Notes under the pieces: model-generated
Database searches by the model: none
What the model was told of the DNA's origin: nothing
What the model saw: the letters and a program-made list of their open reading frames with translations, nothing else
Program-made: the position numbers and the translations under genes
Shown: piece by piece, positions 1 through 64,000 of the stretch
How the letters are laid out: every line of letters begins with the position of its first letter
Position numbering within the stretch: the stretch's first letter is position 1
Virus record (IMG/VR): IMGVR_UViG_3300009159_000053
Span: 1 to 64,000 of that record
Origin: a virus
Reading direction: 5' to 3' (one strand)
Length of the DNA: 64,000 nucleotides

Positions 1-545
1 CTCATTGCCTTTTTGATCTTTAGTTACAAATGTAATACCAGAATCACGAACAGGCTCACGATAGAAATCTGAGTAACCAACTAATCCTGGTTCACCCTTT
101 GGATTCTCTCTAACTCCGCCACCCTTTGGATCAACTGCTCTTGGCGTTGAATCTTTTGGATCATATACAGAAAGACGACGTGCATCACCGTAGGAACGGA
201 TTGGATGCTTGTATGCCGTCTCTTCAGGCATATCATGCTCAACGTAGTGTCTTCCTGCTGAGTCTTGGAATTCTGCATATCTGGCCATGAATGTATTGTG
301 ACATTGTGGCTACTGTCTGGAGTGGCTATTGCAAAAAATTTAAAGGGCGCTGTTTTATGTTTTAGCAATGATCTACCACATAGCCATTAACCAACTCTTC
401 GAGTTTCAAAAATTTTGGGCTATGTATTCCTTGTAATAACAAAAGAGACAGCCCACGATACCAATACCGTGGGCCGTTTTAGATAACCCCCCACTGATGG
501 GGAGATTACTTGCAAATCATAACATCTATTAGGACAAGTGCAAAA

Positions 546-914
546 TTACAGATTGGTATGAGTGTAGTGCCCTCTCTCGTGGGTCCTCTGCCTATGACAG
601 TTAGAACATACGACATCGCACTTGCGGATCTCTTTAATCATCTTCTCCCAACTGCCTGTCTTGTGTAATGCTGCTGGTGTGAACTTCTTATCACTTGGAT
701 CACGATGATCTAGATCTAAGACATAGTAAGGATATTTAACGCCGCAATCCATACATCCTCTATGTTCTTTATACTTACGGATGTAATCACGTATCTGATC
801 CTTCTTGGTCTTATTACGGATTAACTGGGCGCCTCTATTTTTAAGGTAGTACTTCTTACCTGCCTTTTTACTAGTCGCCTTAGCCTTATCGGACTTCCTG
901 TCCTTATATGGCAT
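546..914 (-). CDS. HNH endonuclease
   Basis: CMDCG...LDLDH...KKF...KCDVVCSNCHRQRT, the phage HNH pattern with Zn ligands. Confidence 0.8.
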   Translation of the reverse strand: MPYKDRKSDKAKATSKKAGKKYYLKNRGAQLIRNKTKKDQIRDYIRKYKEHRGCMDCGVKYPYYVLDLDHRDPSDKKFTPAALHKTGSWEKMIKEIRKCDVVCSNCHRQRTHERGHYTHTNL

Positions 915-917
915 TAG

Positions 918-1088
918 TTATTGCTGAGAATATAAAAATGCCGCAACAATCCAGAGTAAGGCAATCATCACCGACAAGATCTTCATTACTAGATATACGG
1001 GATTACCAGCCTTGCGGGATACCCACAACACATATATCGCTACGACGCTCACGCAAGTCAATGCTAAGAAGTCAGTTATTAAGATCAT
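918..1088 (-). CDS. small membrane protein (56 aa)
   Basis: Hand-translated MILITDFLAL...AAFLYSQQ; two hydrophobic stretches; tightly packed with neighbours. Confidence 0.55.
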   Translation of the reverse strand: MILITDFLALTCVSVVAIYVLWVSRKAGNPVYLVMKILSVMIALLWIVAAFLYSQQ

Positions 1089-1104
1089 TTGATTCTCCGA
1101 TCAG

Positions 1105-1245
1105 TTATTTACAACTCGAACAGTAATTAGGAACTCGCATATTGTCTGCGGAGATCATATAGTCCTTAGAGCACCTGGAACAGGTGACCATGACTACATC
1201 CTTAGTACGACGATCTCTTCGCAACTCTAGACCAAATAGATACAT
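1105..1245 (-). CDS. small Zn-ribbon protein (46 aa)
   Basis: Hand-translated MYLFGLEL...CSRC...CSSCK; GAGGAG RBS upstream. Confidence 0.55.
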   Translation of the reverse strand: MYLFGLELRRDRRTKDVVMVTCSRCSKDYMISADNMRVPNYCSSCK

Positions 1246-1247
1246 GA

Positions 1248-1376
1248 CTACTCCTCAAACTCAGTTGGTGGTAAATTGCCCCAAGTTGGGTTTCTTGCAC
1301 CACACATCACGCAGGTTACTTGACCATCCATATCTAGATCAAATTCGCACTTAGTGGCGCAGTCATTAGTACTCAT
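1248..1376 (-). CDS. small Cys-containing protein (42 aa)
   Basis: Hand-translated MSTNDCATKC...CVMCG; TAGGGT 7 nt before ATG (leaderless-like). Confidence 0.45.
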   Translation of the reverse strand: MSTNDCATKCEFDLDMDGQVTCVMCGARNPTWGNLPPTEFEE

Positions 1377-1432
1377 GGGATAAACCCTATACCCTCTTGG
1401 CTACTGCTTTGGTTAGTACTGAGAAAAAATTA

Positions 1433-1588
1433 TTAGGGGCCTTCTTGGGCATCCTTAACTATCTGAGTTATCTGGTCAATGGTAGGGGCCGATAAATTTA
1501 GACCTTTGATACCCTTAAGTATCTCCTTGGCCATCTGCAGGCGTGTACTAGCCTTTATTTCATCAAATAGGTGTGAATGCTGTTCCAT
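1433..1588 (-). CDS. hypothetical protein (51 aa, MEQHSHLF...)
   Basis: 3' part of track ORF 1433..1747; TATAAT 6 nt before the ATG at 1588. Confidence 0.5.
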   Translation of the reverse strand: MEQHSHLFDEIKASTRLQMAKEILKGIKGLNLSAPTIDQITQIVKDAQEGP

Positions 1589-1605
1589 AGCCTTATTATA
1601 TATAG

Positions 1606-1681
1606 TGGAGCGGATGACGAGACTCGAACTCGCAACATCCACCTTGGCAAGGTGGTGCGCTACCAATTGCGCTACATCCGC
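1606..1681 (-). tRNA. trnG: tRNA-Gly (anticodon GCC)
   Basis: Minus strand GCGGATGTAGCGCAATTGGTAGCGCACCACCTTGCCAAGGTGGATGTTGCGAGTTCGAGTCTCGTCATCCGCTCCA: 76 nt cloverleaf, TTCGA T-loop, encoded CCA. Confidence 0.97.
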
Positions 1682-2070
1682 ATATACCCTCATCCTAGAC
1701 CTCTTTCGGCTACTGCTTTGGCCTAAACACGTCAACCATGTCTCCAACCTGGGGGGTCCCCTGTGCGCTGGCGTTTAATGGTGGGGGGGTCTTGGCAATT
1801 TATTAGTGTTAACAATCTCCCCTGACTATTAATCAGGTGCGATCTTGTTAACATGCGCTCAATAACTATGTGTTCCACATGGCTTGATGACTATTTGATG
1901 ACGGCATAACTAATTAGCGTTCGGCTACTGACTACGGCAACAGTTTGTTAATACGGATACCACCAGCCTATTAGCCAACTCTCCGAGTTGTTATCAGATC
2001 AATACATCATTAGTGCCTTATCTCCTTGTAATAGCCAGTTGATCAAACGCATACGCATCACTACATAGCC

Positions 2071-2150
2071 ACATGTTCCATGTAGCAATTAGTATCTCTT
2101 GGCATCACATAACTATTAACTATTAACTATTCATTAGACATGGAACATGT
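2071..2150. repeat. 13-bp perfect inverted repeat flanking (TAACTAT)x3
   Basis: ACATGTTCCATGT 2071-2083 / ACATGGAACATGT 2138-2150; tandem TAACTAT 2110-2130. Confidence 0.85.
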
Positions 2151-2267
2151 ATCTATCTATCTCTTATATATATCTCTCTTAGTTATTACTGGAAAAAAAT
2201 ACTTCGGGCGCAATTTCCCACATAACTAATTAACTAAACATCTCTCACAAGGCGCACACACTTAACT

Positions 2268-2300
2268 AACTAACTTGATGACCAACTCCCAAAGTTAGTT
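2268..2300. repeat. palindromic site AACTAACTT-N15-AAGTTAGTT (copy 1)
   Basis: Read directly; extra half-sites at 2304-2312 and ~2374-2381. Confidence 0.85.
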
Positions 2301-2354
2301 CGCAACTAACTTGCTTCCACCACCGCCACCGCCACCATGAGTAAGTTCGCAATT

Positions 2355-2370
2355 TCGAACGGGTGTTCGA
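2355..2370. promoter_or_regulatory. LexA (SOS) box, actinobacterial type
   Basis: TCGAAC-GGGT-GTTCGA, perfect match to TCGAAC-N4-GTTCGA. Confidence 0.75.
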
Positions 2371-2488
2371 GATAGTTAGTTCCAGCCCCAGTTCGCCAGT
2401 TAGCCCCCACGCTCAGGCTCTCAGGCTCAATCGGGCAAATCGGACATACCGCCACTCCTATCAGGTGATCAAGGTCAACTGGATTTTG

Positions 2489-2497
2489 TGCTAAAAT
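2489..2497 (+). promoter_or_regulatory. extended -10 promoter (TGcTAAAAT) of the plus-strand block
   Basis: TG-n-TAAAAT immediately upstream of the structured leader. Confidence 0.5.
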
Positions 2498-2504
2498 CGG
2501 CTCA

Positions 2505-2790
2505 GGCACACAACGATAAAAGTTTGATCTTTTTAGAAACCTCTAGGGGCAAAAGATCAATAATTTTCAAGTGAAAAAAGCCTAGATAGAGATTGAACTC
2601 TAGTGAACTTAATAAGTCATTAAATCCTTCGGGAACTTATTAAGGTGATAGCAAATCAATTAACTATTAATTACATAGAGAATTAGGCAAACATAATCAA
2701 TATGTTTTCTATTAATTAATCATGGATAGTTTTGTTAATAACAAATGCCGACAGTATCCAATCTGATCTAAGCACTAAGAAGTTAATTAA
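2505..2790 (+). ncRNA. candidate structured leader RNA
   Basis: Nested stems: AGGC/GCCT, TTGATCTTT/AAAGATCAA, TAGAG/CTCTA, CTTAATAAG/CTTATTAAG with TCC-TTCG-GGA, AAACATA/TATGTTT, GGATA/TATCC, TAGTG/CACTA. Confidence 0.5.
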
Positions 2791-2950
2791 TAATAAATAA
2801 AATAAACATATTGCTATATGTGTTTTCTGCTATTACTGGCAATAAATAATCTGCGAATTATCTTTACCAGTAATAGTGGTGAATACATAATGTATTCAAT
2901 ACAACTTAATATAGAACTTAATTCCTTCCCCCCAACAAAAGGAATAAGTA

Positions 2951-3133
2951 ATGAAAACAAATACATATATAGATACAAACGGAAATATCGTTGCTACTGG
3001 AACAATCTCAATTAACCAAATTGATCTCGTTCTATCTAATGGAACTCGGTTCTTTTCTACTCGTTCCGATAATTACACTCTTGATGTTTTGAAAAACTTA
3101 AACATCAACAAAATAGTCAAAGGACTAAAATAA
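2951..3133 (+). CDS. hypothetical protein
   Basis: ORF with AAGGAA RBS; first gene of the plus-strand block. Confidence 0.65.
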   Translation: MKTNTYIDTNGNIVATGTISINQIDLVLSNGTRFFSTRSDNYTLDVLKNLNINKIVKGLK

Positions 3134-3418
3134 ATGGAAAACAAAAAAATGATCATTAATGATCTAACTTATGATGAAGTTGCGTTATTACTTACATCAT
3201 TAAAAACCATGATAATAAAGATGAAGGAACTTGAAGCCCCTGAGTTCTTTATTGAAATGGCAATACCTTTGTTTGATCAGGTCGAGATTATTCTTGATGA
3301 AAAAGTGGCTGAACAAAAAGCGTTCATTGAATTGGTTAGCGACCAACTTGATGATGTTTTACTCGCTTCATCAATTATTGAAAAAGACCCTGATGTGGTA
3401 ATACCTGAATACAAATAA
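3134..3418 (+). CDS. hypothetical acidic protein
   Basis: ORF abutting the previous one; AGGA RBS. Confidence 0.7.
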   Translation: MENKKMIINDLTYDEVALLLTSLKTMIIKMKELEAPEFFIEMAIPLFDQVEIILDEKVAEQKAFIELVSDQLDDVLLASSIIEKDPDVVIPEYK

Positions 3419-3424
3419 ATAAGT

Positions 3425-3605
3425 TTGTGTTAGTAATAACCGATTAAATAGGTTCGGGCGGTTTTCTGAATATCAAATGGTTGCTATTTAATCATTTGAG
3501 TTTTGTTCCTTCATTTATGAACGACAACAGATTAGCCAATGTGTGCCTACATAGAACTCCATAATAGATAAAGAGATCGTCTTTATTCCGTTATTGCTAA
3601 CACAA
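3425..3605 (+). ncRNA. candidate structured RNA closed by a 24-bp terminal stem
   Basis: TTGTGTTAGTAATAACCGATTAAA (3425-3448) pairs with TTTATTCCGTTATTGCTAACACAA (3582-3605); internal hairpins TCAAATGGTT/AATCATTTGA and TTCA-TTTA-TGAA. Confidence 0.6.
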
Positions 3606-3657
3606 TTCAATTCCCCAGTAATACAAACCAAACCAACAAATAGAAACGGAAAACAAA

Positions 3658-4521
3658 ATGACTACAACAAATAACAAATCCTTCTTTGTTCCTTCGCTGG
3701 AACAAACTGGGCATTACATTGAACGATCTTTCGGTGGTGGTATTACCGAAACTCAGATGTATGACTATTCACTTGAAAACAAAATGAATGTGTTAATTGA
3801 AGGTGATGCTGGAACTGGTAAAACAACTTCCGCTATGGCTTACGCATCAAAACGCAAAATGAACTTCTTTGCCGTTCCTTCTAATAACGCACTTGATTTC
3901 ACACAATTAACTGGCGGTTTATTTCCTGATAGCAACGGCGAGTTAAAGTGGATTGACGGCGCAATTACAAAGATCGTTCGTGAAGGTGGCGTGTTATTAA
4001 TTAACGAATTAAATAACGCACCAAAAAATCTTTCACAATATCTAATGAGTTTATTAGATGATCGCCGATCAATTACATTGATGAGCCACGACAACGAAGT
4101 TATCCATGCTCACCCTGATTTATTAGTGGTTGCTGATATGAACCCTAATTATCGTGGAACTCAATTACTTAATGAAGCGTGGAAAGATCGCTTCGCAATT
4201 AAGTTAACTTACAACTACGACACAAAGATTGAAAAACAAATCCTTAGTTCAAGTTCATTACTGGAACTTGCTAATGGTATGCGTTCAACGCTTCGTGTTA
4301 GTGATGTTTCTAATTCATCAACCATATTTGAAACTCCAGTATCAACTCGTATCTTAAAAACATTCGAGAAACTTGCTAAGGGTCTTTCTTATGAGTTTGC
4401 TAGTGAAGTATTTGTTAATAACTTTGCTGATGATGAGAAGCCAGCAGTTCGTATGTTGCTAGAAGGTAGCGAATACAACATCAAATCCGATCTCGGATTA
4501 CTTGAAACAGTTAACGCTTAG
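3658..4521 (+). CDS. MoxR/CbbQ-NirQ-NorQ/CobS-like AAA+ ATPase
   Basis: Walker A GDAGTGKT, Walker B variant LLINE, MNPNYRGT, LNEAWKDRF, STR sensor. Confidence 0.9.
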   Translation: MTTTNNKSFFVPSLEQTGHYIERSFGGGITETQMYDYSLENKMNVLIEGDAGTGKTTSAMAYASKRKMNFFAVPSNNALDFTQLTGGLFPDSNGELKWIDGAITKIVREGGVLLINELNNAPKNLSQYLMSLLDDRRSITLMSHDNEVIHAHPDLLVVADMNPNYRGTQLLNEAWKDRFAIKLTYNYDTKIEKQILSSSSLLELANGMRSTLRVSDVSNSSTIFETPVSTRILKTFEKLAKGLSYEFASEVFVNNFADDEKPAVRMLLEGSEYNIKSDLGLLETVNA

Positions 4522-4535
4522 TTAGGAATAAATAA

Positions 4536-6416
4536 ATGGATTATCCATTCTTAGATTTAGATACGGCTTTAGCCCAATCTGATCTAAAAAATAAGCAGAA
4601 GCAAGAAGCGGAAATTAAACGCCAAAGAGTTGAACGATTTGCTCAATTCTTTGGCAGAGTTAATTCCGCATTAACACTTCGTAAGGTTGAAGTTAAAGTT
4701 GAACATGCGGATATAAACGCACCTGCTTGGTCAGGTGCTAGTCATGTTTGTTTTAACTCTCGATTACTTGGCAACTTAAATACAGCAAAAGAAATTGCTG
4801 GATTGCGTGGTCTTGATTTACACGAAGTTAGCCACATTCTTTATACACCAAGAGAAGGTTCTGAAATCTTTGAATGGTGTAGAGATAATGATTATTTATT
4901 TGCTTACAATGCGTTAGACGATCAACGAATTGAAACTTTATTTACAACTCGTTATCCGTCAACGATTGATTGGTTCACATCAACAATTCTTATTCACTTT
5001 GTTGATGACCCAAAAGCATTTGAAACTTCGTATGGCTTATTGCGTGGTCGGCAATATCTACCAACTGAATTGTTGGCACGATCACGCAACGCATATAAGT
5101 TCCAAGATCAATTAGATGAAATCTGCGAAATTGTTGACCAGTATCGTGTATTAATTTTTCCTGATGATACTGAATTAGCAAAAGATTTAATCAAACGATT
5201 TGATGCGTTAATGCCAAAACAAGAAGTTTCCCAAGACGGATTAGCGGATTGGGAAAAAGATTTACTTGGTAATGGTGGCAAGAAAGTTATGATCTCAATT
5301 AAATCTCCATTTGGTCATGGTGATAGACCGCATGAAGGTATAGAGAGTTCATCAACATCTCGCCCAGTTCCACCAATTCAACAAAAGCGTGATCGTGATA
5401 GGGCTAAAACAAAACCTATTAAAGATGATGCTAAATTGGCAGAACAATTAAAATCAGAACCAGTAATTGAAATTGATTTAACAGATCAAAATAAAAATAC
5501 TGGTAATGGTAAAACTGCTGGTAATCAAACTCCTGATGATCAATCTGCTTTATCAGATATGTTAAATAACATATTAGATAATCAACAGATTGCTAACGAG
5601 ATCAACGACATCATTAGACAAATTGGTGGCTTACCTTCTCTTGCTACTAATAATTCTAAAGAGCCACAAAAATCTCGGTATCATAATCAAACTCCTGATG
5701 CTAAAACTTTCCAAGCATCTCTATCTTTTAGTAGAGAGTTAGAAAGATTAAAAGCAACCTTTGACCCTGCTTGGAATAAATATCAATCACAGGGTCGCTT
5801 ACAGGCGCATAGATATATGCGTGGTGATGATTTAGATACGATCTTTGATCAATGGTCAGAAGGTCAAGATGATGCCACAGAGATCGAGTGCGTAATCCTT
5901 TTAGACAATTCAGGTTCAATGAGTGGCAGTAAAGAAACTTCTGCTTATCGGGCTATGTATGCGATTAAAAGAGCATTAGATCGCATTAACGCAAACACCA
6001 CAGTAATTACATTCAATACGCATACAAACATTTTGTATCGTGCTGATGAAAAAGCAACTGGTGTAATTCGTAATGCTGGCTCTCAGGGTGGAACTAATCC
6101 AACAGAAGCAATTACTTACGCAACTAAAATACTTGCTGAAACTGAAAAGCCAGTTCGTATTTTCTTTGCCATTACTGACGGAGAGTGGGAACATTATTCC
6201 GTTAGAGAAAATGATGAAGCAATTAAGAAACTAGGTAATGCTGGTGTATTAACTGCTTTTGCTTATATTGCTGATCAAGATGAATTAGTAAAACTTGATC
6301 AGGAAAAATCACACTATTGCGAAATTGGTGCGATTGTAAATAATCCCCTTAACTTAATTAGCATGGCTAAATCAATCGTGAAGTATGCGATTAGTCGGCG
6401 ATTAGTTAACGCATAA
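4536..6416 (+). CDS. VWA-domain protein with N-terminal HExxH motif (CobT-like MoxR partner)
   Basis: LHEVSH, NALDDQRIE; MIDAS DNSGSM, GGTNP, ITDG. Confidence 0.88.
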   Translation: MDYPFLDLDTALAQSDLKNKQKQEAEIKRQRVERFAQFFGRVNSALTLRKVEVKVEHADINAPAWSGASHVCFNSRLLGNLNTAKEIAGLRGLDLHEVSHILYTPREGSEIFEWCRDNDYLFAYNALDDQRIETLFTTRYPSTIDWFTSTILIHFVDDPKAFETSYGLLRGRQYLPTELLARSRNAYKFQDQLDEICEIVDQYRVLIFPDDTELAKDLIKRFDALMPKQEVSQDGLADWEKDLLGNGGKKVMISIKSPFGHGDRPHEGIESSSTSRPVPPIQQKRDRDRAKTKPIKDDAKLAEQLKSEPVIEIDLTDQNKNTGNGKTAGNQTPDDQSALSDMLNNILDNQQIANEINDIIRQIGGLPSLATNNSKEPQKSRYHNQTPDAKTFQASLSFSRELERLKATFDPAWNKYQSQGRLQAHRYMRGDDLDTIFDQWSEGQDDATEIECVILLDNSGSMSGSKETSAYRAMYAIKRALDRINANTTVITFNTHTNILYRADEKATGVIRNAGSQGGTNPTEAITYATKILAETEKPVRIFFAITDGEWEHYSVRENDEAIKKLGNAGVLTAFAYIADQDELVKLDQEKSHYCEIGAIVNNPLNLISMAKSIVKYAISRRLVNA

Positions 6417-6427
6417 CAAACAAATGT

Positions 6428-6459
6428 GGTGGAACATGGTCGGGGGGCTATGTTCCACC
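6428..6459 (+). other. intergenic 14-bp hairpin (terminator or processing site)
   Basis: GGTGGAACATGGTC-gggg-GGCTATGTTCCACC; no U-tract. Confidence 0.6.
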
Positions 6460-6483
6460 CTTCTAACTAAGGAGAATAAATAA

Positions 6484-7104
6484 ATGAAATCCGCAGAACT
6501 AAAAATAGGAACTAAATATGGCGTAATTCCAGCATGGGATTATTCATCAAGCGATAAGAAAAATCCTGATCGTGTTCAACGCAATCATGTTGCTAACGCA
6601 ACTCTTGTATCAACTGATAAATATGAATACAAAGTTTATAGATCAGATAAAAAAGATGATCAAAACTTTGCGCCAGCAAATAAAGGTTCTCGTAATGTTG
6701 GTTATTTAGTTTGTTCAGATGATTACATTCAATCAGGACAAGCATCAACAACTATCTTTTGGTTGGCTAGACCACAAGACATTGTTGCTGAATACGCAAC
6801 TCTTGAACCAAAGTGGGCGCAAAGAGAGCAACAAGAATTACTGGAACGCCAAAAGCAAGAAGCAGAACAGAAAGAGCGTGAACGCAAACAGCGTGAAGCA
6901 AGGGAATACCACGAAAGAGTTTCTGCTTCTTTAATCGCATCTCTTAAAACAATTCTTGGTGATCGTGCTAATCACATAACAGTTGACCAACGCAATCGCA
7001 GAGTTGGAGATAACTACATTGAAGTTTCAGAGATGAGTATTGATCTCAAAACTATGAGCATATTAATCGAGAAAGTTCTTGAAGCGAAAGATTTGGTGGG
7101 TTAA
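6484..7104 (+). CDS. hypothetical protein with coiled coil
   Basis: AAGGAG RBS; E/Q/R-rich helix. Confidence 0.75.
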   Translation: MKSAELKIGTKYGVIPAWDYSSSDKKNPDRVQRNHVANATLVSTDKYEYKVYRSDKKDDQNFAPANKGSRNVGYLVCSDDYIQSGQASTTIFWLARPQDIVAEYATLEPKWAQREQQELLERQKQEAEQKERERKQREAREYHERVSASLIASLKTILGDRANHITVDQRNRRVGDNYIEVSEMSIDLKTMSILIEKVLEAKDLVG

Positions 7105-7832
7105 TGACTACACAAACTAAAGATAGTTTTTATCTTGAACGATTAAAAACTAAGTTCAATAATAAAGACGGCTATTGGAGTGTTGGAGATACCAGCACTT
7201 CAATTTGGCAACCACACACTCGCAATAAGTTTGATGTATTAACTGAACAGAAGTTAATTGATATAACTTTTGATGAACAAACTTACAAAAGTTTTCAACT
7301 AATAATTGTTGGGTTTAATTATGAGTTCAGATCAGTTTTGGACTTAAATGGAAATACAACTGATAACTATTTGGCTGATAATGAAATTGGTGGATACGCA
7401 AATGATGTTAAATCTTTTGTTCACTACGAAGGTATTGCTTACGAAATCGGTGGCGTTGGCGATACACGACAAAACTTAAATTGGTTAGGTGAACTTGCCA
7501 CGCTTTATATTTATGGTGGTGATACTGACCCCAATAAAGTTATTAAAAAATGCCAAAAGAAATTAGATTTACTTTCACAAATTGTAGATGTGAGAGATGA
7601 ATTAATTTCTATTTCTAATGAAAGGATTGGTTCATACGATACAAAAAATCCATACAACATTAATGTTGGAGATCAGGTGTTTATTCAAGCGCATGGGCGT
7701 TTGCGTAAAGGCAAAATTGTATCCACAACTGGTAGCAGATTTAATGTTGCTTATCTAACTCCGTCAAACCATAGTGATCTTAAATATAAGACACTTAGAT
7801 TGGATTGTTTGTGGCTACCAATAAATCCGTAA
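7104..7832 (+). CDS. hypothetical protein with C-terminal SH3/Tudor-like motif
   Basis: TAATG coupling; INVGDQVFI...RKGKIVS...FNVAY. Confidence 0.7.
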   Translation: MTTQTKDSFYLERLKTKFNNKDGYWSVGDTSTSIWQPHTRNKFDVLTEQKLIDITFDEQTYKSFQLIIVGFNYEFRSVLDLNGNTTDNYLADNEIGGYANDVKSFVHYEGIAYEIGGVGDTRQNLNWLGELATLYIYGGDTDPNKVIKKCQKKLDLLSQIVDVRDELISISNERIGSYDTKNPYNINVGDQVFIQAHGRLRKGKIVSTTGSRFNVAYLTPSNHSDLKYKTLRLDCLWLPINP

Positions 7833-8422
7833 TTAAATTAAAACGAACTAAAGTGTGTATAGGTTGCTTTACTGCTCTACCACTTAATCGGTTTAATAAA
7901 CACATTGACGGAAAATACAAAGTTAGGGCAAGGTGTAAATCTTGCTTTGCCCTAATGCGTAAAGGTTCATCAACCCGCAAAGCAGAAAAATTAAACTTAC
8001 TTGCTAAGGGTAGAAGGCGTTGTAGTTATTGTCGCAAGATCAAATCACTATCTCGCTTTCAACCTAAATCACACGCAAGCGGTAATAAAGGCTATGAAGG
8101 GGCTTGTAAGCCTTGTGTGTCTATCAGACAAGCGGAAAAACACAAAACTAATCACAAAGAAGTAAGGGAGTTTGTATTTAATTATTTACTACAAAATCCT
8201 TGTATTGATTGTGGTGAAGGTAATGTGCTGGCTTTGGAGTTCGATCACTTACATAGTAAAAAGTTTAATATCGGAACTGCGCTTGGTAGCAACAAACTTT
8301 CTAAATTAATTAAATCAGAAATTAAAAAGTGCGTTGTTAGGTGTTCCAGTTGCCACCGAATTAAAACTCATCAAGAACAAAATAGTTGGAGATACCAATT
8401 ATTTTTAGAAAGGAGTAAATAA
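7805..8422 (+). CDS. HNH endonuclease with tandem N-terminal Zn-finger repeats
   Basis: CxxC pairs, then CIDCG...LEFDH...KKFNI...KCVVRCSSCHRIKT; paralogous to 546..914; start uncertain. Confidence 0.8.
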   Translation: MFVATNKSVIKLKRTKVCIGCFTALPLNRFNKHIDGKYKVRARCKSCFALMRKGSSTRKAEKLNLLAKGRRRCSYCRKIKSLSRFQPKSHASGNKGYEGACKPCVSIRQAEKHKTNHKEVREFVFNYLLQNPCIDCGEGNVLALEFDHLHSKKFNIGTALGSNKLSKLIKSEIKKCVVRCSSCHRIKTHQEQNSWRYQLFLERSK

Positions 8423-8581
8423 ATGAGATCAAAAACTTATTATCGAGTTCGAACTGCGGTTCGTATTCTTTTTTGGAGTGCGTTAGCAGTTGGGATTTAT
8501 TACTTAGCAACACATATTAACTGGGTCGGTGATCACTATTGCTTTGGCACTATTGATCAATGTTATTTAGGTGGTAAGTAA
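8423..8581 (+). CDS. small membrane protein (52 aa)
   Basis: Hand-translated MRSKTYYRVR...ILFWSALAVGIYYL; AAGGAG RBS. Confidence 0.6.
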   Translation: MRSKTYYRVRTAVRILFWSALAVGIYYLATHINWVGDHYCFGTIDQCYLGGK

Positions 8582-8758
8582 ATGGGTTATGTAGAAATTG
8601 TTAGACAAGTTCAAGATCACGAATTAGATTTATGTGATCAATGCGGTCAGCAAGGCGTTCGCAATAATGGCAAAACAATTACTGATAACTATTCTCAGGA
8701 CATTCTTTGGTTTTGCTATAACTGCGTAGAAACACAAAAGAGATCACTCTCTCGCTAA
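8582..8758 (+). CDS. small Zn-finger protein (58 aa)
   Basis: Hand-translated MGYVEIV...CDQC...WFCYNC. Confidence 0.6.
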   Translation: MGYVEIVRQVQDHELDLCDQCGQQGVRNNGKTITDNYSQDILWFCYNCVETQKRSLSR

Positions 8759-8767
8759 CTTAAAATT

Positions 8768-8907
8768 GTTGGGTAGGCGTTAACACAAGACCTTACTGGG
8801 GTTTTGTTTTCATTCCCCACTCCTTTCACTTGTGAAGGGCGGTCAAGACTTTTATTTCCTTAATTTGCTTTGGATAATAAAACGAGCCGTATCTGCGCCT
8901 ACTCAAC
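8768..8907 (+). ncRNA. candidate multi-branch structured RNA
   Basis: 12-bp closing stem GTTGGGTAGGCG/CGCCTACTCAAC; inner GACC/GGTC, TGGGG/CCCCA, CCTTTCA-CTTG-TGAAGGG, TTTTATT/AATAAAA. Confidence 0.6.
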
Positions 8908-8930
8908 TCCTAATAGAATTGGAGTAAGTA

Positions 8931-9089
8931 ATGTTTAATGAAAATGAAAAGAAAAAGATAGTTCACCAAAGAATTGCGTATCAAAAATCTTTATCCGAAG
9001 TTGCTCGTATGTTTGGAACTTCAAGAATACAGATTAGAAAGATAGAAACGGAATATCTAAATCAATTAAGGGAGAATAAAAATGGCTGA
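8931..9089 (+). CDS. small HTH protein (sigma region 4-like)
   Basis: Hand-translated ...KSLSEVARMFGTSRIQIRKIE; GGAG RBS. Confidence 0.6.
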   Translation: MFNENEKKKIVHQRIAYQKSLSEVARMFGTSRIQIRKIETEYLNQLRENKNG

Positions 9090-9282
9090 TGATTTACTTG
9101 ATGAAAGTTTATTTGATGAAGTGTTTAGCACCGAGCCTGAATGTAATTGTGAGTGCGGTTGTAAAGTTCCAGTATTAGGTCAATGCGTTGATTGCGGTGA
9201 TGATACTGGGCATCAAAATAACAATGGATTACCTAAATACGATTACTTGAACGAACTATTTACTACAAAGGAGAGCCAATGA
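9082..9282 (+). CDS. small Cys-rich acidic protein
   Basis: CNCECGC...CVDC. Confidence 0.65.
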   Translation: MADDLLDESLFDEVFSTEPECNCECGCKVPVLGQCVDCGDDTGHQNNNGLPKYDYLNELFTTKESQ

Positions 9283-9590
9283 ACCAAGAACAAATGGATT
9301 TAATTAAATCTATTAACTTTGCTAATGAGTTTATTAAAATTGTTCGTGGGTTTAAGTTAGATCAAGAACGGCAAGATAGTTTGCCACAAGAAGTAAAAGA
9401 GTATTTAGCCAACGAACACCTAAACAAATTAATTACAGATCAGGGATTAGAACCTGAAATGTTAGTTTGGGGCTTACTACACATGATTGAAATACTCTTA
9501 AATGTTGCTGAATTAGAACCTAATGATTTAGTTGAAATTATGGAGAAGTTTGTTGAACAAATATCTAATAGTAATGGAGATCAAACATGA
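9279..9590 (+). CDS. hypothetical protein
   Basis: ATGA-coupled ORF; AAGGAG RBS. Confidence 0.7.
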   Translation: MNQEQMDLIKSINFANEFIKIVRGFKLDQERQDSLPQEVKEYLANEHLNKLITDQGLEPEMLVWGLLHMIEILLNVAELEPNDLVEIMEKFVEQISNSNGDQT

Positions 9591-9910
9591 CTAGACCTAA
9601 AAGCCAAGTGTCTTTTACTAAAGCAAGAAAAGTAGTAAAACCAGTTGAATTAACCACACCTACTCCACAAGATATTGATGATGCGCCATGCCAAACAGTT
9701 GACCCTGAAATCTTTTTTCCTGATCCAACTGATGTAATTGGTATTAAAAAAGCCAAAACTTTTTGTGGTAATTGCGATCAAGCAATTAAAACTAAATGTT
9801 TATCTTTCGCATTATCTAACAAAGTTAGATATGGCGTATGGGGTGGATTAACTGAGATTGAACGCCAAAGTTTGCTTCGCAAACAATATAGGAGTGGTAT
9901 CAATGGTTAA
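9587..9910 (+). CDS. whiB: WhiB-family Fe-S transcription factor
   Basis: C-QTVDPEIFFP...AKTFCGNC...CLSFAL...GVWGGLTEIER. Confidence 0.92.
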   Translation: MTRPKSQVSFTKARKVVKPVELTTPTPQDIDDAPCQTVDPEIFFPDPTDVIGIKKAKTFCGNCDQAIKTKCLSFALSNKVRYGVWGGLTEIERQSLLRKQYRSGING

Positions 9911-10373
9911 TACTTTTATTCCTTATCCTGACTTTGTTAAGTCTGCTAAGGCTCTTGATTACAGGCGATTAGGTAAGCAACGAGTTGAAGCGTGGCAAAT
10001 ACTTAGGGCGTTAATGGGTATTAGTCAGGGCTGGCGTAATCACCCTGCTACAAAGATGTGGCGTGGGCATGAGAAGGCTTTGTGTGAATACGGAATTGCG
10101 ATCTGCCAAGAGTGGATAGATCGTGGCTACAAAGATACTTTGTTGCCCAGTTTTGTAGCAATACACCCAACCTTCCCTGATACTGGATTACCTTTTTGGT
10201 TTGGTAATTCAGAACTTCATAATTCGCATCAAAGTAATCTAAATCGTAAAGATAATACTTATTATCAATTTAATGTGCCAGTAGATTTACCTTATCTATG
10301 GGCTGATACGGAAACTAAAACTACAAAGTGGGGAACTAAACCTAATGAAACTAAGCAGAAAGTTAAAAGATAA
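9903..10373 (+). CDS. pyrimidine-dimer DNA glycosylase / endonuclease V-like (MSMEG_6728 family)
   Basis: TFIPYPDF...LDYRRLGKQRVEA.QIL...WRNHPA..MW.G...SHQSNL.RK; start moved to ATG 9903. Confidence 0.85.
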   Translation: MVNTFIPYPDFVKSAKALDYRRLGKQRVEAWQILRALMGISQGWRNHPATKMWRGHEKALCEYGIAICQEWIDRGYKDTLLPSFVAIHPTFPDTGLPFWFGNSELHNSHQSNLNRKDNTYYQFNVPVDLPYLWADTETKTTKWGTKPNETKQKVKR

Positions 10374-10375
10374 AC

Positions 10376-10564
10376 ATGAGCGAATGGCTAACAAATACAG
10401 ACATAGCAAAACTAACTGGATTAAAGATCGAAACTCTACACAGTTATCTAAATCGCAACACCCTTCCCAAACCCGACAAATACATGGGGAGAACACCAGT
10501 TTGGTTAACAACAACCATAAAACAATGGGCATCAGAGAGAGAATTGGAGATTGAAAATGAATAA
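10376..10564 (+). CDS. AlpA/excisionase-like winged-HTH protein
   Basis: LTNTDIAKLTGLKIETL..Y..RNTLPKPD..GRTPVW. Confidence 0.8.
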   Translation: MSEWLTNTDIAKLTGLKIETLHSYLNRNTLPKPDKYMGRTPVWLTTTIKQWASERELEIENE

Positions 10565-10718
10565 AGATCAAGCAATTACTGAATTGTTAAATCTACGCCA
10601 GTTGTGGGAATTAGAACAACAAAATACAGAAGCAGACGGCAATTCAGATTACGCAACCTATACAGGTGCTATCAACGCTATTGATGTTGCTATTAAAATT
10701 GTAAAGGAGATCAAGTAA
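10557..10718 (+). CDS. hypothetical protein (53 aa)
   Basis: Hand-translated MNKDQAITELL...; fills the gap and overlaps both neighbours. Confidence 0.55.
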   Translation: MNKDQAITELLNLRQLWELEQQNTEADGNSDYATYTGAINAIDVAIKIVKEIK

Positions 10719-11254
10719 TGGGTTTAGATATGTATTTGTATGCTGAAAAATATATTGGTAGCGGTGCTGATAAAACTGGTTCTTATACCAAAATTAAAAA
10801 TCTTGCTGGATTAAAAGATTTACCAACTCCTGATTTTTCTGCTTTAATTGTTAAATCAATGGTTGGTTATTGGCGCAAAGCAAACTCTATTCATGGCTGG
10901 ATTGTTGATAAGTGTGGAGAAGGCGTTGATAAGTGCCAAGTAATTTATTTAAGTGATGAAGATTTATTACAATTAAAAAATGATTGTATTAAGGCTTTGG
11001 CTAATCCTAGTCGTGAATATCAGATAGAAAACCAAAAAGTTTTTTATCAATTATGCGATTACTTAAATAGTTTAGAAACTGAATTAACTCCTGATACTTT
11101 TCAAAATCCACTTCCACCAGTTGACGGATTTTTCTTTGGTGGTAGTGATCTGACCGATCATTACTATTACCAACTGGAATACACGATTGATTTAATTACT
11201 TCCCTATTAGAGAGCGATCACGAATTAGGATTTAGTTATCAAGCCAGTTGGTAG
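10718..11254 (+). CDS. conserved phage protein (MGLDMY...YWRKAN...YQASW family)
   Basis: Motifs MGLDMYL, YWRKANSIHGW, GFFFG, YQASW. Confidence 0.8.
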   Translation: MGLDMYLYAEKYIGSGADKTGSYTKIKNLAGLKDLPTPDFSALIVKSMVGYWRKANSIHGWIVDKCGEGVDKCQVIYLSDEDLLQLKNDCIKALANPSREYQIENQKVFYQLCDYLNSLETELTPDTFQNPLPPVDGFFFGGSDLTDHYYYQLEYTIDLITSLLESDHELGFSYQASW

Positions 11255-11258
11255 ATTG

Positions 11259-11334
11259 AACTAACTTTATTTAATTCCAGAAAAGTTAGTTCACGCTCAA
11301 TAACTAACTTGTCTGGTGTTCCACCAAGTTAGTT
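11259..11334. repeat. tandem pair of AACTAACTT-N15-AAGTTAGTT sites (copies 2 and 3)
   Basis: 11259-11291 and 11302-11334; perfect arms with different 15-bp cores. Confidence 0.9.
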
Positions 11335-11374
11335 CCAAGCCTGACCGCCTAATTCCCTATGTAGCCGATAGTTC

Positions 11375-11411
11375 AGCCCTTAGTCCGATTTGGATTAGGG
11401 GCTTATCTTTT
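11375..11411 (+). terminator. probable intrinsic terminator of the early operon
   Basis: AGCCCTTAGTCC-gattt-GGATTAGGGGCT followed by TATCTTTT. Confidence 0.6.
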
Positions 11412-11422
11412 GATTAAGAACC

Positions 11423-11478
11423 TACTCACCAGTAGTATTACTCGCCAGTAGAAGGGTCATTACTCGCCAGTAGAAGGG
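11423..11478. repeat. direct repeats upstream of the recombinase (arm-type or operator candidates)
   Basis: ATTACTCGCCAGTAGAAGGG at 11437-11456 and 11459-11478; TACTCACCAGTAG at 11423-11435. Confidence 0.85.
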
Positions 11479-11485
11479 GCAACTT

Positions 11486-12823
11486 ATGGCGTATGTGATT
11501 AAACGCAACGGCAGATTTACAGGCTATTACAGGCTTCAAAATCGCCGTTTATCGGCTGGCACATGGGCTAATGAAACCGAAGCCATGTATCACGCCATAC
11601 AAGCCGAGAAGCAGGGCTTAAAAGCCCCCTCAAAGGCTAATTTAAGGGTGGTTGATTTTGTAGATCAATGGCTGGCGGTGGCTGATCTAATGCCGATCAC
11701 AAAAAAGGGCTATAAGTCGGTCTTAACTAGATTTGTAATTCCAGTTATAGGAGATCGAGAACTAACTTCCCTGAAGCCTTCAGACCTAGTTAAGTTAATT
11801 GATGATCTCAAACTATCGGGAGTTAGACCTGCCACCTTAAATCAGGTGAAGGCTTCTCTTGGCTCAATGTTTTCAAAGTTGGTTAATGCTGGTCAATTAG
11901 AGAGCAATCCGACACATGGAATTAAGATCAAGGTCAATCATGCCAATATATCTAATCTCCTAGACCCTGATGAGTTTAAGGAGATCATTAAGCATTTACC
12001 GACACAAGGAACTAAATTATTCGCCCAATTCTTAGTAGCAAGTGGGTGTCGGTTTGGTGAAGCAACGGAAGTAAGAGCAAAAGACATTAATTTCAAAACT
12101 GGCGAAATCTTTATTCAAAGGCGAGTTAGTGATCTAGGAACAAATTACAACAATGGAACTAGGTTCATGGTGATAGATGCCACCAAGTCAGGGCATAAGA
12201 GAAGCCTAGTAATAGGAAAAGCCCTATTACAGCAGTTAAATGCGTATGTCCTAGCAAAAGGCATAGCAAAAGATGATCTGATGTTTCCAAGAACAATACT
12301 CTTAACGGAAGGTAAACTTAAAGGTTCACGAAGCGCAAAGCCCTCTCGACCATTCGAGAAAGGCGGAAAACAGTTCCAGCATGGAACTCTTTACTCCTAT
12401 ACACATGGGGGTTGTAGATGCGAAGGGTGTAGGCAAGCAGTAGCAAACTACCGCAAAGCCAAAGCCCAAGCAGAAGCACTAGCAGAAGCAGAGCAGGTAA
12501 GAAGCCGAAGCCGTAAGGCAAAGCAGAAGCATCAGCAGAAGCACAAGCAAGGGAGTTTCATCAACAATATGAGCCACATGCCTCGTGATGTATGGAGAAC
12601 AACTTGGAACAAAGCAATAGCCAAGTCCGCAATCGGCTGGTCGCCTAGAACTCATGATTTACGACATGCAAACGCTACGCAGTTGTTAAAGAACGGCATA
12701 GATGTCCATGAAGTAAAAGAGCGATTAGGACACCAATCGATCAAGACGACAGAGCGGTATTTACACCGCCTTCGTTCACACCAGTCAAAGGCATCTGAAA
12801 GTGCCAACGACTATTTGGAGTGA
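11486..12823 (+). CDS. int: tyrosine recombinase/integrase with an internal Zn-finger insertion
   Basis: GCRFGE (R), TKS (K), HDLRH, LGH, TTERY (Y); N-terminal arm- and core-binding domains. Confidence 0.93.
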   Translation: MAYVIKRNGRFTGYYRLQNRRLSAGTWANETEAMYHAIQAEKQGLKAPSKANLRVVDFVDQWLAVADLMPITKKGYKSVLTRFVIPVIGDRELTSLKPSDLVKLIDDLKLSGVRPATLNQVKASLGSMFSKLVNAGQLESNPTHGIKIKVNHANISNLLDPDEFKEIIKHLPTQGTKLFAQFLVASGCRFGEATEVRAKDINFKTGEIFIQRRVSDLGTNYNNGTRFMVIDATKSGHKRSLVIGKALLQQLNAYVLAKGIAKDDLMFPRTILLTEGKLKGSRSAKPSRPFEKGGKQFQHGTLYSYTHGGCRCEGCRQAVANYRKAKAQAEALAEAEQVRSRSRKAKQKHQQKHKQGSFINNMSHMPRDVWRTTWNKAIAKSAIGWSPRTHDLRHANATQLLKNGIDVHEVKERLGHQSIKTTERYLHRLRSHQSKASESANDYLE

Positions 12824-13425
12824 TGATGAAAACAAACGCAAGAATAAGAGCCGAGCAGATGCCAAAGGCAATAGCCAAAGCATCAGCAAAAGCCCAAGCA
12901 AGACTAAAGGCTTTAATACTTGGTGGGTCAATTTCGACCTTAGCCGTAGCATTTGGAGTAGCAACTACATCAGATGCCATAGCACCAACAAGAGCCGAAG
13001 CACTAATAGTTAGCGAAACAACAAACGAAGCAACCTTAAAGAAGTATGAAAATACTCATAAGTTAACCGATCTTGAATTGGTTGAGTTGCTTCATGCCGT
13101 AGGCTTTACAGGCACAGACCTGAAAGAAGCATGGGCAGTTGCTAAGAAAGAAAGTAATGGGCGACCCCTCGCTCACAATCCTAATACAAACACAGGTGAT
13201 AACTCGTGGGGCATGTTTCAAATAAACATGATCGGAGAGTTAGGCAAAGATCGTAGAGAAAAATTTGGTTTAGAAAATAATGCCGAATTGCTCAACCCTG
13301 TGGTTAATGCAAAGATCGCTTACTACATGAGTAGAGGCGGTAAAGATTGGAGTTCTTGGCATGGACTTACTCCAAAGACTAAGCAGTTAATGGAACAGTT
13401 CCCAGCAAAGAACGCAAAGCAATAG
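12820..13425 (+). CDS. membrane-anchored or secreted lysozyme-like transglycosylase
   Basis: Hydrophobic N-terminal segment; KKESNG, SWGMFQINM, LLNPVVNAKIAY, DWSSW. Confidence 0.85.
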   Translation: MMMKTNARIRAEQMPKAIAKASAKAQARLKALILGGSISTLAVAFGVATTSDAIAPTRAEALIVSETTNEATLKKYENTHKLTDLELVELLHAVGFTGTDLKEAWAVAKKESNGRPLAHNPNTNTGDNSWGMFQINMIGELGKDRREKFGLENNAELLNPVVNAKIAYYMSRGGKDWSSWHGLTPKTKQLMEQFPAKNAKQ

Positions 13426-13482
13426 CAGAAGCCATAGCAGAAGCATAAGCAAGCAAAGCAATAGGAGAAGCAATAGGAGAAG
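13414..13482 (+). repeat. AGCA-rich repeat tract (CAAAGCAATAG[C/G]AGAAG units)
   Basis: GCAAAGCAATAGCAGAAG at 13414-13431 is identical to 13898-13915; variants at 13454 and 13467. Confidence 0.85.
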
Positions 13483-13504
13483 CCCCATCAGAGATGGTGG
13501 GGCT
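13481..13504 (+). terminator. GNRA-capped hairpin, possible terminator
   Basis: AGCCCCATCA-GAGA-TGGTGGGGCT. Confidence 0.45.
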
Positions 13505-13511
13505 ATCTTAA

Positions 13512-13553
13512 AACTAACTTACCTGGCAGCCAGGAGAAGTTAGTCAGTTAGTT
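13512..13553. repeat. AACTAACTT-N16-AAGTTAGTC site (copy 4) plus an extra half-site
   Basis: 13512-13545, followed by AGTTAGTT at 13546-13553. Confidence 0.75.
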
Positions 13554-13563
13554 AGGGGCAATC

Positions 13564-13890
13564 ATGGGAGAACACTCTTTCGTAGATCGTTATATAGAAT
13601 TAGATAAGCAATACATACAGCATAAGCAAGAACAATATAAACATTACAAAGAACCTAATCTGCCTTACACCGAAAAATTGTTTTGGGATAAATTAATTCA
13701 TTTAGGTTGGAGAAAAGATTACACAACAACAGAGTGTTTAGTATTAGTTTGCTCTGTTTGTGAAGGAGCCATAACAAAGGTAGTTCTTAAAAATAATGTA
13801 AATATTAGACCTTTATTAAATATTGAAGATAAAGTAGAAATTCACAAGACAGCATATTGCAAAGCAACAGCAAAGCAGAGCAAAGCATAA
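13564..13890 (+). CDS. hypothetical protein with CxxC...HxxxxC
   Basis: Last ORF of the plus-strand block; GGGG RBS. Confidence 0.65.
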   Translation: MGEHSFVDRYIELDKQYIQHKQEQYKHYKEPNLPYTEKLFWDKLIHLGWRKDYTTTECLVLVCSVCEGAITKVVLKNNVNIRPLLNIEDKVEIHKTAYCKATAKQSKA

Positions 13891-13916
13891 GCAAAAGGCA
13901 AAGCAATAGCAGAAGG

Positions 13917-15950
13917 CTATTGATTATCTTTAATTAGCCTAACTTCGCAGGCATCGGTTGTACAGTAAGCCTCACCAATAGCATCAGCAGCCATACCAGC
14001 ATAAACTCCTGACAAATCAATTGGAAATAATTTCATAGTTCCTTCTGATTCATATTCTTCAGCAGTGATTTGAGTGTAAGGCATTTGAGGATAGGTAGCA
14101 TTACCAGAAGGTAAGAAGGATACGGTTTTAAGTTGACCATCATACATATGCAAAGCCGTACCAATAGCCGAGGCTTCGGTCTCAGGATTAAAACTAATAG
14201 TCACACTTACAGAGTTGTCTGACCAATACCTTTGTGCAGTTGCAGCAAGAGCCATCTTTTCGTAAATGCTTACGTCTTTTTCAGAACGTCTAGCATTAGA
14301 TTTGATTGGGAAAAATACAACAGAAGTAGTATTTGGAGATTCACTTGCTGGTTCTACTCTGTAGTTAGCCATCTTAAACAAAGGCAACATTGGATCAGAG
14401 TTTGCAAACCGAATAGCACGATTAAAGTACTCTCCGCCTACAGTCCAGTGAACGCCAGGTGATTCACCTGCCAAGATGCTAACTGTTCCACTTGGCTTCA
14501 CGGTAGTCATCTTGATTGACTCACGAATACCAAGCCATTCAGAATAAGTGGTGTCGTAGGTCTTGATTACTTTGTATCCTTCATCCATCCACTGACGGAG
14601 TATTGGTAATCCTTTTCTATCTGCAAAGTTAGCCACTCCTGAAACAGAAGTTCCAATGCGCCGATTTCTTTGCATTATGGCGTTTGTTTCTTCCCAGTGC
14701 GTAGGGATAAGGGTTACCGTCTTAGCGTATAGATAAGCAAACTTTAGAGTTCTTTTAAAATCTTCTATATCGTCGTGGCGATTTAGATAGGTCTCTACTA
14801 AAGTACAGCATTCAAAAGATTCAAGAGATTGTTCTGCACAGGGGTTATATCCTGCAATGCGCCAATCTTTATTATTAATTGGATCAATGAGACGACCATA
14901 TTGTTTCGAGATATCCATCCAAACAACTCCTGGCTCTCCGTTACGAGCAATGCCGTCAATAATGTTATCTAAATTATCTCCAACATTTACCGATACAGAG
15001 TTGTTGGACATCCAAGCCCATCCTGGTTTTTCTGGATTGTAAGAGTTTCTTTCTGGAAATTTTTCTGCGTTCTTTAAATTTAAGAAATCTTCATCATCAA
15101 TTCGACCAATAAGTAACTCAGCAGACCGCCGAACATTACCAGATACAACACAAACCCCAATAAGGTTCCCAATATCAGCAATATCAATGCGGGTAAGTTT
15201 CTCACCAGCACGTTCTTTGAAGATTCCATCGATGTAATTATGTAACTTAATGAGCGGTTCTGGACCTGCTGCTGTTCCACCAAATGTCTTGATGGGTTCG
15301 CCTGCCTTGCGAATTTCTGCATAATCAAACCTAGGACGTTTTGAGTCTGATCGTAGGTAAGAGTTAATAAGCGTGGCCGTTGACTCGACCCAGCCTTCTC
15401 TGGTATCTGGAATGACATATATTTCCCCCTCCTGCGGTTTGTAAATCGTAAAGTCTTTGTCGGCACCCTTATCGTCGAACCCAACTCCAACACCAAGCAT
15501 ACTAGCCTCCATTAAAAACGCAAAAGGCTTTGCTGGATCGGTCTTAGTCATTGAGCCAGTCGATACAAACGCACAGTTTTGTAAGGCTGCTGAGTTACGT
15601 TTTTCATTTACAAGCGGAGTACCCATAACCCAAAGACCCCTACCTGGTGGTGTCCACTTTAAGTTCCACAAACGGTCGAAAGCCTCTTTGGCTGAGGCGG
15701 CTGCTTTAGCATCTGACCAAGGTAAGCGGTTTGTTTTAGCGTGGTCTTTTTGTAAAGAATACATACCGTTGATTACTCTCTCACAAACGTCAACCCAAGT
15801 TTCTTTAGTACCATCTGCTTTAAGTCGTGAATAGGTCCTAAGAAAAGTTATTTCACCAACGGAATTACCAGCGGCATCTTGATATCCGAAGGGAGCCTTT
15901 AAACTCTTATATGGTGTAACAAACTCTTCGGCTAACTTAAAAGAAAACAT
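13917..15950 (-). CDS. nrdJ: class II (adenosylcobalamin-dependent, monomeric RTPR-type) ribonucleotide reductase
   Basis: RTYSR, PPGRGLW, NC, GNVRRSA, NPCAEQ, TTVKPSGT, C-terminal CxxDxC. Confidence 0.95.
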   Translation of the reverse strand: MFSFKLAEEFVTPYKSLKAPFGYQDAAGNSVGEITFLRTYSRLKADGTKETWVDVCERVINGMYSLQKDHAKTNRLPWSDAKAAASAKEAFDRLWNLKWTPPGRGLWVMGTPLVNEKRNSAALQNCAFVSTGSMTKTDPAKPFAFLMEASMLGVGVGFDDKGADKDFTIYKPQEGEIYVIPDTREGWVESTATLINSYLRSDSKRPRFDYAEIRKAGEPIKTFGGTAAGPEPLIKLHNYIDGIFKERAGEKLTRIDIADIGNLIGVCVVSGNVRRSAELLIGRIDDEDFLNLKNAEKFPERNSYNPEKPGWAWMSNNSVSVNVGDNLDNIIDGIARNGEPGVVWMDISKQYGRLIDPINNKDWRIAGYNPCAEQSLESFECCTLVETYLNRHDDIEDFKRTLKFAYLYAKTVTLIPTHWEETNAIMQRNRRIGTSVSGVANFADRKGLPILRQWMDEGYKVIKTYDTTYSEWLGIRESIKMTTVKPSGTVSILAGESPGVHWTVGGEYFNRAIRFANSDPMLPLFKMANYRVEPASESPNTTSVVFFPIKSNARRSEKDVSIYEKMALAATAQRYWSDNSVSVTISFNPETEASAIGTALHMYDGQLKTVSFLPSGNATYPQMPYTQITAEEYESEGTMKLFPIDLSGVYAGMAADAIGEAYCTTDACEVRLIKDNQ

Positions 15951-16086
15951 ATCGGTAAACCCCCACTATTTCTGTTTGGATGCAAATACCCCTCGATGGG
16001 AATGCGTATTGTGACGGGTCTTAACCTATCACACACTTGTTAACTTGGTAGAGTACTTATGCCTTAGACAAAAGGGTAAAGTTCCC

Positions 16087-16112
16087 TCCACTGTGTTCCA
16101 CTACTCTCCACT
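16087..16112 (-). promoter_or_regulatory. three AGTGGA direct repeats at 10-bp period (MraZ-box-like)
   Basis: TCCACT at 16087, 16097 and 16107 on the plus strand. Confidence 0.55.
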
Positions 16113-16128
16113 TACTGTTATCAGATAA

Positions 16129-17634
16129 CTAATCTTCTATTGATTGTTGAATAATTTTTGTTACAGTATCTTCTTTTAAAGCATCAGGTAACTCTCGAAG
16201 AGCCTGTGCTCTATCACCAAATATTGCAGAAAGAACGCCACCAGAACTTTGACGCTCTGCGGTAATGCGAACAAACTCTCTGTTTTCTTCTAACTCTTTT
16301 AAATTACCAACAAGTTTAAACAGCCGATCAATTTCTTGAGATACATTGGGATCAGCATATCCGCCATTCATCTCTTCTGCAAAACGCATAAAAGCCACTC
16401 TTTGGCCTTGCATTTCAATGATTGCGTTCAATAAAGCCTTAAGTTGATCTTTAGTCTTTACTTCAACAGGAAGGTTGAAAGCACAACTGTTGTCAGGCTT
16501 GAAAGCAGGACAGTTTGAAGCAACAAAACAGGTATTGCACTGACGAAGTGACGAATGTTGATTATTAATAATTGGGACATCTTTAAGAACATCTTTTCCC
16601 TCTTCATCAGTTTCAACTATTGTCTTCATTTTATATCCAAAGACAGGCAAGTTTTGAACCTCTAAAGGGTCTCTTTGTATCACTTCATTTGCAGAATTTT
16701 TCCGCACTTCAACCTCACTGTTATCAGAAGAGGGTAATTCAAATCCCATTAAACCTGTTAACAACTCATCGCTATTATCAGATACTTTCTCCTCTTTACC
16801 ACCATTGATGATGTGAAAATTTGGGCTTTTCTTATCCATAGACTCCTCTAATCGTTTGTAAGACCATACCGCAACTCTAGTTGCTTCAAGGGTACCATCC
16901 TGGACAAACTCCAAATAGTCTAGTCCAGCCTTCTCTACAATGGGCTTGTATCGTGGTCGTGCTTGATCTTTCATTCTCTTTGGATAACGAACTAATTTAG
17001 TTCCATCCCAAATAATAGTTTCACCTCTTCGCATAGGTGATAACCAAGACAATGTGCTGGCTGTAGCAAATGGTATCTGTCTTAAGTTATCTGGTTTAGC
17101 ACATCCAAGGGCGTGATAGACGGTATTAAATTGTTTAGAGTAACTCCGTGTAACGGCTGCTAAGTTAGTTACTGACTCAATTTCAGCATAAGGCACTACT
17201 ACGTTTTTGTACTTTTCAGAGATATCCTTAAGATTTAACAACCCATATTCCTCATGCCATACTACCCATAGTTTTGGATCATTACCAAAAAATGGACGTT
17301 GTTTTTCTACCCAATCTAACCCTAAAGTAAGTGAATCAAATTCTTGAAAAGCCTCTGCTCTATCAGCGTTATTGACTAAAAACTCTTGATAGTCTGCGGC
17401 TATCTCTAATAATTCTTCTTTAGATAGACCTGCTTTGTCCGCTTGTGCTGCCCCAGATTCTATATAAACTTTAGTCTCTGGAGTAAAATGTTCGCTAATA
17501 AGCCAAAGTTTAGTTTTTGGTAAACCACGTTTTCTAAGACCCCAATAGTTGAGTCCCATTGACTCAACTTTCTGACCTTCTAACAAGGTACGGTTTGAAC
17601 CAACTTCAGTTCCTGAAAAAATTAATTTAGTCAT
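16129..17634 (-). CDS. TGT/DpdA-like TIM-barrel protein (degenerate motifs) with C-terminal 4-Cys and helical domain
   Basis: YIESGA~FLDSGA, VVWH~PVWH, HALGC~HGFG, PFATASTLSW~PFxSVDSSSW; CNTC-x5-C-x8-C. Confidence 0.6.
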   Translation of the reverse strand: MTKLIFSGTEVGSNRTLLEGQKVESMGLNYWGLRKRGLPKTKLWLISEHFTPETKVYIESGAAQADKAGLSKEELLEIAADYQEFLVNNADRAEAFQEFDSLTLGLDWVEKQRPFFGNDPKLWVVWHEEYGLLNLKDISEKYKNVVVPYAEIESVTNLAAVTRSYSKQFNTVYHALGCAKPDNLRQIPFATASTLSWLSPMRRGETIIWDGTKLVRYPKRMKDQARPRYKPIVEKAGLDYLEFVQDGTLEATRVAVWSYKRLEESMDKKSPNFHIINGGKEEKVSDNSDELLTGLMGFELPSSDNSEVEVRKNSANEVIQRDPLEVQNLPVFGYKMKTIVETDEEGKDVLKDVPIINNQHSSLRQCNTCFVASNCPAFKPDNSCAFNLPVEVKTKDQLKALLNAIIEMQGQRVAFMRFAEEMNGGYADPNVSQEIDRLFKLVGNLKELEENREFVRITAERQSSGGVLSAIFGDRAQALRELPDALKEDTVTKIIQQSIED

Positions 17635-18115
17635 CCCAAAACTCTAGTTCTTTTGGATTGGCCGCATCCTTTGAACGAGCAATATTTACTCGATTAATAG
17701 ACTCCTCTATTTGATTCCAAGTACGAACTTTTTTAGGTGCATCAGGTCGTCTTTCTACAGCCAAATATCCTGGATTCATAAACATGATGGCTGGAATACC
17801 TTGTTCTTCAAAAACCCAAGCACACATAGACGGGTCAGAATCAACATACATCTCTATTGGAGCACGAGAACGACTCATAACAAATTGTCTCTTTTTTAAG
17901 TCTTCGCCTTCTAAATAAAAAGAACGATCAATTAAATCATCATAATTAATAATTCCGTGAGAATTAAGCCAATGTTCTGCATCCTCTGTTTTTCTAGAGG
18001 TCATAATGGCTACACGATTATTGGTGTTTAATGCATAGTAAAGCATTACTCCTGCTCGGATTGGTTCTCCTGTGTCCGAACTAAGTACGCCGTCTAGTGA
18101 TAGTAATATATTAAT
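17627..18115 (-). CDS. HAD-fold protein, probable ATT start
   Basis: Frame extends upstream of the track start to INILLSLDGVL (HAD motif I-like); MTSR (motif II), YVDSD (motif IV). Confidence 0.6.
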   Translation of the reverse strand: MNILLSLDGVLSSDTGEPIRAGVMLYYALNTNNRVAIMTSRKTEDAEHWLNSHGIINYDDLIDRSFYLEGEDLKKRQFVMSRSRAPIEMYVDSDPSMCAWVFEEQGIPAIMFMNPGYLAVERRPDAPKKVRTWNQIEESINRVNIARSKDAANPKELEFWDD

Positions 18116-18118
18116 TAG

Positions 18119-19054
18119 TTATCCTTTTGCTCGGTATGTTGCCGCTCTACGAATTAGGGTCTGAGTATCTGGTAAATCAATACCATAAGTTTCATCTGCT
18201 TGTTTTGCTTTGTATGCTGACCAGTACTCAGACAGTTGTTTTAGTGCAGAAACTGTTCCATATTTCTTACCAGCCTGCCATCTATAATTATAAAAATCTT
18301 CATAACCTTTACCATCTGGTCTAAAAGCGTATCGACGAGAATGGTGGATATCTTCAAAAAGAGCCGAACCTTGCATTAAAGCGGTTTGTAAACCAAACTC
18401 AGCGTTACGACGAGATGCTGGGTTTTTTGCATTTTGTAAATCTGTTAAATACTTTGAATAACGCATAACAATTTCTGAGGCTTTGGAAGTATCTTTTTGA
18501 ATGGCTGATTCCCACGCTAAATTTTGTGTAGCACCCTGTTGCTTAGGAAACACTGTCCACTCATTGTGGTTAAGGTCGTATGCAGCATAAGGATTAATTG
18601 TTCTAATATCTGTGGCTCCAGGATTAACGTAAAAAGTTACTTCAAATCCATTCCAGTTAGTCATTTCAGGCTGTAGGTGTTCTCTAAAATCTTCATTTAA
18701 CATTTTGCTAATTTCAATATCTGATAATCCCATATATTCTGGATGGGCTTTTCTAAATAAAAAATAATCAACCCCAATGAGGATATCTAAATCTCCTGGT
18801 TCACGATCTGCTGACCATTGGAAAGATATCGCTGAACCTGCAATCCAAACTCTTGTCCACAAATCTGCATGGCGATAAGCGTCATCTAAAAATCCATACA
18901 ATTTTTGAAGAATACCATTACGAACCCAACCTTTTAAAGTTGTGTTTACAAATAACTGCGGGTCTAACTCTTCTTCAGGATCAGAAAAATAAGAAGTAGG
19001 GGCAGCCTGTAATTGAACAGGACTTACAAAGCCAGTTAAATCACTCATAGACAT
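18119..19054 (-). CDS. Pol-beta superfamily nucleotidyltransferase
   Basis: WIAGS...GDLDILI motif; distal EVTFY. Confidence 0.75.
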   Translation of the reverse strand: MSMSDLTGFVSPVQLQAAPTSYFSDPEEELDPQLFVNTTLKGWVRNGILQKLYGFLDDAYRHADLWTRVWIAGSAISFQWSADREPGDLDILIGVDYFLFRKAHPEYMGLSDIEISKMLNEDFREHLQPEMTNWNGFEVTFYVNPGATDIRTINPYAAYDLNHNEWTVFPKQQGATQNLAWESAIQKDTSKASEIVMRYSKYLTDLQNAKNPASRRNAEFGLQTALMQGSALFEDIHHSRRYAFRPDGKGYEDFYNYRWQAGKKYGTVSALKQLSEYWSAYKAKQADETYGIDLPDTQTLIRRAATYRAKG

Positions 19055-19067
19055 AGTCTATGGCTCT

Positions 19068-19358
19068 TTAGGCTTGTGGGGTGTCTATGCCTCTATCACT
19101 TAGTGCATTTATCAATTTTTCCTTGAATTCTGCAACATTGTCCTTTGGTTGCAGACTTGCCAATACAGTACGTGCAACTCGATCTGCAAGTAATTGGCTT
19201 TCAATATCGGAGACTAACTCTCTGCTTGTTTGATATATATCAAAAGTAGTTGCTCTTCTTTGAATTACTTCGCTAGGTTCAAGCACCTCGGTAAACACAG
19301 TTCCATCTAATCTAATACCTACAGTATAGGCTGCTTGGATCATCTCATTATCAGACAT
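19068..19358 (-). CDS. hypothetical protein
   Basis: Track ORF; start moved to MSDNEM. Confidence 0.65.
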   Translation of the reverse strand: MSDNEMIQAAYTVGIRLDGTVFTEVLEPSEVIQRRATTFDIYQTSRELVSDIESQLLADRVARTVLASLQPKDNVAEFKEKLINALSDRGIDTPQA

Positions 19359-19360
19359 TA

Positions 19361-19906
19361 TTATATTCCCATCAACTTTCTCTTTCGTTGTGCTACGGAT
19401 ATTGCTACAGGACAAAAGTCGCACAAATAAGTTTTTGGACCTGCGGATTCTTCATACTTCTCCATACCCTCTGCTCTGCGTTCCTTTATTGTTTTCGGCA
19501 CCAACATCTTGTCTTTAATATGCCAATCTGAACAGCCATCCTTTGGTTTGTTGTGTTGCCTATAGCAAGTCATTGCATCTTCCATAAAGGTAGATCGTGA
19601 TTCGTAGAAAGTATCATCCACCTCTGCAATACCAGCAGAACCTCCACCTTTTATTTGTCTAATAATTTCTTTTTTTGACTCTGTCTTAGCCCATGCTTTT
19701 AATGGCAATACAAATAGTTTTCCTTTATGCGGTTCTCCAGAAGGAAAGACATGCTGTTCACAGGCAATTTCTAATAGGTAATCTTGCTCAGGCGCACCCT
19801 CATAAGGTGGTAACTCTTCTAATGTTTGACAGACAAGACAGTACAACAACCTAAACTGTGGTTCATTATCTTGTTTTTTCTGTCCAAGAATTGGTACATT
19901 ACTCAT
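19361..19906 (-). CDS. Zn-binding hypothetical protein
   Basis: CLVC...H..H, C..H..P..GC, LCDFCP; AAGGAG RBS. Confidence 0.75.
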   Translation of the reverse strand: MSNVPILGQKKQDNEPQFRLLYCLVCQTLEELPPYEGAPEQDYLLEIACEQHVFPSGEPHKGKLFVLPLKAWAKTESKKEIIRQIKGGGSAGIAEVDDTFYESRSTFMEDAMTCYRQHNKPKDGCSDWHIKDKMLVPKTIKERRAEGMEKYEESAGPKTYLCDFCPVAISVAQRKRKLMGI

Positions 19907-19942
19907 AGTGCTCCTTGTGGTAGTCCGTTTATCCTATACTAT

Positions 19943-20119
19943 TTAAGCGGCTAAGGCTATTTTACGATGACCTTGATTGTGGTCTAACCTATCTGTTCTT
20001 TTAATTGAATATCCACAACAAGATTTACCCTTGTTTACGTTTGACTTTGGGCTTTTCTTACTTGCTTTACCACACTTACGGGCGTCATTACGACCCCCAC
20101 CACTCTTACTTCTCGCCAA
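19943..20119 (-). CDS. putative 58-aa basic protein ending in ALAA
   Basis: Hand-translated from TTG: MARSKSGGGRND...HRKIALAA; fills the gap; no clear RBS. Confidence 0.35.
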   Translation of the reverse strand: MARSKSGGGRNDARKCGKASKKSPKSNVNKGKSCCGYSIKRTDRLDHNQGHRKIALAA

Positions 20120-20456
20120 GAGGTAGGCCGTAGTCTGGGTTCTTTGCGTTATCGTGTCCGCTTTGGAAGTGGGTGTTCAATGCACGCTTAACGATGGTTT
20201 GATGTTTGGAAGTAGTTCGAGAATATTTTGTTGTAGATTGTTGCCAACCCGCATCTCCGTGCCATGCAATAGGTGTTCCGTAAGAACGTACTGTATATGT
20301 TGGATTTGATTTGCGATATTCACGAGTTTCATCATCTGACATATAGCCAGGGCCAGTGGTACCTTCTACACCAGATAGTGCTGATGCTTGAAAAGGTTCT
20401 TTGCTTGAAATAAAATCAGGAGCCTTTGCTAAATTTGTTTTTGCTACTCTTGCCAT
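20106..20456 (-). CDS. conserved small phage protein (YTVRSYGTPIAW...YSRTTSKHQ family)
   Basis: Motif recognised; start moved to MARVAK. Confidence 0.75.
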   Translation of the reverse strand: MARVAKTNLAKAPDFISSKEPFQASALSGVEGTTGPGYMSDDETREYRKSNPTYTVRSYGTPIAWHGDAGWQQSTTKYSRTTSKHQTIVKRALNTHFQSGHDNAKNPDYGLPLGEK

Positions 20457-20458
20457 AA

Positions 20459-20740
20459 TTAATCCTGAAACTGATCTGTGTTTAACCACGAATGTAGGTG
20501 GTGTGCTTCAACAATTGCAGATGCGGGTGCTGCTTTCTTGCCTTTATACAAAATACCTTCTGGAAGTTTAATATTTGAATTATTCTTGCCTTTGTTTACT
20601 GCAGAGATAGCACGTTTTGATGGTCCAAGCATTGATGCTGGAACTGGTGGATAATGGTTTCCTTGCAAATGTGCAAGCAATCCCATATCTTTATTCTTGC
20701 CTTTCATTGAGGCATATTCTGCTGCATGCATACTTCCCAT
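20459..20740 (-). CDS. hypothetical protein (HLQGNHYPPVP...IVEAHHL)
   Basis: ORF with AGGA RBS. Confidence 0.75.
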   Translation of the reverse strand: MGSMHAAEYASMKGKNKDMGLLAHLQGNHYPPVPASMLGPSKRAISAVNKGKNNSNIKLPEGILYKGKKAAPASAIVEAHHLHSWLNTDQFQD

Positions 20741-20749
20741 AATTAATCC

Positions 20750-20998
20750 TTAATCTCTAAAAGATTGACGTTGAGTTTTTTGCATTCCTTGCAACATTCG
20801 ACCTGCTCTACCTTTACCCGCTACACTGGCTCTTGTTGCTTCTGTTGAACCTGTAGTAACTTTATGAGTCCCACTTTTTTCAATCATTGCTTTAGCGTGT
20901 GCTGCACTTGTTGCTGCAAAAGGAGTTACAGAGCCAGACCATCCACCGTCTTTTTGTTCAACTGTGTGAGTGAATTGTTTTGGCTGAAGATTATACAT
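20750..20998 (-). CDS. hypothetical protein
   Basis: Tightly packed ORF. Confidence 0.65.
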   Translation of the reverse strand: MYNLQPKQFTHTVEQKDGGWSGSVTPFAATSAAHAKAMIEKSGTHKVTTGSTEATRASVAGKGRAGRMLQGMQKTQRQSFRD

Positions 20999-21199
20999 TT
21001 ACTTACCTGGGTTTACCTTTGCTGGATACTCAGAGGTTGCAAAACCATAACCATAAAATGGATGAAGTGATTGACGGTTGGCTTCAGTAGCAGATGACTC
21101 TGGACCTACTTCAGTATCAGGACGTACCTTGCGATACTTTCCATCTGTTGCACCATCATCAAGTGACTTGTTCATTGAGCGAGATGAATTAACGGCCAT
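20999..21199 (-). CDS. hypothetical protein
   Basis: Tightly packed ORF. Confidence 0.65.
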   Translation of the reverse strand: MAVNSSRSMNKSLDDGATDGKYRKVRPDTEVGPESSATEANRQSLHPFYGYGFATSEYPAKVNPGK

Positions 21200-21393
21200 T
21201 ATTTCTTCTTCCTATTTGCCTCAATAACGGCTTCCACCGCTTGAGTTGATTGAGCATACTGTTCCTTGCGAGATGCTGGATACTCTCCTGTTGAAGAAGA
21301 TATTAATCCACCTGTATCTCTGACTAAATTATGCACCCTTTGGCGCTCTTTAGCACTCTGAATGCGGGTCCTTCTGCGGTCGTTAAACATCAT
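21199..21393 (-). CDS. hypothetical basic protein
   Basis: Translationally coupled ORF. Confidence 0.6.
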   Translation of the reverse strand: MMFNDRRRTRIQSAKERQRVHNLVRDTGGLISSSTGEYPASRKEQYAQSTQAVEAVIEANRKKK

Positions 21394-21590
21394 GACATTT
21401 TTTCCTTTATTCTTTTAGCGTTTTTTGCTGTTGTGCAAGACAAGCAGTGTCCTCTATTAGATAGGAATTCAACAGGATTCATAACGACGCCGCAAGTCGG
21501 ACAAGGTGATGAGCCGTTATACATAGTGGCGTTAGAAGCAATTAATCCTGCTTGTAACTCCATCGTCAACATACCGTCGCCATCATTCAT
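21390..21590 (-). CDS. small Zn-ribbon protein
   Basis: CPTCG...CLSC. Confidence 0.65.
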   Translation of the reverse strand: MNDGDGMLTMELQAGLIASNATMYNGSSPCPTCGVVMNPVEFLSNRGHCLSCTTAKNAKRIKEKMS

Positions 21591-21790
21591 TAGAATCCTC
21601 TTTCATCTGCACAGCCGTTACACATACGCCCACCAGGCATGTAATCACTTGCGCCTTTTTTACCACAAGCGTCGCATTTCCATTTTGGATTTTCTCCTTT
21701 AAAAATGGTCGCTTTATTAACTAAACTCATGTATGAACCAGGAACACGTTTTGGATCATTACCACGATCAGGAACTATGTTTGCCATCAT
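21590..21790 (-). CDS. small Zn-finger protein with IVPDRGNDPKR N-terminus
   Basis: CDACG...CNGC; start moved to MMANIV. Confidence 0.65.
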   Translation of the reverse strand: MMANIVPDRGNDPKRVPGSYMSLVNKATIFKGENPKWKCDACGKKGASDYMPGGRMCNGCADERGF

Positions 21791-21990
21791 TAATACCTTT
21801 CTGGATCCCATTCACCAATTCGTTTTTGATATCCGTAAAAAGGATCTTTTGCTCCTGGTTTCCTAGCCTTTAACATCTCTTCATACTGTATTGGGCTAAC
21901 TCTTTTTTTACGTTCTACGTTATTTACCTCTTCAAGATAAGACATCTTGCGCTTTGGATCATCACCACGATCAGGAACTATAGTTGGCAT
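21790..21990 (-). CDS. small protein with IVPDRGDDPKR N-terminus
   Basis: TAATG-coupled ORF. Confidence 0.65.
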   Translation of the reverse strand: MPTIVPDRGDDPKRKMSYLEEVNNVERKKRVSPIQYEEMLKARKPGAKDPFYGYQKRIGEWDPERY

Positions 21991-22352
21991 TAGTTACTCC
22001 CTAGTGCGTTTCGTTCGGCTGCTTGATAACCAGCAACACCGCCAGAGAACCAGGATACTCTTGGTTCAGAGTAATTTCTATCGATAGTTACAATGTCATC
22101 AATACCAGGTTGACTGCGATCTCCGTAGCCATAACGTTCTGGAAATAATTGAATCTGAGGTAGTGGTGGTCTAACCATTTCTTGAATATCTTTTCCAGGT
22201 ATGTTCATAACCATGAGAGCCTGTTGTGTAAGACGTTCTTGATTGGATGCCCATGGTCCTAGATAAGAGTACCTCTTGGCTACCTTGTCAGGTTGTACAG
22301 GTGCACGCCACGGCTTTGTATAATCATAAACGCCATCAAATTTCTGTGTCAT
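21990..22352 (-). CDS. hypothetical protein
   Basis: Translationally coupled ORF. Confidence 0.7.
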   Translation of the reverse strand: MTQKFDGVYDYTKPWRAPVQPDKVAKRYSYLGPWASNQERLTQQALMVMNIPGKDIQEMVRPPLPQIQLFPERYGYGDRSQPGIDDIVTIDRNYSEPRVSWFSGGVAGYQAAERNALGSN

Positions 22353-23020
22353 CCTATTGCTCCTCTATGAGTTACCCAGGATGTTGCTTGTACTTTATTT
22401 GGTACATCAACACCTAACTCTCCAGCAGCATGCTGATACGCATGAACGAAGTGCTTGTATCTACCCATTGAACTTAAGCCTAGATCTTGAGACATAGTTC
22501 CTGTCTGGCGTGGAACTTTTAACTCTTCTAAATTCTTTGGCTTTCCTGTTCCAGCAAAAGGTCTTCCCATTGCAATGTCGTATGCATGACGATCAATTGT
22601 TACAGGCTCCTTATTACTTGGATCATTAATGTTCTTGAAGAAACTAGTTACTTTGTTTCCACCTAATACTTTTTCTGGCTCTTCACCAGCGTGAATTCTT
22701 TGGGCTTTTGCAACATTTGCTGGAAGGAGGGCGCTCTTAACATCGCCAGTCTTTACTAATTCTTTTGCTTCTCTAACATTTCTATCCCAATCACTTAATG
22801 GGGATAATGCCGCAATAATTCCTGCGCCACGTTTTGTGTCTCCACCACCAAGTTTGGTTGCTTCTTCGTGTGCCTTTTCATACCATTGATGTCCGCCTTC
22901 AATAAATGTTGGGGATGCTTCACGGTACTTTTTAATAACATTTTCTACATGGTCTTTAAATTGTGCTTGAGCAATATTCTGATCCCAACGACCATGAGGG
23001 TTGACTCCGAAGTAAGCCAT
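22349..23020 (-). CDS. HhH-glycosylase-like conserved phage protein
   Basis: WY...IIAALSP..W..N...KVTSF..NI...VTIDRHA...QA..W pattern. Confidence 0.65.
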   Translation of the reverse strand: MAYFGVNPHGRWDQNIAQAQFKDHVENVIKKYREASPTFIEGGHQWYEKAHEEATKLGGGDTKRGAGIIAALSPLSDWDRNVREAKELVKTGDVKSALLPANVAKAQRIHAGEEPEKVLGGNKVTSFFKNINDPSNKEPVTIDRHAYDIAMGRPFAGTGKPKNLEELKVPRQTGTMSQDLGLSSMGRYKHFVHAYQHAAGELGVDVPNKVQATSWVTHRGAIG

Positions 23021-23021
23021 A

Positions 23022-23555
23022 TTATGCCCACGCAGGTCTTAGATAGGCAAGCATTGCTTTACGGCGTGCATCAATGGTTCCTGGTTGGTCTGCAACAGTG
23101 TTTGCTTTACCATCATTTACTAGATGTGGAGCAGGTGTTAGTTGTGTCTGTGGTGCACTTCTTTCTGACATATAAACAACTGCGCCATTTATGTTTACTA
23201 ACTTTGCTTTCATTTGGCGTTCAATACCCGTCATTGGGTGTATTTGTTCTGGCCAATAATACATAGAAGGTTCAATGCGCTCACCCTTGTGAACACCACG
23301 TTGATAGGCCTTCTGATTTACACGGTTCTTAATAGAGTCTAATAGACGATCATCTCTTCGAGATCGCATTGTGCCAAGATAACCATCTGGATACTCTGCA
23401 GAAGGAATGCGACCCATGCCCATGCGGGATTCATCAATTGCACTACGTGCTATAGGAGTTCCTGCACCACCTTGATTGTTATAACCGTAGAGACCTCCAC
23501 CACCAAGAGATTGCCAGTTTTGTGATGCTGAAAGATTATTAACTCCACCAGCCAT
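23022..23555 (-). CDS. hypothetical protein
   Basis: ORF; YPDGYLGT...YQRGVHKGER. Confidence 0.75.
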   Translation of the reverse strand: MAGGVNNLSASQNWQSLGGGGLYGYNNQGGAGTPIARSAIDESRMGMGRIPSAEYPDGYLGTMRSRRDDRLLDSIKNRVNQKAYQRGVHKGERIEPSMYYWPEQIHPMTGIERQMKAKLVNINGAVVYMSERSAPQTQLTPAPHLVNDGKANTVADQPGTIDARRKAMLAYLRPAWA

Positions 23556-24130
23556 TACACACCTCTATCTCTGCGGTTTTTTGCAATAGTTGCATAGACC
23601 TCATTTACTGAAATTTTTTTACCCTTATATGTAGAGCCACGACTTATCTGAGATTGTTCTGCAAATTCTTGAGCCTTTGGTTTTGGTTCCATTCTTTCAT
23701 ACTCTGCTGTTCGATGAGCACTTGCTACAAACTCTGGGTTAGATTCAACACCAGGAACTTTGCGACCAAAATAAACATTACCACCCTGTGGGCGCCTTAC
23801 ATCTGTTCCACCTAAATCATATCCAGCAATTTGTTTATTTTCTACACCAGCGGTACGTGCTCCTGGAAGGGTACTGTGTTTAACACTTATATCTGCAAAT
23901 ATTTTTCCACCAGTTTTCCATGCACCTTGATAAACATCGCCTGTTGCTTTTGTTTTATTTTCTTCTTTAAAACTCTTTGCTTGTTCTGCAGTATATGGTG
24001 CGTCAGTAATCTTTTCAGCACCAGGAATTGAAACCATAACTCCAGGACTTTTAGGAGATTCACCAGTCTTAAAACTTCTGCTGGCTCCACCTTCGTTGGC
24101 TAAATTAGCAAATTGTTCATTACTAAGCAT
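23555..24130 (-). CDS. hypothetical protein (GxW...DIS...G...QIA.YD domain)
   Basis: Start moved to MLSNEQF. Confidence 0.7.
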   Translation of the reverse strand: MLSNEQFANLANEGGASRSFKTGESPKSPGVMVSIPGAEKITDAPYTAEQAKSFKEENKTKATGDVYQGAWKTGGKIFADISVKHSTLPGARTAGVENKQIAGYDLGGTDVRRPQGGNVYFGRKVPGVESNPEFVASAHRTAEYERMEPKPKAQEFAEQSQISRGSTYKGKKISVNEVYATIAKNRRDRGV

Positions 24131-24380
24131 TTGGGTTTCTACCACCAGAGTTAGGTGTAACTGATGTATTTGTAGAAGTATCATCCCAATTAAATGTTGT
24201 GCCAGCGGTTTTTTTAGATAATGATAAAGGTTTACCGCCACCAATACTTCTATTTTTCCATGCAGTTGCTTGAGCAGCAGATCCTGCTGTAGAAGAACTA
24301 AATGATAACGGCGTGTCTACATCTGGTGTTTGTGGCACCATTGAATTACTACCGCCGAATTGTGAATTCGACAATGGCAT
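24123..24380 (-). CDS. low-complexity hypothetical protein
   Basis: Start moved to MPLSNSQF. Confidence 0.6.
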   Translation of the reverse strand: MPLSNSQFGGSNSMVPQTPDVDTPLSFSSSTAGSAAQATAWKNRSIGGGKPLSLSKKTAGTTFNWDDTSTNTSVTPNSGGRNPNA

Positions 24381-24381
24381 T

Positions 24382-24798
24382 TTAGTAGGCGTCGCCCATT
24401 CCACCTTGGAAGTTAGGATTTTGACGTCCTGAAACCGAAGGAATGGTTCTTGCGTTAGTCATTGTTGATCCTGAACAAGGGTCAATACAAGGCATTGTTG
24501 TAGTAATTCTATGTGCAGCACCTTTGCGCTCAGACGCTGCTGAATCTGCTACAAGTACATTCTTTCTATTTGCTTTTGTACCGTACATTGGTTCTGCTGC
24601 TTGAGTGTTCTTCTTTGGCATCAATGTACCAACAGAAGGTGTACCACTTACATTAGTAAATGTTGCATTTGCACCAGATGGGGTGTATTGATCTGGGCTC
24701 ATATCTTTTTTCATTTTAGTACCTGCTGACTCTAGATGGTTTGAAGGTGCGCCCATGCGACGTCGCATTGCGTGACCCATATCTGTCCAATTTGCCAT
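24382..24798 (-). CDS. hypothetical protein
   Basis: AAGGAG RBS; probable promoter upstream. Confidence 0.7.
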   Translation of the reverse strand: MANWTDMGHAMRRRMGAPSNHLESAGTKMKKDMSPDQYTPSGANATFTNVSGTPSVGTLMPKKNTQAAEPMYGTKANRKNVLVADSAASERKGAAHRITTTMPCIDPCSGSTMTNARTIPSVSGRQNPNFQGGMGDAY

Positions 24799-24835
24799 GG
24801 TGACTCCTTAGTGTATGTCTAAGGATAGAACTAAA

Positions 24836-25132
24836 TTAACTTGCTGTAATGGCGAATACAATGGCGGAAATTTCTCCATCACGGGATTCAATAGTGGTAA
24901 ATCCTGGTTTGCAGGTTAAATCTAAACCCCTAGGGGCTACATAGCCACGAGATATAGCAATTGCTTTAACTGCTTGATTTACTGCTCCCGCACCTACGGC
25001 ACGTAATTTTACTTCGTGTTTTTCGTAAATAACATGAGCAATTGCTGATGCCACACTTTGAGGATTTGAACTTGCACTAACTCTTAAAAACGGTTCGTCA
25101 GTAGAAATAGGAATTTCAGGTGAAGTTGTCAT
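24836..25132 (-). CDS. spoVS: SpoVS family (Alba-like) protein
   Basis: LRVSASSNPQSVASAIA...RAVGAGAVNQAVKAIAISRGY...P.F...GEISAI. Confidence 0.93.
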   Translation of the reverse strand: MTTSPEIPISTDEPFLRVSASSNPQSVASAIAHVIYEKHEVKLRAVGAGAVNQAVKAIAISRGYVAPRGLDLTCKPGFTTIESRDGEISAIVFAITAS

Positions 25133-25187
25133 GTCTAGTAGTCCTTTGAGTCGAATTTATGTACCGCTCCTAGAATATAGGGTAAGG

Positions 25188-25790
25188 CTAAAGTCTTGGG
25201 GCGTCTCTGTATTTAGGATCTTTCATTTGTTCGGCAACTGCCTTCTCGACCTCATTATAGAAGTTTTTTCCTAAGAGCCTTGCAAGAGCGTAAGAATCTG
25301 CGGCATTGTCATCATTAAATTCTATGCCCCATCTCTTGTATATTTGTAGCAACATCTCTTGTTTTTTTGCATTACCTTTTCCTGCAGCAAACTTTTTTAA
25401 GGTCATAGGTGGAACTTTTAAGGGAAATTTTCGAGGATCATCCTCTTCAAAATAATCAAAAATAGTTAGTCTGACGGTGGCTGACAACTCTCCCAATACG
25501 AGGGCTGCATGACTAGCAAGAACGGTGCCCTCCATTGCTATGTCTAAAATTGTATTATTATTTTCTTCAAGATAATCTAGATGATCTACTAACCATTGTC
25601 TAATATCAGCAAGTCTTTCAATTCCAAAATAAGGTGATTTATAAACCCATGTAATATATTTTGTTGGATCTTCAAATTGAAGTGCAGTTAATGCAAAGCC
25701 AGTAAGTGATTGATCTATTCCTATTGTTACGTTACAGTCTTTAGGTAAATTACCATCAATCGCTTTGGTTGGCACGGCGTTCTCTTTCAT
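25188..25790 (-). CDS. RuvC-like Holliday junction resolvase
   Basis: IGIDQSLTG, AMEG, PPMTLKKF.GKGNAKK, DNAADS. Confidence 0.88.
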   Translation of the reverse strand: MKENAVPTKAIDGNLPKDCNVTIGIDQSLTGFALTALQFEDPTKYITWVYKSPYFGIERLADIRQWLVDHLDYLEENNNTILDIAMEGTVLASHAALVLGELSATVRLTIFDYFEEDDPRKFPLKVPPMTLKKFAAGKGNAKKQEMLLQIYKRWGIEFNDDNAADSYALARLLGKNFYNEVEKAVAEQMKDPKYRDAPRL

Positions 25791-26052
25791 CTATGACCAT
25801 TTGCACAGTCCCTAGATAACCCGCCCCATCAACTAGGTTGTCTCTCTTTTGTTGGTGCACTTCACGACAAATTTTTACCCATGCCATTGCTAATCCAACC
25901 TGTTCTTCAGTTACTTTAGTATTAAAAATAACTTCCCAACCTTTAGCAATACGATTAAAATTGTCTAACGGATGATCGTAAGACTTGTTACGATCACCCG
26001 TTATCAAACGCTGTGCTTCTTCAAGCACCGTCTCGTTATGGAACTCTGACAT
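25756..26052 (-). CDS. DUF6378-like protein
   Basis: LEEA..LI.GDR...Y..P..NF.RIA..W...KI.R...DN.VD.AGY. Confidence 0.8.
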   Translation of the reverse strand: MSEFHNETVLEEAQRLITGDRNKSYDHPLDNFNRIAKGWEVIFNTKVTEEQVGLAMAWVKICREVHQQKRDNLVDGAGYLGTVQMVIDERERRANQSD

Positions 26053-26929
26053 ACCGCCCAGTCACAAATTCATTCTTTGCCTCTGTGGTTGTAGCCATGA
26101 TTGCATTAAAGGTCTCATCAAAGGTTGCTTTTTTATTTAACAACCACCAACCTGCTAATGCTGCTGCAGAGTTAGATGTACCAACAACAAACTTAGTAGA
26201 TCCATCTGTAAGTTTTGTGTAGTAACGAGCATTCAAATAGAAATCTACTTGACCCTGTGCGCCATTACTGTATCGAGCAATGTATGGAGCAGCCGCTGCA
26301 TCATAAGCATATGGTTCAGATCCTGACCATGGATTATCAGTTGCACCAACTGCCACAGTATCTGGCAAACATGCTGGTGAGAATACGGCTTTTCTATTTG
26401 AGTCATTACCAACTGCGGCAATAACAGGAACATTTACTGCCTTTAATGTTGCAATAGATTCGCTCATTCCAGCAGGAACTCTGCAGTTACCCATCACAGC
26501 ACCCTGTGCAAGTAATACTACTGAGATGTTGTACTTTGCTCTGTTTGTAATAATCCAATCTAAAGCATTCTGCACATCATTTAAGTTATACAGACCAGCA
26601 ACTCCTGCTGGAGTCATTCCAACAATTCTTATTGGAATAATCTTTGCCGATGGATTTACAGCCGTGACAATAGACGCCATCTGTGTTCCGTGATTTAACA
26701 TCTTGTCATTTGTAGGAGCAAGGTTTGCAGCCCCTGGACCTTCCATAATGCTCTGTTGATTTGGGCATCTAGGAAGATTGATTAGACAGACTTCATATGC
26801 AATTTTATTTGCAAATAAAGAAGTAGCAACACCGCTATCAATTATTGCGATTGTTGGTTCGCTGTTTGCTTTTGCAGGTGATATAAGTCCAGTTATTAAA
26901 ACTAGAACAAGCATCATTATTTTATTCAT
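26036..26929 (-). CDS. subtilisin-like S8 serine protease with signal peptide
   Basis: Triad IIDSG / NHGT / GTS; AAVGN oxyanion motif; AKA signal-peptidase site. Confidence 0.9.
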   Translation of the reverse strand: MNKIMMLVLVLITGLISPAKANSEPTIAIIDSGVATSLFANKIAYEVCLINLPRCPNQQSIMEGPGAANLAPTNDKMLNHGTQMASIVTAVNPSAKIIPIRIVGMTPAGVAGLYNLNDVQNALDWIITNRAKYNISVVLLAQGAVMGNCRVPAGMSESIATLKAVNVPVIAAVGNDSNRKAVFSPACLPDTVAVGATDNPWSGSEPYAYDAAAAPYIARYSNGAQGQVDFYLNARYYTKLTDGSTKFVVGTSNSAAALAGWWLLNKKATFDETFNAIMATTTEAKNEFVTGRYVRVP

Positions 26930-27390
26930 GTTATGAATGTATCCCTCCGTCCCATTCGGGACTCGTTTGTTCTCCGTGTTATTTCCCTCGAAACTAAAGT
27001 GATATCCCGTTCTTGATTTGAGAGCATCATCTCTAAGATCTTGCGATAAGCATACCGTTCCTCATAGGTATCTCCTAATTGGATAATCTCTGGATCGGTA
27101 GCAATCTGAGCCTTGGCTAAACTTACGGTTGAGCCTTTTGAGGCTGCTCCCATCTTGAGTATGAGCAGTTTGTTCTCAGCCATGTCTAAGGCTCTTTGAG
27201 CCTCACGCTCACTAAGTTGAGCCTGAACTAACTGCGAAGCAAAGTAATCGGCCCAACCAGTAAGAGTAGTAAACATTATTGCTAAATCTTCACTGCTCAA
27301 CTCTGTAATGTCAGGTGGTAATACTGCTTGTTCGTACTGTGGCTTTGGTAGGGCAAGACCCCTCTTCATTAAGACTTCTATCTCACTCAT
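26926..27390 (-). CDS. helical protein, possibly a UvsY-like recombination mediator
   Basis: Coiled coil ending VSREITRR; lies in the recombination cluster. Confidence 0.5.
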   Translation of the reverse strand: MSEIEVLMKRGLALPKPQYEQAVLPPDITELSSEDLAIMFTTLTGWADYFASQLVQAQLSEREAQRALDMAENKLLILKMGAASKGSTVSLAKAQIATDPEIIQLGDTYEERYAYRKILEMMLSNQERDITLVSREITRRTNESRMGRRDTFIT

Positions 27391-28232
27391 TATTTTCCAA
27401 TCAAAGAGCAGTACTTACAGCCAACAGGATCGACATTACAGGCAGGTGAAACACCTGCATCAACTGCATCTATAACTTTCTGTGCAGCATTAAAGATTCT
27501 TTCTACTACGTAGTAGTCAGATTTAATTGTGAACTCTTTATAATCTTGGTCTGCTTTTAATTCATAAATAAAAACAATTTCATTGGGAGCATCATCGCCA
27601 AATTGTCTTTTGGCTAACTCTAAGTACATCTGTCCTTGAAGTAAGTGAGTTCTAAATGGACGGCGAATGTTTTTCCAAGCCTTTGTTAAGTCACCGTCTG
27701 CATCATAGAGTAACTCTGGCGCTTCAAACCTAAGTGTTCCTGCCCCAATAGATTTGATTTCAATTAAACAATCATCTCCAATACCTTTGACCCAACCATC
27801 TGCATGACCATGAATACGAAGGGGTTCATAAACTAAAGGAACCTCTTTGTACTCAAAGACTGATGGGCCATTATTTACCTCAGAACTAACTCCCCACTCA
27901 GATCTATCATCTGTTTCACAGTACCAGTTTCCATACAAGACACCCATATCTGCTAATCGATTTTGCCATTTAGCATGGATGAAATGTCCTTCATCAAATA
28001 TATTTTGAAGGCGAAGATTAGGTTTTTCTTTCTTGGCCTTACCACCATTTAATAGATAATAAGCATACTTGTGACACCAGTCGGCTTTAATAATTTCAGA
28101 AGGATGAAGTACGTCCGTCCTTCTATCTGACTCTGGCTGTCTCATTAGGTGACGTTCTATGTCTCCTATTAATCTAGTATCAGCCTTTTTAGTATCAAGG
28201 AACTTCTGTAAGTCTGTCTTAGGTGTTGCCAT
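27390..28232 (-). CDS. Cas4-like PD-(D/E)XK exonuclease
   Basis: HPSE..C, GHADG, EIKS, Q..Y, C-terminal C..GCKYC; start moved to MATPK. Confidence 0.85.
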   Translation of the reverse strand: MATPKTDLQKFLDTKKADTRLIGDIERHLMRQPESDRRTDVLHPSEIIKADWCHKYAYYLLNGGKAKKEKPNLRLQNIFDEGHFIHAKWQNRLADMGVLYGNWYCETDDRSEWGVSSEVNNGPSVFEYKEVPLVYEPLRIHGHADGWVKGIGDDCLIEIKSIGAGTLRFEAPELLYDADGDLTKAWKNIRRPFRTHLLQGQMYLELAKRQFGDDAPNEIVFIYELKADQDYKEFTIKSDYYVVERIFNAAQKVIDAVDAGVSPACNVDPVGCKYCSLIGK

Positions 28233-28555
28233 TAGTATTCCTTGTCTGTACTGAAAATAAATTCTCTTAGGGACATTTTCTTTTTGTATTTCTTTTGCCA
28301 CTTTCTCATTAAAGCATTACGTTCTCTGTGGCTTAACCCACCCCAGATTCCGTGTGGCTCATCTCTTTTAACGGCATCCCACAAACATTGGGCACGTACT
28401 GGACAATGGTTTTTTCCTGTCTCACCAAAACAAAATGCTTTGGCCTGATCAGCAATGTCCTTGTACTGCTCTTTATCACGAGGAGGGTAGAAGATGTCGG
28501 TGTCTTGTCCCGAACATCTTGCTTCGTATCTCCAGGCATACTCTGGTTCATCCAT
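28232..28555 (-). CDS. whiB: WhiB-family transcription factor
   Basis: ARC..DTDIFYP...AKAFC...CPVRAQCL...GIWGGLSHRER. Confidence 0.9.
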   Translation of the reverse strand: MDEPEYAWRYEARCSGQDTDIFYPPRDKEQYKDIADQAKAFCFGETGKNHCPVRAQCLWDAVKRDEPHGIWGGLSHRERNALMRKWQKKYKKKMSLREFIFSTDKEY

Positions 28556-28558
28556 GTG

Positions 28559-28876
28559 TTAGGCATCCTTGACTTTCTCTAGCATTTCTATGAAGTCGTC
28601 TTCAAGGAGAACCACGTAATTCTCCCCATCTAAATGGATACCAAGTACTGGCATTCTTCCATCTAAAATTGCCTCTCTTACTATTTTTTTTAAGACCGTA
28701 GACTTTATCGTAGTCTGTTTTTTACCAGTCCACTTATGTTCAATCAGCAGGTCGGCTGATCTTACATCGCCTTTACGTGACCAAAACGCACCAGAAGCAG
28801 CATTACGAGAACCGTTAACTTTTTTAGCGAGTCTCTTCTCATGCTTCTGAGATTGTTTTTGTCCTTCAGTCTTCAA
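28559..28876 (-). CDS. PD-(D/E)XK resolvase-like nuclease
   Basis: HEKRLAK...SGA...KGDV...IEHK. Confidence 0.75.
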   Translation of the reverse strand: MKTEGQKQSQKHEKRLAKKVNGSRNAASGAFWSRKGDVRSADLLIEHKWTGKKQTTIKSTVLKKIVREAILDGRMPVLGIHLDGENYVVLLEDDFIEMLEKVKDA

Positions 28877-29114
28877 GTTCTATTTTGCCACTCTCGTAGC
28901 CCTCCAGCAAACGAGGAACAATATAGAACATTGTTTCACGCCAAAAACAAGGAGAACAACCACAAAATGGTTCTCCTGAAAGCGTTTCTAAAATTTCATC
29001 TTCGTCACCTTCCCACACGGCTTCAAAAAGCATGTCTGTATAAGTTTCTACACCTTTTTCTAAATCATGCGCCCATGCTTCATCGTTTACTATAAATTTT
29101 TTACTTTCAATCAT
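28866..29114 (-). CDS. hypothetical protein
   Basis: FCGCSPC..RE; start moved to MIESKK. Confidence 0.6.
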   Translation of the reverse strand: MIESKKFIVNDEAWAHDLEKGVETYTDMLFEAVWEGDEDEILETLSGEPFCGCSPCFWRETMFYIVPRLLEGYESGKIELED

Positions 29115-30156
29115 TGTCAAAACCTCCAGCCATCGGTACATCGGAGGAACTAAGTACAACCTTTTGTAGTTCTTCCTTGAGATCAATTTCGCCACGGATA
29201 CTATCAATGACTGGTTCAATTCCCTGCCATTTTCTTTCTCCATAGTAATACCACCCACCTTTACGATCTATTATTCCTTTTACAACTGCTAGTGCTGCAA
29301 TTTCTTTTGCAAAATCGTATTCTCCTGGCAAACAATGGCCTCCATCTGCAAAATAAAAATCAAAATAAGCAACTCTTTGTGGAGGTGCTGTTTTATTTTT
29401 TAATGTTCTAACTTTAATTCTTTGTCCAATACGAACCTTATTACCGCTAGGTCCAACCTCAATCCATTCGTCTCTGCGAATTTCACATCTTGTAAAGAAG
29501 GCATAATTTTTTCCTTCTCCTCCTGGAGTTGTTCTTGGGTCGCCATGCATTACGCCAATCTTCATTCGATATTGGTTAATTATTAATCCTAAAACAGGAC
29601 GTTCATCTTCTACAAGACTTCTTTTAATTGCAGAACCAACAACTCGAAAAAACTTATTGGTAAGCAATGCACCTCTACCAACAGTCATTTCATTCATATC
29701 TTTTTCCATTTCAGGAGCAGGAGATAGAGCAGGCAAAGAATCAATAACAATTGCATCTACTGATTTTGATTCAGCAAATTCAATTACAGCCTGATACGCC
29801 TCTTCCATAATATTTGTTTCAATAACAATTACCCTAGAAGTGTCTACCCCACACATTTCTGCATAGTCAGGTACCCATTGTTCTGCGGCTACCCACACTG
29901 TTGTGTGTTCTGGGTTTAACTTTTGATTTGCTGCAATAGTTTTTAAAGCAACTGCAGTTTTTCCGTGAGAAGGTTCTCCTATTAATTCATTCCATTGATT
30001 TCCAGGAAATCCCCCTCCAAGAACATAGTCTAAGGTAGTTGAACCAGACGTAATTCTAGGAACCAAATCACTACGAATATCGGAAGCAATTACTACAACA
30101 TTATTACCAAACTTTTTATTTAATTGAGCAACAATCTTTTTGGCTTCGTCATTCAT
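29107..30156 (-). CDS. recA: RecA/UvsX-like recombinase
   Basis: LD.VLGGG.P, GEPSHGKT, IVIDS, INQ.R.KIGVM.G.P.TTPGG. Confidence 0.95.
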   Translation of the reverse strand: MNDEAKKIVAQLNKKFGNNVVVIASDIRSDLVPRITSGSTTLDYVLGGGFPGNQWNELIGEPSHGKTAVALKTIAANQKLNPEHTTVWVAAEQWVPDYAEMCGVDTSRVIVIETNIMEEAYQAVIEFAESKSVDAIVIDSLPALSPAPEMEKDMNEMTVGRGALLTNKFFRVVGSAIKRSLVEDERPVLGLIINQYRMKIGVMHGDPRTTPGGEGKNYAFFTRCEIRRDEWIEVGPSGNKVRIGQRIKVRTLKNKTAPPQRVAYFDFYFADGGHCLPGEYDFAKEIAALAVVKGIIDRKGGWYYYGERKWQGIEPVIDSIRGEIDLKEELQKVVLSSSDVPMAGGFDND

Positions 30157-30530
30157 TACTCTATTCTCCCAATTATTCCTTGTGGATTCCAATTACTTTG
30201 CGTGTCATTACCTATAGAAGATTTTATATTTCCTTCTACTTTTGCACCAGTTAGTGATCCAAATTTACTTCCTGATTGTTGTAAAGGATATCCGCAATCG
30301 TAACATCTTGGAGCAGCGTTTTGAACAGCCATGTAGTTATTACTATTACAGTCAGGACACGACTGAGTTTGACCCGTGCTTCCAATACGAATACTTGGTT
30401 GTTGAGGTTGTGGTGGAACATATGGAGTCATAGGTTGTTGAGAAGGAGGCATTGGAACATTCTCAGTTCTTGGTTGTACAACCTGTGGTTGTGTTCCAAG
30501 TTGTTTAGCCCACCAATCTGAGTTACTCAT
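30156..30530 (-). CDS. Pro/Gln-rich Zn-ribbon protein
   Basis: CPDC...RCYDCGYP. Confidence 0.75.
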   Translation of the reverse strand: MSNSDWWAKQLGTQPQVVQPRTENVPMPPSQQPMTPYVPPQPQQPSIRIGSTGQTQSCPDCNSNNYMAVQNAAPRCYDCGYPLQQSGSKFGSLTGAKVEGNIKSSIGNDTQSNWNPQGIIGRIE

Positions 30531-30679
30531 TTTTGTTTTAACTCCTTTGCAATGGCACGACGCAATCTTCGTCCAGTTAATGTTGAAACTTGAACACGAG
30601 ATGATTTTCCATGTCCAACAAGTGAAACTTTCCTTATTTTAGGAAGGTCTTTATTTAAAGAGTTTTTAGTAACAATCAT
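30527..30679 (-). CDS. small basic protein (50 aa)
   Basis: Hand-translated MIVTKNSLNK...; ATGA overlaps on both sides. Confidence 0.5.
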   Translation of the reverse strand: MIVTKNSLNKDLPKIRKVSLVGHGKSSRVQVSTLTGRRLRRAIAKELKQK

Positions 30680-32676
30680 TTTGCCTCTCCCCATTTGTCT
30701 ACTATTTTTACATCGGCAATTAGTGGAACAATAATTGCTGGGATGTGTACGCCTTCCATTGATTCTCTAACTGCTTCGGCAACCGATTCTGCTAGATCTT
30801 CACGAGCAACTGTAACAAGTTCATCATGCACAGTCAAAATTACATTGGCATCAGGTTCTGTTACTAAACAAGAGTGGGCTCTAATAATTGCTAACTTCAT
30901 TAAATCTGCTGCAGATCCTTGAATTACTGTGTTAAATGCTTGTCTTTCAGCCCTTGCTCTTAAACCTATCTCTTTACTTTTTAAATCTGGCAAGTATCTT
31001 CTGCGTCCATATACAGTGGGAACATATGGGACTGGACTTTTTGCCAAGGCTTGTCTAATAATTTTGGCTTTATATTTTGATATATCGTGAAACTTTTCTG
31101 TAAATCTATTTAATAAATTTTTTGCATCAGTAACTGTACAGCCAATACTTGCTGCAATTTTTTCTGGGCCAACACCGTAAGCAATAGAAAGAACAAGAAC
31201 CTTTCCCGCTTTACGATCTACTCCCATTGTATTGCCAATTGTTGTGTAGATATCTTCTCCATCTAAATAGTTTTTTACCATAATTGGATCTTTAGAAAAA
31301 GAAGCAATGATTCTAGGTTCAATCTGAGAGTAATCAGCAACTATTAATTTATATCCAGGAGGTGCAACAAATAGGTTTCTAATTAACTTTCCATACTCTC
31401 CTGCACTAGGTATGTTTTGTAAATTTGGATCGCTGCTGGAGAATCTGCCAGTTTCTGCTCCGTGGGCTTTAAAGTTGGTATGAACTCTGCCATTAATTAA
31501 CAAACTTTTTTTATCAAAAACTTTTTCTTTACCCATTGTAGTTCTTGTAACTTCTCCACCTAAATATGGCATAACGTAAGTTGTCATTAATTTATTTAAA
31601 TCTTGATACTCAAGAATTGCATCGACTAACTCATCTTTAGACCTATAAAATTCAAGAGCATCTGATGAAACAGAGTAATGATAGATAGTTAAGTTACTTG
31701 CATCAGTTGCTGCAACGGCTTGTCCTCTTGCAGTAAGGGCTACCCGTACACGTAAATTTGGTTTAATGCCACGACCTTCTGGTTTGGAAGAGAACAACAA
31801 TTCTTGTTTTTCTTTTACCGAATTCATAGCAAAAGGTTTTCCAGTTAATTTCCAAGCCTTAGCCTTTGCTAAATCAATGTCTTTTTCAAGACTTGCTTTT
31901 AAAGAAGTAAGTTCTTTTACATCAATTGTTGCACCAGTTAATTCCATATCACATAATGCTGGAATTAATCCCATTTCTAAATCCCATACATCTTTTAATC
32001 CGTTTTGTAATTTTGGAGAAAAAGTTTTATATAAATTCCAAGTTACTTCTGCATCTATGCCTGCATATTTAGCCACGACAGAAAAAGCGTGAGCCTCAAC
32101 TTCTGCACCTACGCCTTTTTCTACTTTTAAACTTAACTCTCTTTCAGCACAAGCAGCAAGATTTAAGGCTATTCTATTTCTATTGTCAATGATAAACGCT
32201 GCCATTAGAGTATCAAAAAATGGTTTTGAGGGAACAACACCACGATAATATTTAGCAATTGATTTTAAATCAAATTTAATGTTATGTCCTATTTTTAGTT
32301 TGTCACTAAAAAACAATGGTTTTAATGCTTGAAACACTTCACCAGGTAGTAACTGTTCTGGTGGTAAATCAAATACTGGTTTCCATTTTGCTTGGTTTTT
32401 AGAATAGTCGGCATCTGTTAAAGGTTTACCAGCAACTGCCTTGCGTTGACCACTTAACAAAATTTCTTTATCCCAACTTAAAAATTCCCCATTAGGATGA
32501 CCCATGGGAATTACATCTGTTCTTCCTTCTGTTGCTAAAGAAATCCACAATACGTCGTTTACCACAGGTTGAATTCTGTTTTCTCCAACTGTTTCTACAT
32601 CAAATGCAAATGCATTTACTGATGAGTAATACTCGACCAGATCTCTTAGTTGTTCTTTAGTTGTAATAATGTTCAT
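30676..32676 (-). CDS. polA: family A DNA polymerase (3'-5' exonuclease plus polymerase)
   Basis: FDVET, HNIKFD, TGRFSSSDPNLQNIP, ADYSQIE, motif B RKAGKVLVLSIAYG, VHDE. Confidence 0.95.
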   Translation of the reverse strand: MNIITTKEQLRDLVEYYSSVNAFAFDVETVGENRIQPVVNDVLWISLATEGRTDVIPMGHPNGEFLSWDKEILLSGQRKAVAGKPLTDADYSKNQAKWKPVFDLPPEQLLPGEVFQALKPLFFSDKLKIGHNIKFDLKSIAKYYRGVVPSKPFFDTLMAAFIIDNRNRIALNLAACAERELSLKVEKGVGAEVEAHAFSVVAKYAGIDAEVTWNLYKTFSPKLQNGLKDVWDLEMGLIPALCDMELTGATIDVKELTSLKASLEKDIDLAKAKAWKLTGKPFAMNSVKEKQELLFSSKPEGRGIKPNLRVRVALTARGQAVAATDASNLTIYHYSVSSDALEFYRSKDELVDAILEYQDLNKLMTTYVMPYLGGEVTRTTMGKEKVFDKKSLLINGRVHTNFKAHGAETGRFSSSDPNLQNIPSAGEYGKLIRNLFVAPPGYKLIVADYSQIEPRIIASFSKDPIMVKNYLDGEDIYTTIGNTMGVDRKAGKVLVLSIAYGVGPEKIAASIGCTVTDAKNLLNRFTEKFHDISKYKAKIIRQALAKSPVPYVPTVYGRRRYLPDLKSKEIGLRARAERQAFNTVIQGSAADLMKLAIIRAHSCLVTEPDANVILTVHDELVTVAREDLAESVAEAVRESMEGVHIPAIIVPLIADVKIVDKWGEAK

Positions 32677-32700
32677 TATTTTCCCTCACTAATAAGTTAA

Positions 32701-32740
32701 GTGGTGGAGCCTGAAAACGGAAATAAACAGGCTCCGCCAC
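32701..32740 (-). other. 13-bp hairpin with 14-nt loop between ssb and polA
   Basis: GTGGTGGAGCCTG-AAAACGGAAATAAA-CAGGCTCCGCCAC. Confidence 0.7.
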
Positions 32741-32753
32741 ATTGGAATCTTGG

Positions 32754-33413
32754 TTAAACCAAGGAACGAGCAATCTTAAGCATTTCGGAGCGAGGGGTCT
32801 CTCGAATTACTTCGGCTGTATACGGAACAGCCCGTGCTACTAGTTCTTGAACCTCATCGAGGTTCAACTTCCATTCCTCCGCTAGGTCACGACCACGAAC
32901 AAACTCCATAGTGTAGTTTGTTGTAGGCCCTGTACCCATCCGAGAAATTTCCCAGAACTCTTTTGACAGAGGTCCTTTGCGCTCATCTTCATGAGACTTT
33001 TTAATTAGTCTTGCAAGTGTTGGAGGTGCTGTAAGAATCTGCACACCCTGTGCTTCGCCAGTTAGTACAAGCACATTAAATGCAAAACGTGAACGTGGTT
33101 TACTTCCAAGGATGTCAGTAAACGGATCATTTTCTGCTAAAGCAACAAAAGATTTTTTGCCTGTTGGCCGTTCAATCCAATGCTGCTCGTAGACACGGAA
33201 GGGTCCATCCTCTAAGAATTTAATTAATTGTGGTTGTTCAGAAAAACGAAACTCTGTTGGAAACTCTGAGGAATTCTCAGTTAAGAGAGCCTCTGCTGCT
33301 TCCCAACCTTGTTGAACTGTAGTACCAATCTTTGGTTCTGCAGTTTCGCTGTCTTCATCTAAATAATTTGCAGGATTTTCTGCAACATCATTTGTTGGTT
33401 TGGTTATTGGCAT
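32754..33413 (-). CDS. gp32-like single-stranded DNA-binding protein
   Basis: IKFL...Y.QHW...FNV...W.ISR.GTG..T.Y; next to polA; start moved to MPITKP. Confidence 0.7.
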   Translation of the reverse strand: MPITKPTNDVAENPANYLDEDSETAEPKIGTTVQQGWEAAEALLTENSSEFPTEFRFSEQPQLIKFLEDGPFRVYEQHWIERPTGKKSFVALAENDPFTDILGSKPRSRFAFNVLVLTGEAQGVQILTAPPTLARLIKKSHEDERKGPLSKEFWEISRMGTGPTTNYTMEFVRGRDLAEEWKLNLDEVQELVARAVPYTAEVIRETPRSEMLKIARSLV

Positions 33414-33473
33414 TTGTTTCTTCTTTCGGTAATGAGGCACGGAGGATGTTGTATCACTGTACAAACTTAATCA

Positions 33474-33950
33474 CTACTGGCTCTCTAGGTTTGTGATTTC
33501 CTTCCAACGACTTATTAAAGCCTCTGTTAGGTCATCTTGGTTAGACCACTCTACACGAGCAGACCCTAGTAATCCACGTTTTGAAAACTCTTCAATAGCG
33601 GACTCAATTAATGGTCTGGTGTACACCCTATTTCCTCCAATTTTTTCTCCCTTTAGAGTTTTAGACCGAAGTCTATAAGGTGCTCTAGGTATGTAGCCTT
33701 TTCTTTCCCATAAGCGAACAGTAACAATTGTTTTTTCTAACGCTAGTGCTAATGCACTAATAGTAAAAACCTCTGTTTCTTTTCCACTTAATGTTTTAAT
33801 GATCGGATTTGCATCCCAACCATTACTCTCCCCGTTTTTACGGCGAGAAACTTTTGGATCTTCTTCACGGCGTTTTCTTTTAGAACCTGGAATGTATTCT
33901 AAATCAGCAAACGCTTCTAAAATTTCATCGTCTCCACGTAATCCAGCCAT
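33474..33950 (-). CDS. MerR-like HTH DNA-binding protein
   Basis: FTISALALAL...TVRLWERKGYIP...RVYT. Confidence 0.75.
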   Translation of the reverse strand: MAGLRGDDEILEAFADLEYIPGSKRKRREEDPKVSRRKNGESNGWDANPIIKTLSGKETEVFTISALALALEKTIVTVRLWERKGYIPRAPYRLRSKTLKGEKIGGNRVYTRPLIESAIEEFSKRGLLGSARVEWSNQDDLTEALISRWKEITNLESQ

Positions 33951-33952
33951 AA

Positions 33953-34393
33953 TTATCTCTTATTTAAAATTAAAGCCCATACAATTTTTTGTGGATACAT
34001 TAAGTCAACCTCTTCTTCAGTTAACTTTCCCTCATACAATGCGGCCATTAAAGCATCCTCATCAATAATCTGAATAGTTTTATACAACTCAGTTTCAAGA
34101 CCTTTAGACACAATTAAATTATCAGCCATTTGTGGATCAATTTTACGAGACACTCTTCTTTGTTTTTGTAACATGGTTACGCCGTCTATTTCATTTGGAA
34201 GTTCTACAAAAATATTTCCATTGCCATCGACTTCACCCTTGGTGTCTACAACTTCAAATATTTTTTCTTTGAGCAGTTTTAATTCTGACTCAAAATACTC
34301 AACTTGTTTTTTAAAAAATATATATTGTTTAGCCTGTGCTTCAAGGTCATCTATTGCAGCCACTCTAGGTTCTTCTTTTTTTATTCTTGCCAT
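33953..34393 (-). CDS. hypothetical coiled-coil protein (Gam/gp157-like)
   Basis: N-terminal coiled coil; replication-module context. Confidence 0.55.
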   Translation of the reverse strand: MARIKKEEPRVAAIDDLEAQAKQYIFFKKQVEYFESELKLLKEKIFEVVDTKGEVDGNGNIFVELPNEIDGVTMLQKQRRVSRKIDPQMADNLIVSKGLETELYKTIQIIDEDALMAALYEGKLTEEEVDLMYPQKIVWALILNKR

Positions 34394-34403
34394 GTTAACC
34401 CCC

Positions 34404-35975
34404 TCAAGGTCTCTGTTGTTGTAGGAAACTTATCAGACTTCCCACGGTTAGGTCAATTCCTCCTTTAGAATTGATTCCCGTTCCATCCATTACTGCGTCT
34501 GCTACTGCATTTTTTTGTTGAAGCATTTCAAATTGTCGTTCTTCAATAGAGTCCTTTACAATAATATCTTGAATAATTATGCTTGGCCATCTACTTGATG
34601 CTCGTTTAATTCGTCCATTTCTTTGTACGGCTAAACCCGCAGACCAAGGCAGATCATAGTTTATTAACAAATTTGCAATAGGTAAATCTACACCGTAGCC
34701 ACCTGCATCTGATGAAATAAACACACGACAATCTGGGTCTGTAAGAAACTTTTCTTTACTTGCTTCTTTCTCTTTTGCATTCATACTTCCCGTATATATA
34801 GTCCCACCAGTAACTTCTTTAATTCTAGAAAGCATGCCGACCCAAGATGTAAAGATAACTACTTTTGCTTCTGGATCAGTCTCTAAATGATCAGCCACAT
34901 AACTTTTTAATACATCTAATTTTGGTTGTTTAGTTATGTTTTCTAACAACGAACGTTCTTTTAAACTGTATGCATAGGCACTGCCTTCGCCTTCTTGTTT
35001 TAAAAATTTTTCAGAACTATCGATCAATAAACTGGGATGATCACAAAGCATTCTTAAAGAAGTAATCTTAGACATAATAGAACCCCGCATCATGTCTGCT
35101 GGACCACCTGGCTTACTATCGTGTCCGTAGTGTGCTAGTAAAGAAAAGTTTGCTCCAAGTAATTGTTGTGCTTCATATAATTCTTGACTCAATTCATTAG
35201 CAATTAAGTTGTATAACTCAGAGGTTTTTGTGTCAAAAGAAATTTGAATTGGATCTAGATGAATTGTGTCGGGAAGATAGGGAGCGACGTCTGGATCTGT
35301 TTGTACTTTTCGGACCGACGCTTCTTTCATTTTTGCGTGAAATATATTTAAGTTTCTATACCGTTGAACACCACCAAAGTGATTTCTTACAATAAAAGTT
35401 TGATCAAACAAATCAAATCTTCCAAGTAATTTTGAATCTACAAATTGCATAATGCTATACACCTCTTCTGGTTTACCATTTTCTATTGGGGTGCCCGTAA
35501 GAGCAAATCTAATAGGTACATTTGCAGATAACTTTTTTACAGCCTTTGAACGTTTAGATCTAAAACCTTTAATGGCTGTGGCTTCATCGCACACAACCGC
35601 TCCCCAGTCTTCGTCTTTAATAGAGTCCCAATCATTAACAACTGTTTCATAATTACAAATAATATAATCTGCAGATCGTACTCCACTAAGTTCTCTATCC
35701 CAACGAATTAACCGAGTACTTTTTGAACCGTCTATAACTACGGTTCTTGCGTCAGAAAACTTTTGAATTTCTTTTTCCCATTGATATTTTAAACTAGATA
35801 AAGCAATTATTAAAATAGGTTTAGTTAACTCTCCGTTCTCTTTTAATTTTTCAAGTGCTGCAATAGTCATACAGGTTTTTCCAAGACCCATCTCATATGC
35901 AACAAGCATTCGTTTACGATTAACCATTTTGTCTACTGCTTCGGGTTGATATGGTTTTAAAATTCCTTTAAACAT
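34404..35975 (-). CDS. SNF2-family helicase
   Basis: MGLGKT, DEAT, LTGTPIEN, GVDL, QRNGRI.R. Confidence 0.92.
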   Translation of the reverse strand: MFKGILKPYQPEAVDKMVNRKRMLVAYEMGLGKTCMTIAALEKLKENGELTKPILIIALSSLKYQWEKEIQKFSDARTVVIDGSKSTRLIRWDRELSGVRSADYIICNYETVVNDWDSIKDEDWGAVVCDEATAIKGFRSKRSKAVKKLSANVPIRFALTGTPIENGKPEEVYSIMQFVDSKLLGRFDLFDQTFIVRNHFGGVQRYRNLNIFHAKMKEASVRKVQTDPDVAPYLPDTIHLDPIQISFDTKTSELYNLIANELSQELYEAQQLLGANFSLLAHYGHDSKPGGPADMMRGSIMSKITSLRMLCDHPSLLIDSSEKFLKQEGEGSAYAYSLKERSLLENITKQPKLDVLKSYVADHLETDPEAKVVIFTSWVGMLSRIKEVTGGTIYTGSMNAKEKEASKEKFLTDPDCRVFISSDAGGYGVDLPIANLLINYDLPWSAGLAVQRNGRIKRASSRWPSIIIQDIIVKDSIEERQFEMLQQKNAVADAVMDGTGINSKGGIDLTVGSLISFLQQQRP

Positions 35976-36138
35976 TATCTATTGGCGTTGGAGCAGTTGC
36001 TAAACTGCCACACAAGGCGCACTCCATATCTAACATATATAAAGATACTTCTCCATCTTCAAACATTGCTTTTACATTCCACAAAGTAGAGCCGCAAATA
36101 CATACGTGTAAGGGTTGATCTTTATCTCTTAAGTCCAT
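35968..36138 (-). CDS. small Zn-ribbon protein (56 aa)
   Basis: Hand-translated MDLRDKD...CICGS...CALCGS. Confidence 0.55.
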   Translation of the reverse strand: MDLRDKDQPLHVCICGSTLWNVKAMFEDGEVSLYMLDMECALCGSLATAPTPIDNV

Positions 36139-37070
36139 TATAGGTAAGCGGCTTTTCCATGCAACATGTGTTTTGCAGTTTCTAGTCCAGTCAATATTTC
36201 TGACGGAGTCATATCTCCCACATCTTTTACATCAACACCCGTGTAATTAAAAAACAATAAATCAAAACCATATTTACGAGCATAATCTCGTATTTGTTCA
36301 CAGGCTTTTTTTCCAGCAGGATCATTATCAAATGCGGCTATCACTCTTTTTGCTCTACGAATTATTTTTGCTTGCTCTTCACTCATCATTGCGCCATAAA
36401 TTGATACGGATCCACAAATTCCGACAGAATCTAACCTCACCACATCTAAGGGAGATTCAACCACTATTAATTGTTCCTCGTTTAAATGTTGAACTCCAAA
36501 AACAGTTTTAGATTTTTTAACTCCAGCAGGTTGATTTTTAAAAAATCTCCCTCTAGCGCCTTTTTCTTGCCAACCTAATAATGAAAAGGTTTCGGGATCA
36601 CGAATAGGTAATATCCAGGCTTCATTTGTTTTGTCCCATAAAACTTCATATTTATTTACGGCCTCTCGTGTTAAAAATCTTTTCTTTAGTTCTATGTCGG
36701 GCGGCTCTCCGTATACCGCTAATCTAGCCTCAGACATTGGTATGGTTTCTTCAGCAACAACGTACTGTGGTAACTCTTTAATTCTTTTCATTAAAGAATC
36801 AATAGGAACTTCTGCGGTATCGTCAATGTAGTCTCGTGCATCATGATAATCAATACCTTTTATATCTGAAATTAAAGTATAAATATTTCCTTTATAACCA
36901 CAAGAAAAACAAATGTGAGCGCCTGTTTCAGAATTTATCCACCAAGAAGGCCTGTGATCATCTTTACCTGTTCTTTGTTTATGCATTGGGCATAAACCAT
37001 TAACTTCAGAACCTCTTTGTGCGTGAAGAGGTACCTCTAAAAATAAAAGAATTTTTTCTACATCAATCAC
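36138..37070 (-). CDS. DnaG-like primase
   Basis: CPMH...CFSCG Zn finger; TOPRIM VVES..D, FDND.AG, KDVGD. Confidence 0.9.
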   Translation of the reverse strand: MIDVEKILLFLEVPLHAQRGSEVNGLCPMHKQRTGKDDHRPSWWINSETGAHICFSCGYKGNIYTLISDIKGIDYHDARDYIDDTAEVPIDSLMKRIKELPQYVVAEETIPMSEARLAVYGEPPDIELKKRFLTREAVNKYEVLWDKTNEAWILPIRDPETFSLLGWQEKGARGRFFKNQPAGVKKSKTVFGVQHLNEEQLIVVESPLDVVRLDSVGICGSVSIYGAMMSEEQAKIIRRAKRVIAAFDNDPAGKKACEQIRDYARKYGFDLLFFNYTGVDVKDVGDMTPSEILTGLETAKHMLHGKAAYL

Positions 37071-38317
37071 ACACGGCCCCAATCAGAACAAAATTTGCAT
37101 TTCATCATTTGTTCTTCGTCATGAAAGCAACCTGTTTCCCAACGCCAAGTTAAAGCAGTTTCACTAGGACCACAGTTACGGCTGGCAACAATTTTTAATA
37201 ATCTAATATCTTCATCTTCTTCAACTGGCTCTAATCCTAAAATAACATCAGAGTCTTGAAAGAAAGAAGATGAGTAACCAATTGAGTCGGCAGTAACCTT
37301 TCCAGCACGCATTTTCCATAACAAGGTTTGTGTTGTAATGATGATTGGTTTGTTTACTCTTTGGGCTAACCGTTTTAACGATCGAGTAACATTTGTTATT
37401 GCTTGTGGTGTATTCATTTCTCCACTTACTTCATCCAACATTAAATAAACACCGTCTACAAATACTATGTCTGGTTTTGTTTGCTCAATCTTTGCTGCTA
37501 AGGCTGAGACCGTAATTCCATTTACAGCATCAATTAAATGAAAAGATGGTTCGGTTTCCATTTTATTTAAAATATCTATATACCTATCTTCTTCTGCTGG
37601 TAATAGTTTTCCACGACGTAATCTGCCATGAGAAATATTTGCTCTCATTGCATCGTGTCTTTGTTGTTGTTCATGGTTGTTCATTTCAAAAGATTGAAAC
37701 ATTGGAATAAATCCCTGCATATGAACATTGACAGCCATCTTTAATGCAATCTGCGACTTACCAGTTTTTGGTGGAGCAATTATTGTTATTAATTGACCGC
37801 CTTGTAAACCTGCAGTTGCTTCGTCGATCTTTGAAAAACCAGTAGGAATACCTAAGAACTCTTCGTTCTGTAGGGCTTGATATTCTTTGTAACGTTGTTC
37901 TGTATTTTTAGTTAAATCTATTTCATGTGTGCCAAGAATGCCTTGTTCATTAACCTTGGTAATAGTTGCTTCCATCGCAAGAAGAGCGGCATCGTGATTA
38001 TTGTCCTGTAATTGTTCAACTGCAGTTTCAAGTCCCTGTCGAGTAAGTAATCTGCGACGAAAGTCAACCATGGTATCCAAGAGGTACTCAAGATTGTCTT
38101 GAACATCCAAAACTTTGTAATTGGGATAATGATCTTTGACTGTTACGGCAGTAGGAACTTCGCTGTACTCACCATAGTGTTTACGAACAAATGACCATGC
38201 TTTACGGTTGTCGTCATCTAAAAACCAAGACTCATTAACACCACGCTGTAGTGCTGGAACGATGTCTCGATCACGGATGACCTTACTGACTAAACGATGT
38301 TCGTTGTCAGATGCCAT
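37067..38317 (-). CDS. DnaB-like replicative helicase
   Basis: GIPTGF..ID..T.GL, APPKTGKS, SFEM, FVDG, QDSD. Confidence 0.92.
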   Translation of the reverse strand: MASDNEHRLVSKVIRDRDIVPALQRGVNESWFLDDDNRKAWSFVRKHYGEYSEVPTAVTVKDHYPNYKVLDVQDNLEYLLDTMVDFRRRLLTRQGLETAVEQLQDNNHDAALLAMEATITKVNEQGILGTHEIDLTKNTEQRYKEYQALQNEEFLGIPTGFSKIDEATAGLQGGQLITIIAPPKTGKSQIALKMAVNVHMQGFIPMFQSFEMNNHEQQQRHDAMRANISHGRLRRGKLLPAEEDRYIDILNKMETEPSFHLIDAVNGITVSALAAKIEQTKPDIVFVDGVYLMLDEVSGEMNTPQAITNVTRSLKRLAQRVNKPIIITTQTLLWKMRAGKVTADSIGYSSSFFQDSDVILGLEPVEEDEDIRLLKIVASRNCGPSETALTWRWETGCFHDEEQMMKCKFCSDWGRV

Positions 38318-38330
38318 TTAGTGCCCCCTC

Positions 38331-38747
38331 TTACAAGTTATCTAGTTCTATTCCTGCTGATCCGTATCTTGCTACTCTCCATTGAACATCTACTACGCCA
38401 CGAAGATTAGCACGGTAAGGAAGTTTTCTAACTAACTCACCTGGGTCCTCGTAGAGGTTCCAATAGTTAAATGGATTGACTACTTCTCTTTCTAACTTTT
38501 CAAAGGCTTTTTCAAGTAACTCTTTGGTCCACCCTTGATCAGCATAACCTGCTAACTCTAAAGAGATACCATAATTGTTTGATAACAACCAGAGTTTGTT
38601 AGCACCCTGAAGATTTATTTCCCCTAACTTTAAGCCAACTTTTGTAACTAATAATTTCTTAGTAACTTCTTCTACTAAAGGAATTACTACATCTGTTACA
38701 CAAATGACTTGCGGAGAGGAGACGTTTGATATGTCTCCATTTTTCAT
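38331..38747 (-). CDS. hypothetical protein (degenerate HAD-like)
   Basis: Translationally coupled ORF. Confidence 0.65.
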   Translation of the reverse strand: MKNGDISNVSSPQVICVTDVVIPLVEEVTKKLLVTKVGLKLGEINLQGANKLWLLSNNYGISLELAGYADQGWTKELLEKAFEKLEREVVNPFNYWNLYEDPGELVRKLPYRANLRGVVDVQWRVARYGSAGIELDNL

Positions 38748-39052
38748 AGTACCTCGACTTTAGCATACCTAACTACAAAATCACGAAATGCCTTTGGGTC
38801 AGAGTTGGCTTGTGAGGCTAACTCTTCTGGGATTTCTTCTGGCACAAGGATCGAATAATGTCCGTTGTTCATTCTCATTTTATTGTTAACAAAAGAGACG
38901 TGCTTACACTTTAAACTCTTTTTCCAAACAGGGCAACTACACCTGACTCTTTTTGTTCCAGTATCAACCTCAACCTCAAACACGCCCGCAGCCTGAGAAG
39001 AGATAAACAATTGAACTGTCCGCCAAGGACTATCCATGCTCATCCCTTTCAT
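38744..39052 (-). CDS. SWIM Zn-finger protein
   Basis: CSCP...CKH. Confidence 0.8.
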   Translation of the reverse strand: MKGMSMDSPWRTVQLFISSQAAGVFEVEVDTGTKRVRCSCPVWKKSLKCKHVSFVNNKMRMNNGHYSILVPEEIPEELASQANSDPKAFRDFVVRYAKVEVL

Positions 39053-39771
39053 TGTGCTGCTCTTAAATCTGCACCGACTATTGGAACTCGAATAAAGGCT
39101 TCGTTAGCAAAACTTGCCATTGCTTCCTTATACTCTGCTTCCCAATTCTCTAATTTTACATTGGTTGTAATAATTGTTGGCAGAGCCTTGTCGTATCTAA
39201 GACGTAGTATCTCATCAAATGATGAGTCATCGTACTTAGAACCGTATTCTTTTCCTAAGTCATCGATTACAAGAATTCTTACATTTAACCAATCAAATTT
39301 AGATCTGCCATGAAAGCCATCTATCTCATAGACAGATTGCTTCTTATCCTCAAAGTCAGAATCAAAGGTTGCTTTCTTTCTAGATAAGAATTCAGGATAA
39401 GTCATGTAGTACACAGGCCTAGCGCCAAGACCAAAGTCAGATGCACTCATGCCCAATACTCTTGCAGCATCAGCATCAGTATCAGGAAGGCGGCGAACAA
39501 ACTCCATAGCAGCAACTACTGCGTGGGTCGTCTTACCAATTCCAGGTCCGCCATCAAATAGAAGACCAACTCCATTAACTCCGATATGGCCGATCTGCTT
39601 TATAACCTGACCGCTCACACAGTCATCTATCCACGTACTCACCTCGTCAGGAAAGGATCCCGCTCTGTCCACAAGGTCTTGTGGCTCAAGGCCGAGGAAG
39701 CGACGTGGGATATTTGAGTTACGAAGTAGCCAGTGCTTCTTTAAGGCTGAGAGTTGATTGATGTCATACAT
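39049..39771 (-). CDS. DnaC/IstB-like helicase loader ATPase
   Basis: IPRRF, GGPGIGKT, LVIDDLGKE, RY..PTIITTN. Confidence 0.88.
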   Translation of the reverse strand: MYDINQLSALKKHWLLRNSNIPRRFLGLEPQDLVDRAGSFPDEVSTWIDDCVSGQVIKQIGHIGVNGVGLLFDGGPGIGKTTHAVVAAMEFVRRLPDTDADAARVLGMSASDFGLGARPVYYMTYPEFLSRKKATFDSDFEDKKQSVYEIDGFHGRSKFDWLNVRILVIDDLGKEYGSKYDDSSFDEILRLRYDKALPTIITTNVKLENWEAEYKEAMASFANEAFIRVPIVGADLRAAQ

Positions 39772-40055
39772 CGTCGTCTTCAAACTCATACTCATACATA
39801 CCGCCATAGCGCATGCCTACATTTAGGATCCAGGAACCAATCATTATCATTACATCGCCAAAAAATCTAAGCGCTCTATTATTAGTTGGATAAATTAATC
39901 TGTTACTCATCTGACCCTCTGTCTACTATGACCTTTTCCCAATCGGTATTACAAGAGTAACACTTAAAATCCATATTCATGCTACCTCGTTCAACTGCTA
40001 CGCCTTGTGTCTTGTCTTTACAAGAAGGGCAAAAGAAACTGAACTCGAGCATTAT

Positions 40056-40337
40056 TTAAGATCTAAAAGTTACAACGCCAACAAATGATGTTGGCTTTCC
40101 TTTAGCGTCTTTTCCTTCGCCTGCAATCATCTTCACGCTCTTGCGTGGTGTAAGTGCTTGCACTTGGCTTTTGACCCAGCGCTTGCCTGCTGATGCGTTT
40201 GACCATGCAGCCATGTTCAGTGTCTCTGTGCCATCTATACCTTCAGTTGTTACACTGATGATAGCCATCCATGCGCCACCCTTTTCAACATTTTTATTTA
40301 GATGTGCACTAAATGTCTTTACTACCTTTTTAGCCAT
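40056..40337 (-). CDS. hypothetical protein
   Basis: AAGGAG RBS; coupled to the initiator gene. Confidence 0.65.
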   Translation of the reverse strand: MAKKVVKTFSAHLNKNVEKGGAWMAIISVTTEGIDGTETLNMAAWSNASAGKRWVKSQVQALTPRKSVKMIAGEGKDAKGKPTSFVGVVTFRS

Positions 40338-41316
40338 TTACATTCTCCTTTAGTCGTTTTTCGTATCTTGCTAGTTGTGCTCTACCAGAAAGTGAATTCT
40401 GGAAAGTACGTCCATCACTTGCTTGCATTGTTCCCATCTTAACTGATGTATCTATTGGGGCGTTAATTTTATTAAGACCAAGGTTCTCTCTGGCTTGATT
40501 CATCTTCTTCCCAAAAGAAGCAAGGTACATCTTATACAGCATAGGTGCTTCATCGCCAATGTTCTTAAAGTTTCTCTCATCTGCCATAAACAGACGGAGT
40601 AACTCTAACTCAATGAGGGCGTTGGTTTCGTATTGCTTTCTAAATTTAGCGAGGGCTCCTGAGAGTTGTTTGACGCTAACTGTTCCAGGGAGTAAGGGGT
40701 ACTTGCGCCCGACACGATAAGAAAACTCTGCAGCGACATCCATTGGAGTCCACTCATGCTCTGGTCGTCGTCCCCTAGTCTTAGGATCGGATTTTCTGAT
40801 CTTAGGGCCTGGAACATCTTTCGGTTCGACGAGTCCAAAGCCTGCCAGATTATCTCCATCATCTTGATATTGTCTCATAGGTACTCGTATCTCTTTCATT
40901 AGAATCCCTTTGGATTCAGAATCTTTTAATTTATTACTATCTTTACTATTAGGTACTAATGACTTATTAGTCATACTACTATGTGACTTATAGTCATGTG
41001 AGGTGCGGTAATTTTCAGTGCGGTAATCTACTGCATCCTTTTCTGTAGTGCGGTAATTTTCCACCACTTCATACCAGTCCATACCTTTAAAACCATTAGC
41101 CCTCTTGCTGGGAGTTCTAATAAGTAGCCCATGCTTCTCTAAGGCTTTGAGAGCACTTCTAACGGTTCGGTCAGAAGTTTTGTTAGTCTGTCTACACAAC
41201 TCCTCTACTGAGGTCTTAAAACGGTCTTTGGAGCCCGATAAATGGCAAATTACAGCAAGCAGTCGGAACTGATAATCGGTAAGGGGAACTGAATAAGCCT
41301 CTAAAGGGATTTTCAA
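40330..41316 (-). CDS. replication initiator-like protein with N-terminal winged HTH
   Basis: SVEELC...SDRTVRSALKALEKHGLL; internal iteron-like repeats; upstream of the DnaC-like loader. Confidence 0.75.
   Translation of the reverse strand: MKIPLEAYSVPLTDYQFRLLAVICHLSGSKDRFKTSVEELCRQTNKTSDRTVRSALKALEKHGLLIRTPSKRANGFKGMDWYEVVENYRTTEKDAVDYRTENYRTSHDYKSHSSMTNKSLVPNSKDSNKLKDSESKGILMKEIRVPMRQYQDDGDNLAGFGLVEPKDVPGPKIRKSDPKTRGRRPEHEWTPMDVAAEFSYRVGRKYPLLPGTVSVKQLSGALAKFRKQYETNALIELELLRLFMADERNFKNIGDEAPMLYKMYLASFGKKMNQARENLGLNKINAPIDTSVKMGTMQASDGRTFQNSLSGRAQLARYEKRLKENVNG
41003..41061. repeat. iteron-like repeats, candidate replication origin
   Basis: GTGCGGTAAT(TTTC) at 41003, 41018 and 41048 (15-bp phase); AT-rich tract at ~40915-40975. 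Confidence 0.7.
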
Positions 41317-41903
41317 GGGGTGTCTTCCTTAAAGGGGGATATGTCTTTGCCCCCATCTCCCTCTTCAATGCGCTTGGCTACTTCAATGGCTAACACATCA
41401 AGCACCGTGGTCATTATGTAGTCAGCCATGTGTTCCACAAAGACACCCATACTATCCATCATTGCGGTATACAGTTCGTCAGTTCCTACCTCTGAGTAAT
41501 CAACCTCAATCTTATCTAATCCTTCTGAGATATCCCAGACCTCTATACCAAAATCTTCAACAGCGCCAAGTATTAGATGAGCCTGTGTCGAGTTGTCCCA
41601 CGCTATTCCAATTACATCATTAGGAGTTATCTGGCGAATAATTTCTTTTACTGGGTTATCGGTAATAACTATGTCATCCGCAGCAATGAGTAGATGATCT
41701 ATTTCAAAAGCATTTACTATAAAGCAAGTTATCTTTATAGAGTGCTTCTTACATACCTCTATAACACTCTCAGCAAAATGGTTTTCATTTCCCGTTACTG
41801 GAATAAAGACCTTTAACTCATTAGTTGCGCCGTATTTATTAATGAGGGCTTCCATACCCTCATCAACACATACGTCTTCAAAAGAGATAACTCCTATATT
41901 CAT
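41313..41903 (-). CDS. hypothetical acidic protein
   Basis: AGGAGG RBS. Confidence 0.7.
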   Translation of the reverse strand: MNIGVISFEDVCVDEGMEALINKYGATNELKVFIPVTGNENHFAESVIEVCKKHSIKITCFIVNAFEIDHLLIAADDIVITDNPVKEIIRQITPNDVIGIAWDNSTQAHLILGAVEDFGIEVWDISEGLDKIEVDYSEVGTDELYTAMMDSMGVFVEHMADYIMTTVLDVLAIEVAKRIEEGDGGKDISPFKEDTP

Positions 41904-41910
41904 ACGCCTC

Positions 41911-42189
41911 CTACAGTTGTGATAAACGAGTAGGTGATTTAATCACTACTGGTTTGTTTAAGTACATTCCTATTGCTAAAGATACAAAAGTTGCTGCAGG
42001 AACTAAAACAAAAAAATCATAATACAAATCCATTTGCGCCCAAAGACCTAAGAAACTTAGAGGTAGCGCAAAGTATTTGTTTAAGGTTGGCTTAGTAATA
42101 AAGCCAGAAATAAATAGATCTAGAAATTCAATTACGTAAGTAACTGCCATTCCTGTGAGTAATACTGGGATAACTATGTCTGTAGTCAT
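41911..42189 (-). CDS. membrane protein, holin-like
   Basis: Two to three hydrophobic helices; follows the tail genes. Confidence 0.55.
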   Translation of the reverse strand: MTTDIVIPVLLTGMAVTYVIEFLDLFISGFITKPTLNKYFALPLSFLGLWAQMDLYYDFFVLVPAATFVSLAIGMYLNKPVVIKSPTRLSQL

Positions 42190-42200
42190 AGCCCAAGATC

Positions 42201-44411
42201 CTACACCGTAGTGGTGGTGTACTCCACTCCATCATAGGTGCGTAATCTCCAGAAGGCATTCTGGGGTACCCAGTCATTCATAGTCTTACCTAATCTAGGA
42301 ACTTTTTTAGGTTTATTTGGGTACAAATGGGTATAAGAAGCATCATCAGTTCCTTCCCAAACCGCTCCATACTCTGAAGGCAATGACCCATCAAAGTAAT
42401 CTGTGGCTATCTGAGACTGTTCAAACTGAATCAAATCAAGAAAAATGGTTCCAGCGGTAGTTCCATAAAAAGAAACCTTGGCATAAGAAGCATTTGATGC
42501 GGAATCTGTTAATCCAGTTAAAGTAAAATTTGCAAAAGATGTGGTTACAGATATAACTTCAGTTACCGTTTCTACAACAGAATCAGCATCATTGTAAAAA
42601 GTAATTTTTAAATTTGCAGATAAAGCGGCCAACGCTTTTATGGATGCAGATAATGTGTAATATTTTCCAACAGTAATAGGTATCTCATAGTCAGTAGTAA
42701 TACTCCATGGGTTTGTTACTACAAATCGACCACTGTAATCTCCTGAATATCCATATGTTGGAACACTAGAGTTTTGTGTAAAGGTTGCCCCACTTAATGC
42801 CCACGTAGTTGAGTTGACCTCAAAAGATGGATTTTTAATATAGTTTGTTTTTAAAGGAAGTAAAAACACATCAATTGCACGTGCTTCATCGTAAGCAACA
42901 ACGGCGCCCTCCTGCATACAGACCTGGTCTATATAATAAGTACCAGCAGCGCTGTAATCAATTGAAATTCCTGCATAACTAGAGTCTGCATCAGACGTTG
43001 CAGTTTTGCTTGCAGACTTCCACGTATTATTAGCAGCAACAGCAGTAGAACTTTTTGCTGCTGATGTAGGTTGTCCATCTTTATTGTAAAATGTAACTGA
43101 TAAAGTTATATTTCCCGCACTTGCTGGAGACTTTAATTTACAAGAAACAGTGTACTCAGTGTTTGGTAATACTGGAACACCTTGTGTAATTACATTGCCA
43201 CCTCCCACAACTGCAATAACTGAACCATTAAGAGCAGAAGCGTTATAAGAAGTAGTTGCAACTGTTGTTACATTAAACTGATTACTTGCTGGAACAGTAG
43301 TGATAGAATATGTTCCATTAAAATCTGAAGTTAATCCTGAAAGAATAACTGTTTGACCTACTGAATACCCGTGGTTTGCAACAGCAACTTGAAGAACGGT
43401 TGTACCTGCATTTCGTTGTAAACCAGTTACTGTTTTTGCGGTTGGGTTTGCATAACCCAAAGCCATACTGCCTGCGGCTGATGCAACTACTTTTCCAGTC
43501 TTTGTTGTGTCAATTTGGTTTGTATTTGAGTCAGGAACTTGTTCAGTGCTAGAGGTTAGCACTGCGTTACTAACAATCCAATTTCCAACTCCTCCATAAA
43601 AAGTCGAGTCTTGAACTGTTAATAATAAGTTTTCAGAAACAGTAATAGTTGGTTCAAATCCAGTCAATGATTCAGCATATGTTTCAATACCGTTTTGAGT
43701 TCCTTTATGAGTATACATATAAAGGGCTTCACGAATTAATCTTTTTTGATTTTTAACTGGCAAAGCAGATTCTGAAAGTAATCCGTAGTTTGTAACTTCT
43801 GCTGGTATTAATTCAAAAGGAGTTTCTAACCCCGTATGTCTTGGCTTTAATAGATCAATCAAAGTGTATAATTCTTCTTGAGCAAAAGTTAATCCCGACA
43901 TAAATTTATAAAGGTCAGAATCTACATCAACTGCTCCCAAGGGTTCTTGAGATTTGCTTGTAAAAACTCTTGGAATAGTTGCCATAAACCTATCTTGTAT
44001 ACCGTGGTCTGACGGAACAATTGCTGTAATAGAACCAGCAACTTTCCAGACTAAAGTATTAGTAAACAAAAACATTCTGTAATAAACTTGTCTGCCAGGA
44101 ACTAAAGGTATATCTGTTGGGTTATCTTCTCCATCAATAATTGATGTTCTACTAACAGTTCCTTCTGTTGCAAATTCATCATAAATAATTACGCCGTCTT
44201 CAGAAGTTTCGGGAAATCCTGCTTGATTTCTTACAAGTCTTATGCGAGTAAATTCACCTCTAGGGGTTTGCCATTCAACAAGCACTTTCGAAAAAGAAGA
44301 CACCGTAGATAGTTCTGTTGCCAATACTGACATTGGTTGAACAGAGAATCTAAGATTAACAAAAGACCCATAACTAGATGAGCCGTAATAATTTACGCCA
44401 TATTTTGCCAC
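42201..44411 (-). CDS. baseplate wedge/tail protein (gpI/gp7-like) with carbohydrate-binding-like domains
   Basis: RLIREALYMYTHKGT..GI; NPSFE CBM-like repeat; YFDG. Confidence 0.75.
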   Translation of the reverse strand: MAKYGVNYYGSSSYGSFVNLRFSVQPMSVLATELSTVSSFSKVLVEWQTPRGEFTRIRLVRNQAGFPETSEDGVIIYDEFATEGTVSRTSIIDGEDNPTDIPLVPGRQVYYRMFLFTNTLVWKVAGSITAIVPSDHGIQDRFMATIPRVFTSKSQEPLGAVDVDSDLYKFMSGLTFAQEELYTLIDLLKPRHTGLETPFELIPAEVTNYGLLSESALPVKNQKRLIREALYMYTHKGTQNGIETYAESLTGFEPTITVSENLLLTVQDSTFYGGVGNWIVSNAVLTSSTEQVPDSNTNQIDTTKTGKVVASAAGSMALGYANPTAKTVTGLQRNAGTTVLQVAVANHGYSVGQTVILSGLTSDFNGTYSITTVPASNQFNVTTVATTSYNASALNGSVIAVVGGGNVITQGVPVLPNTEYTVSCKLKSPASAGNITLSVTFYNKDGQPTSAAKSSTAVAANNTWKSASKTATSDADSSYAGISIDYSAAGTYYIDQVCMQEGAVVAYDEARAIDVFLLPLKTNYIKNPSFEVNSTTWALSGATFTQNSSVPTYGYSGDYSGRFVVTNPWSITTDYEIPITVGKYYTLSASIKALAALSANLKITFYNDADSVVETVTEVISVTTSFANFTLTGLTDSASNASYAKVSFYGTTAGTIFLDLIQFEQSQIATDYFDGSLPSEYGAVWEGTDDASYTHLYPNKPKKVPRLGKTMNDWVPQNAFWRLRTYDGVEYTTTTV

Positions 44412-44423
44412 TAGGGAATCCCC

Positions 44424-44873
44424 TTAACAGCCAGCGAGTAAGAAAGAACTAATTGTTTCTCCTGTTGCGTTAACCGCAGCCCAAGAGGCGGCTGTTCCGT
44501 TAGTGGTTAAATAGTACCCACTATTTCCTGTTTGAGAAGGTAACGCATTAATTGTAGTCCAAGAAGTTGCATAATCACTACCAGATGATTTAGTTAATAC
44601 TTGACCTGTAGATCCACCACTGGGCACTGCTCCCCAGACATCTGTTAACCCGTACTCAATATTAGTAATTCTATCTTTTAAAGTATTCCAAGCCGTGGTT
44701 ACGGTGTCATAGTTACCTACACCACCAGAGCCTGTCTTTATATTAGTTCCGAGGTTAGCCTGTATAGAATTTACTTCTTCTTGAAGGCTATTAACGTGTT
44801 CGGCCAGAACGGTATCAGTAAAGTCAACTTTTGTAGTAAAAGACTTTACCGATGCTGGATATGATGCTGTCAC
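44424..44873 (-). CDS. small tail/fibre-associated protein
   Basis: AEHVN.LQEE; GG.TGQVL.K and LPSQTGNSG.YLTTNG fibre motifs. Confidence 0.65.
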   Translation of the reverse strand: MTASYPASVKSFTTKVDFTDTVLAEHVNSLQEEVNSIQANLGTNIKTGSGGVGNYDTVTTAWNTLKDRITNIEYGLTDVWGAVPSGGSTGQVLTKSSGSDYATSWTTINALPSQTGNSGYYLTTNGTAASWAAVNATGETISSFLLAGC

Positions 44874-44939
44874 TTAATTTCCTCTCAGACCTAACGGTCT
44901 ATTTTCTCTTGTTTGTCTCCTATTTACTGTCTTAACTCC

Positions 44940-45470
44940 CTACCCATTGGTTGTATGGGTATGCCCACCAGTAGTTCTTGTTGCTAAAGTAGACTTTAAA
45001 GTACTTACTGTGCTCTCTAAAGTAGTTATCTTTCCTTCTGCCGTTGTCATACGTGTCTCTAAACTTTTTACCTTATTTGCTAAAGCCATAAAGGTAGCGG
45101 TCAAATCTACTTCTGTAGTTCCGTCAGATTTTTTGACAGTTATAATATGAGCCGATAGTCCAGTTAAAGAGGTTGTATTAGCCAGAGGTTTGATAAATAT
45201 CTTTTTATTCTTACCCTGGTTTTTACCAAATGATCCAATCCAAATAGGGTAGTTTAAACTACCTCCAATAAATTGAATCCAAACACCCTGACCTATAACG
45301 GGAACGTCAATACTTAGATTAGAGGGTTCTACAGAATCAATCCAATCCGTTATCTCTGTCCCTGTAAGTTGTGGAATAGAAACTTTTAGACGTCTTTGAT
45401 CTTTTGGATCCCTATTGTTTTTAACAACTCCCCTATATATTCCAAAGTACAGATTATCTGTATTCATCAA
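44940..45470 (-). CDS. baseplate spike, gp5/gpV OB-fold
   Basis: YRGVV..N.DP...RLKV.IP...P.IG..VWI.F.GG..YPIW.G; HTH tip. Confidence 0.85.
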   Translation of the reverse strand: MMNTDNLYFGIYRGVVKNNRDPKDQRRLKVSIPQLTGTEITDWIDSVEPSNLSIDVPVIGQGVWIQFIGGSLNYPIWIGSFGKNQGKNKKIFIKPLANTTSLTGLSAHIITVKKSDGTTEVDLTATFMALANKVKSLETRMTTAEGKITTLESTVSTLKSTLATRTTGGHTHTTNG

Positions 45471-47026
45471 ATCTCACTAAGGTTTACGTTTTCTTCTAAG
45501 AAACGAAATATTTCATCAGGTTCTCCTATTAGCGTTGTTAAAGAAGATCCTGCTCCAAACTCATACAGAGCAGTAACCGTTACGGTTTCTATACCTGGGG
45601 CTTGTTGAACTACAAACTCAATGTCTCTAGGATAAATCGTGTCTTCAAATGCCATATTTACATAACCAAAACCTGTAAGCAAAGCATTCTTTATGTTTTC
45701 TTCTGCTTCGTCAGTTGTGTAGGTTTCTAATTTTGTGTACTGCATAGTGACAACTGCGTCAACATATGTAGGAGGTTGAATTGTTACAGTGCTTCCAATC
45801 AAAACCTTGTCAGCAAGATACTCGGAAACATCTTCTTGAAGTCGAGTAAATTCCGCTGTTGGGTCCTCATTGTCATCTAACCCAGGAGCAATGTCGGTAT
45901 CTTGCGCTGTTCTAGTTGGAGCAAGGTATAGAGTCACTGATGTCCAAACATTTGCAGTTGCATTTGCTTTTCCTACTCCACTTACCGAAACCGCAAGATC
46001 AGAAAAATCTTTTAATGTTACGGCTCTATTTCCTGAACGCAGAGACGATGGAGCAGCAACACGGATCTGTTCATTACTTTCAGGATCTGAACCACCTAAT
46101 CCAACAGCAGCATTTGTTAAAGTAATTGCACCTTGAATTGCGGTTGTCTGACCTTCGGATAACCCAGGAATATAATCAATACTATCTAAAGTACTGGCTG
46201 ATATATTTCCAATAGACCCTCCACCAACAGTGTACCTAACTCTAATTTCTGAGTAGTTTGTAGGAATCGCTCCTGATACACCGTCACCAAAATTTATAGT
46301 AACAATATTGTCTGAGTCAGAAAAAACTGAGTAAACAAGATTTGTTGGACCGTAATCTAACAAGTGTTGCACTTGTGTCCATTTAGAAAATATGTCTCCA
46401 TCTTGAACAAATACCTCAATTGTTCCATCAACTACTGGTGTCTCTCCAAGTTCAAAAGACATATTCGGAGTGCCATCTGCTGTTCCAACTAACTCTCCAT
46501 ATGTAGTTACATCTTCAGCAACAAGAATTACTGATCGTCCCTGTGTTGCTCCCACCGTATATGTACCAGGAGTTTCTCCAGCAATAGCGGCTACAACAGC
46601 CTCCGCATCAGTAGTAAAGTAAACGGTTTCAACAGTGTCTTCAATAACAACTGTTCCAGTTAGTACAGTTCCTGCGGGTATGGTTACCGAACTTGCTGAT
46701 GTATTTGAAAAAATAACATCAACGGTTGCTGCTCTATAGCCAGCGGGAGTATAGCCATAAGTTAAAGCAATATTTAAAATACTATCTCTTTGAGTAGCAG
46801 TTGCTAAGAAAGCCTCATTAGCGGTTCTATCTATATAGTAAGAGACTAAGTCTCCCATATATGCAAAAGCCTCAACTAAAGCAACACCAAAGTCTGCAGG
46901 ATCTGCTGCGGTCCACTCAGGAATTCGATCTTGAATTCGGGCAATCAGTGCGTCTCTAAGCGAATAGTAATCCCTACCAGTGTAATCAACTGATACTGGG
47001 ATATTAGATACTGGGGCTATGGTCAT
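45467..47026 (-). CDS. baseplate wedge protein (gp6/J-like)
   Basis: DYT.RDY, AYMGD..SYY.DR.ANE.FL.TA, FGDGV.G, GG.DPES, RAVT..D. Confidence 0.9.
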   Translation of the reverse strand: MTIAPVSNIPVSVDYTGRDYYSLRDALIARIQDRIPEWTAADPADFGVALVEAFAYMGDLVSYYIDRTANEAFLATATQRDSILNIALTYGYTPAGYRAATVDVIFSNTSASSVTIPAGTVLTGTVVIEDTVETVYFTTDAEAVVAAIAGETPGTYTVGATQGRSVILVAEDVTTYGELVGTADGTPNMSFELGETPVVDGTIEVFVQDGDIFSKWTQVQHLLDYGPTNLVYSVFSDSDNIVTINFGDGVSGAIPTNYSEIRVRYTVGGGSIGNISASTLDSIDYIPGLSEGQTTAIQGAITLTNAAVGLGGSDPESNEQIRVAAPSSLRSGNRAVTLKDFSDLAVSVSGVGKANATANVWTSVTLYLAPTRTAQDTDIAPGLDDNEDPTAEFTRLQEDVSEYLADKVLIGSTVTIQPPTYVDAVVTMQYTKLETYTTDEAEENIKNALLTGFGYVNMAFEDTIYPRDIEFVVQQAPGIETVTVTALYEFGAGSSLTTLIGEPDEIFRFLEENVNLSEI

Positions 47027-47424
47027 AGCAACTCCTCATAGATTGGTTTAGTACCTTGAATAAGAACCAATCCGACGACGGTACTTACTATTTCGTCGTT
47101 TGGTAATCCATATATTACTTCTATAGTTAGAACGTTTGTGTATGGGTCACTGGTTACGTTAACTTTTTCCAGAGTTAATAACGCTAATTGCTCTGTAAAT
47201 GCTTTAGTTACCTCTGACTCTATTTCAACAGCCGCTGTGTTTTCTGTGTTAAAAAGAGAGTAAGGAATTAAAGTACCAAAATTAGGACGCATAACTCTTT
47301 CTCGTAATGTAGTGCCTAATACTGATTTAACTTTATCTGACCAAATTTTTGATTGAGATTGGCTTGAAGCCACTCGACCATATGGGTCAATTAAAAAAGG
47401 AAGAGAGATCGCTTTTTCAGCCAT
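47023..47424 (-). CDS. gp25/W-like baseplate protein
   Basis: ISLPF...L.T...ERVMRPNFG. Confidence 0.88.
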   Translation of the reverse strand: MAEKAISLPFLIDPYGRVASSQSQSKIWSDKVKSVLGTTLRERVMRPNFGTLIPYSLFNTENTAAVEIESEVTKAFTEQLALLTLEKVNVTSDPYTNVLTIEVIYGLPNDEIVSTVVGLVLIQGTKPIYEELL

Positions 47425-48674
47425 TATTTACCTGTCCACTTTCTTGGGGTAACTTTGTAACCAGCAGATCTTTGAGACACTAGTGGCGACTTAGCACTTA
47501 GTTTAGTGGATGTTGCCTTCCCCTTGGCCTGAGCGTTTTTCAAATCTCTTGTTGGAACAGTACCAGCATTAGAAGGTCTAAATGCACTAGATTTGTTATC
47601 ACCAACTCCATCGGTTACACAAACAAACTCTACTTGGTATCTACCATCGGCATGCATATAGTGTTGTACTTTTTTTACAATCCAAAAGCCATCACTATTG
47701 TCTCCAGTACCCCTTACTTCAATAGTTCTCCAAGGAGCGATTCTTGGGTCCCCTTGTCCAACACCCGTTGCTGGAATTTTAAATCTTCCCAAATGAGATG
47801 CGGCTTCAGATAATGATCTAGCCATTGCGTTACTGTTTACCACAACGGTGGTTTTATTTTGAAAAAATAATGGGTCTTTTGTATTTTGTCTTAAAGACTT
47901 TCCTACTTTATTTGGTGAAGTTGTTGATGAGTAAACTTTACCAGTTACTGGATCAACACCGCTGACTGTGTTTCTGGTTCTATTGTACTCATCTGGATTT
48001 TCAATATAATCTCCAATACGGCTTTCAAACACATCTAGAGTAGGTGCGCTGTAATAATTAGATGGAGATGTTAACAGATCTTTAAATGCCATAACTGGAA
48101 TTACGGTCATAAATTGATTTATCATTTTATCTATAGGATGAAAATGTAATTCAGTTCCTGATACTTGCATTCCATAACCAATTTGATTTGCTAATTCATT
48201 TAATTTTTCCCAGTAAGATTGACCAGCCAAAGACTGTTGAGTAAATCTAGTTGGATGAGATGTAACTACTGGTTTTAATTTAAACTTTCTAGCAATATCA
48301 ATAGCAATCTCAGGGGCTGTTTTATTTATCCATACCTTAGAAGACTGTTCTTTTAAAGGATAGGATGCTCCTACACAAATAATTTTTAATTCACGATATT
48401 GATCTTGTTTAATTGGAAAAGAAACTATGTTTGTATATCCCCTAAAGATGCCAGATACTTTATCGTTTTTCCAAGTAATCTCAACGGGCACTCCAGTCTT
48501 TATACTTTTATATAAAGATGTTGTAACACTTCTATATTTAATTTCCACAATGTCATGTTTACCCATTTCTTGATGTAAAGTAATGCTGCGTGGTAAAGAT
48601 GTTATAGAAGGAAAGTCTGGATAGGTAACTTTAAAAGAAGTACTTCTTCTATTTTGAAGTCCTGGATTAAGCAT
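47424..48674 (-). CDS. baseplate hub (gp27/late control D-like)
   Basis: Q...SYW..L..LA...GY; GDPRI...G.W.V..V.H. Confidence 0.8.
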   Translation of the reverse strand: MLNPGLQNRRSTSFKVTYPDFPSITSLPRSITLHQEMGKHDIVEIKYRSVTTSLYKSIKTGVPVEITWKNDKVSGIFRGYTNIVSFPIKQDQYRELKIICVGASYPLKEQSSKVWINKTAPEIAIDIARKFKLKPVVTSHPTRFTQQSLAGQSYWEKLNELANQIGYGMQVSGTELHFHPIDKMINQFMTVIPVMAFKDLLTSPSNYYSAPTLDVFESRIGDYIENPDEYNRTRNTVSGVDPVTGKVYSSTTSPNKVGKSLRQNTKDPLFFQNKTTVVVNSNAMARSLSEAASHLGRFKIPATGVGQGDPRIAPWRTIEVRGTGDNSDGFWIVKKVQHYMHADGRYQVEFVCVTDGVGDNKSSAFRPSNAGTVPTRDLKNAQAKGKATSTKLSAKSPLVSQRSAGYKVTPRKWTGK

Positions 48675-48942
48675 TTGGAATCCTTAATTGTGTACCTGGT
48701 TGTATTGTGTCTGGATTTATAATTTTAGGATTAATGTCTAAAATTTGCCACCATAAACCAGGGCTTCCTAAAAATTTAGTTGCTAATATATCTAGTCGAT
48801 CAGTTTCAACCCACTCATATATAAAATAACTTTGTAAATAATCTGGGTAAGTTCTAAAAACTGTTAAGTGATACTCTTGTTTTTTAGCATGCCAAGCCTT
48901 AAATAGAGGTCCATCAGCGTATCTGCTATCTAAAAAGATCAT
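48667..48942 (-). CDS. LysM/gp53-like baseplate protein
   Basis: DRLD.LA..FLG...LWWQI.D.NP...I.PGT.LRIP. Confidence 0.85.
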   Translation of the reverse strand: MIFLDSRYADGPLFKAWHAKKQEYHLTVFRTYPDYLQSYFIYEWVETDRLDILATKFLGSPGLWWQILDINPKIINPDTIQPGTQLRIPNA

Positions 48943-48944
48943 TT

Positions 48945-50321
48945 TTAATCCTTTATTTCTGGAGGGTCGTAGAATCTATGACAACTAATTTGTACGTTAG
49001 AAATAATAGGAACCATTCTGTCATTAAATACAGTGTGATTTATATTTATGGAACCTATTCTTACCAAGTACCTAAGTCCATCACCTAAATGAAGTTCTAC
49101 TTGAGCACCCGTTAAGTAACCTCTATCTGCAGTTTTATCATTTAGACTAGATGTATAAGTTGCGTTTGGTCCATTTATTGTTCTAAACAAATATTCTAAA
49201 TCATACATAGTACCTTTTTTATAAATCATTTTTAAATCTTCTAGTTTATTAAAGTTTCCTGGATAAGGATTCTCTGCACCAGTTATAAATCCATTAGAAT
49301 CTAGATAAGTCATGTCGCCAATTCTATTTAATAACAAAGTAAAATCTACAGTGCTTTGATTTAATCCAGCACCTACAGGAGTTATACCCCCATCAGCACC
49401 GCTCTGTACAACTTCTGGGTTAAATCCTTCGGCAATTCCCCACCCCATACTTACCTCTGTTGGATTGTATAGAAATTTAAATCCATACATTTTAGGATCA
49501 ATTGATGAGTCAGTTTTTTTATTATAAAACTGTGTATTATCTATACGACTACGAGACATTTGAATAGTTCCCTTAGCGGCAGGCGCTGACTCAAGTACTG
49601 TTCCAGTAATTGGGTCGTATTTAATTGGGGTATACATATTTTTTGCATCTGTGTAATTGCCTGCATCTGAAATTCCCCTAAAAGTATTTTCACTTTGAGG
49701 ACCCTTACTTCTAAAATATGCGGATCTAACCATTGGTGCGTTGTAGGTATAGAAAGGTGTTGGAGGTGTTGTAGTTGGTGGAGGGTCTTCTGTAGCACCT
49801 TTTATTGGTTTTTCTACAGATTTCTTTCCACTTGGCTTTTTTGTTTTTGGATTAATCACAGGTTTTCTTGCATCAAATTCTTTTTTTGCAGCAGCCTGAG
49901 AAGAAGATATTAATTGATTTTGAATAGATTTCTTTAAAGTTTCAGCCGTATTTATTCTAGTTGTAAGAACAGCGATTGCTGAATTCATTGCATTTATATT
50001 ACCTATAGCCGTATTTAAGTTTGCTTGTTCCCCCGCAGAGTATGGAGGCGGTGCATAAGCGGTGTAAAGGTTTCTTAAGGTAGTTTCTAATCCAGCCAAC
50101 TCTACATACCTTGCTTTTTTTGCAGTTGTTAGTACGTCAAACTCAAAGACCGCTGCTTGTAATGCCTTCTGTTGTTTTGCTTTTTCAGCCTTAATGTTCT
50201 TTTCTTCATTAACTCGTTGCTGTTCGTTTTGTACGTTAGAAATAATTTGGGCTGTAGTTAAACTAACAGATCCTGGTCTAGCATATTTATTAGGGCCACT
50301 TGTTATTAATCTACCAGCCAT
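48945..50321 (-). CDS. tail tube initiator-like protein
   Basis: GFKFLYNP, GT.YDLEYL, FN.RM.P; follows the tape measure gene. Confidence 0.6.
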   Translation of the reverse strand: MAGRLITSGPNKYARPGSVSLTTAQIISNVQNEQQRVNEEKNIKAEKAKQQKALQAAVFEFDVLTTAKKARYVELAGLETTLRNLYTAYAPPPYSAGEQANLNTAIGNINAMNSAIAVLTTRINTAETLKKSIQNQLISSSQAAAKKEFDARKPVINPKTKKPSGKKSVEKPIKGATEDPPPTTTPPTPFYTYNAPMVRSAYFRSKGPQSENTFRGISDAGNYTDAKNMYTPIKYDPITGTVLESAPAAKGTIQMSRSRIDNTQFYNKKTDSSIDPKMYGFKFLYNPTEVSMGWGIAEGFNPEVVQSGADGGITPVGAGLNQSTVDFTLLLNRIGDMTYLDSNGFITGAENPYPGNFNKLEDLKMIYKKGTMYDLEYLFRTINGPNATYTSSLNDKTADRGYLTGAQVELHLGDGLRYLVRIGSININHTVFNDRMVPIISNVQISCHRFYDPPEIKD

Positions 50322-52360
50322 TATTTACTCCCCATCGCTTGAAGATCTTTATCATTTAATAGTATTTCTTTTATTTTTTTGGCTAGAGAGTTAGCCTCTG
50401 CTATTGATGCATTGGCTAAATTTACATTTACATTTACGGTGTTTGTTCCAACACTTGCGGTAGATACTCCTGAAGTATGTTGCAAATACTTTCCACTAGT
50501 ATAGGTAGTCCATGGATTAAAGTTTGTTCCACCTTTAGAAATATCATAAGCAATTTTTGCATTTATAGTTGGATCTTTAAGACTTTCAGGTCCTGTGTAA
50601 CCTATGGATTTATATTTCTTTAGATAAGCCTCATTACGTTTTACGCCCATATTAGGATTACGAGGATCATTGTTCTCCATATTAATTTGAAATAATCCGT
50701 AAGACTTATCAAGACCTGTTGGATTGTATGCGTTTGCTCTTCCACCAGATTCAGCCTTTACAATTCCGTAGGCTGTATTTAAGGATGCTCCGCTAAACCC
50801 AGCATTTTGTAGAGTTTGTACTAAACCAGGATCCATTCCAGCCGCCATCTGTGTTCCTGTTTGAGATGTTTGGACTGCGTTAGCAGGAGTTCCAAACATA
50901 CTTGCTAATGCTTTAGTACCTAAATAACCAAGGCCAGATAAAATTCCCCCACCAATTGCTCCAGGAACTGCGCCAATTCCACCAAAGAATGCTCCACCAA
51001 TTCCACCAGCCGCAGCACCTATGCCAACTGTGCTTAAAAATCCCTGACCAGTTGCTGCACCAACAGCGCCACCAAGCACTGGTACTGCTCTTCCTAACCC
51101 TGTCATACCAACCTTAGCAGCAGTTGCAGCGCCACCAGATGCAAGCACACTCGTCGCACCCTTTGCAGCCATTGCAGCCATTGCTTTCCTTGCGCCAGCG
51201 GCTATTGCAACTGTGGATACACCCGCAGCAATTCCTCCAGCAACTCCACTGACAACTGACCCGCCAGGTGTATTAGAGAATCCTTGAACAAATCCTTTTG
51301 CTTTAAAGAACCCATCAGGCAATCTTTCTAACTGTGCATTTAATGCGGCCGCTGCAGTTGCTGCATTATTAAACCCAGCAATCATTGGCTCTGTACCCCG
51401 CTCCATCAATGACGTCATTGATGTAGCAATTTTCATTTGTGCATTTAATGGGTTATCAGGATTAAAGGGTGCATTTTCTAAATCAATATTTCTTTTACCT
51501 GCAGCCATGTCTGTGAGCAGGGTTCCAAACATTTCTTGTTGTGATTGAGAAAATCCTAGAGCCTTTAAAGATTGTCCTGCAAAACCCTCACGCAAAGCCA
51601 CCGACATTTGTTCAGCAGTTACTTTTCTACCTTGCGTCATTCTGTCAAAGAGTTGTTTAGCAATGTCTCCAGTAGATCTGGCTTTTCCAGTTTTTGGATC
51701 AAAAGTACTAATACCATATTGATAAAGATTTCCACCCATTGCACCAGTGTGCAAACCACCTATAGCCTGAGCAGCAGTAGCATTTGGCATACCTAAGTAA
51801 CGTGCAGCGCCACCAACTTCTTGCATTGCTCTAGTAAAGTCTGCAGTTCCTGGCATGTAATTATATCCTTGGACAAGCATTGCAGCGGCTGCGGCATCTT
51901 CACCAGGACCTGTAATTCCTCCACCCAAAGCACCAAAGGTGGCCCGTGCTAATCCAGCACGATTCATGGCTCCAGCACTACGAAGTGATGCGGTGTAAAA
52001 ACCAGATGCACGAGCAATAGTTGTTCCAAGATCTGGAATTGCATCGTACATTCCGCCAGCAACACCTAAACCAAACTGAACTCCACCAACTGCAGCAGCA
52101 CCTTTTTTAGTGTATAGCCATGGCATCATTCCGCCTTGGCTATTACCTGTTCCATTACTAAACTGAGCGTTGTTACTTCCTAAACCTAAACTAGATCCTT
52201 GGCCAACACTTGGAGTTAAGATTGAAGTTACAGATTTTAAAGTGGTACCAGCAAGTCCACTTAATCTTTTTAATGCCGACTCTATAGAACTTAATTTTTT
52301 TACAGTATTATCTAGACCTGCATTAAGCCCAGATACTTGGGAGATAGGGTCTTTAGCCAC
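50321..52360 (-). CDS. tape measure protein with C-terminal lysozyme-like domain
   Basis: Ala/Gly-rich helical body; AESGG, SYGLFQINM, F.PWTTY. Confidence 0.85.
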   Translation of the reverse strand: MAKDPISQVSGLNAGLDNTVKKLSSIESALKRLSGLAGTTLKSVTSILTPSVGQGSSLGLGSNNAQFSNGTGNSQGGMMPWLYTKKGAAAVGGVQFGLGVAGGMYDAIPDLGTTIARASGFYTASLRSAGAMNRAGLARATFGALGGGITGPGEDAAAAAMLVQGYNYMPGTADFTRAMQEVGGAARYLGMPNATAAQAIGGLHTGAMGGNLYQYGISTFDPKTGKARSTGDIAKQLFDRMTQGRKVTAEQMSVALREGFAGQSLKALGFSQSQQEMFGTLLTDMAAGKRNIDLENAPFNPDNPLNAQMKIATSMTSLMERGTEPMIAGFNNAATAAAALNAQLERLPDGFFKAKGFVQGFSNTPGGSVVSGVAGGIAAGVSTVAIAAGARKAMAAMAAKGATSVLASGGAATAAKVGMTGLGRAVPVLGGAVGAATGQGFLSTVGIGAAAGGIGGAFFGGIGAVPGAIGGGILSGLGYLGTKALASMFGTPANAVQTSQTGTQMAAGMDPGLVQTLQNAGFSGASLNTAYGIVKAESGGRANAYNPTGLDKSYGLFQINMENNDPRNPNMGVKRNEAYLKKYKSIGYTGPESLKDPTINAKIAYDISKGGTNFNPWTTYTSGKYLQHTSGVSTASVGTNTVNVNVNLANASIAEANSLAKKIKEILLNDKDLQAMGSK

Positions 52361-52520
52361 TTGTCATCCTTTCGTATCTAACTCGGGCAACCTCTAACCA
52401 GTTACTTCTCTCTCGTCGAGACATGTCCTTTATCTCTGAGAGAGACCAACTGTCGTACAACTCACTTATGGCAGACCATTCAGAGAACAATCTGACATAA
52501 CCAATTACATTAGAACTGAA
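52353..52520 (-). CDS. tail assembly chaperone C-terminal frame (probably reached by +1 frameshift)
   Basis: FSSNVIGYVRLFSEW...WSLSEIKDMSRRERSNWL; no ATG/RBS at its 5' end. Confidence 0.6.
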   Translation of the reverse strand, partial: FSSNVIGYVRLFSEWSAISELYDSWSLSEIKDMSRRERSNWLEVARVRYERMTSG

Positions 52521-53313
52521 ATAAGGATCCTAAATTAATAGGAACCGTTACCTCACTTCCTGTGTCAGGATCAACAACTACCACATCCTCAAACTGAGGA
52601 CCTGGTGCTCTCTTGTTAATCTCGTCAATAATTTTTCTACGATCAATTACGCTAAGTGCAAGCACTTGGCTCTTGCTATATACAGGGTTCTCACCAATAC
52701 GGACAACGGTGTTCTCTAGAACAATTGTGCTTAGTTCTGCAGGTGTCTTCTCCATATTGTTAATCATTTCTCGCTGTACAACTCCATTAGGAAGTTTGAC
52801 TGTGTAGTCAATAGACTTTCCTTTAACAGTAAATACCCGCTCATTTATTGGGTCAGTAAGAAGTTTTACTTTAATATCTGTATTGACATCAACTTCTACA
52901 AGTTTATCTTCACCATCAACAAATATTGGGATCTTTATTTTGCTACCAAAGGTTGCTTTTAAAATTCCAAGAAGAATGGCATCTCTATCACCAACTAGTA
53001 GATCATCAAGGATCTTGTCTGTGGCTGGTTCATTACCAATCTTTACAGTTCCTAGTTGTAGAACTGTAAGAATTGCTTTACCTAAATTATTAGTCTTTGA
53101 AATTGTCTCTTCATCTTTACCGTTAAGTTCACGAACTTCTGCGGTTCTGATGACCTCCCCAGCGGCGTTTATATAGCCGCCAGGAAGTTCAACAGTAGTA
53201 TCTGAAGGAGATACAATTTCAGGCGTTCTTTCTTTTGGCGTTTCATTTATCGCCTTGTTTAACAGTTGATTTGCTAATGCGGGATTAACCGCTGCACTAA
53301 TTGTGTTCGTCAT
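52510..53313 (-). CDS. tail assembly chaperone / gp26-like hub assembly protein
   Basis: VELPGG, VRELNGKDEE, LL.GDRD.ILL.I..TFG, PGP; between tube and tape measure genes. Confidence 0.8.
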   Translation of the reverse strand: MTNTISAAVNPALANQLLNKAINETPKERTPEIVSPSDTTVELPGGYINAAGEVIRTAEVRELNGKDEETISKTNNLGKAILTVLQLGTVKIGNEPATDKILDDLLVGDRDAILLGILKATFGSKIKIPIFVDGEDKLVEVDVNTDIKVKLLTDPINERVFTVKGKSIDYTVKLPNGVVQREMINNMEKTPAELSTIVLENTVVRIGENPVYSKSQVLALSVIDRRKIIDEINKRAPGPQFEDVVVVDPDTGSEVTVPINLGSLFQF

Positions 53314-53336
53314 TGTTATCCTTTGTTAGATTATGC

Positions 53337-53960
53337 TTAGAACGCTGCTGCGTCTGTAGATAAGTTTGCTGCCCAGTTAACATTAAAGCCCTCATGGACT
53401 AGAGTCATCTGTTCAACAAGTAGAGCATTATCACCTGCGTTTAGATCTGAGTATGCCACAGCAGTTGGCCAGCAGTTGTAAACTTCAAAACGCATTGCTA
53501 CGTGGTCTGTTGCTGCTGGAGAGTTTTGAGCAGTCTCACCTGCTGATGGAACTGGATGAGATAAGACTTTAATCTCTAGATCGCAACGGAAGTTTTCATT
53601 CTTAGCACGGGTTGAACCCCCACCTTGAACTGTTGCGAATAGGTTACGCATCCATTCCCAGTTTTGATTTGTTCCAAGAATTACGCCACGTTGTAACGTA
53701 ATAGGAGCAAACGTAGTCTGTCCAGGAATCTGGTGAACGGTAGTGTTGTATCCACCTTCACGGTAAGGAATGGAGTCGGTTGTAACCGCCATTCCAGAGA
53801 TTGATGTAAAACCAAAAGTAACTGCATTAGCAAGATTGTTAGTTGCAGTACTAGTTGGTGCACCACCAACACTTGTCAATGGTTTAAACGTAACTAAAAA
53901 TCTAAAGTTACGTAACGGATCGGTAATTAAATTTGACCGATTATTAATGATTGTAGGCAT
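53337..53960 (-). CDS. tail tube protein (gp19-like)
   Basis: DPLRNFRF, YREGG, PG..F..ITL.RG, NCWP, L.HEG. Confidence 0.92.
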   Translation of the reverse strand: MPTIINNRSNLITDPLRNFRFLVTFKPLTSVGGAPTSTATNNLANAVTFGFTSISGMAVTTDSIPYREGGYNTTVHQIPGQTTFAPITLQRGVILGTNQNWEWMRNLFATVQGGGSTRAKNENFRCDLEIKVLSHPVPSAGETAQNSPAATDHVAMRFEVYNCWPTAVAYSDLNAGDNALLVEQMTLVHEGFNVNWAANLSTDAAAF

Positions 53961-53981
53961 TTATTTATTATCTCCTTCGGG

Positions 53982-55493
53982 TTAGTTCAGCGTCTTTTGG
54001 CTGAGATCGATGACGATGAACTCTGCTGGATATTGAAGAGCAACACCAACTTGAATGTGAACTTCACCATTTGCAATATCTGCATCTGAGTTGTTCTCTG
54101 CATCGCACTTTACAAAGTAAGCCTGTGCTGGAGTTGCTCCACGCAGACCACCCTGATTGCGATACTCATTTAAGAATGATCCAAGATTTGTGTTTATACG
54201 TGCCCACAGTCTTTCATCATTGTTTTCAAATAATGCAAACTCTGTTAAGTTCTTTAGGTTCTTGCGGATGTAAATTAAAGAACGACGCATGTTCACATAC
54301 TTGTTTGCAGTTCCATCTTGCTTTAATGTACGAGCACCCATTACAGAAAGTCCAGCACCAGGGATTTGGCGAATTGGATTTACTGGGGATGTGCTTGCAT
54401 TCATTGTGTCTAACTCTGCAGAGGTAAATGACTTTTCTACAGAAACGATTCCTAGTACTGGAGTTGAGATACCAGCAGGAGCCTTGAATACGCCACGGCT
54501 TGCATCTGTTGATAGGTAAAGACCAACAACTGCGCCAGTAGGTTCAATCTTACGAAGTGCTCCAGAACTACGTCCTAGTGGATCAGAAATGAACACGTTA
54601 GGATAGTAGACAGCAGCATTGCTTGTATCTGCAAGAGAACCAGCAAAAGAAACAGCATTTGCAACTGTTAAATCTGGATCGGTTCCAATTACAACAAAGC
54701 CGTTACTGTCTTCTGCCCAAGATGTTGCAGCATCAAAGACTGAAACTGTTCCAGATGCTAATGCATTTGCAACAGGTAGGAATAGTACTAGTGGACGGTC
54801 TAGTGAGGTAAAGCGCTCAAATACTGACGAACCACCAGCCTTGTAGTTGGTGTAGTCAGTAGCAGCGGTTGCTGTGCCATTTGAACCACTTGTTAGTGGG
54901 TAGGTTGCTAGAGTAATAGATGCACCAGCATAACCACCAGCAACAGATACTGAGATGTTTGGTGAAATAATGTTAATTACTGTTGGAGCATAATCACTTG
55001 AAGCAGCGTCATTAAATACAATATTTGAATATTGTTCAAGAAGAATGTCATCAGAAATGTCGTTTGCTACACCTGACTCTTTGTAAAGAGTAAGTGTATA
55101 AGTGCTTGCAACGTCACCAGCAGTCAATACAACACGAAGGTTGTTACCATCTGTTCCAGCGTTCTTTGAAGTAACAGTCGCAGCAGTTGCACCGCCACCA
55201 TCTGTTAAGTTTCTAGAAGCAGCAACAGCGTTAGCCGCAAGCAGACGTTGAACATAAAGTTCACGTCCACCATTACTAAAGAATGAGCCAACTTGGAAGG
55301 TGGCTGGATAGGTTGCGTTGTAACCTCCGAAGTACTTGGTAAATTCATACCAAGAGTTAACAAGGGTTACTGTTTCTGGGCCTTGTGCAAAAGGTGCAAC
55401 AATTGCGCCAGCAGCATTTGCAGTAACTCCACTTGGGAGTACTGGTGGTAGTAGGCGTTCACTTATGTAAACACCTGGACGGCTATAAGCCAT
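53982..55493 (-). CDS. contractile tail sheath protein (gp18-like)
   Basis: PGVY..E, KAPAG, GARTL, YVN.RR, FE.ND, FVKCD..NN, PAEF. Confidence 0.95.
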   Translation of the reverse strand: MAYSRPGVYISERLLPPVLPSGVTANAAGAIVAPFAQGPETVTLVNSWYEFTKYFGGYNATYPATFQVGSFFSNGGRELYVQRLLAANAVAASRNLTDGGGATAATVTSKNAGTDGNNLRVVLTAGDVASTYTLTLYKESGVANDISDDILLEQYSNIVFNDAASSDYAPTVINIISPNISVSVAGGYAGASITLATYPLTSGSNGTATAATDYTNYKAGGSSVFERFTSLDRPLVLFLPVANALASGTVSVFDAATSWAEDSNGFVVIGTDPDLTVANAVSFAGSLADTSNAAVYYPNVFISDPLGRSSGALRKIEPTGAVVGLYLSTDASRGVFKAPAGISTPVLGIVSVEKSFTSAELDTMNASTSPVNPIRQIPGAGLSVMGARTLKQDGTANKYVNMRRSLIYIRKNLKNLTEFALFENNDERLWARINTNLGSFLNEYRNQGGLRGATPAQAYFVKCDAENNSDADIANGEVHIQVGVALQYPAEFIVIDLSQKTLN

Positions 55494-55524
55494 TTTTTCT
55501 CCTAACTAGTTTGGGGGAGGGACC

Positions 55525-56424
55525 TTATGGTGCCGATTGAGTGTACGTATCGATGGTAGTGAACTGAGAGCGACCAAGGGTCTGACTTCCAGTTGTACCT
55601 GTGACGTTTAGTTGCAACACTTTGTACATCTTATTGAATGTTTCAGCCGCAATCTCAGATGAGACACGGACTGTTATTGCATTTACAAATAGTCTTTTTC
55701 CTTGTTCTGTAATATCTCTCTTAGAAATATCAAGAACATCCAAACGACGAGTTGTTCCAAACACAGTATTTGGTCCTGTATCTAAAACAGCAAATCGTAA
55801 TGGAATCTTTGAGTAAAGAAGTTGTGCCAAAATTTGACGGTCATGTCTTGGTTGGCGAGAAAAAGAAGTTATTTGATAATCAATGTTTACTGGAATTGGA
55901 TAGTTTATATCCCAGTTATGCTCATCAGTATCCCAAGCAGTATTTGTACCAATGACTGATGGGTTAGTTAAATAGGCTGGCTTTACTCTACCTCTCATGG
56001 CACGAGAAAAGTCTTCAGAGATATCAATCATATCAATAGTTATATAAGGATAAGACTGCGCTCTGATTTCCTGATCGGGTTGTCCAAACCATACTCCTAC
56101 TTTTCTAGTAGTTCCTGGAGTAGCAGTGCCACCTGAAGCAACTCTTGCAATGTTTGCATTTGTTTTTGCATATTTAAATGTAGTAGAAGTTGGAATTAAC
56201 GTAATGTTGTAGGTGCCATTAAAGGGCGTTGAAGCACCAGCAATTGTAACTGTGTCTCCAACTTCAAAGCCGTGCTCTGTAGATGTAGTTATTGTAACTA
56301 CATTGGTAGTAAGCGCTTTGTGTGTAATAGTTTTTGCCGTTGCAGATGCAGCCTGTTGATCAGTAACGGTCATCTCCTTTAAGAGATTTCTTAGTGCTTC
56401 ATCTTCATCTAATAAGAATGTCAT
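55525..56424 (-). CDS. tail terminator/completion protein with inserted beta domain
   Basis: V.FG.P, YPYITI, P.NIDYQI; insertion HGF.VGD.VTI.G...FNGTY. Confidence 0.7.
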   Translation of the reverse strand: MTFLLDEDEALRNLLKEMTVTDQQAASATAKTITHKALTTNVVTITTSTEHGFEVGDTVTIAGASTPFNGTYNITLIPTSTTFKYAKTNANIARVASGGTATPGTTRKVGVWFGQPDQEIRAQSYPYITIDMIDISEDFSRAMRGRVKPAYLTNPSVIGTNTAWDTDEHNWDINYPIPVNIDYQITSFSRQPRHDRQILAQLLYSKIPLRFAVLDTGPNTVFGTTRRLDVLDISKRDITEQGKRLFVNAITVRVSSEIAAETFNKMYKVLQLNVTGTTGSQTLGRSQFTTIDTYTQSAP

Positions 56425-56741
56425 AGGTGACCATCCAGATGTCTCATAGCACGATTAACTAAAAACTTTTCAGCCTCAGTCTGTCTGTTATTAAATCTAC
56501 GTATAGCAGCAGTTGGCTGTGTATCTGGGGTTCCGTATTCAAGATCTAGGATCTGAACTTTATGGGCTGGGTTTCCATGAACTGTAAAGGATCCATTATC
56601 ATGGCGAACATGCAGGTGCTTAACAATCTTTTCTGGCCAACCAGAAGCACGGGCCTCTGAACGCAAGTGAGCGCCCATGAAGCGTGTAGTTTCTACACTG
56701 GCTTTAGTTAGGGATTCTTTGGCTCTCTTTAGGTAGGTCAC
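56421..56741 (-). CDS. neck/head-tail connector protein (HK97 gp10-like)
   Basis: LEYGT...P. Confidence 0.65.
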   Translation of the reverse strand: MTYLKRAKESLTKASVETTRFMGAHLRSEARASGWPEKIVKHLHVRHDNGSFTVHGNPAHKVQILDLEYGTPDTQPTAAIRRFNNRQTEAEKFLVNRAMRHLDGHL

Positions 56742-56944
56742 TTCTTCTTCTTCGCTTTCGCCTTCGCTTTTGCGCCAACGTACACAGCACCAGCAAGATA
56801 GGCTGCGGTTGTACCTGCAAGAATCGATGCGATAGCGGGACGTTTTTCTTTAGGGCGGAATCCAAACACACCCCGAATAAACTCTTCACGTTCGCCTTGA
56901 TTATTCATCTCAGCGACCTGTTCGTACCAAGGCTTATAAGCCAT
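56738..56944 (-). CDS. small protein with hydrophobic then basic C-terminus
   Basis: Start moved to MAYKPW; GGGG RBS. Confidence 0.6.
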   Translation of the reverse strand: MAYKPWYEQVAEMNNQGEREEFIRGVFGFRPKEKRPAIASILAGTTAAYLAGAVYVGAKAKAKAKKKK

Positions 56945-57023
56945 AATAAATAACCCCTTTATCGCAACCTGTGGGACAGTAGTCAGGCACCGCAGCGGTG
57001 TTCTGATATAGCAATGATAAATG

Positions 57024-57046
57024 AAAAAGCCACCCGTAGGTGGCTT
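57024..57046 (-). terminator. intrinsic terminator
   Basis: Minus strand AAGCCACC-TACG-GGTGGCTT-TTT. Confidence 0.8.
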
Positions 57047-57051
57047 AGTCA

Positions 57052-57297
57052 TTACTTCTTTTTCTTTTCTCGCTTGTCTTCAGCCTTCTCGCCTTTTTTA
57101 CCTTCTTTGGCTTCGTGCTTCTTAGATGCGGATTTAATCTTCTTTATATTAGCAACATCCATCTTGCGGTCATCCTCTTGGGACTTAGGCTTGCGATGCT
57201 TCTTATCCATCTTTTCAAACTTGGCCTTCTCTTCTTTATCCAATCCCTTTGTGGTCTTGGCATCCTGCTTCTTGTCAGAGGCCTTGGTGTACTTCAT
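57052..57297 (-). CDS. Lys/Asp-rich small protein
   Basis: Highly charged 81-aa ORF. Confidence 0.65.
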   Translation of the reverse strand: MKYTKASDKKQDAKTTKGLDKEEKAKFEKMDKKHRKPKSQEDDRKMDVANIKKIKSASKKHEAKEGKKGEKAEDKREKKKK

Positions 57298-57416
57298 TAG
57301 ACGATCTTCTTTTTCTTCTTCTTCTTTAGCGCTTTAAAATCTGCGCCAGTAATTTTATCAGCAGGCTTTGCAGCGTTAGCAATCTTCATCTGCTTAGGGC
57401 TTAGTGACTTCTTCAT
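57297..57416 (-). CDS. basic mini-protein (39 aa, KITGADF motif)
   Basis: Hand-translated MKKSLSPKQMKIA...KITGADFKALKKKKKKKIV; TAATG coupling. Confidence 0.6.
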   Translation of the reverse strand: MKKSLSPKQMKIANAAKPADKITGADFKALKKKKKKKIV

Positions 57417-57481
57417 TACTTACCCTTCTGGCAAGTGGAACACTTGCACTTGCAGTTCTTCATTGTGCACTTAAGAGCCAT
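57416..57481 (-). CDS. 21-aa Cys/Lys peptide
   Basis: MALKCTMKNCKCKCSTCQKGK; TAATG coupling on both sides. Confidence 0.5.
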   Translation of the reverse strand: MALKCTMKNCKCKCSTCQKGK

Positions 57482-57600
57482 TATTTTTTGTCCTTCTTTT
57501 TCTTGTCTGTCTTCTTCTTAGCATACTTCTTATTAGCAGCGGCTAGAGTCTTCATGCCGTGCTTATCTTTTGGCTTCATACAGCCACAGGTGCTACACAT
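57481..57600 (-). CDS. basic mini-protein (39 aa, MCxxCGC start)
   Basis: Hand-translated MCSTCGCMKPKDKH... Confidence 0.55.
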   Translation of the reverse strand: MCSTCGCMKPKDKHGMKTLAAANKKYAKKKTDKKKKDKK

Positions 57601-57602
57601 AT

Positions 57603-57779
57603 TTATTTACCTTTCGTCTTAGTCTTCTTAGCCTTTTTAGCAACTGCTGCATTATCGACTAAGTTTGGGTAGGGGCGTCCTGCTGCCTTGGCTCTCGCCT
57701 TAGCCGCAGACTTCTGAGATGGTGTTAACTTCTTATCTTTACCTGAAGGATCTTTTGTATTCCAAAATGCTTTTGCCAT
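57603..57779 (-). CDS. basic mini-protein (ARAKAAGRPYPNLVDN)
   Basis: Start moved to MAKAFW. Confidence 0.65.
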   Translation of the reverse strand: MAKAFWNTKDPSGKDKKLTPSQKSAAKARAKAAGRPYPNLVDNAAVAKKAKKTKTKGK

Positions 57780-58039
57780 TAACAATCCCACTTTCTTAAT
57801 GCTAGTGCCTTACGAGTTGGCTTGCCATTCTTTTCCATTGGTCCCTTGACCCCACCCATTCTTGCACAAAATGATTTACGACGTGCTGCTTTTTTAGGAG
57901 ACTTCTTTGCCTCTTTTGCCGATACTGGAGGTTTTAATGTTCCGCCAGTTTCACGCTTATAGGATGCACGACCCTTTGCATTTAATCCACCCTCTGGATT
58001 CTTACCTTCCTTGCGTTGCCATGCTGCTGTCTTTGCCAT
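57779..58039 (-). CDS. DUF6321-like basic protein
   Basis: GKNP.GGLN.KGR...RRKSFCARM...ALRKWDC. Confidence 0.75.
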   Translation of the reverse strand: MAKTAAWQRKEGKNPEGGLNAKGRASYKRETGGTLKPPVSAKEAKKSPKKAARRKSFCARMGGVKGPMEKNGKPTRKALALRKWDC

Positions 58040-58290
58040 TATCGTCCCTGACTTCTATGAGGATTGCTTTTGTGCCAACTCTTTACAGCCTTGACACCTT
58101 GCTTAACAGTCTTTGATCCGCCCATTTTTGTGAGATTGATTTTATCCCACTTACCTTGATTGGTATTGGTGTGCTCAACAACCACATCACCCTTTTTATT
58201 TTTAGAAACTTTATGAACTACCTTGGCTTTTTTCTTAGGAACACCAATAGCAAGAGTTACTGGCTTTTCTGGCTTCTTCTTATCAGCCAT
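58039..58290 (-). CDS. basic small protein
   Basis: Translationally coupled ORF. Confidence 0.65.
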   Translation of the reverse strand: MADKKKPEKPVTLAIGVPKKKAKVVHKVSKNKKGDVVVEHTNTNQGKWDKINLTKMGGSKTVKQGVKAVKSWHKSNPHRSQGR

Positions 58291-58472
58291 TAAGCCACCG
58301 ACTTCTTATGCTTATAACGAATTGGGGCTTTAGGTTTTCTCACTATGCCGCCCTTCTTTCGTTTTAATTTAGCACCGCCAGCCTCGTATTTACTCTCAGT
58401 AACATTTGTTTGAATATTCTTCTGTGGCTGCTTACCAGCCCTTGCTCCAATGTTCCTGCGCCGTCTTGCCAT
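58290..58472 (-). CDS. Arg/Lys-rich small protein
   Basis: Translationally coupled ORF. Confidence 0.6.
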   Translation of the reverse strand: MARRRRNIGARAGKQPQKNIQTNVTESKYEAGGAKLKRKKGGIVRKPKAPIRYKHKKSVA

Positions 58473-58654
58473 TACTTACTCTTCTTCTTCTTTGACATTC
58501 CCGCTTCGCTCATTGCAATAGCAACAGCCTGCTTCTTTGATTTAACAACTGGGCCTTTACCAGGACCCCTCTTACCTGAGTGCAACTTTCCTTCTTTGTA
58601 CTCCTTCATAACCTTTTCAACTTTGCCTTTTGCTTTTTTAGTTGCCATCATCAT
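58472..58654 (-). CDS. DUF6496-like basic protein
   Basis: KV.KVM.EYK.GKLHSG...QAVAIA.SEA. Confidence 0.75.
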   Translation of the reverse strand: MMMATKKAKGKVEKVMKEYKEGKLHSGKRGPGKGPVVKSKKQAVAIAMSEAGMSKKKKSK

Positions 58655-58735
58655 CCTCTTCTACTTGGTCATCTAATTCTACCGCATCAAACTCAAAGAG
58701 AGATGGGTCTAATAACTCTTCAAAATTTCCCAAGG

Positions 58736-59269
58736 CTAGTTTGCGTATGCTTGGAACTGAGGATCATTTACTAACTCCTCTGAGTTGACTAGGTTGCAGT
58801 CTATAGTTACTACTGAATAACGTTCGGCGTATCTTCCACGAGGTAAGACTCTGGTAGGAACAAATACTGCATCTTGGAATACGACACGATCCTTAATGTG
58901 TTGGTTTGGATCGGTGACCATTGCAGGGAGTAATCTATTTATATCTGCTACAGAAACAACGAGGCGCAGAGTATCTACTACGTAGAATCCTCGTTCATTC
59001 ATTATGTTTGTACCACGCATTAATTGCGCCAAAATTACGGGCAAATCAAAGGGGTCATTCCATCTGCGGCCCTTAGTAGGATCTTGATTTGATACATCGT
59101 AAACTGGATCTACGTAATTGGCATAGTCAGCAGCAAGTGCTGCATCATCCCAACTCCACCAATCAACAATTGTTCCTACAGGATCACGGAGTTCATCGAC
59201 CATACCCTCATCCATAGAGAGAGTCTCAAAACCTATCTTAAATCGTCCTTGGACTTTTGAACCACGCAT
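58736..59269 (-). CDS. head closure / head-tail adaptor-like protein
   Basis: DPVYD, D.LRL, KDRVVF; position in the structural module. Confidence 0.55.
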   Translation of the reverse strand: MRGSKVQGRFKIGFETLSMDEGMVDELRDPVGTIVDWWSWDDAALAADYANYVDPVYDVSNQDPTKGRRWNDPFDLPVILAQLMRGTNIMNERGFYVVDTLRLVVSVADINRLLPAMVTDPNQHIKDRVVFQDAVFVPTRVLPRGRYAERYSVVTIDCNLVNSEELVNDPQFQAYAN

Positions 59270-59307
59270 GGTGTGGATTATCCCCTACCGTTATTTTTAT
59301 AAAAGGA

Positions 59308-60669
59308 TTAACTATTAGGATAACGAATAATTACTAAACCTGAACCGCCTGCTCCACCATTACCGTTGCTGTAACCGCCACCACCACCACCACCGCCAGT
59401 ATTAGCAGTACCAGCAGTTCCAGCAGTTCCATTACCTGCACCACCAGCACCTCCACCACCAGTACTTGCTGCACCACCAGTTCCAGTACCTCCAGCGCCC
59501 CCTGCGCCACCACCGCCACCGCCAGCGTAAAAATAAGTATTATTTGAAATTTGACCAGTTACAGTTGCATAACCCCATGCAGAAGCAGCGGATGAACCAA
59601 TACCTCCAGCACCACCTGCTCTACTACTAGTTCCATCTCCACCTACGCCCCCTGCGCCACCACCGCCACCAGCACCGTAGTTTGCACTTGCACTATTTGT
59701 ACCTGAATAACCACTATTGTTTCCTTGTGAAGGAGACGTTGATGGTATATTACCTAATCCAATATTTGATGTTGTACCAAATCCGTTAGTTCCTCCACCT
59801 GAACCACCATCTTCAATTCCTGAATAATTACCGTCTCCACCAATTCCACCACCACCACCAGTTGATGTAATAGTAGAAAATACAGAATTTGAACCATTGG
59901 TTCCATTATTAACTGAAATAGAACCACCATTACCACCTGCACCAACAGTTACTGTGTAAGTATTTCCTGCTGGTAATAATAAACCAGAAACAATACGGAA
60001 CCCACCTGCTCCACCACCACCAGCATAGTTTCTTCCACCCCCACCACCACCAGCAATTACAAGTGCTTCGGCATTTTTAATTTTTTCATTTGCAGTAAAA
60101 GTACTAGTAGAAGTAAATGTATGATAAGTGTAAGCGCCATCAGCAGTAATAGTTCCACCAGTGGCACGAGTACCACCTACGCCGTATAGGTAAGCAGTTG
60201 AGTGTTGGTCAAAAGTTCCAGCACCAGCAGTTATAGTAATTTTTGTTATTGCTGAAGAATCACTCCACTGAGAAGCACTTATTTGAACATAAGCGGTAGT
60301 CGCATTGTTTTCAGTTACTGTATCCACACTAACAGATTTATTATTTGAACTTGTATAATTTGAAATATAAACAGAAGAACTGCCAAAAACGCTAGCAGTT
60401 GAACTAGCATAATTATCAAAAGTTTCAAGAAAAGACGTAACTTGATCACTTGATGTAGCAGTAGCGCCATTACCTCTTAAATAGCGGTTAAGATAATTTG
60501 AGGTGCTATCGTTAAAAGTAATTTGAGCAGTAGCAGAATTACCTGATTCTCTTAAAGAATGAACTAATAATAAATCTGTATAGGTTGCTGGGATATTGTT
60601 AAAATTAATACTAGCCGCACCGCCACTACCAACAGTGACTGCTCCAATTAATTGATATGACTGTGCCAT
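59308..60669 (-). CDS. glycine-rich tail fibre-like protein
   Basis: I.F.NIP.TY.DL domain plus ATGG...YHTFT...GGGG repeats ending G.VIIRY. Confidence 0.8.
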   Translation of the reverse strand: MAQSYQLIGAVTVGSGGAASINFNNIPATYTDLLLVHSLRESGNSATAQITFNDSTSNYLNRYLRGNGATATSSDQVTSFLETFDNYASSTASVFGSSSVYISNYTSSNNKSVSVDTVTENNATTAYVQISASQWSDSSAITKITITAGAGTFDQHSTAYLYGVGGTRATGGTITADGAYTYHTFTSTSTFTANEKIKNAEALVIAGGGGGGRNYAGGGGAGGFRIVSGLLLPAGNTYTVTVGAGGNGGSISVNNGTNGSNSVFSTITSTGGGGGIGGDGNYSGIEDGGSGGGTNGFGTTSNIGLGNIPSTSPSQGNNSGYSGTNSASANYGAGGGGGAGGVGGDGTSSRAGGAGGIGSSAASAWGYATVTGQISNNTYFYAGGGGGGAGGAGGTGTGGAASTGGGGAGGAGNGTAGTAGTANTGGGGGGGGYSNGNGGAGGSGLVIIRYPNS

Positions 60670-62018
60670 TATGCTGAGTACCTCACAATCACAATACCCG
60701 AACCACCAGCACGTGAACTTCCACTGCTAGGAGAACCTCCGCCACCACCGCCGCCAGTATTTACTGTTCCAGCAACTAAACCAGCACCGCCGCCGCCTGT
60801 TCCACCTGAACCAGCGCTGACTCCACTGGCAGAACCTCCACCACCGCCACCTGCGAAGTAGTAGTTACCGCTAGATAAAACTCCAGTACCAGTTGCTAAA
60901 GCCATTGCGTTTATAGTTGCGTAATTGGCGTAACTAACGCCACCTGCACCGATTCCACCTGCACCAGATTGTCCACCTGTTCCATTGGCACCAGCAGCAC
61001 CTGCGCCTCCACCACCGCCTGCGTATGAATTGCTTGATGAATTACCATTACCACCAGCGTAACCTTCTACAGGAGAATATGATCCAGCGTTACCTGCTCC
61101 ACCAAATCTTTGTGCACCATCTTGAGACAAACCACCACCACCTGAGCCGCCTGATCCTCCAGCACCATCTCCACCGCCAGTAGCACTAATAGACCCTAAA
61201 GATGAGTTAACCCCACTGGAACCTGAAGCCCCACCCGCTCCAACTGTAACTGTATAAGATTGTCCTGATAAAGATTGAGATAAAAGAACACGGAATCCAC
61301 CTGCTCCACCACCTCCACCTGTTTCTGCTGAACCACCTACAGATGCACCTGCACCGCCGCCTGCTACTACCAAGTAATCAGCGGTAATTCCTTGAGTAGG
61401 TGTAAATACTCCTGAAGAAGTAAATGTGTGATACCAATAAGTTCCATCTGTTCTTACTGTATTTCCACCAGTTGCTTTTGGCTTTAATGCTGCTGCTATT
61501 CCATAGAGTGTTGCTGTGCAACCCGATGCTAAATTATTAACGCCAAAATCTCGACTTAAAGTAACTGAGTCAATAGCACTAGTAGAACGCCATAAGGTTG
61601 CATATGCTTCCACTACACTGCTTGGAGTATTTCCTCTTGATATAAATGTTTTATATGTTGTTGTATTTGAATAGTTCATAAAATTAATTATAATAGTTGA
61701 TAAACTTGTACTACTAGTTTGAGCAATATCTGCTGGTTCAAAAAATGCAGTACTAGTATATCTAGTACCGCTAGCCGTAGAACCATCACCTTTTATTGGA
61801 GTTCCTGAATAATTTGAGCCAGTATCACCATTAACTCTACATCTAAAACCATTTGTTGCAGAACCTGTAGTCGTACTTTTTCCAGTAAATACAATAACTA
61901 AATCTGTATAATTTTGTGGTATATTAGAAAACGTAATCGATGCCGTCGCACTACCTAAAGTCTGACTAGCAATTTTTGTATATGTAGGACCTGCATTATA
62001 GTTGTATACAACAGCCAT
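60669..62018 (-). CDS. glycine-rich tail fibre-like protein
   Basis: Paralogue of 59308..60669. Confidence 0.8.
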   Translation of the reverse strand: MAVVYNYNAGPTYTKIASQTLGSATASITFSNIPQNYTDLVIVFTGKSTTTGSATNGFRCRVNGDTGSNYSGTPIKGDGSTASGTRYTSTAFFEPADIAQTSSTSLSTIIINFMNYSNTTTYKTFISRGNTPSSVVEAYATLWRSTSAIDSVTLSRDFGVNNLASGCTATLYGIAAALKPKATGGNTVRTDGTYWYHTFTSSGVFTPTQGITADYLVVAGGGAGASVGGSAETGGGGGAGGFRVLLSQSLSGQSYTVTVGAGGASGSSGVNSSLGSISATGGGDGAGGSGGSGGGGLSQDGAQRFGGAGNAGSYSPVEGYAGGNGNSSSNSYAGGGGGAGAAGANGTGGQSGAGGIGAGGVSYANYATINAMALATGTGVLSSGNYYFAGGGGGGSASGVSAGSGGTGGGGAGLVAGTVNTGGGGGGGSPSSGSSRAGGSGIVIVRYSA

Positions 62019-62618
62019 TTATGCTCCTCGAATTCCGTATAGGGCAAAATGGCTGTATTGAGAAAATGTGCCTGAACTTATAATAATTTCTATTGTTGTA
62101 ATTGCGGCTGGGGTAGCAGACCATAGACCTGAGTAAAGACCTAAAGCACCACTTCCATTAGCATCAAAACCTTCTAATATTTTTACAGTTTTATTTTTAG
62201 AAGTTGATGTGTAATCCAATATATCAACAATACCTCCGTTAAATGTACTTGATGCACTAGTAAATCCTTGCCCTGATAAAACTATCGCATTGAAAGAACT
62301 TCCCGAATACGCTTGTGCGCCCAGTGATCCGCCACCACCACCATAAAGTTCGTGTGTATAATAATTGGTGCTGGTATCTGAATTAAATCTTAAACGACTA
62401 TAAACAGTACTGCTTGAACCACGACCAATATACCTAATTTGTAAATGTTTATAATTTTGCGGAATATTAGAAAAAGTAATGGTACTAGCACCACTGCTAT
62501 CAACTATTGCAGTAGAGATACTTTCAAATGTACCTGGAAAAGTTTCTTGGTCCCAGAGTTTAGATGACTTTATAACAGCACTAGAGATGCTGGCTGAAGT
62601 AAACTTTCTAACGCTCAC
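62019..62618 (-). CDS. virion protein (ITFSNIPQ.Y..L...LYG domain)
   Basis: Stand-alone copy of the fibre N-terminal domain. Confidence 0.75.
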   Translation of the reverse strand: MSVRKFTSASISSAVIKSSKLWDQETFPGTFESISTAIVDSSGASTITFSNIPQNYKHLQIRYIGRGSSSTVYSRLRFNSDTSTNYYTHELYGGGGGSLGAQAYSGSSFNAIVLSGQGFTSASSTFNGGIVDILDYTSTSKNKTVKILEGFDANGSGALGLYSGLWSATPAAITTIEIIISSGTFSQYSHFALYGIRGA

Positions 62619-62651
62619 AGGACAAATCCTTTTCTAGAAAAAGGGGGAAAC

Positions 62652-62882
62652 TTAAATTACTAGTACTGCTGCTTCTTCGGCAGTTAAAGGTTCTCCTGCA
62701 ATTAATTTTGCCTTTGCAGATTCTTTTAGCGCAGCCTTTGCAGCAGCCTCTTCTTCACGAGCCTCTTGTGCTTCTAGTGCAGCAGCAGCATCTTGATCAC
62801 GTTGTGCAATTTCTGCAGCAGTTAGTGGAACAATCTGTGTTTGACCAGTAGCGCAATTTACAATTACTTTTGTATCAGCCAT
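62652..62882 (-). CDS. fibre-associated small protein
   Basis: NC.TG...LTA.E...AKL. Confidence 0.7.
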   Translation of the reverse strand: MADTKVIVNCATGQTQIVPLTAAEIAQRDQDAAAALEAQEAREEEAAAKAALKESAKAKLIAGEPLTAEEAAVLVI

Positions 62883-63256
62883 TATTCAGTTACCTCTTTC
62901 CAGGATGTGGTTGCTTCGTCCCATGTGAAGAACTTTCCTTCTTCAACAGGCATTGGTGTTGGTGCCTCCCAAAGGCATGTGTCATTGTTTAATGTCCATG
63001 ATGGGAATGGCTTTGGTGGAATGAATGCATCTTTTACAGCATCGTACTTGTATCCGATGCCAGCATAATTTTTGCGATAGGCAGTTCCACCACTTGTGTG
63101 TACTCCACCAACGGTGTTGTATGAAGTCTTCTTCCAGGTGCCACCTAATCCTAAATCATCTGCCAAAAATTCTTGGCCACGATTCTCTTGATCATCAGCA
63201 ACAACTAGAACACGAAGTACTATTCCAGCGTTATCAATCTCGGCAAAATGTGCCAT
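62882..63256 (-). CDS. fibre-associated conserved protein (MAHFA...TSYN...RKNYAGIG...W..P)
   Basis: Motif family that typically follows Gly-rich fibre genes. Confidence 0.8.
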   Translation of the reverse strand: MAHFAEIDNAGIVLRVLVVADDQENRGQEFLADDLGLGGTWKKTSYNTVGGVHTSGGTAYRKNYAGIGYKYDAVKDAFIPPKPFPSWTLNNDTCLWEAPTPMPVEEGKFFTWDEATTSWKEVTE

Positions 63257-63265
63257 TGTTTCTCC

Positions 63266-63439
63266 TTAATTCAATCCACTGTAGAGTGAAATACTATCCT
63301 TTAATTCTACATCACGCTTGGTAACGTAGCCACCATCTTTATCTAATTTTTCTTTTGCAGCCTCTTCATCCTTAGCCAGAATTTGAATTAGCATCCTTAC
63401 TTCATATGTATAACAGGTTGTAGTTTCATCTTGCGCCAT
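63266..63439 (-). CDS. small hypothetical protein (57 aa)
   Basis: Hand-translated MAQDETTTCYTYEV...; AAGGAG RBS. Confidence 0.6.
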   Translation of the reverse strand: MAQDETTTCYTYEVRMLIQILAKDEEAAKEKLDKDGGYVTKRDVELKDSISLYSGLN

Positions 63440-63450
63440 TTATTTCTCCT

Positions 63451-64000
63451 TTAGCCTTTATATCTTACAACAATGATACCTGAACCACCAGCAGATTGAT
63501 CACTACCTCCACCACCGCCAGTATTTGATTTTCCATTGGCTACAGATCCACCTCCACCAGCGCCACCAGTTCCATATGTGGCGTTACTTGGAGCGCCACC
63601 GCCACCTCCTGCAAAATAAGTGTTTCCTGAAACAGTTTCTCCAGCACCAATAGAGCCTATAGAATTTATAAGACCACTTGTTCTACCAATGCCACCATTG
63701 GCATCTGTTGCTGCTGCTCCAGCGCCTCCACCACCGCCAGCCCTTTGACTTAAATTGTAGGTATAACCATTATTTCCTTGACCAACGGTTCCAGTACCAG
63801 CGGTTCCTGTTTGTCCACCACCTCCACCAGAGCCACCATTCTTACCATTACCCCCGCTAACACCGCCACCGCCACCGCCACCGCCAATAGTTTCTGTTAA
63901 AGATCCAAATTGTGAGTTACTGCCATTATTTCCAGGGATATTAGTTACAACTCCAGTTGCTCCTGCACCAACAGTGCAAGTATAACTGTTACCACTTGAT
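63451..64000 (-). CDS. glycine-rich tail fibre-like protein (5' end outside window)
   Basis: Open frame with GGGG repeats ending GGSGIIVVRYKG*. Confidence 0.75.
   Translation of the reverse strand, partial: SSGNSYTCTVGAGATGVVTNIPGNNGSNSQFGSLTETIGGGGGGGGVSGGNGKNGGSGGGGGQTGTAGTGTVGQGNNGYTYNLSQRAGGGGGAGAAATDANGGIGRTSGLINSIGSIGAGETVSGNTYFAGGGGGAPSNATYGTGGAGGGGSVANGKSNTGGGGGSDQSAGGSGIIVVRYKG

Follow-up and report, generated by a model that had tools for sequence, protein, structure and literature searches.

Phages T5 and BF23 are reported to be restricted only through sites located in their first-step-transfer DNA (PMC10644984). For Murciavirus, sensitivity is reported to depend solely on motifs within the region injected first, and the authors of that study describe selection as concentrated on that segment (PMC12455610). 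For conjugative plasmids, the leading regions that enter first are described as poor in restriction targets and as carrying anti-defence genes (cited in PMC12455610). Here we compare with these systems an approximately 12-kb block within the window, that is, the whole 64,000-nt stretch of viral DNA analysed (positions 1 to 64,000 of record IMGVR_UViG_3300009159_000053). The genome encodes sheath and baseplate proteins (genome annotation), and its features are best explained by a linear, contractile-tailed phage of roughly 95 kb that infects a freshwater actinobacterium. The block appears to be the short rightward early arm of this two-armed genome rather than a separate element, and we consider it somewhat more probable than not that this arm enters the cell first and works like the first-step-transfer DNA of T5 and BF23.

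The block coincides with a restriction-site desert (Table 1). The sequence-only reading had reported a loss of GTAC, TGCA and ACGT, and the depletion proved far stronger than claimed. In positions 1750-13915, GTAC occurs 0 times against 25.1 expected (308 occurrences in the rest of the genome), TGCA 3 times against 51.3 (473), ACGT 0 times against 23.2 (181), and GGCC 0 times against 23.9. Observed and expected counts in the block for longer words are 0/24.6 for GANTC, 0/32.6 for GTNAC, 0/9.4 for CAATTG, 2/31.4 for GAAGA and 1/15.4 for GGATC. Over the full extent of the desert, ACGT, GGCC, GTAC, GANTC, GTNAC, CASTG, GGATG, GTCTC, CAATTG and AGATCT are absent, and TGCA (3), GCNGC, CCWGG, CCATC, GAAGA and GGATC are near zero. 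Altogether, depletion reaches 18 five-letter words plus CAATTG, about two dozen words in total, all of which contain G or C and occur at the expected frequency across the other 75 kb. They are mostly palindromes and what we take to be classic type II or IIS targets. By word counts, GCATC, ACTGG, TCNGA, GATC, TTAA and AATT are not depleted in the block, and AGCT, CCGG and CGCG are missing from the entire genome. Words depleted by at least 90% comprise 7 of 136 tetramers, 13 of 446 pentamers and 3 of 779 hexamers in the block; nothing comparable was found in 10 control windows, each with only 2-3 tetramers, no pentamers and 0-1 hexamers. On the left, ACGT last occurs at 1729 and CCWGG at 1748; on the right, the first GTAC beyond the block lies at 13960. 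The feature thus begins at about 1749 and not at 1400, as first proposed.

The start of the desert coincides with a predicted physical end of the DNA. The conserved non-coding element between the divergent arms contains GGCTACTG at 1708 and 1923 and a unique GGTGGGGGG at 1780. In the terminal repeats of the Streptomyces phages BRock and LuckySocke, the first base of GGT[G/A]GGGGG is repeat position 32, and GGCTACTG begins 44 nt before the end of the repeat. Both motifs are found in the same layout in five genomes of the clade (G000, G001, G006, G007 and G008), with a motif-to-motif spacing of 135-144 nt compared with 146 nt in BRock, and GGT[G/A]GGGGG is unique within G000 and within G001. Counting 31 nt back from this motif gives position 1749 in G000, and in all five genomes CCWGG occurs at the predicted end minus 1, the next copy being 11.8-14.3 kb further on. 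The composite motif pattern occurs once each in three of five distant genomes, and the reversed control contains none; its exact form is missing from the other two, which counts against the prediction. By itself, a local alignment of BRock's repeat with positions 1650-2100 does not reach significance (score 31; shuffles, mean 21.7 and maximum 39; other windows, up to 36), and the homology to the BRock and LuckySocke repeats consists of the two short motifs and the distance between them. A further point against fixed ends is that the assemblies are circular (a 123-bp end overlap in G001), as circularly permuted DNA may also produce.

The opposite gene orientation of the block was confirmed: its ORFs, from about 2818/2951 to 13890, lie on the plus strand and are flanked on both sides by minus-strand genes. 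The proposal of a self-contained module was not supported: the genes of the block are conserved over a clade that comprises 139 relatives. The block is collinear and has a single orientation and the same flanks in all contigs of sufficient length, as in the complete 95.5-kb relative G001 (about 81% identity; block 70-82% identical by nucleotide). The same general layout is found in BRock, whose record starts with a 221-bp terminal repeat (prefix identical to suffix), followed by a plus-strand block of about 12 kb and then minus-strand genes. The large terminases of BRock and our phage share 53.5% identity, 39 of 135 ORFs match collinearly, and the TGT/DpdA-like gene lies at 16.0-17.5 kb in BRock and 16.1-17.6 kb here. 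LuckySocke has a mirror-image layout with a 344-bp repeat. The arm contains no ORF matching BRock, a point against its early entry.

BRock lacks the desert (0 of 135, 0 of 492 and 2 of 810 words depleted); since its layout is the same, layout alone does not produce a desert. G001 carries the same desert, the only one in its genome, and deserts of this kind occur across the wider clade, the sets of purged words differing between lineages. The block has no TGCA in G000, L002, L004, L005 and L015 and 5 to 17 TGCA sites in L007-L010 and L016, so that the presence of this word varies among strains 95-98% identical. Additional G/C-containing palindromic tetramers are absent from the block side: at least two in 18 of 23 loci, one in two and none in three. 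These patterns argue that the desert is under continuing selection across the relatives.

Table 1. Features of the early arm and its borders (positions in the window)
Feature	Position	Strand	Basis or remark
tRNA-Gly (GCC), first gene of leftward arm, outside desert	1606..1681	-	ARAGORN; Rfam RF00005, 71.5 bits
Strongly conserved non-coding element between divergent arms	1704..2015	.	7-genome alignment, 81% relative included
Restriction-site desert	1749..13950	.	word counts, edge positions, control windows
Predicted short direct terminal repeat (~215 bp), left physical end ~1749 (+/-10)	1749..1965	.	inferred from repeat motifs
Dyad site 1	2268..2300	.	arms conserved, spacer lineage-variable
Perfect actinobacterial-type LexA box TCGAACGGGTGTTCGA	2355-2370	.	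consensus from PMC9380542
First small genes of arm	2951..3418	+	
AAA_5 (MoxR/CobS-like) ATPase	3658-4521	+	Pfam, PHROGs
VWA (CobT-like) protein	4536-6416	+	Pfam, PHROGs
Two proteins without known family	6484-7104; 7104-7832	+	Pfam/PHROG searches
HNH endonuclease	7805-8422	+	Pfam/PHROG searches
Second LexA-like box	8449..8464	.	11/12 arm positions
Conserved structured non-coding element	8765..8910	+	fold z-score -4.3
Second operon, whole	8931..11254	+	
Sigma70_r4-like HTH	8931-9089	+	second operon
WhiB	9587-9910	+	second operon
Pyrimidine-dimer glycosylase	9858-10373	+	second operon
HTH_17/Xis-like protein	10376-10564	+	second operon; weak match
178-aa protein, no known family	10718-11254	+	second operon
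Dyad sites 2 and 3	11259-11291; 11302-11334	.	
Strong terminator-like hairpin	11375..11403	+	13 pairs, then T-run
Two 19-bp direct repeats directly upstream of int	11438..11478	+	read from sequence
Tyrosine integrase (int)	11486..12823	+	Pfam PF00589, PHROG 1; alignment to XerC-like 4a8e
Degenerate fifth dyad, inside int	11760-11800	.	
AGCA-rich, strand-polar low-complexity field	12430..13915	+	holds most CAAAGCARTAGC copies
SLT_3 lysozyme-like protein	12820..13425	+	
Dyad site 4	13512..13545	.	conserved spacer hairpin
Last gene of arm, no known family	13564..13890	+	Pfam/PHROG searches
Terminator-like hairpin where arms converge	13904..13922	.	scores on both strands

Among the first small genes, 3134-3418 encodes an acidic protein of 94 aa (pI 4.2, net charge -12) of no known family, and small acidic proteins are also encoded in the second operon. 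No known anti-restriction family was matched in the arm by Pfam and PHROG searches, which likewise counts against early entry. The integrase, which contains a low-complexity insert and has homologues in 28 of 29 clade loci, had been paired with an Xis-like protein; the integrase is clear, and the resemblance of the HTH protein to Xis is weak. The 19-bp repeats upstream of int are possibly arm-type or regulatory sites.

The dyads noted near both ends of the block and beside int were recovered as four sites of the form AACTAACTT-N14/15-AAGTTAGT(T), with 0 expected. Their spacers (14-15 bp) are unrelated to one another and thus provide no matched crossover region; the spacer hairpin of site 4 keeps the only CCWGG copies of the block. 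Most likely, the conserved dyads serve as operator sites of a regulator encoded in the arm. The LexA box before the first operon is likewise real: it is unique in 86.9 kb, sits between AACTAACTT (2304) and an inverted AACTAACTT copy (2373-2381), is kept in six of nine relatives covering its position, and in most strains would couple expression of the first operon to the SOS state of the host. The second, LexA-like box also scores as a weak terminator-like hairpin. Other signals fared less well. The CAAAGCARTAGC motifs are enriched (9 matches against 0.97 expected), but most are copies in the AGCA-rich field, which runs through coding DNA, and the flank copies are not kept in G001; neither they nor the dyads define the ends of the block. 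Of three proposed structured RNAs, one is a conserved element (compensatory changes in 5 of 43 pairs among 10 distinct sequences; no Rfam family matched), one is the ordinary minus-strand tRNA-Gly, and the remainder are dyads.

For the arm to act as first-entering DNA, the following scenario can be proposed: (i) the virion DNA would have fixed ends with a short terminal repeat, and the 12-kb arm would start at the fixed end, be transcribed inward and stop near 13.9 kb at a bidirectional terminator, which marks the right edge of the desert and the junction with the 83-kb leftward arm; (ii) the arm end would enter the cell first, and the host polymerase would have to transcribe it while host restriction enzymes are still active, and selection would therefore have purged cut words from this arm only; and (iii) arm products would then protect the remaining DNA or let it in, so that it keeps the purged words at normal frequency. 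AGCT, CCGG and CGCG would be targets of enzymes outside that protection. We infer both the entry order and the protective function. Several points count against early entry: the integrase, Xis-like gene, repair genes and WhiB are an untypical host-takeover set, and LexA repression of the first operon would sit oddly with a need for immediate expression. To our knowledge, two-step or slow entry has not been described for contractile-tailed phages.

The alternative that survives best, although we regard it as unlikely, is that the long arm is base-modified in the virion (e.g. with 7-deazaguanine via a TGT/DpdA-like enzyme) and the early arm is bare, entry order being irrelevant. The early arm would escape modification in order to remain readable by host proteins, and would therefore have to avoid restriction sites. 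The phage encodes a TGT/DpdA-like protein (16129-17634, 501 aa; PHROG 887 'queuine tRNA-ribosyltransferase', E 2.4e-56) that matches the identically labelled gp36 of BRock, the depleted words all have G or C whereas AATT and TTAA are untouched, and the long arm keeps about 20 different words at their normal frequency, which calls for generic protection, of which modification is the best-known kind. Queuovirinae are reported to resist type I and II systems (PMC8594841). However, the protein has no Pfam or PDB match, a Pfam scan of 10 neighbouring genes found none for preQ0 synthesis, BRock carries the TGT/DpdA-like gene as well and lacks the desert, and the start of the desert exactly at the predicted DNA end is left unexplained. 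We know of no mechanism that exempts one 12-kb arm from modification.

It is improbable that the words are avoided for a reason unrelated to restriction, such as early attack on host DNA by the phage's own nucleases (two HNH genes, at 546-914 and within the arm) or constraints on early transcripts. The match of the purge to one transcription arm speaks for such a cause; the presumed type II/IIS character of the words speaks against it. Moreover, palindromes are strand-symmetric, which makes RNA constraints an unlikely cause of their loss, and the differences in word sets between close lineages fit changing host enzyme repertoires.

A long terminal repeat as in T5, with the block at both genome ends collapsed by assembly, is very improbable. 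The block is similar in length to the roughly 10-kb repeats of T5 and BF23 (PMC10644984), and contigs of several relatives break near its borders, but these breaks are explained by a tRNA and strain indels of 1.2-1.8 kb at both borders. Instead of the twofold depth expected for such a repeat, the likely source run has even depth (24.6 for the contig covering 1637-15036; 26.6, 25.9 and 23.2 for flanking contigs), and the repeats of the cultured relatives are only 221 and 344 bp. Of the earlier model of a long terminal repeat or first-injected segment, we retain the second half, as suggested by a desert that extends from the motif-predicted DNA end to the convergent terminator and by continuing selection. 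Least credible of all is the other earlier model, a dyad-bounded invertible or excisable cassette under recombinase control or a satellite resident in the phage: an integrase and an Xis-like gene lie inside the block and dyads near both ends, but place, orientation, flanks and gene set are conserved throughout the relatives, the spacers share no crossover region, no joint linking the block ends (inversion or excision) occurs among the 15 contig joints listed of 25 (contigs of four runs), Pfam and PHROG searches found no replication or capsid genes of its own, and one scan of bacterial genomes found no copy.

Comparison of the putative first-entering arm with the described systems revealed both shared and distinct features. 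Conjugative plasmids differ in that their DNA enters single-stranded by conjugation. T5 and BF23 are alike in carrying, at one fixed genome end, a segment of about 10-12 kb whose border is rich in repeats, and the rest of their genome is described as protected by early functions of unidentified nature (PMC10644984; PMC8594841). T5 differs in that it is a siphovirus and its segment lies inside a roughly 10-kb terminal repeat, whereas our phage has a sheath and baseplate, flat depth and a predicted repeat of about 215 bp. Among the descriptions of the PHROG and Pfam matches in the arm, none names a T5 pre-early function. In addition, the purge here spans many words, and two-step entry is proposed by analogy with T5.

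Murciavirus (Autographiviridae, T7-like) is similar in that transcription of its early genes runs inward from the end that enters first (PMC12455610). It differs in that a single type I motif is involved, the phages are small podoviruses and all genes run in one direction; here, many type II-like words are affected, and transcription of the remaining genome proceeds towards the arm and hence could not pull that DNA in. BRock (Borockvirus) shares no block gene with our phage, lacks the dyads as well as the desert, and has a GC content of 52% compared with 35-40% here. BRock and LuckySocke nevertheless share with it the short repeat with common motifs, the inward block of about 10-12 kb, and a long arm of opposite orientation; on that arm lie the TGT/DpdA-like gene, the genes for replication, tail and head, and tRNAs, with an HNH gene at its distal end.

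Between window positions 1750 and 13915, ACGT, GTAC and GGCC are entirely missing (23-25 copies expected for each) and TGCA occurs three times against 51 expected, so that the loss of GTAC, TGCA and ACGT noticed in the sequence-only reading is borne out and extends to GGCC. The remaining genome carries 181 copies of ACGT, 62 of GGCC, 308 of GTAC and 473 of TGCA. The desert begins and ends abruptly: the sites nearest to it lie at 1729 (ACGT), 1740 and 1748 on the left and at 13952-13960 on the right; the few sites left inside fall mostly in the spacers of dyad motifs and in the final 1.3 kb. A blind scan of 4- to 6-letter words in this phage (G000) and its complete relative G001 found seven tetramers, 18 pentamer pairs and CAATTG reduced by at least 80% in the block; outside it these words are near expectation, save AGCT, CCGG and CGCG, which have no copy across all 86.9 kb. 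Other observed/expected counts in the block were 0/24.6 for GANTC, 0/32.6 for GTNAC, 1/17.3 for GCNGC, 2/15.7 for CCWGG, 0/11.2 for CASTG, 0/9.2 for GGATG, 2/19.0 for CCATC, 2/31.4 for GAAGA, 0/7.6 for GTCTC, 1/15.4 for GGATC and 0/7.6 for AGATCT. GCATC, GGTGA, ACTGG, CCGC, TCNGA, CTNAG, GATC, TTAA and AATT are undepleted, and the effect is therefore word-specific rather than compositional. As a non-circular control, words depleted by at least 90% were counted in 12.2-kb windows: the block yielded 7, 13 and 3 tetramers, pentamers and hexamers in G000 (2-3, 0 and 0-1 in ten other windows) and 7, 15 and 3 in G001 (3, 0-1 and 0 in 12 other windows). The depleted words are presumably targets of restriction enzymes, judged by the specificities of such enzymes; they are selectively gone from this segment and present elsewhere, in relatives as well. 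A limited literature search found no paper describing such deserts in actinophages.

Some further features of word usage were observed. AGCT, CCGG and CGCG are at zero throughout both G000 (1-86892; about 280, 85 and 79 expected, respectively) and G001 (1-95505), and the genome-wide absent sets differ in other lineages of the clade, where, for example, GATC or TCGA is at zero and AGCT is present. GATC is not avoided in the block (1749-13915), being about twice as dense there as elsewhere (6.3 vs 2.9 per kb), and some other lineages lack it entirely. Outside the window, G000 ~70000-74000 holds 35-41 GTAC per 2 kb vs ~6 elsewhere and contains the gene of a collagen-like tail fibre of 918 aa, in which segments are repeated.

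The desert is a property of the clade. The VWA protein of the block was found in 16 contigs at 81-98% identity; in every contig long enough the block is collinear with identical flanks, and the ACGT, GGCC and GTAC desert is kept in all relatives of this set. TGCA is purged in L002, L004, L005 and L015, and 5-17 sites occur in L007-L010 and L016, among strains 95-98% identical, as if one selective pressure had recently been gained or lost. In G001, a complete contig of 95,505 bp, this block is the sole desert; the 123-bp end overlap of that contig lies inside a reductase gene, and the assembly is therefore circular. Strain indels of 1.2-1.8 kb occur exactly at both block borders, as inserts of 1.6 kb in L007, 1.8 kb in L009 and L013 and 1.2 kb in L010; these belong to the outside, since their restriction-site density is normal. 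A profile of the TGT/DpdA-like protein encoded just beyond the block reached 139 relatives, 80 of which were retained. A stretch of at least 2 kb free of ACGT, GTAC and GGCC was found in 20 of the 41 loci whose block-side flank measures 4 kb or more. Among 23 loci compared by window, the number of absent palindromic tetramers containing G/C rises on the block side by at least two in 18, by one in two and not at all in three, and both the baseline and the block-specific sets of absent words vary by lineage. The integrase, lysozyme-like, Xis-like and WhiB genes are conserved over these lineages, the integrase being matched in 28 of 29 loci.

The window comprises bases 1-64000 of an 86,892-bp linear viral contig, estimated by CheckV to be 87% complete, in which no end repeats were found. 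The phage encodes a tail sheath and baseplate, a large terminase, a portal and a major head protein, together with DNA polymerase A, helicases, primase and ribonucleotide reductase. An actinobacterial host is suggested by the WhiB gene and by a LexA box of actinobacterial type. At least half of the sampled block words were present in 20 sequencing runs from 11 studies, labelled freshwater, lake-water, unspecified 'metagenome' (one run) and marine (one run). The opposite orientation of the block was recognized correctly from sequence: all other ORFs of size in the window are on the minus strand. When 50,697 phage records were searched for near-identical sequence, the sole part of the block to match was the tRNA-Gly, in Corynebacterium phages. 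For an acidic 94-aa protein checked as a DNA mimic, the Atlas gave unnamed viral clusters only, without structure. The two HNH endonucleases, one per arm, belong to the same PHROG family (2255).

Features of the block and its surroundings in the window, in approximate map order where positions are available
Feature	Position	Strand	Remark
HNH endonuclease	546-914		long arm
tRNA-Gly		-	outside block
Left indel hot spot	~1690-1730		block border
First GGCTACTG/CCA[A/C]C edge	1700-1750		predicted repeat
Conserved non-coding stretch	1704-2015
Predicted physical end	~1749
GGTGGGGGG	1780		sole copy in genome
Second GGCTACTG/CCA[A/C]C edge	1915-1966		predicted repeat
Dyads, sites 1 to 4	2268, 11259, 11302, 13512
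LexA box	2355-2370		upstream of operon
Block ORFs	~2818/2951-13890	+
Two small ORFs		+	start of block
AAA_5 ATPase and VWA protein		+	block
Two proteins of unknown family, then HNH endonuclease	7805-8422 (HNH)	+	block
Second LexA-like box	8449
Structured element	~8765-8910		conserved
Sigma70_r4-like HTH protein; small acidic proteins; WhiB		+	block
Pyrimidine-dimer glycosylase; HTH_17/Xis-like protein; 178-aa protein of unknown family		+	block
Tyrosine integrase; SLT_3 lysozyme-like protein; last gene, of unknown family		+	block
Integrase insert	12300-12570		low-complexity
Right indel hot spot	~13915-13920		block border
TGT/DpdA-like gene	16129-17634		BRock counterpart at 16036-17538

Judged by terminase, Streptomyces phages are the nearest in culture, among them BRock (53.5% identical), which shares 39 of 135 ORFs, all of the long arm and collinear. 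Its record has the same 221 bp at start and end, followed by a plus-strand block (gp1-27, 869-12128) and then by minus-strand genes that include a 'queuine tRNA-ribosyltransferase'; a tRNA cluster and an HNH gene stand at its far end, and here the block has an HNH gene and a tRNA immediately to its left. The cultured phage LuckySocke has the mirror-image layout with a 344-bp repeat and likewise carries an HNH gene at its far end. Unlike the phage studied here, BRock has no desert. No paper on BRock itself was found in the literature search. LuckySocke (OR725497.1) also carries an annotated ArdA-like anti-restriction gene at 101870-102541, about 1 kb from the border of its end block; no ArdA-like counterpart was found in the window.

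Both cultured repeats have GGT[G/A]GGGGG at position 32 and GGCTACTG starting 44 nt before the repeat end. In the window the conserved non-coding stretch contains GGTGGGGGG, with GGCTACTG 143 nt after it (146 nt in BRock), and the same motif layout is found in G001, G006, G007 and G008. The composite pattern occurs once in three of five distant genomes that are complete or nearly so, and the reversed control has none. Counting back 31 nt from the motif gives the point taken as the end; CCWGG stands one position before it in all five genomes, the next CCWGG follows 11.8-14.3 kb onward, and the lineage-specific deserts begin at the counted-back point. In a plain local alignment the similarity of the BRock repeat to this region falls short of significance, and the end prediction therefore rests on motif positions and spacing. 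From the synteny and the two shared repeat motifs, the block is predicted to adjoin a fixed physical genome end. GGCTACTG is also found 41-42 nt before the predicted end in five of five clade genomes; BRock is without this upstream copy. At both edges of the predicted repeat, GGCTACTG is followed ~35 nt later by CCA[A/C]C, and these edges may be two terminase cutting sites.

These features suggest the following interpretation: (i) the genome would be linear with two arms, the block being the shorter one, which starts at the predicted physical end and is read inward, and (ii) host restriction enzymes would select against sites on the DNA exposed first. The second part is proposed because the purge is confined to the block, is kept over 20-30% divergence and involves lineage-specific word sets. 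The main rival, which is less probable, supposes a chemically modified long arm next to an unmodified short one. The gene to consider here is that of the TGT/DpdA-like protein, whose assignment rests on PHROG 887 and on the BRock label, because it had no Pfam and no PDB hit; a Pfam scan of its ten neighbours returned DUF7178 only. Returning to selection on first-exposed DNA, it is conceivable, if somewhat doubtful, that DNA delivery in this contractile-tailed clade follows a set order and, once the first 12 kb have entered, is delayed or needs a second step, and that the arm encodes generic protection of the other 83 kb against about twenty type II-like enzymes. Such protection might come from the MoxR-like ATPase/VWA pair, which is conserved, or from the proteins without a known family.

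The sequence-only reading had offered two models, a long terminal repeat or first-injected segment and an invertible or excisable cassette or resident satellite, and both the long repeat and the mobile element are disfavoured by tests made on contigs. A collapsed 12-kb terminal repeat should give about twofold depth; in the run with 99% of the block words, the contig 1637-15036 has a depth of 24.6 and its flanks 26.6, 25.9 and 23.2, and the long repeat therefore fails. Nor is the segment part of a terminal repeat of ~10 kb, the repeats of the relatives being 221 and 344 bp. A cassette would agree with the recombinase encoded within the block. Among 15 joints listed of 25 in contigs of four runs, all are short skips of at most 586 bp and none connects the block ends or otherwise indicates an inversion, an empty site or a circle, although rare forms can be missed; the arms of the dyads match and their 14-15 bp spacers are unrelated, leaving no shared crossover; and the relatives, which had been proposed for comparison, show the block in one orientation in all contigs. 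Together these observations remove the cassette. A satellite is dismissed by synteny, the block being present in every relative covering the site, and Pfam and PHROG scans of the block ORFs found no replication or capsid-redirecting genes of its own. What had been put forward as an undescribed mobile system is thus better described as a genome arm.

The integrase/Xis-like pair noted earlier is indeed present in the block. The tyrosine integrase matches PF00589 (E = 3.3e-23), and its C-terminal HxLRH...LGH...Y region aligns to the XerC-like 4a8e; the HTH_17/AlpA-like hits of the partner are weak (E = 9e-4 to 3e-3). With a catalytic-motif integrase and an excisionase-like partner, the arm would carry a putative temperate-phage integration module. 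Between the two Pfam stretches of the catalytic domain lies an Ala/Lys/Gln-rich insert, built of the same AGCA-rich words as the adjacent non-coding DNA. When 185,579 species genomes were scanned for the integrase by a method able to detect close relatives only, 209 pattern matches arose, none of which was confirmed as an integrated copy.

The proposed dyads, AACTAACTT-N14/15-AAGTTAGT(T), stand at four sites, with none expected by chance; they do not occur elsewhere in G000 or G001, nor in BRock. Their positions and arms are conserved in relatives, the spacers of site 1 differing entirely between lineages; a fifth dyad, within int, is degenerate in this phage and perfect in four relatives. Of 80 wider-clade loci, 30 had the dyad, in each case on the side of the block. 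The conserved arms, their fixed spacing and the free spacers at site 1 fit binding sites of a dimeric DNA-binding protein, and the sigma70_r4-like, HTH_17 and WhiB proteins of the arm are candidate binders; co-occurrence of dyads with block genes singled out none of them, because candidate regulators are found in nearly all lineages. A structural role is also possible, since the spacers of sites 3 and 4 add inner hairpins and the spacer of site 4 is conserved and keeps words purged elsewhere in the block.

The predicted LexA box is perfect, occurs once in the genome and fits the actinobacterial consensus tCGAAC-N4-GNNCGa as given in PMC9380542. It is kept in six of nine relatives covering the site and missing from L010, L015 and L016. 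The second LexA-like box matches 11 of 12 arm positions and also has a weak terminator-like hairpin score. A consensus promoter scan gave 22 hits (39.8 in shuffles) and no convincing promoter, and is uninformative on early promoters. The supposed boundary motif CAAAGCARTAGC is over-represented, as claimed (nine matches against 0.97 expected); as a boundary signal it was rejected, its flank copies not being preserved in G001. Of its nine copies, seven fall within or close to an AGCA-rich field covering the insert of the integrase, the beginning of the lysozyme-like gene and two 3' ends. From the three structured RNAs proposed, one conserved element remains, with a fold z-score of -4.3 and compensatory change in 5 of 43 predicted pairs among 10 distinct sequences; another is the tRNA-Gly, and the remainder are the dyads themselves. 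At a permissive threshold, Rfam returned the tRNA and two chance microRNA-like matches to dyads only, and no family for the conserved element.

If DNA delivery is indeed ordered and the arm protects the rest, the physical end, the entry order and the host enzyme repertoire could be read from deserts for uncultured phages, with sequence as the only data. A second, very abundant group, unrelated to the T5-like phages, appears to share their strategy, with a signature much sharper than theirs and a start that coincides with a conserved end motif. The cultured Streptomyces relatives with the same layout make ordered entry beyond sipho- and podoviruses testable, as are the early genes behind a broad anti-restriction and the use of deserts as predictors of genome ends and host restriction repertoires in uncultured phages.

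The closest precedents are T5 and BF23, described as restricted only via sites in the first-step-transfer DNA (PMC10644984), and Murciavirus, for which the same leading-region principle is reported together with the remark that such avoidance is irrelevant under headful packaging (PMC12455610). How T5-like phages protect the DNA entering second is presented as still unsolved (PMC10644984, PMC8594841). Among 20 block ORFs (2951-13890, 2818-3015 apart), no Pfam or PHROG hit was described as a T5 pre-early function (A1, A2 or dmp), as judged from the hit descriptions. In contrast to T5/BF23 and Murciavirus, the phage studied here has no long repeat, a contractile tail and a broader purge; its long arm is transcribed towards the short arm, and an integrase, an Xis-like gene and a LexA box are located in the arm.

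Follow-up and report, generated by a model that had tools for sequence, protein, structure and literature searches.

A block of 11–12 kb at the presumed start of the DNA of a freshwater phage is almost free of the short palindromes cut by restriction enzymes. Probably (at roughly 60%) it is the first part to enter of a linear, short-repeat-ended genome, comparable to T5 and T7. The block lies in a 64,000-nucleotide stretch (the window), which is part of an 86.9-kb (86,892-bp) contig from IMG/VR, this genome is referred to as G000. The phage is a myovirus that includes a whiB gene and is distantly related to Streptomyces phage BRock; the WhiB-type gene suggests that its host is probably an actinobacterium. 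That the DNA injected first is the main target of restriction is known from T5 and, recently, from T7-like phages. Among the genomes compared here, this family is the clearest case, with up to 60 of the 64 palindromic hexamers gone from 11 kb.

The restriction-site desert

The avoidance has two zones within the block:
1757–12666, plus strand: complete desert, devoid of all 23 words of a restriction set and missing 54 of the 64 palindromic hexamers
12667–13916, plus strand: leaky distal zone, with 8.8 sites/kb

It also has two tiers. AGCT, CCGG and CGCG are absent from the entire contig, which conforms to the classical phage pattern of genome-wide restriction-site avoidance. The second tier is much broader and differs from that pattern in being restricted to one genome end. 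Between 1757 and 12666 the tetramers ACGT, GTAC, TGCA and GGCC are also absent, together with the degenerate words GANTC, GTNAC, GCNGC, CCNGG, TGWCA, CASTG, ACSGT and CGWCG, and RAATTY, TTTAAA, AATATT and TTATAA. The non-palindromic words GGATG, CCATC and GTCTC are missing in both orientations, a symmetry at the level of the DNA. Only 10 of the 64 palindromic hexamers are present, compared with 37 (median) for 11-kb stretches elsewhere, while the diversity of non-palindromic hexamers is down by only about 12%, the effect is therefore specific to palindromes.

An earlier note on this DNA had described GTAC as missing from 1548 to 13960, TGCA from 1538 to 12667 and ACGT from 1732 to about 14270. 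On recounting there is no GTAC between 1545 and 13960, no TGCA between 1536 and 12667 (sites follow at 13308 and 13858) and no ACGT between 1729 and 14272. The earlier coordinates were off by only 2–3 bases. GGCC and CCWGG, which had been thought depleted, have zero sites between 1720 and 15375 and between 1748 and 13522, respectively, and the words said to persist do so (GATC 77, CATG 45 and TCGA 17 within 1550–13959). The observation is confirmed, and the effect is larger than was claimed.

The counts were compared with 300 synonymous-codon shuffles of 1757–12666, in which 8,897 of the 10,910 bases were shuffled and intergenic DNA was kept as is:
AGCT: shuffle mean 35.6, minimum 24; observed 0
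TGCA: shuffle mean 27.5, minimum 18; observed 0
ACGT: shuffle mean 20.4, minimum 12; observed 0
GTAC: shuffle mean 17.6, minimum 8; observed 0
CGCG: shuffle mean 11.5, minimum 3; observed 0
GGCC: shuffle mean 9.9, minimum 3; observed 0
CCGG: shuffle mean 5.7, minimum 1; observed 0

GATC was observed 71 times against 63.9 expected, and CATG, AATT and TTAA are also at expectation. None of the 300 shuffles came near the observed counts, which are far below expectation, so the desert is beyond chance and is not simple AT bias, as the earlier note had argued. At 36.8% GC versus 40.3%, the block is a little richer in AT than the remaining genome, which could favour an origin by chance, through composition or codon usage, or as an artefact of assembly. 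We give this explanation practically no weight, it is refuted by the shuffles, by the specificity for palindromes, by the recovery of the same DNA in 20 runs from 10 studies and by the presence of the pattern in five independent complete genomes.

Conservation and turnover in relatives

In all five complete relatives of G000 (G001–G005), whose CobT proteins are 41–82% identical to that of G000, the same collinear genes lie in a desert of 12–14 kb, and the set of missing words is particular to each genome. The ratio of observed to expected palindromic hexamers in the first 11 kb is 9/186 in G003, 20/187 in G004, 31/187 in G002, 66/198 in G001 and 139/174 in G005, where the desert is weak. AGCT and CCGG are absent genome-wide from all five relatives, GATC from three and TCGA from one.

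Turnover of the words was followed in an alignment of 184.5 kb from the loci of 31 close relatives, with 14,534 mismatches. For a set of 26 words, 193 sites were counted in these loci, and a lineage mostly contributes a single word. One locus, 89.5% identical to G000, has 35 TGCA sites; G000 is one base off at 30 of these, and 26 of the differences are synonymous. Whole words are gained or lost in this way, by single and mostly synonymous substitutions, between lineages that are about 90–97% identical. Since the missing words change among lineages this close, selection is still acting and the desert is no relic of an old transfer.

The left edge and the predicted genome end

The following features are found at the left edge:
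1606–1681, minus strand: tRNA-Gly(GCC) (ARAGORN), the last gene of the minus-strand body, just outside the desert
1751–1964: predicted short direct terminal repeat (~214 bp), the left end of the virion DNA, by homology to the BRock and GiJojo repeats
1965–2950, plus strand: non-coding leader, site-free, with no long ORF on reading of the sequence

Site density changes at 1748–1756 on the left and at 12667 and 13917 on the right. The density of the 23-word set drops from 38–55 sites/kb left of 1756 to 0, the last sites before the desert being at 1748, 1755 and 1756. The beginning of the desert is no more than 10 bp from the genome end that is predicted by the 221-bp terminal repeat of BRock and the 197-bp one of GiJojo, both of which align to start at 1751. 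G000 and these two phages have in common a GGNGGG start, then TTAA-GGT-GGGGG, and GGCTACTG 134–145 bp further. The repeat element is also found at the desert edge in G001, G003, G004 and G005 and partially in G002. In both BRock and GiJojo an inward-reading block lies directly at the repeat-bearing end. The virion termini of G000 are predicted by homology, to phages with only 26–46% protein identity.

DNA beyond the predicted end (1–1750) has a normal density of 38–55 sites/kb, and this includes the tRNA-Gly(GCC) locus. Read depth in the source run is 24.6 for the block contig and 26.6 and 25.9 for the neighbouring contigs, the block thus has single-copy depth. Genomes of the family assemble as circles, which fits a short terminal repeat and is also compatible with circular permutation. 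The leader contains TCGAAC-N4-GTTCGA at 2355–2370, which we take to be a putative LexA-type box. Leader and predicted repeat together make up about 1.2 kb of site-free non-coding DNA.

The earlier note had suggested that the block is first-injected DNA. The edge at the predicted genome end, the inward reading of the block and the normal density beyond that end all favour this, and from them we infer that this end would enter first and that entry would be staged.

Genes of the block

The block forms one plus-strand operon, which reads inward from the predicted left end. Its main features, all on the plus strand, are:
3134–3418: strongly acidic protein of 94 aa, with pI 4.2 and a net charge of -12, encoded just upstream of the CobS-like ATPase
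3658–4521: AAA_5 (CobS/MoxR-like) ATPase (Pfam PF07728, 5e-21; phrog_249), in 5/5 relatives
4536–6416: VWA-domain CobT-like protein (Pfam VWA_2 and CobT_C), in 5/5 relatives with 41–82% identity
6484–7832: two conserved proteins, one of 206 aa kept in 5/5 relatives and one of 242 aa kept in 4/5, both of unknown function
7805–8422: basic HNH endonuclease, its N-terminal part Lar-like (restriction alleviation) (phrog_2255, 3e-30; phrog_5558, 1.9e-11)
9587–9910: WhiB-type transcription factor (Pfam PF02467, 5.7e-18; phrog_472)
9858–10373: pyrimidine-dimer DNA glycosylase (Pfam PF03013, 3.5e-21)
10376–10564: Xis/AlpA-like HTH protein (phrog_597, 4e-14; weak phrog_66; Pfam HTH_17/AlpA below the cut-off)
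11486–12823: tyrosine integrase (Pfam PF00589, 3e-23; phrog_1), in 5/5 relatives

Named anti-restriction families were not found among the 20 block ORFs in Pfam and PHROG scans, except for the Lar-like PHROG match. The 94-aa protein has no Pfam or PHROG family match, its positional homologues in G001, G003 and G004 are of 94–95 aa with pI 4.1–4.3. T7-like phages offer a parallel in Ocr, a small and very acidic protein encoded near the genome start, and the 94-aa protein is a candidate DNA mimic judging from its composition. The 206-aa and 242-aa proteins have no Pfam or PHROGs family and no usable protein-atlas match.

In carrying an integrase, an Xis-like gene and a putative LexA-type box, the block resembles a module for lysogeny or early control more than one for host takeover, which counts against the leading-segment reading. 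The integrase and Xis-like genes, the lower GC content and the nearby tRNA gene could also be read as signs of foreign DNA, a recent integrative element that carries its own integrase and has another host history; a different host history was the second option of the earlier note. We consider foreign origin very improbable. Gene order is the same in all five relatives and the identities of the block genes rank as those of the backbone genes do, which indicates collinear, vertical inheritance. The genome-wide loss of AGCT, CCGG and CGCG includes the block, and the avoided words are still turning over. The 3' end of the tRNA is directed away from the block, and CobT and DpdA profiles found no integrated copy in 185,579 species genomes. 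Foreign origin is rejected on the strength of the inheritance, the shared avoidance and the ongoing turnover.

The right edge and the DNA beyond the block

Further features are found at and beyond the right edge:
12820–13425, plus strand: SLT_3 lysozyme-like gene, in the leaky distal zone
13904–13922, both strands: terminator-like hairpin where the block converges with minus-strand genes (consensus match only)
13917–15950, minus strand: ribonucleotide reductase (phrog_367, 4e-136), the first gene outside the block
16129–17634, minus strand: DpdA-like protein, PHROG 'queuine tRNA-ribosyltransferase' (phrog_887, 2e-56)

The first TGCA returns at 12667, in the 3' end of the integrase gene. The leaky zone that follows also holds an ORF of 108 aa. 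WAGCA repeats form a polar field there (12448–13928), which contains 11 of the 13 plus-strand double words in G000 and 6 of 6 in G001, and is weaker in the others; the field is partly Ala/Lys-rich coding sequence. The right edge coincides with the end of the plus-strand operon in G000 and in all five relatives. Normal density, 41 sites/kb, resumes with the first bases of the ribonucleotide reductase gene at 13917, and beyond that point most of the long ORFs lie on the minus strand, towards the block.

The genome also codes for a UvsX-like recombinase and a Cas4-like exonuclease. The whole genome might therefore enter at once, with only the early operon having to stay intact and cuts elsewhere being repaired or out-replicated by means of early and recombination proteins. 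The coincidence of the desert with one transcription unit agrees with this, as does the orientation of the genes after the block, which is wrong for transcription-driven entry; a 2026 preprint concerns the ligase-dependent repair of cuts made by nucleases in PhiKMV phages. We nevertheless regard entry at once as unlikely. Repair would have to be very efficient with some 37 sites/kb over 75 kb, because double-strand cuts normally expose DNA to exonucleases. The site-free zone spans not only the operon but also the ~1.2 kb of leader and predicted terminal repeat, and the start of the desert exactly at the predicted end is left unexplained, though the operon starts there too.

The one candidate found for DNA modification is the DpdA-like gene, 2 kb past the block and 75–86% conserved in relatives. 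All DNA outside the block could be modified, for example with 7-deazaguanine by this enzyme, and the block left unmodified, perhaps for the host polymerase, so that it avoids sites by sequence instead. Shielding of phage DNA from restriction by 7-deazaguanines is described in a section of PMC6884629, and the host could supply preQ0. This explanation is in our view quite unlikely. The DpdA-like protein has no Pfam family, and Pfam TGT and QueC were each found in 0/5 genomes searched. DpdA is known to act after replication and on motifs, according to part of a 2023 preprint, and the block lacks no short non-palindromic motif with a G whose absence could exempt it. TTTAAA, AAATTT, AATATT and TTATAA occur 78, 53, 35 and 29 times outside the block and 0 times inside; as these sites are AT-only, guanine modification cannot account for their presence elsewhere. 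BRock and GiJojo have the same gene and no desert. Families of C5, N6/N4 and D12 methyltransferases were found in 0/5 genomes, there is thus no phage methylase among them that accounts for the rest of the genome.

Comparison with known systems

Type I and Type II systems are resisted by T5-like phages except where the first-step-transfer (FST) region contains a site, as stated in part of PMC10644984. The T5 record annotates this region and an injection stop signal. The block resembles the FST region of T5 and other Tequintavirus members, a terminal early-gene segment of about 8–12 kb in which sites matter, as they do not elsewhere. The FST region of T5 lies, however, within a 10.2-kb terminal repeat, whereas the repeat predicted here is of about 214 bp and the block is at single-copy depth. 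T5 A1, A2 and dmp have no homologues among the 20 block ORFs in Pfam and PHROG scans and, unlike T5, the phage is a myovirus, its host probably an actinobacterium. The T5 FST region has 0 tetramers absent, an observed/expected ratio of 0.81 for palindromic hexamers and 37 hexamers absent. In the family studied here 6–7 tetramers and 50–60 hexamers are absent and the ratio is 0.05–0.33 in five of the six genomes, site avoidance in the block is thus far stronger.

In Autographiviridae such as Murciavirus, restriction occurs only through motifs in the early-injected region, as reported in a portion of PMC12455610. The phage shares with T7-like phages a short direct terminal repeat (here predicted by homology) and left-end early genes that read inward. 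It differs in that the remaining genes are predominantly on the opposite strand, and the published case concerns one Type I motif, while dozens of Type II-like words are missing here. A search for phage RNA polymerase with PF00940 was without match, as was its control. The same portion of PMC12455610 describes the leading regions of conjugative plasmids, where the first-entering DNA is poor in restriction targets and encodes anti-defence genes. There the DNA enters single-stranded, by conjugation, unlike a phage genome.

A proposed leading segment purged of restriction sites

We hypothesise that the virion DNA begins at about 1751 and that the following 11–12 kb is a single rightward operon, transcribed inward by host RNA polymerase. 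This leading segment would be inside the cell and exposed ahead of any phage counter-defence, each recognition site of a circulating restriction enzyme would therefore be lethal there and would be purged. The purging would proceed mostly by synonymous change, word by word and lineage by lineage. Block products would then protect the remaining genome, which may enter later, as in the second-step transfer of T5, or may be shielded or repaired once these products exist; under such protection the remaining ~85 kb would keep its normal site densities. The exceptions would be the few tetramers that fall outside that protection: in this phage AGCT, CCGG and CGCG, in relatives GATC or TCGA. As the genes beyond the block face it, transcription of the T7 type cannot pull the remaining DNA in.

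More tentatively, at somewhat under even odds, this widespread family of freshwater actinophage myoviruses may have evolved staged delivery independently of T5 and T7, its leading ~12 kb providing broad anti-restriction against dozens of Type II specificities and failing against AGCT, CCGG, CGCG, GATC and TCGA. In that case both lists of missing words would document, lineage by lineage, which restriction enzymes are active in an uncultured host population, and would reveal those that the phage counter-defence cannot handle. Both the DNA of an uncultured phage that is exposed first and the restriction specificities of its hosts could then be read from sequence alone. The block should encode a broad-spectrum anti-restriction activity among its proteins of no known family. 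Surveys of restriction-site avoidance that average over whole genomes would overlook a signal limited to one end.

Nearest cultured relatives

The nearest cultured relatives are the Streptomyces phages BRock (Borockvirus), GiJojo and pSt2308, and Bacillus phage BCD7. The tail sheath is 43–46% identical to those of the Streptomyces phages over 61–62% of the protein, and 28% identical to that of BCD7. BRock and GiJojo resemble G000 in having a short terminal repeat with shared motifs, an inward terminal block of about 10–12 kb and nearly all other genes on the opposite strand, but their blocks have no detectable protein in common with the block studied here. BRock shows no depletion of palindromes (observed/expected 0.99). 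Given the same architecture without a desert in BRock, and the weak desert of G005, architecture alone is insufficient for the signal. The DpdA-like protein is 32–33% identical to its homologues in the Streptomyces phages and 26% identical to that in BCD7. The GiJojo homologue is annotated as 'dpdA-like'.

The plus-strand block and its desert

The window comes from an 86,892-bp IMG/VR viral contig (G000), classed as linear and 87% complete, with a GC content of 40%. The minus strand carries nearly all of its long ORFs, and there is a sole plus-strand block.

Minus strand: class II-like ribonucleotide reductase, DpdA-like protein
Minus strand: family-A DNA polymerase, helicases, UvsX-like recombinase
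Minus strand: contractile tail sheath, baseplate
About 2950 to 13890, plus strand: the block, listed 5' to 3' in the next four lines
94-aa acidic protein, CobS-like AAA_5 ATPase, CobT-like VWA protein
two unknown proteins, HNH endonuclease
WhiB, pyrimidine-dimer glycosylase, Xis-like protein
tyrosine integrase, SLT_3 lysozyme-like protein

The earlier note had described by eye a lack of GTAC, TGCA and ACGT in this block. The gap coordinates were right to within 3 bases; the analysis bears out the observation and adds to it, the desert being far broader than first described. In 300 synonymous-codon shuffles of 1757–12666, seven tetramers that are absent from the real sequence were present in every shuffle: AGCT (35.6 expected, shuffle minimum 24), TGCA (27.5, 18), ACGT (20.4, 12), GTAC (17.6, 8), CGCG (11.5, 3), GGCC (9.9, 3) and CCGG (5.7, 1). 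GATC, CATG, AATT and TTAA occur at the counts expected from the shuffles. The degenerate words GANTC, GTNAC, GCNGC, CCNGG, TGWCA, CASTG, ACSGT and CGWCG are also missing from the desert, as are RAATTY, TTTAAA, AATATT, TTATAA and, in both orientations, the non-palindromic GGATG, CCATC and GTCTC. The desert lacks 54 of the 64 palindromic hexamers, the survivors being TGATCA, TAATTA, ATTAAT, GTTAAC, ATATAT, TATATA and four rarer words; 11-kb windows elsewhere in the genome miss at most 29. Non-palindromic hexamer diversity is lowered by only about 12%, the effect is therefore palindrome-specific.

The edges are sharp. A set of 23 words occurs at 38–55 sites/kb up to position 1756, at zero in 1757–12666, at 8.8/kb in 12667–13916 and at 41/kb from 13917. 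There is also a second tier, AGCT, CCGG and CGCG being absent from the full 86.9 kb.

GAGG is absent from the plus (coding) strand of the block in 1757–13333, where CCTC and GAGG together occur 4 times against 27 expected from shuffles. This shortage is restricted to G000, its relatives being without it, and could represent avoidance of MnlI-type sites or weak Shine-Dalgarno usage. Within the leaky distal zone a polar field of WAGCA words with a 6-nt period (12448–13928) covers the 3' end of the integrase gene, the SLT gene and intergenic DNA. The end of the block contains 11 of the 13 plus-strand double words in G000 and 6 of 6 in its relative G001; the concentration is weaker in the other relatives. 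The field might signal a pause or stop, or might only reflect Ala/Lys-rich coding sequence.

Conservation in relatives

Relatives were collected from IMG/VR with the DpdA-like protein (262 stretches) and the CobT-like protein (16 stretches). Five are complete genomes of 94.7–99.8 kb that assemble as circles (G001–G005). All five have collinear block genes and a 12–14-kb desert surrounding the CobT gene, weak in G005. Their deserts stop, on the right, close to where the plus-strand unit ends.

Palindromic hexamers in the first 11 kb (observed/expected) and hexamer words absent of 64
G003: 9/186; 60 absent
G004: 20/187; 59 absent
G002: 31/187; 56 absent
G000 (contig under study): 65/207; 54 absent
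G001: 66/198; 50 absent
G005: 139/174; 32 absent
BRock (Streptomyces phage): 178/180; 20 absent

The set of absent words varies from genome to genome. ATAT is additionally absent in G003 and G004; G005 contains ACGT, GTAC and TGCA and lacks GCNGC, CCNGG, GGNCC, CASTG and GGATG. The genome-wide tier varies too. AGCT and CCGG are absent throughout all five complete relatives, GATC in three, TCGA in one and CGCG in one (as in G000). Among 62 loci centred on DpdA and 8 kb or longer, AGCT, CCGG and CGCG are missing in 30, AGCT and CCGG in 13, and AGCT, CCGG and GATC in eight; AGCT is at normal density in a few lineages.

The turnover of words was followed by aligning the loci of 31 close relatives (82–99% identity) to the block, giving 184.5 kb with 14,534 mismatches. 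A 26-word set has only 193 sites across these loci. In most lineages nearly all of the sites are one word, TGCA in some and GTNAC in others. The relative L011, which is 89.5% identical to G000, has 35 TGCA in 8 kb; at 30 of these G000 differs by exactly one base, 26 of the differences being synonymous and four not. The single-word lineages and the mostly synonymous one-base differences argue that selection is current, word-specific and acts on DNA rather than on proteins. A different host history for the block, the second proposal of the earlier note, is rejected by this turnover and by the collinearity of the block in all five complete relatives.

Position at the predicted genome end

In its record, BRock begins and ends with a direct repeat of 221 bp. 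Directly after the repeat is a plus-strand block (gp1–27, 869–12128), nearly all other genes being on the opposite strand. The independently sequenced Streptomyces phage GiJojo has a 197-bp terminal repeat, with the equivalent block at the right end and reading inward. Both repeats begin GGNGGGCC and contain TTAAAGGT-GGGGG, with GGCTACTG about 120–145 bp further on. The same motifs, 134–142 bp apart, recur in G000, G001, G003, G004 and G005 within a conserved non-coding element that coincides exactly with the left edge of the desert; in G002 this element is only partly matched. By alignment, the terminal repeat of G000 is predicted to occupy about 1751–1964. To the left of the desert, the final restriction words are at 1748, 1755 and 1756.

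Depth was compared in four runs at the contig level, with one figure per contig, and these contigs give no molecule starts or ends. In the source run the block has a depth of 24.6 and its flanks 26.6 and 25.9; the block is therefore not a long terminal repeat. Summed depth is raised in the bin 1603–2136 in two assembled runs (36 against 25 in X1, 73 against 40 in X4), which is unreadable as a repeat because each contig has one depth and a tRNA draws in other contigs. Run X4 has a contig break at 1558/1962, which proves nothing about termini. Two genes encode HNH endonuclease-like proteins with similar C-terminal motifs: 7805–8422, within the block, and 546–914, a short way outside the predicted right end; in BRock and GiJojo an HNH gene also adjoins the equivalent genome end.

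Proposed first entry and comparison with known systems

The best-supported reading, which is not proven, is that the desert is the first-injected end of the phage DNA, as the earlier note had proposed. It is favoured by the edge at the predicted end and by the conserved block; the termini are placed by homology. The block end would enter the cell first and be exposed ahead of any phage product, as a result every site for restriction enzymes present among the hosts would be purged from it. The remaining genome would be protected afterwards, and its avoidance could be limited to the few specificities missed by that protection. It is unlikely that the whole genome enters and only an early operon must stay intact, a model that would account for most of the same facts.

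Published accounts agree with first entry for T5-like phages, where sites matter in the first-step region (PMC10644984), and for T7-like Murciavirus (PMC12455610). The block is a member of neither system. Unlike T5, the terminal repeat of G000 is short and A1/A2 genes were not found in the block. Unlike in T7, transcription is unable to pull in the remaining genes, which are oriented towards the block. When bases 1–9140 of T5 were compared with 62001–100000, the first-step region had no missing tetramer, palindromic hexamers at 0.81 of expectation and 37 hexamers absent, control windows lacking no more than 28. BRock shares the genome plan of G000 yet has no desert, and that of G005 is merely weak.

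Literature searches found no earlier description of such a desert for these phages and no paper on BRock. BRock and Bacillus phage BCD7 are not in the main text of two DpdA papers (one being PMC6884629), the supplementary tables of which may list them. The pattern is a new and extreme form of a principle already known, here in a widespread family of uncultured phages.

Candidates for protection of the remaining genome

Methyltransferases of the C5, N6/N4 and D12 families are absent from the five genomes searched. The DpdA-like protein (16129–17634) matches a PHROG and not Pfam TGT, and is strongly conserved across the phage family (75–86% identity); no phage-encoded QueC was found. A guanine-modified remainder, as a rival explanation, would leave AT-only sites unshielded, since guanine modification is unable to shield these sites and they abound outside the block.

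The acidic 94-aa protein, kept in position in four of six genomes, is a candidate protector. Further candidates from the gene content are the CobS/CobT pair, the two unknown core proteins (206 and 242 aa, neither with a usable match in a protein atlas) and the HNH protein, the N-terminus of which is Lar-like. G002 has four tandem paralogous genes within the block (rotated coordinates 7724–8998), encoding very acidic proteins of 97–115 aa with a pI of 4.1–4.4, which are further candidate DNA mimics. In GiJojo (L126) an annotated ArdA-like antirestriction protein (103430–104083) lies right beside the terminal block on the opposite strand.

Host and lifestyle

Among cultured phages, Streptomyces BRock, GiJojo and pSt2308 and Bacillus BCD7 come closest (26–46% protein identity). 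Megablast with the block and with 30–50 kb retrieved no near-identical phage record, a tRNA match at most. The DNA is present in 20 runs from 10 studies; the labels listed are mostly freshwater or lake metagenome, the others plain 'metagenome' or 'marine'. The whiB gene, the relatives and the freshwater sources point to an actinobacterial host.

The sequence TCGAAC-GGGT-GTTCGA at 2355–2370, in the non-coding leader, supplies part of the TCGA still present in the desert. It is a putative actinobacterial LexA-type box, which, if correct, suggests SOS control of the block. Together with the integrase and the Xis-like gene it suggests a temperate lifestyle. Profile searches with the DpdA-like and CobT-like alignments across 185,579 species genomes found no integrated copies or relatives. 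Promoter-like sites at the leader and the distal border showed no excess over shuffles, with an E. coli-type consensus that is uninformative for an actinobacterial host.

Immediately upstream of the integrase there are a 34-nt inverted repeat (11258–11335), a hairpin with a 13-bp stem (11375–11403) and a tandem 22-nt repeat (11437–11480), which together could form an attP or regulatory region. Past the window, GTAC reaches 35–41 sites per 2 kb in 70001–74000 of G000, against about 7 elsewhere; this peak lies inside a 918-aa ORF (71593–74349).

Follow-up and report, generated by a model that had tools for sequence, protein, structure and literature searches.

What occupies the 172-nt gap (positions 8759-8930) between two small plus-strand genes of an uncultured virus? 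The gap lies in the 64 kb analysed here (the window), the first part of an 86.9-kb virus record that encodes a tail sheath, baseplate J, a DNA polymerase A, a class II ribonucleotide reductase, an SNF2 helicase, an integrase and a MoxR/VWA pair. Among cultured phages, its DNA polymerase comes closest to those of Streptomyces phages, at 37% identity, and freshwater samples are the main source of related sequences. A sequence-only reading had placed a structured RNA at 8768-8907 and proposed that it is an antisense sRNA, one loop of which shuts off the translation of four genes in the same block. The structure is confirmed by a conserved fold and by a covariance-model match that extends over 8766-8907: this stretch of the plus strand is a genuine structured RNA, and it belongs to a group of structured phage RNAs that recurs in many uncultured phages, mostly from freshwater, and matches no Rfam family. 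The antisense proposal divides into a part that stands, namely a structured, strand-specific RNA with exposed loops resembling antisense sequences of start regions, and a part that falls, namely the four targets named for the loop 8802-8814.

The RNA is flanked upstream by a gene for a zinc-ribbon-like protein of 58 aa (8582-8758, plus strand), the stop codon of which is separated by 8 nt from the RNA as delimited by the model and by 10 nt from its first stem, and downstream by a gene for a 52-aa sigma-70 region 4/HTH protein (8931-9089, plus strand; Pfam PF04545, E = 1.8e-6). Between the RNA and the downstream gene, the predicted fold contains a small plus-strand hairpin, ACUCC...GGAGU (8906-8925), which overlaps the first stem by 2 nt and is preserved in a divergent relative (L015) by means of a G-U pair. 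Judging from the modelled fold, this hairpin could mask the ribosome-binding site of gene 8931 and may have a functional role. Elsewhere in the window, a tRNA-Gly(GCC) gene is located at about 1606-1681 on the minus strand, within the G+C-richer first 2 kb (Rfam match 1609-1681), and a tyrosine integrase gene at 11486-12823 on the plus strand; together they hint at a possibly temperate lifestyle, with a tRNA serving as attachment site. The genes for the MoxR-type AAA ATPase and the VWA protein adjoin each other at 3658-6416 and are CobS/CobT-like by PHROGs.

The RNA, present as a single copy in the 86.9-kb genome according to a covariance-model search, folds into a three-way junction with a kink-turn-like arm (8766-8907, plus strand), an arrangement that departs from a simple row of hairpins and is matched by our covariance models R1 and R2 with 158 and 79 bits, respectively. 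The minimum free energy of the plus strand is -47.6 kcal/mol (z = -2.9). The closing stem P1 consists of 13 bp between 8768-8780 and 8895-8907 and is followed by the junction strand J1/2 (8781-8783), the UAA of a conserved GCGUYAA that is kept throughout the family alignments A5 and A6. P2 is formed by CACAAG (8784-8789) and CUUGUG (8829-8834) and carries an apical hairpin (8797-8819) with the composition U-GGGG, loop, CCCC-A. This is the hairpin from which the antisense proposal had started, and its loop TTTTGTTTTCATT (8802-8814), enclosed by TGGGG (8797-8801) and CCCCA (8815-8819), is present as described; the GGGG/CCCC stem is retained among relatives, L018 having a U-A pair at one position. 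A single-stranded, anti-Shine-Dalgarno-like segment, ACUCCUUUCA (8819-8828), follows on the 3' side of P2. In P3, the 5' strand AGGGCGGU (8836-8843) pairs with 8886-8894, leaving A8891 bulged, and leads into the kink-turn-like strand (8844-8849), in which the bulge CAA (8844-8846), G8847, A8848 and C8849 stand opposite C8883, G8884 and A8885. The arm ends in the variable hairpin P3b (8850-8882), whose loop (8860-8871) contains TTTGCTTT; P3b differs widely in length and sequence among family members, and L015 does not keep its loop.

This fold is substantiated by covariation. RNAalifold, applied to eight relatives, yielded 43 pairs, seven of them with compensatory changes. Among 18 distinct variants of the cluster around the window, 97.2% of the cells are paired, and five pairs are doubly changed as opposed to 1.1 in shuffled alignments, none of 500 of which scored as high. 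For 32 distinct sequences of the family, 92.4% of the cells are paired, compared with 69.0% in shuffles and 31-43% in slid controls, and compensatory changes occur at 23 of the 30 pairs, figures that are to be read in the light of an alignment that was fitted to the covariance model and thus favours the structure. In the raw alignment rows, a covarying trio of P3 pairs is evident nonetheless (GGC/GUAUC, UUU/AAUAC, ACU/AGAUC, UCC/GGUAC). Compensatory changes are seen in 11 of the 13 pairs of P1 in the family alignment, and all six pairs of P2 covary; in L015, two of the A-U pairs have become G-C by double changes. The P3 stem AGGGCGGU/GCCGUAUCU, the canonical stem on the 5' side of the bulge, has 99.2% of its cells paired; its three inner pairs covary (G-C, U-A, G-U, A-U, C-G), five are invariant, and the P3b pairs that adjoin the kink covary as well. 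The U-G pair of P1 that adjoins the junction is found in 32 of 32 sequences and would be A-C if the other strand were transcribed, which identifies the plus strand as the RNA.

The strongest conservation is found in the junction and in the strands of the kink-turn-like motif, less so in the loops. The invariant core comprises GCGUYAA, YAAG, GGUCAWGAY and CKAGCC..CUGCG, and GGUCAWGAY and CKAGCC are kept in every member. Together, these elements form a stem, a 3-nt bulge CAW, and a GA, which stand opposite (G/U)A and the other side of the stem. A stem followed by a 3-nt bulge and tandem G-A/A-G pairs is the signature of kink-turns, as in Kt-7 and box C/D RNAs. The pair of P3 adjoining the bulge is an invariant U-G; about half of the family has a U at the 2n position, with A-U in place of A-G as the second tandem pair; and a non-canonical stem is present beyond the G-A pairs, as the pairs past the C-C or U-C position covary (U-A, G-C, C-G). 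From this sequence pattern, the internal motif of P3 is probably a kink-turn.

Other assignments of these elements were considered. The P2 loop might have paired with the bulged strand of the kink-turn-like motif (UCAU with AUGA), but members with a CAAGAC bulge still have UCAUU loops, and the idea was rejected. A pairing between the CU-rich loop and the AAGRG strand of P3 would fit some lineages, whereas the subgroup with UCAUU loops cannot form it. A relation of GAGCCGUAU to domain V of group II introns, which it resembles, was likewise dismissed: its partner strand is found on the 5' and not on the 3' side, and the sequence varies to UAGCCAAUAC.

How far does this family extend? Relatives of the window itself were collected via the VWA protein, which gave 16 loci; the gap is present in 15 of them, with 78-100% identity. 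Members further afield were sought by scanning for the invariant core, with both exact and degenerate patterns, and then by searching with R1 and R2. R1 matched eight places among 73 sources; another 60 viral loci contained 28 that R2 recognised at E ≤ 3e-6, a further 20 contained 11, and 20 of 100 metagenome loci are members by R2 (100 of the 113 pattern loci, L157-L169 being outside the 100). Around ribonucleotide reductase genes, the RNA was found in three (L259, L276, L282) of the 77 loci searched with R2, from a set of 80. These three, together with L053, L056 and L098, lie well beyond the cluster of the window. One locus, L051, with an E-value of 0.14 for R2, was left out of the member count. 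In bacterial and archaeal genomes, none of the 56 loci from the pattern scan is a member by R2, so that the pattern matches there are chance occurrences in G+C-rich coding DNA. Neither the region itself nor three family members gave a meaningful BLAST match among 50,697 phage records, and R2 likewise had no hit in the genomes of three Streptomyces phages, those with the closest DNA polymerase. A contig of 1332 nt from a freshwater metatranscriptome spans 8446-9400; the RNA-library data, from four runs, are contigs that report presence only, without ends, strand or level, and cannot prove transcription.

The position of the RNA relative to coding regions is recurrent, while the genes themselves are not. 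In most members, the RNA begins about 0-22 nt past the stop codon of a small ORF on the same strand; across lineages, the distance to the stop ranges from about -45 to +22 nt, the stop codon lying inside the RNA in a GC-rich subgroup. The upstream genes are unrelated among lineages and include zinc ribbons, acidic peptides, a membrane peptide and others, with small zinc-ribbon genes adjoining the RNA in the window cluster, in L056, in L342/L345 and in the GC-rich subgroup. At least nine lineages have a strong terminator directly behind the RNA, facing the convergent reductase gene; in these, the RNA is the 3' end of its transcript and cannot regulate a downstream gene. In L323 and L329, the upstream stop codon is the UAA of the YAAG junction, so that the coding region overlaps P1 and P2. 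In L053 and L098, the RNA is located at the 3' end of the reductase gene beside a two-way terminator, and in the window in the middle of a gene block; the class II ribonucleotide reductase of the window (13917-15950, minus strand) is about 80% identical to those of L053 and L098.

Does the RNA belong to a class that has already been described? Rfam 15 has no model that reaches its gathering score over 8766-8907, the only match in the window above gathering being the tRNA, and none matches in 14 other member loci. At low threshold, the best match within 8600-9100 is a box C/D snoRNA (E = 0.49; 17.8 bits against a gathering score of 65), which agrees with the likeness to a kink-turn. In the GC-rich members, the bulged strand reads AUGAUGG, near to a C box, as in box C/D small RNAs; in contrast to these, the phage RNA has no D box or guide region and thus falls outside the class. 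Nor was a gene of the L7Ae family (PF01248) found in the phage genome.

Junction RNAs that contain a kink-turn are represented by the aptamers of the SAM-I, lysine and c-di-GMP-II riboswitches and by stem I of the T-box. The phage RNA shares with them a multi-helix junction with one arm, here kink-turn-like, beside invariant junction nucleotides, but differs from them in matching none of their Rfam models and in lacking a conserved downstream gene or expression platform. A different precedent is set by regulatory small RNAs such as S. aureus RNAIII and RsaE/RoxS, whose C/U-rich loops mask ribosome-binding sites. Here, the likeness consists in several exposed pyrimidine-rich loops complementary to Shine-Dalgarno sequences; unlike these RNAs, the present one is phage-encoded, is built on a conserved core of a three-way junction with a kink-turn-like motif, and usually follows straight after a stop codon. 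At the level of abstracts, the published literature yielded no description of such an RNA. A large set of 8,495 anonymous candidate structured RNAs (DNAVirus_N) has been mined from IMG/VR (PMC10690425), and these are likewise covarying intergenic motifs of uncultured phages from the same data source; the main text of that study names no such motif, the terms 'kink', 'k-turn' and 'three-way' occurring 0 times each, although the supplementary models may include it. What we describe is a new RNA family of a general kind already known.

Which messages, if any, do the loops address? For the loop TTTTGTTTTCATT, complements had been listed at the start codon of gene 2951 (2950-2961), at the transglycosylase start (12826-12836), just after the ATG of gene 3134 (3137-3146) and between the ribosome-binding site and the ATG of the MoxR gene (3649-3658), and for a second loop, TTTGCTTT (8864-8871), in the repeat CAAAGCAA. 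All of these are found, the latter six times on the plus strand, and the four sites rank as the top four of 143 start regions, which were called crudely from the longest frames and a ribosome-binding-site score; all four lie within the plus-strand block. Moreover, an ATGAAA start is found in five of the 143 genes only, which counts in favour of the proposed targeting. Against these points stand comparisons with composition-preserving shuffles of the 13-mer, 1000 for the genome and 400 for the start regions. Complementary sites of at least 10 nt number five in the 86.9-kb genome, as opposed to 2.95 in 1000 shuffles (P = 0.22), those of at least 11 nt three, as opposed to 0.76 (P = 0.065), and a duplex energy of -9.5 kcal/mol or below is reached in four of the 143 start regions, as opposed to 1.6, with 12.5% of the 400 shuffled loops reaching four. 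An enrichment of the target words, which had been put forward as a check, did not emerge either: GAAAACAAA occurs six times against 2.1 expected, one copy being the loop itself, with 2 of 100 shuffles reaching six, and the repeat CAAAGCAA ten times against 5.1 expected, with 5 of 100 shuffles reaching ten. The complementarity to four genes is real, but it is not above chance for a U-rich 13-mer.

The relatives lead to the same view. While the 3' part of the loop, UCAUU (8810-8814), is kept, its U-rich half UUUUGUUUU is replaced or deleted in close relatives, where the loop takes forms such as UUUUGUUUUCAUU, UUUCCGUUUUCAUU, UUCUUUCAUU, UUCUAAUUUUCAUU and UCGUUUUCAU; among the relatives from the VWA-protein search, no other part of the RNA is so poorly conserved. 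Changes in loop and targets are mostly independent. In L005, a short loop coexists with all four targets that are covered there, unchanged; L035, L046 and L087 combine a short CUUUCAU loop with an unchanged transglycosylase start; and, in the reverse case, L033 and L022 keep the loop of the window, with the transglycosylase start altered to ATGAACAACAAG. Three cases do resemble covariation, in that a CUUUCAU loop goes with a start that reads ATGAAAG: in L021 and in L043 this is the start of the transglycosylase gene, in L010 that of the homologue of gene 2951. They do not outweigh the independent changes elsewhere. Lineages outside the window cluster, such as L053, L056 and L098, lack the inner hairpin altogether. 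As regards a discrete transcript, the window has no promoter-like site adjoining the RNA and no terminator after it; in other lineages, a terminator directly follows. That the loop 8802-8814 serves as a trans-acting antisense seed for the repression of genes 2951, 3134, MoxR and transglycosylase is a reading to which we attach very little probability; the matches to the four named targets involve the U-rich half of the loop, which is not conserved, and are due to chance. More generally, matches between an A/U-rich loop and start codons within one genome are no evidence of targeting.

What does recur in the loops is a pair of short motifs. The interior of P2 is 73% pyrimidine, compared with 54% overall, and contains UCAU, towards the 3' side of the loop, in 18 and CCUUUC in 13 of the 32 distinct family sequences; either motif is present in P2 or P3b in 26 of the 32, neither in six. 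Their 5'-3' order is reversed in L098 and L371, and the GC-rich subgroup combines UCAUU in P2 with an extra 3' hairpin whose loop is AACCUUUCU. The window carries both, UCAUU at 8810-8814 and the single-stranded CUCCUUUC at 8821-8828; as UCAUU recurs in the family, the conserved part of the loop discussed above is its last five letters. Within the window cluster, the segment ACUCCUUUCA is mostly invariant, with CUCCUU fixed in every row; in L015, the UUUC stretch is shorter by two letters, and a few rows differ in the final letter. CUCCUUUC and CCUUUCU correspond to a section of the tail that ends bacterial 16S rRNA on its 3' side. Summed over 21 representatives, the likeness to this tail amounts to 123, against 102 ± 4 in shuffles, none of 1000 of which reached it, a test that overstates independence, as the lineages share motifs by descent. 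For ACUCCUUUCA, the mean duplex energy is -6.07 kcal/mol on the 143 start regions and -4.31 kcal/mol on intragenic sites (p = 3e-14), but composition-matched shuffles of the segment reach -5.27 ± 0.44 kcal/mol, so that the observed value is only about 1.8 standard deviations away. Its best partner, with a match of 9 bp, is the ribosome-binding site GAAAGGAGU of gene 8423. All of these complementarities are short (4-9 nt) and biased in their purine/pyrimidine composition.

Taken together, we tentatively propose that the RNA is a kink-turn scaffold which displays anti-start-codon and anti-Shine-Dalgarno loops, and put the probability of this reading at roughly 40%. The rigid core of junction and kink-turn would act as the scaffold from which the variable, pyrimidine-rich loops of P2 and of the end of P3 are held out. 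The UCAUU loop would be antisense to AAUGA, and the loops with CUCCUUUC or CCUUUCU would be complementary to Shine-Dalgarno sequences; by pairing with the Shine-Dalgarno and start-codon regions of messages, they could limit the access of ribosomes. Candidate targets would be start regions carrying GAAAGGAG or AAUGA, and the messages could be those of the phage itself, such as genes 8423 or 8931, or those of the host. For gene 8931, it counts against this that L010, L018, L015 and L046 have lost the pairing between the loop and its first codons. A more elaborate variant, which we regard as doubtful, would have the copy of the anti-Shine-Dalgarno sequence (CUCCUUUC or CCUUUCU) and an initiator-anticodon-like CAU loop jointly imitate the contacts that the 30S subunit makes with a start region, and then either capture chosen start regions or draw off a host factor that acts on the 16S tail. 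If true, it would amount to a modular, structure-scaffolded way in which phages steer translation. Phage regulatory RNAs are poorly charted, and a compact, covarying RNA with a fixed core and swappable pyrimidine-rich loops is absent from Rfam; if the loops of the proposed scaffold do mask ribosome-binding sites, the family would represent a structured, modular class of phage translation regulators and provide a scaffold for RNA engineering.

Other readings of the same core have to be weighed against this one. The distribution of conservation, strongest in the junction and kink-turn strands rather than in the loops, speaks for a scaffold or decoy, in which a phage or host protein would bind the kink-turn and junction, or the 16S-tail-like loops would divert a factor that normally acts at the end of 16S rRNA, without any pairing to mRNA as the function. 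Kink-turns are common protein-binding sites, and the small zinc-ribbon genes that adjoin the RNA in several groups fit with such a role, but the phage genome has no L7Ae-family gene and the neighbouring genes are non-homologous across lineages, and we hold this reading to be possible though improbable. The close and recurrent spacing to an upstream stop codon, or the overlap with it in the GC-rich subgroup, would fit a cis-acting element located where a coding region ends, with a part in the stability or processing of the mRNA or coupling the translation of the upstream and downstream genes; the terminators that directly follow the RNA and, in the window, the overlap of P1 with the hairpin that could mask the ribosome-binding site of gene 8931 are in line with this. 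The flanking genes and the exact stop distance, on the other hand, differ by lineage, and since a terminator hairpin alone protects a 3' end, the invariant junction and kink-turn would be left unexplained. This reading, too, appears unlikely to us, though it deserves consideration.

An aptamer-like three-way junction with a kink-turn-like arm and invariant junction nucleotides, in the window next to a hairpin that could mask a ribosome-binding site, also evokes a riboswitch whose junction would bind a small molecule and control the downstream gene. This is very improbable, given that the downstream genes differ or are absent, that many members are followed by nothing but a terminator facing a convergent gene, and that no Rfam riboswitch matches. 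Less probable still is an element that does not act as RNA on the plus strand. Read on the minus strand, the conserved loops (8819-8836) do give AAAGGAG, 6 nt, ATGAAA, the ribosome-binding site and start codon of a textbook mini-gene, but the frame comprises six codons in the window, differs in length and sequence in the relatives, and has no ATG at this place in other lineages. A plain terminator is hardly more plausible, for the hairpin flagged by a terminator scan (8785-8807) has G-C at three of its ten pairs and is not kept in relatives; and for any non-RNA element, a DNA site included, the invariant G-U pairs are compatible with the plus strand alone. A processive antiterminator resembling put RNA was rejected on the grounds that many members directly precede a terminator facing a convergent gene.

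Some minor observations concern the surroundings of the RNA and its repeats. Around the gene 13564-13890, at the end of the plus-strand block of the window, AGCAA-rich tracts at 13400-13470 and 13855-13915 contain CAAAGCAA four times. In L056, just past the copy of the RNA, a second long hairpin (5970-6033, minus strand) with a P1-like closing stem and the inner loop AACCUUUCAUGG resembles a partial tandem copy of the RNA without the kink-turn arm. In L323, L329, L324, L344, L365 and L337, a hairpin with the loop AACCUUUCU is located about 100 nt past the RNA and is followed by a highly conserved non-coding spacer and then by a zinc-ribbon gene of about 35 aa (MNSND..C.YGAWHYG..C..C.KGRK).
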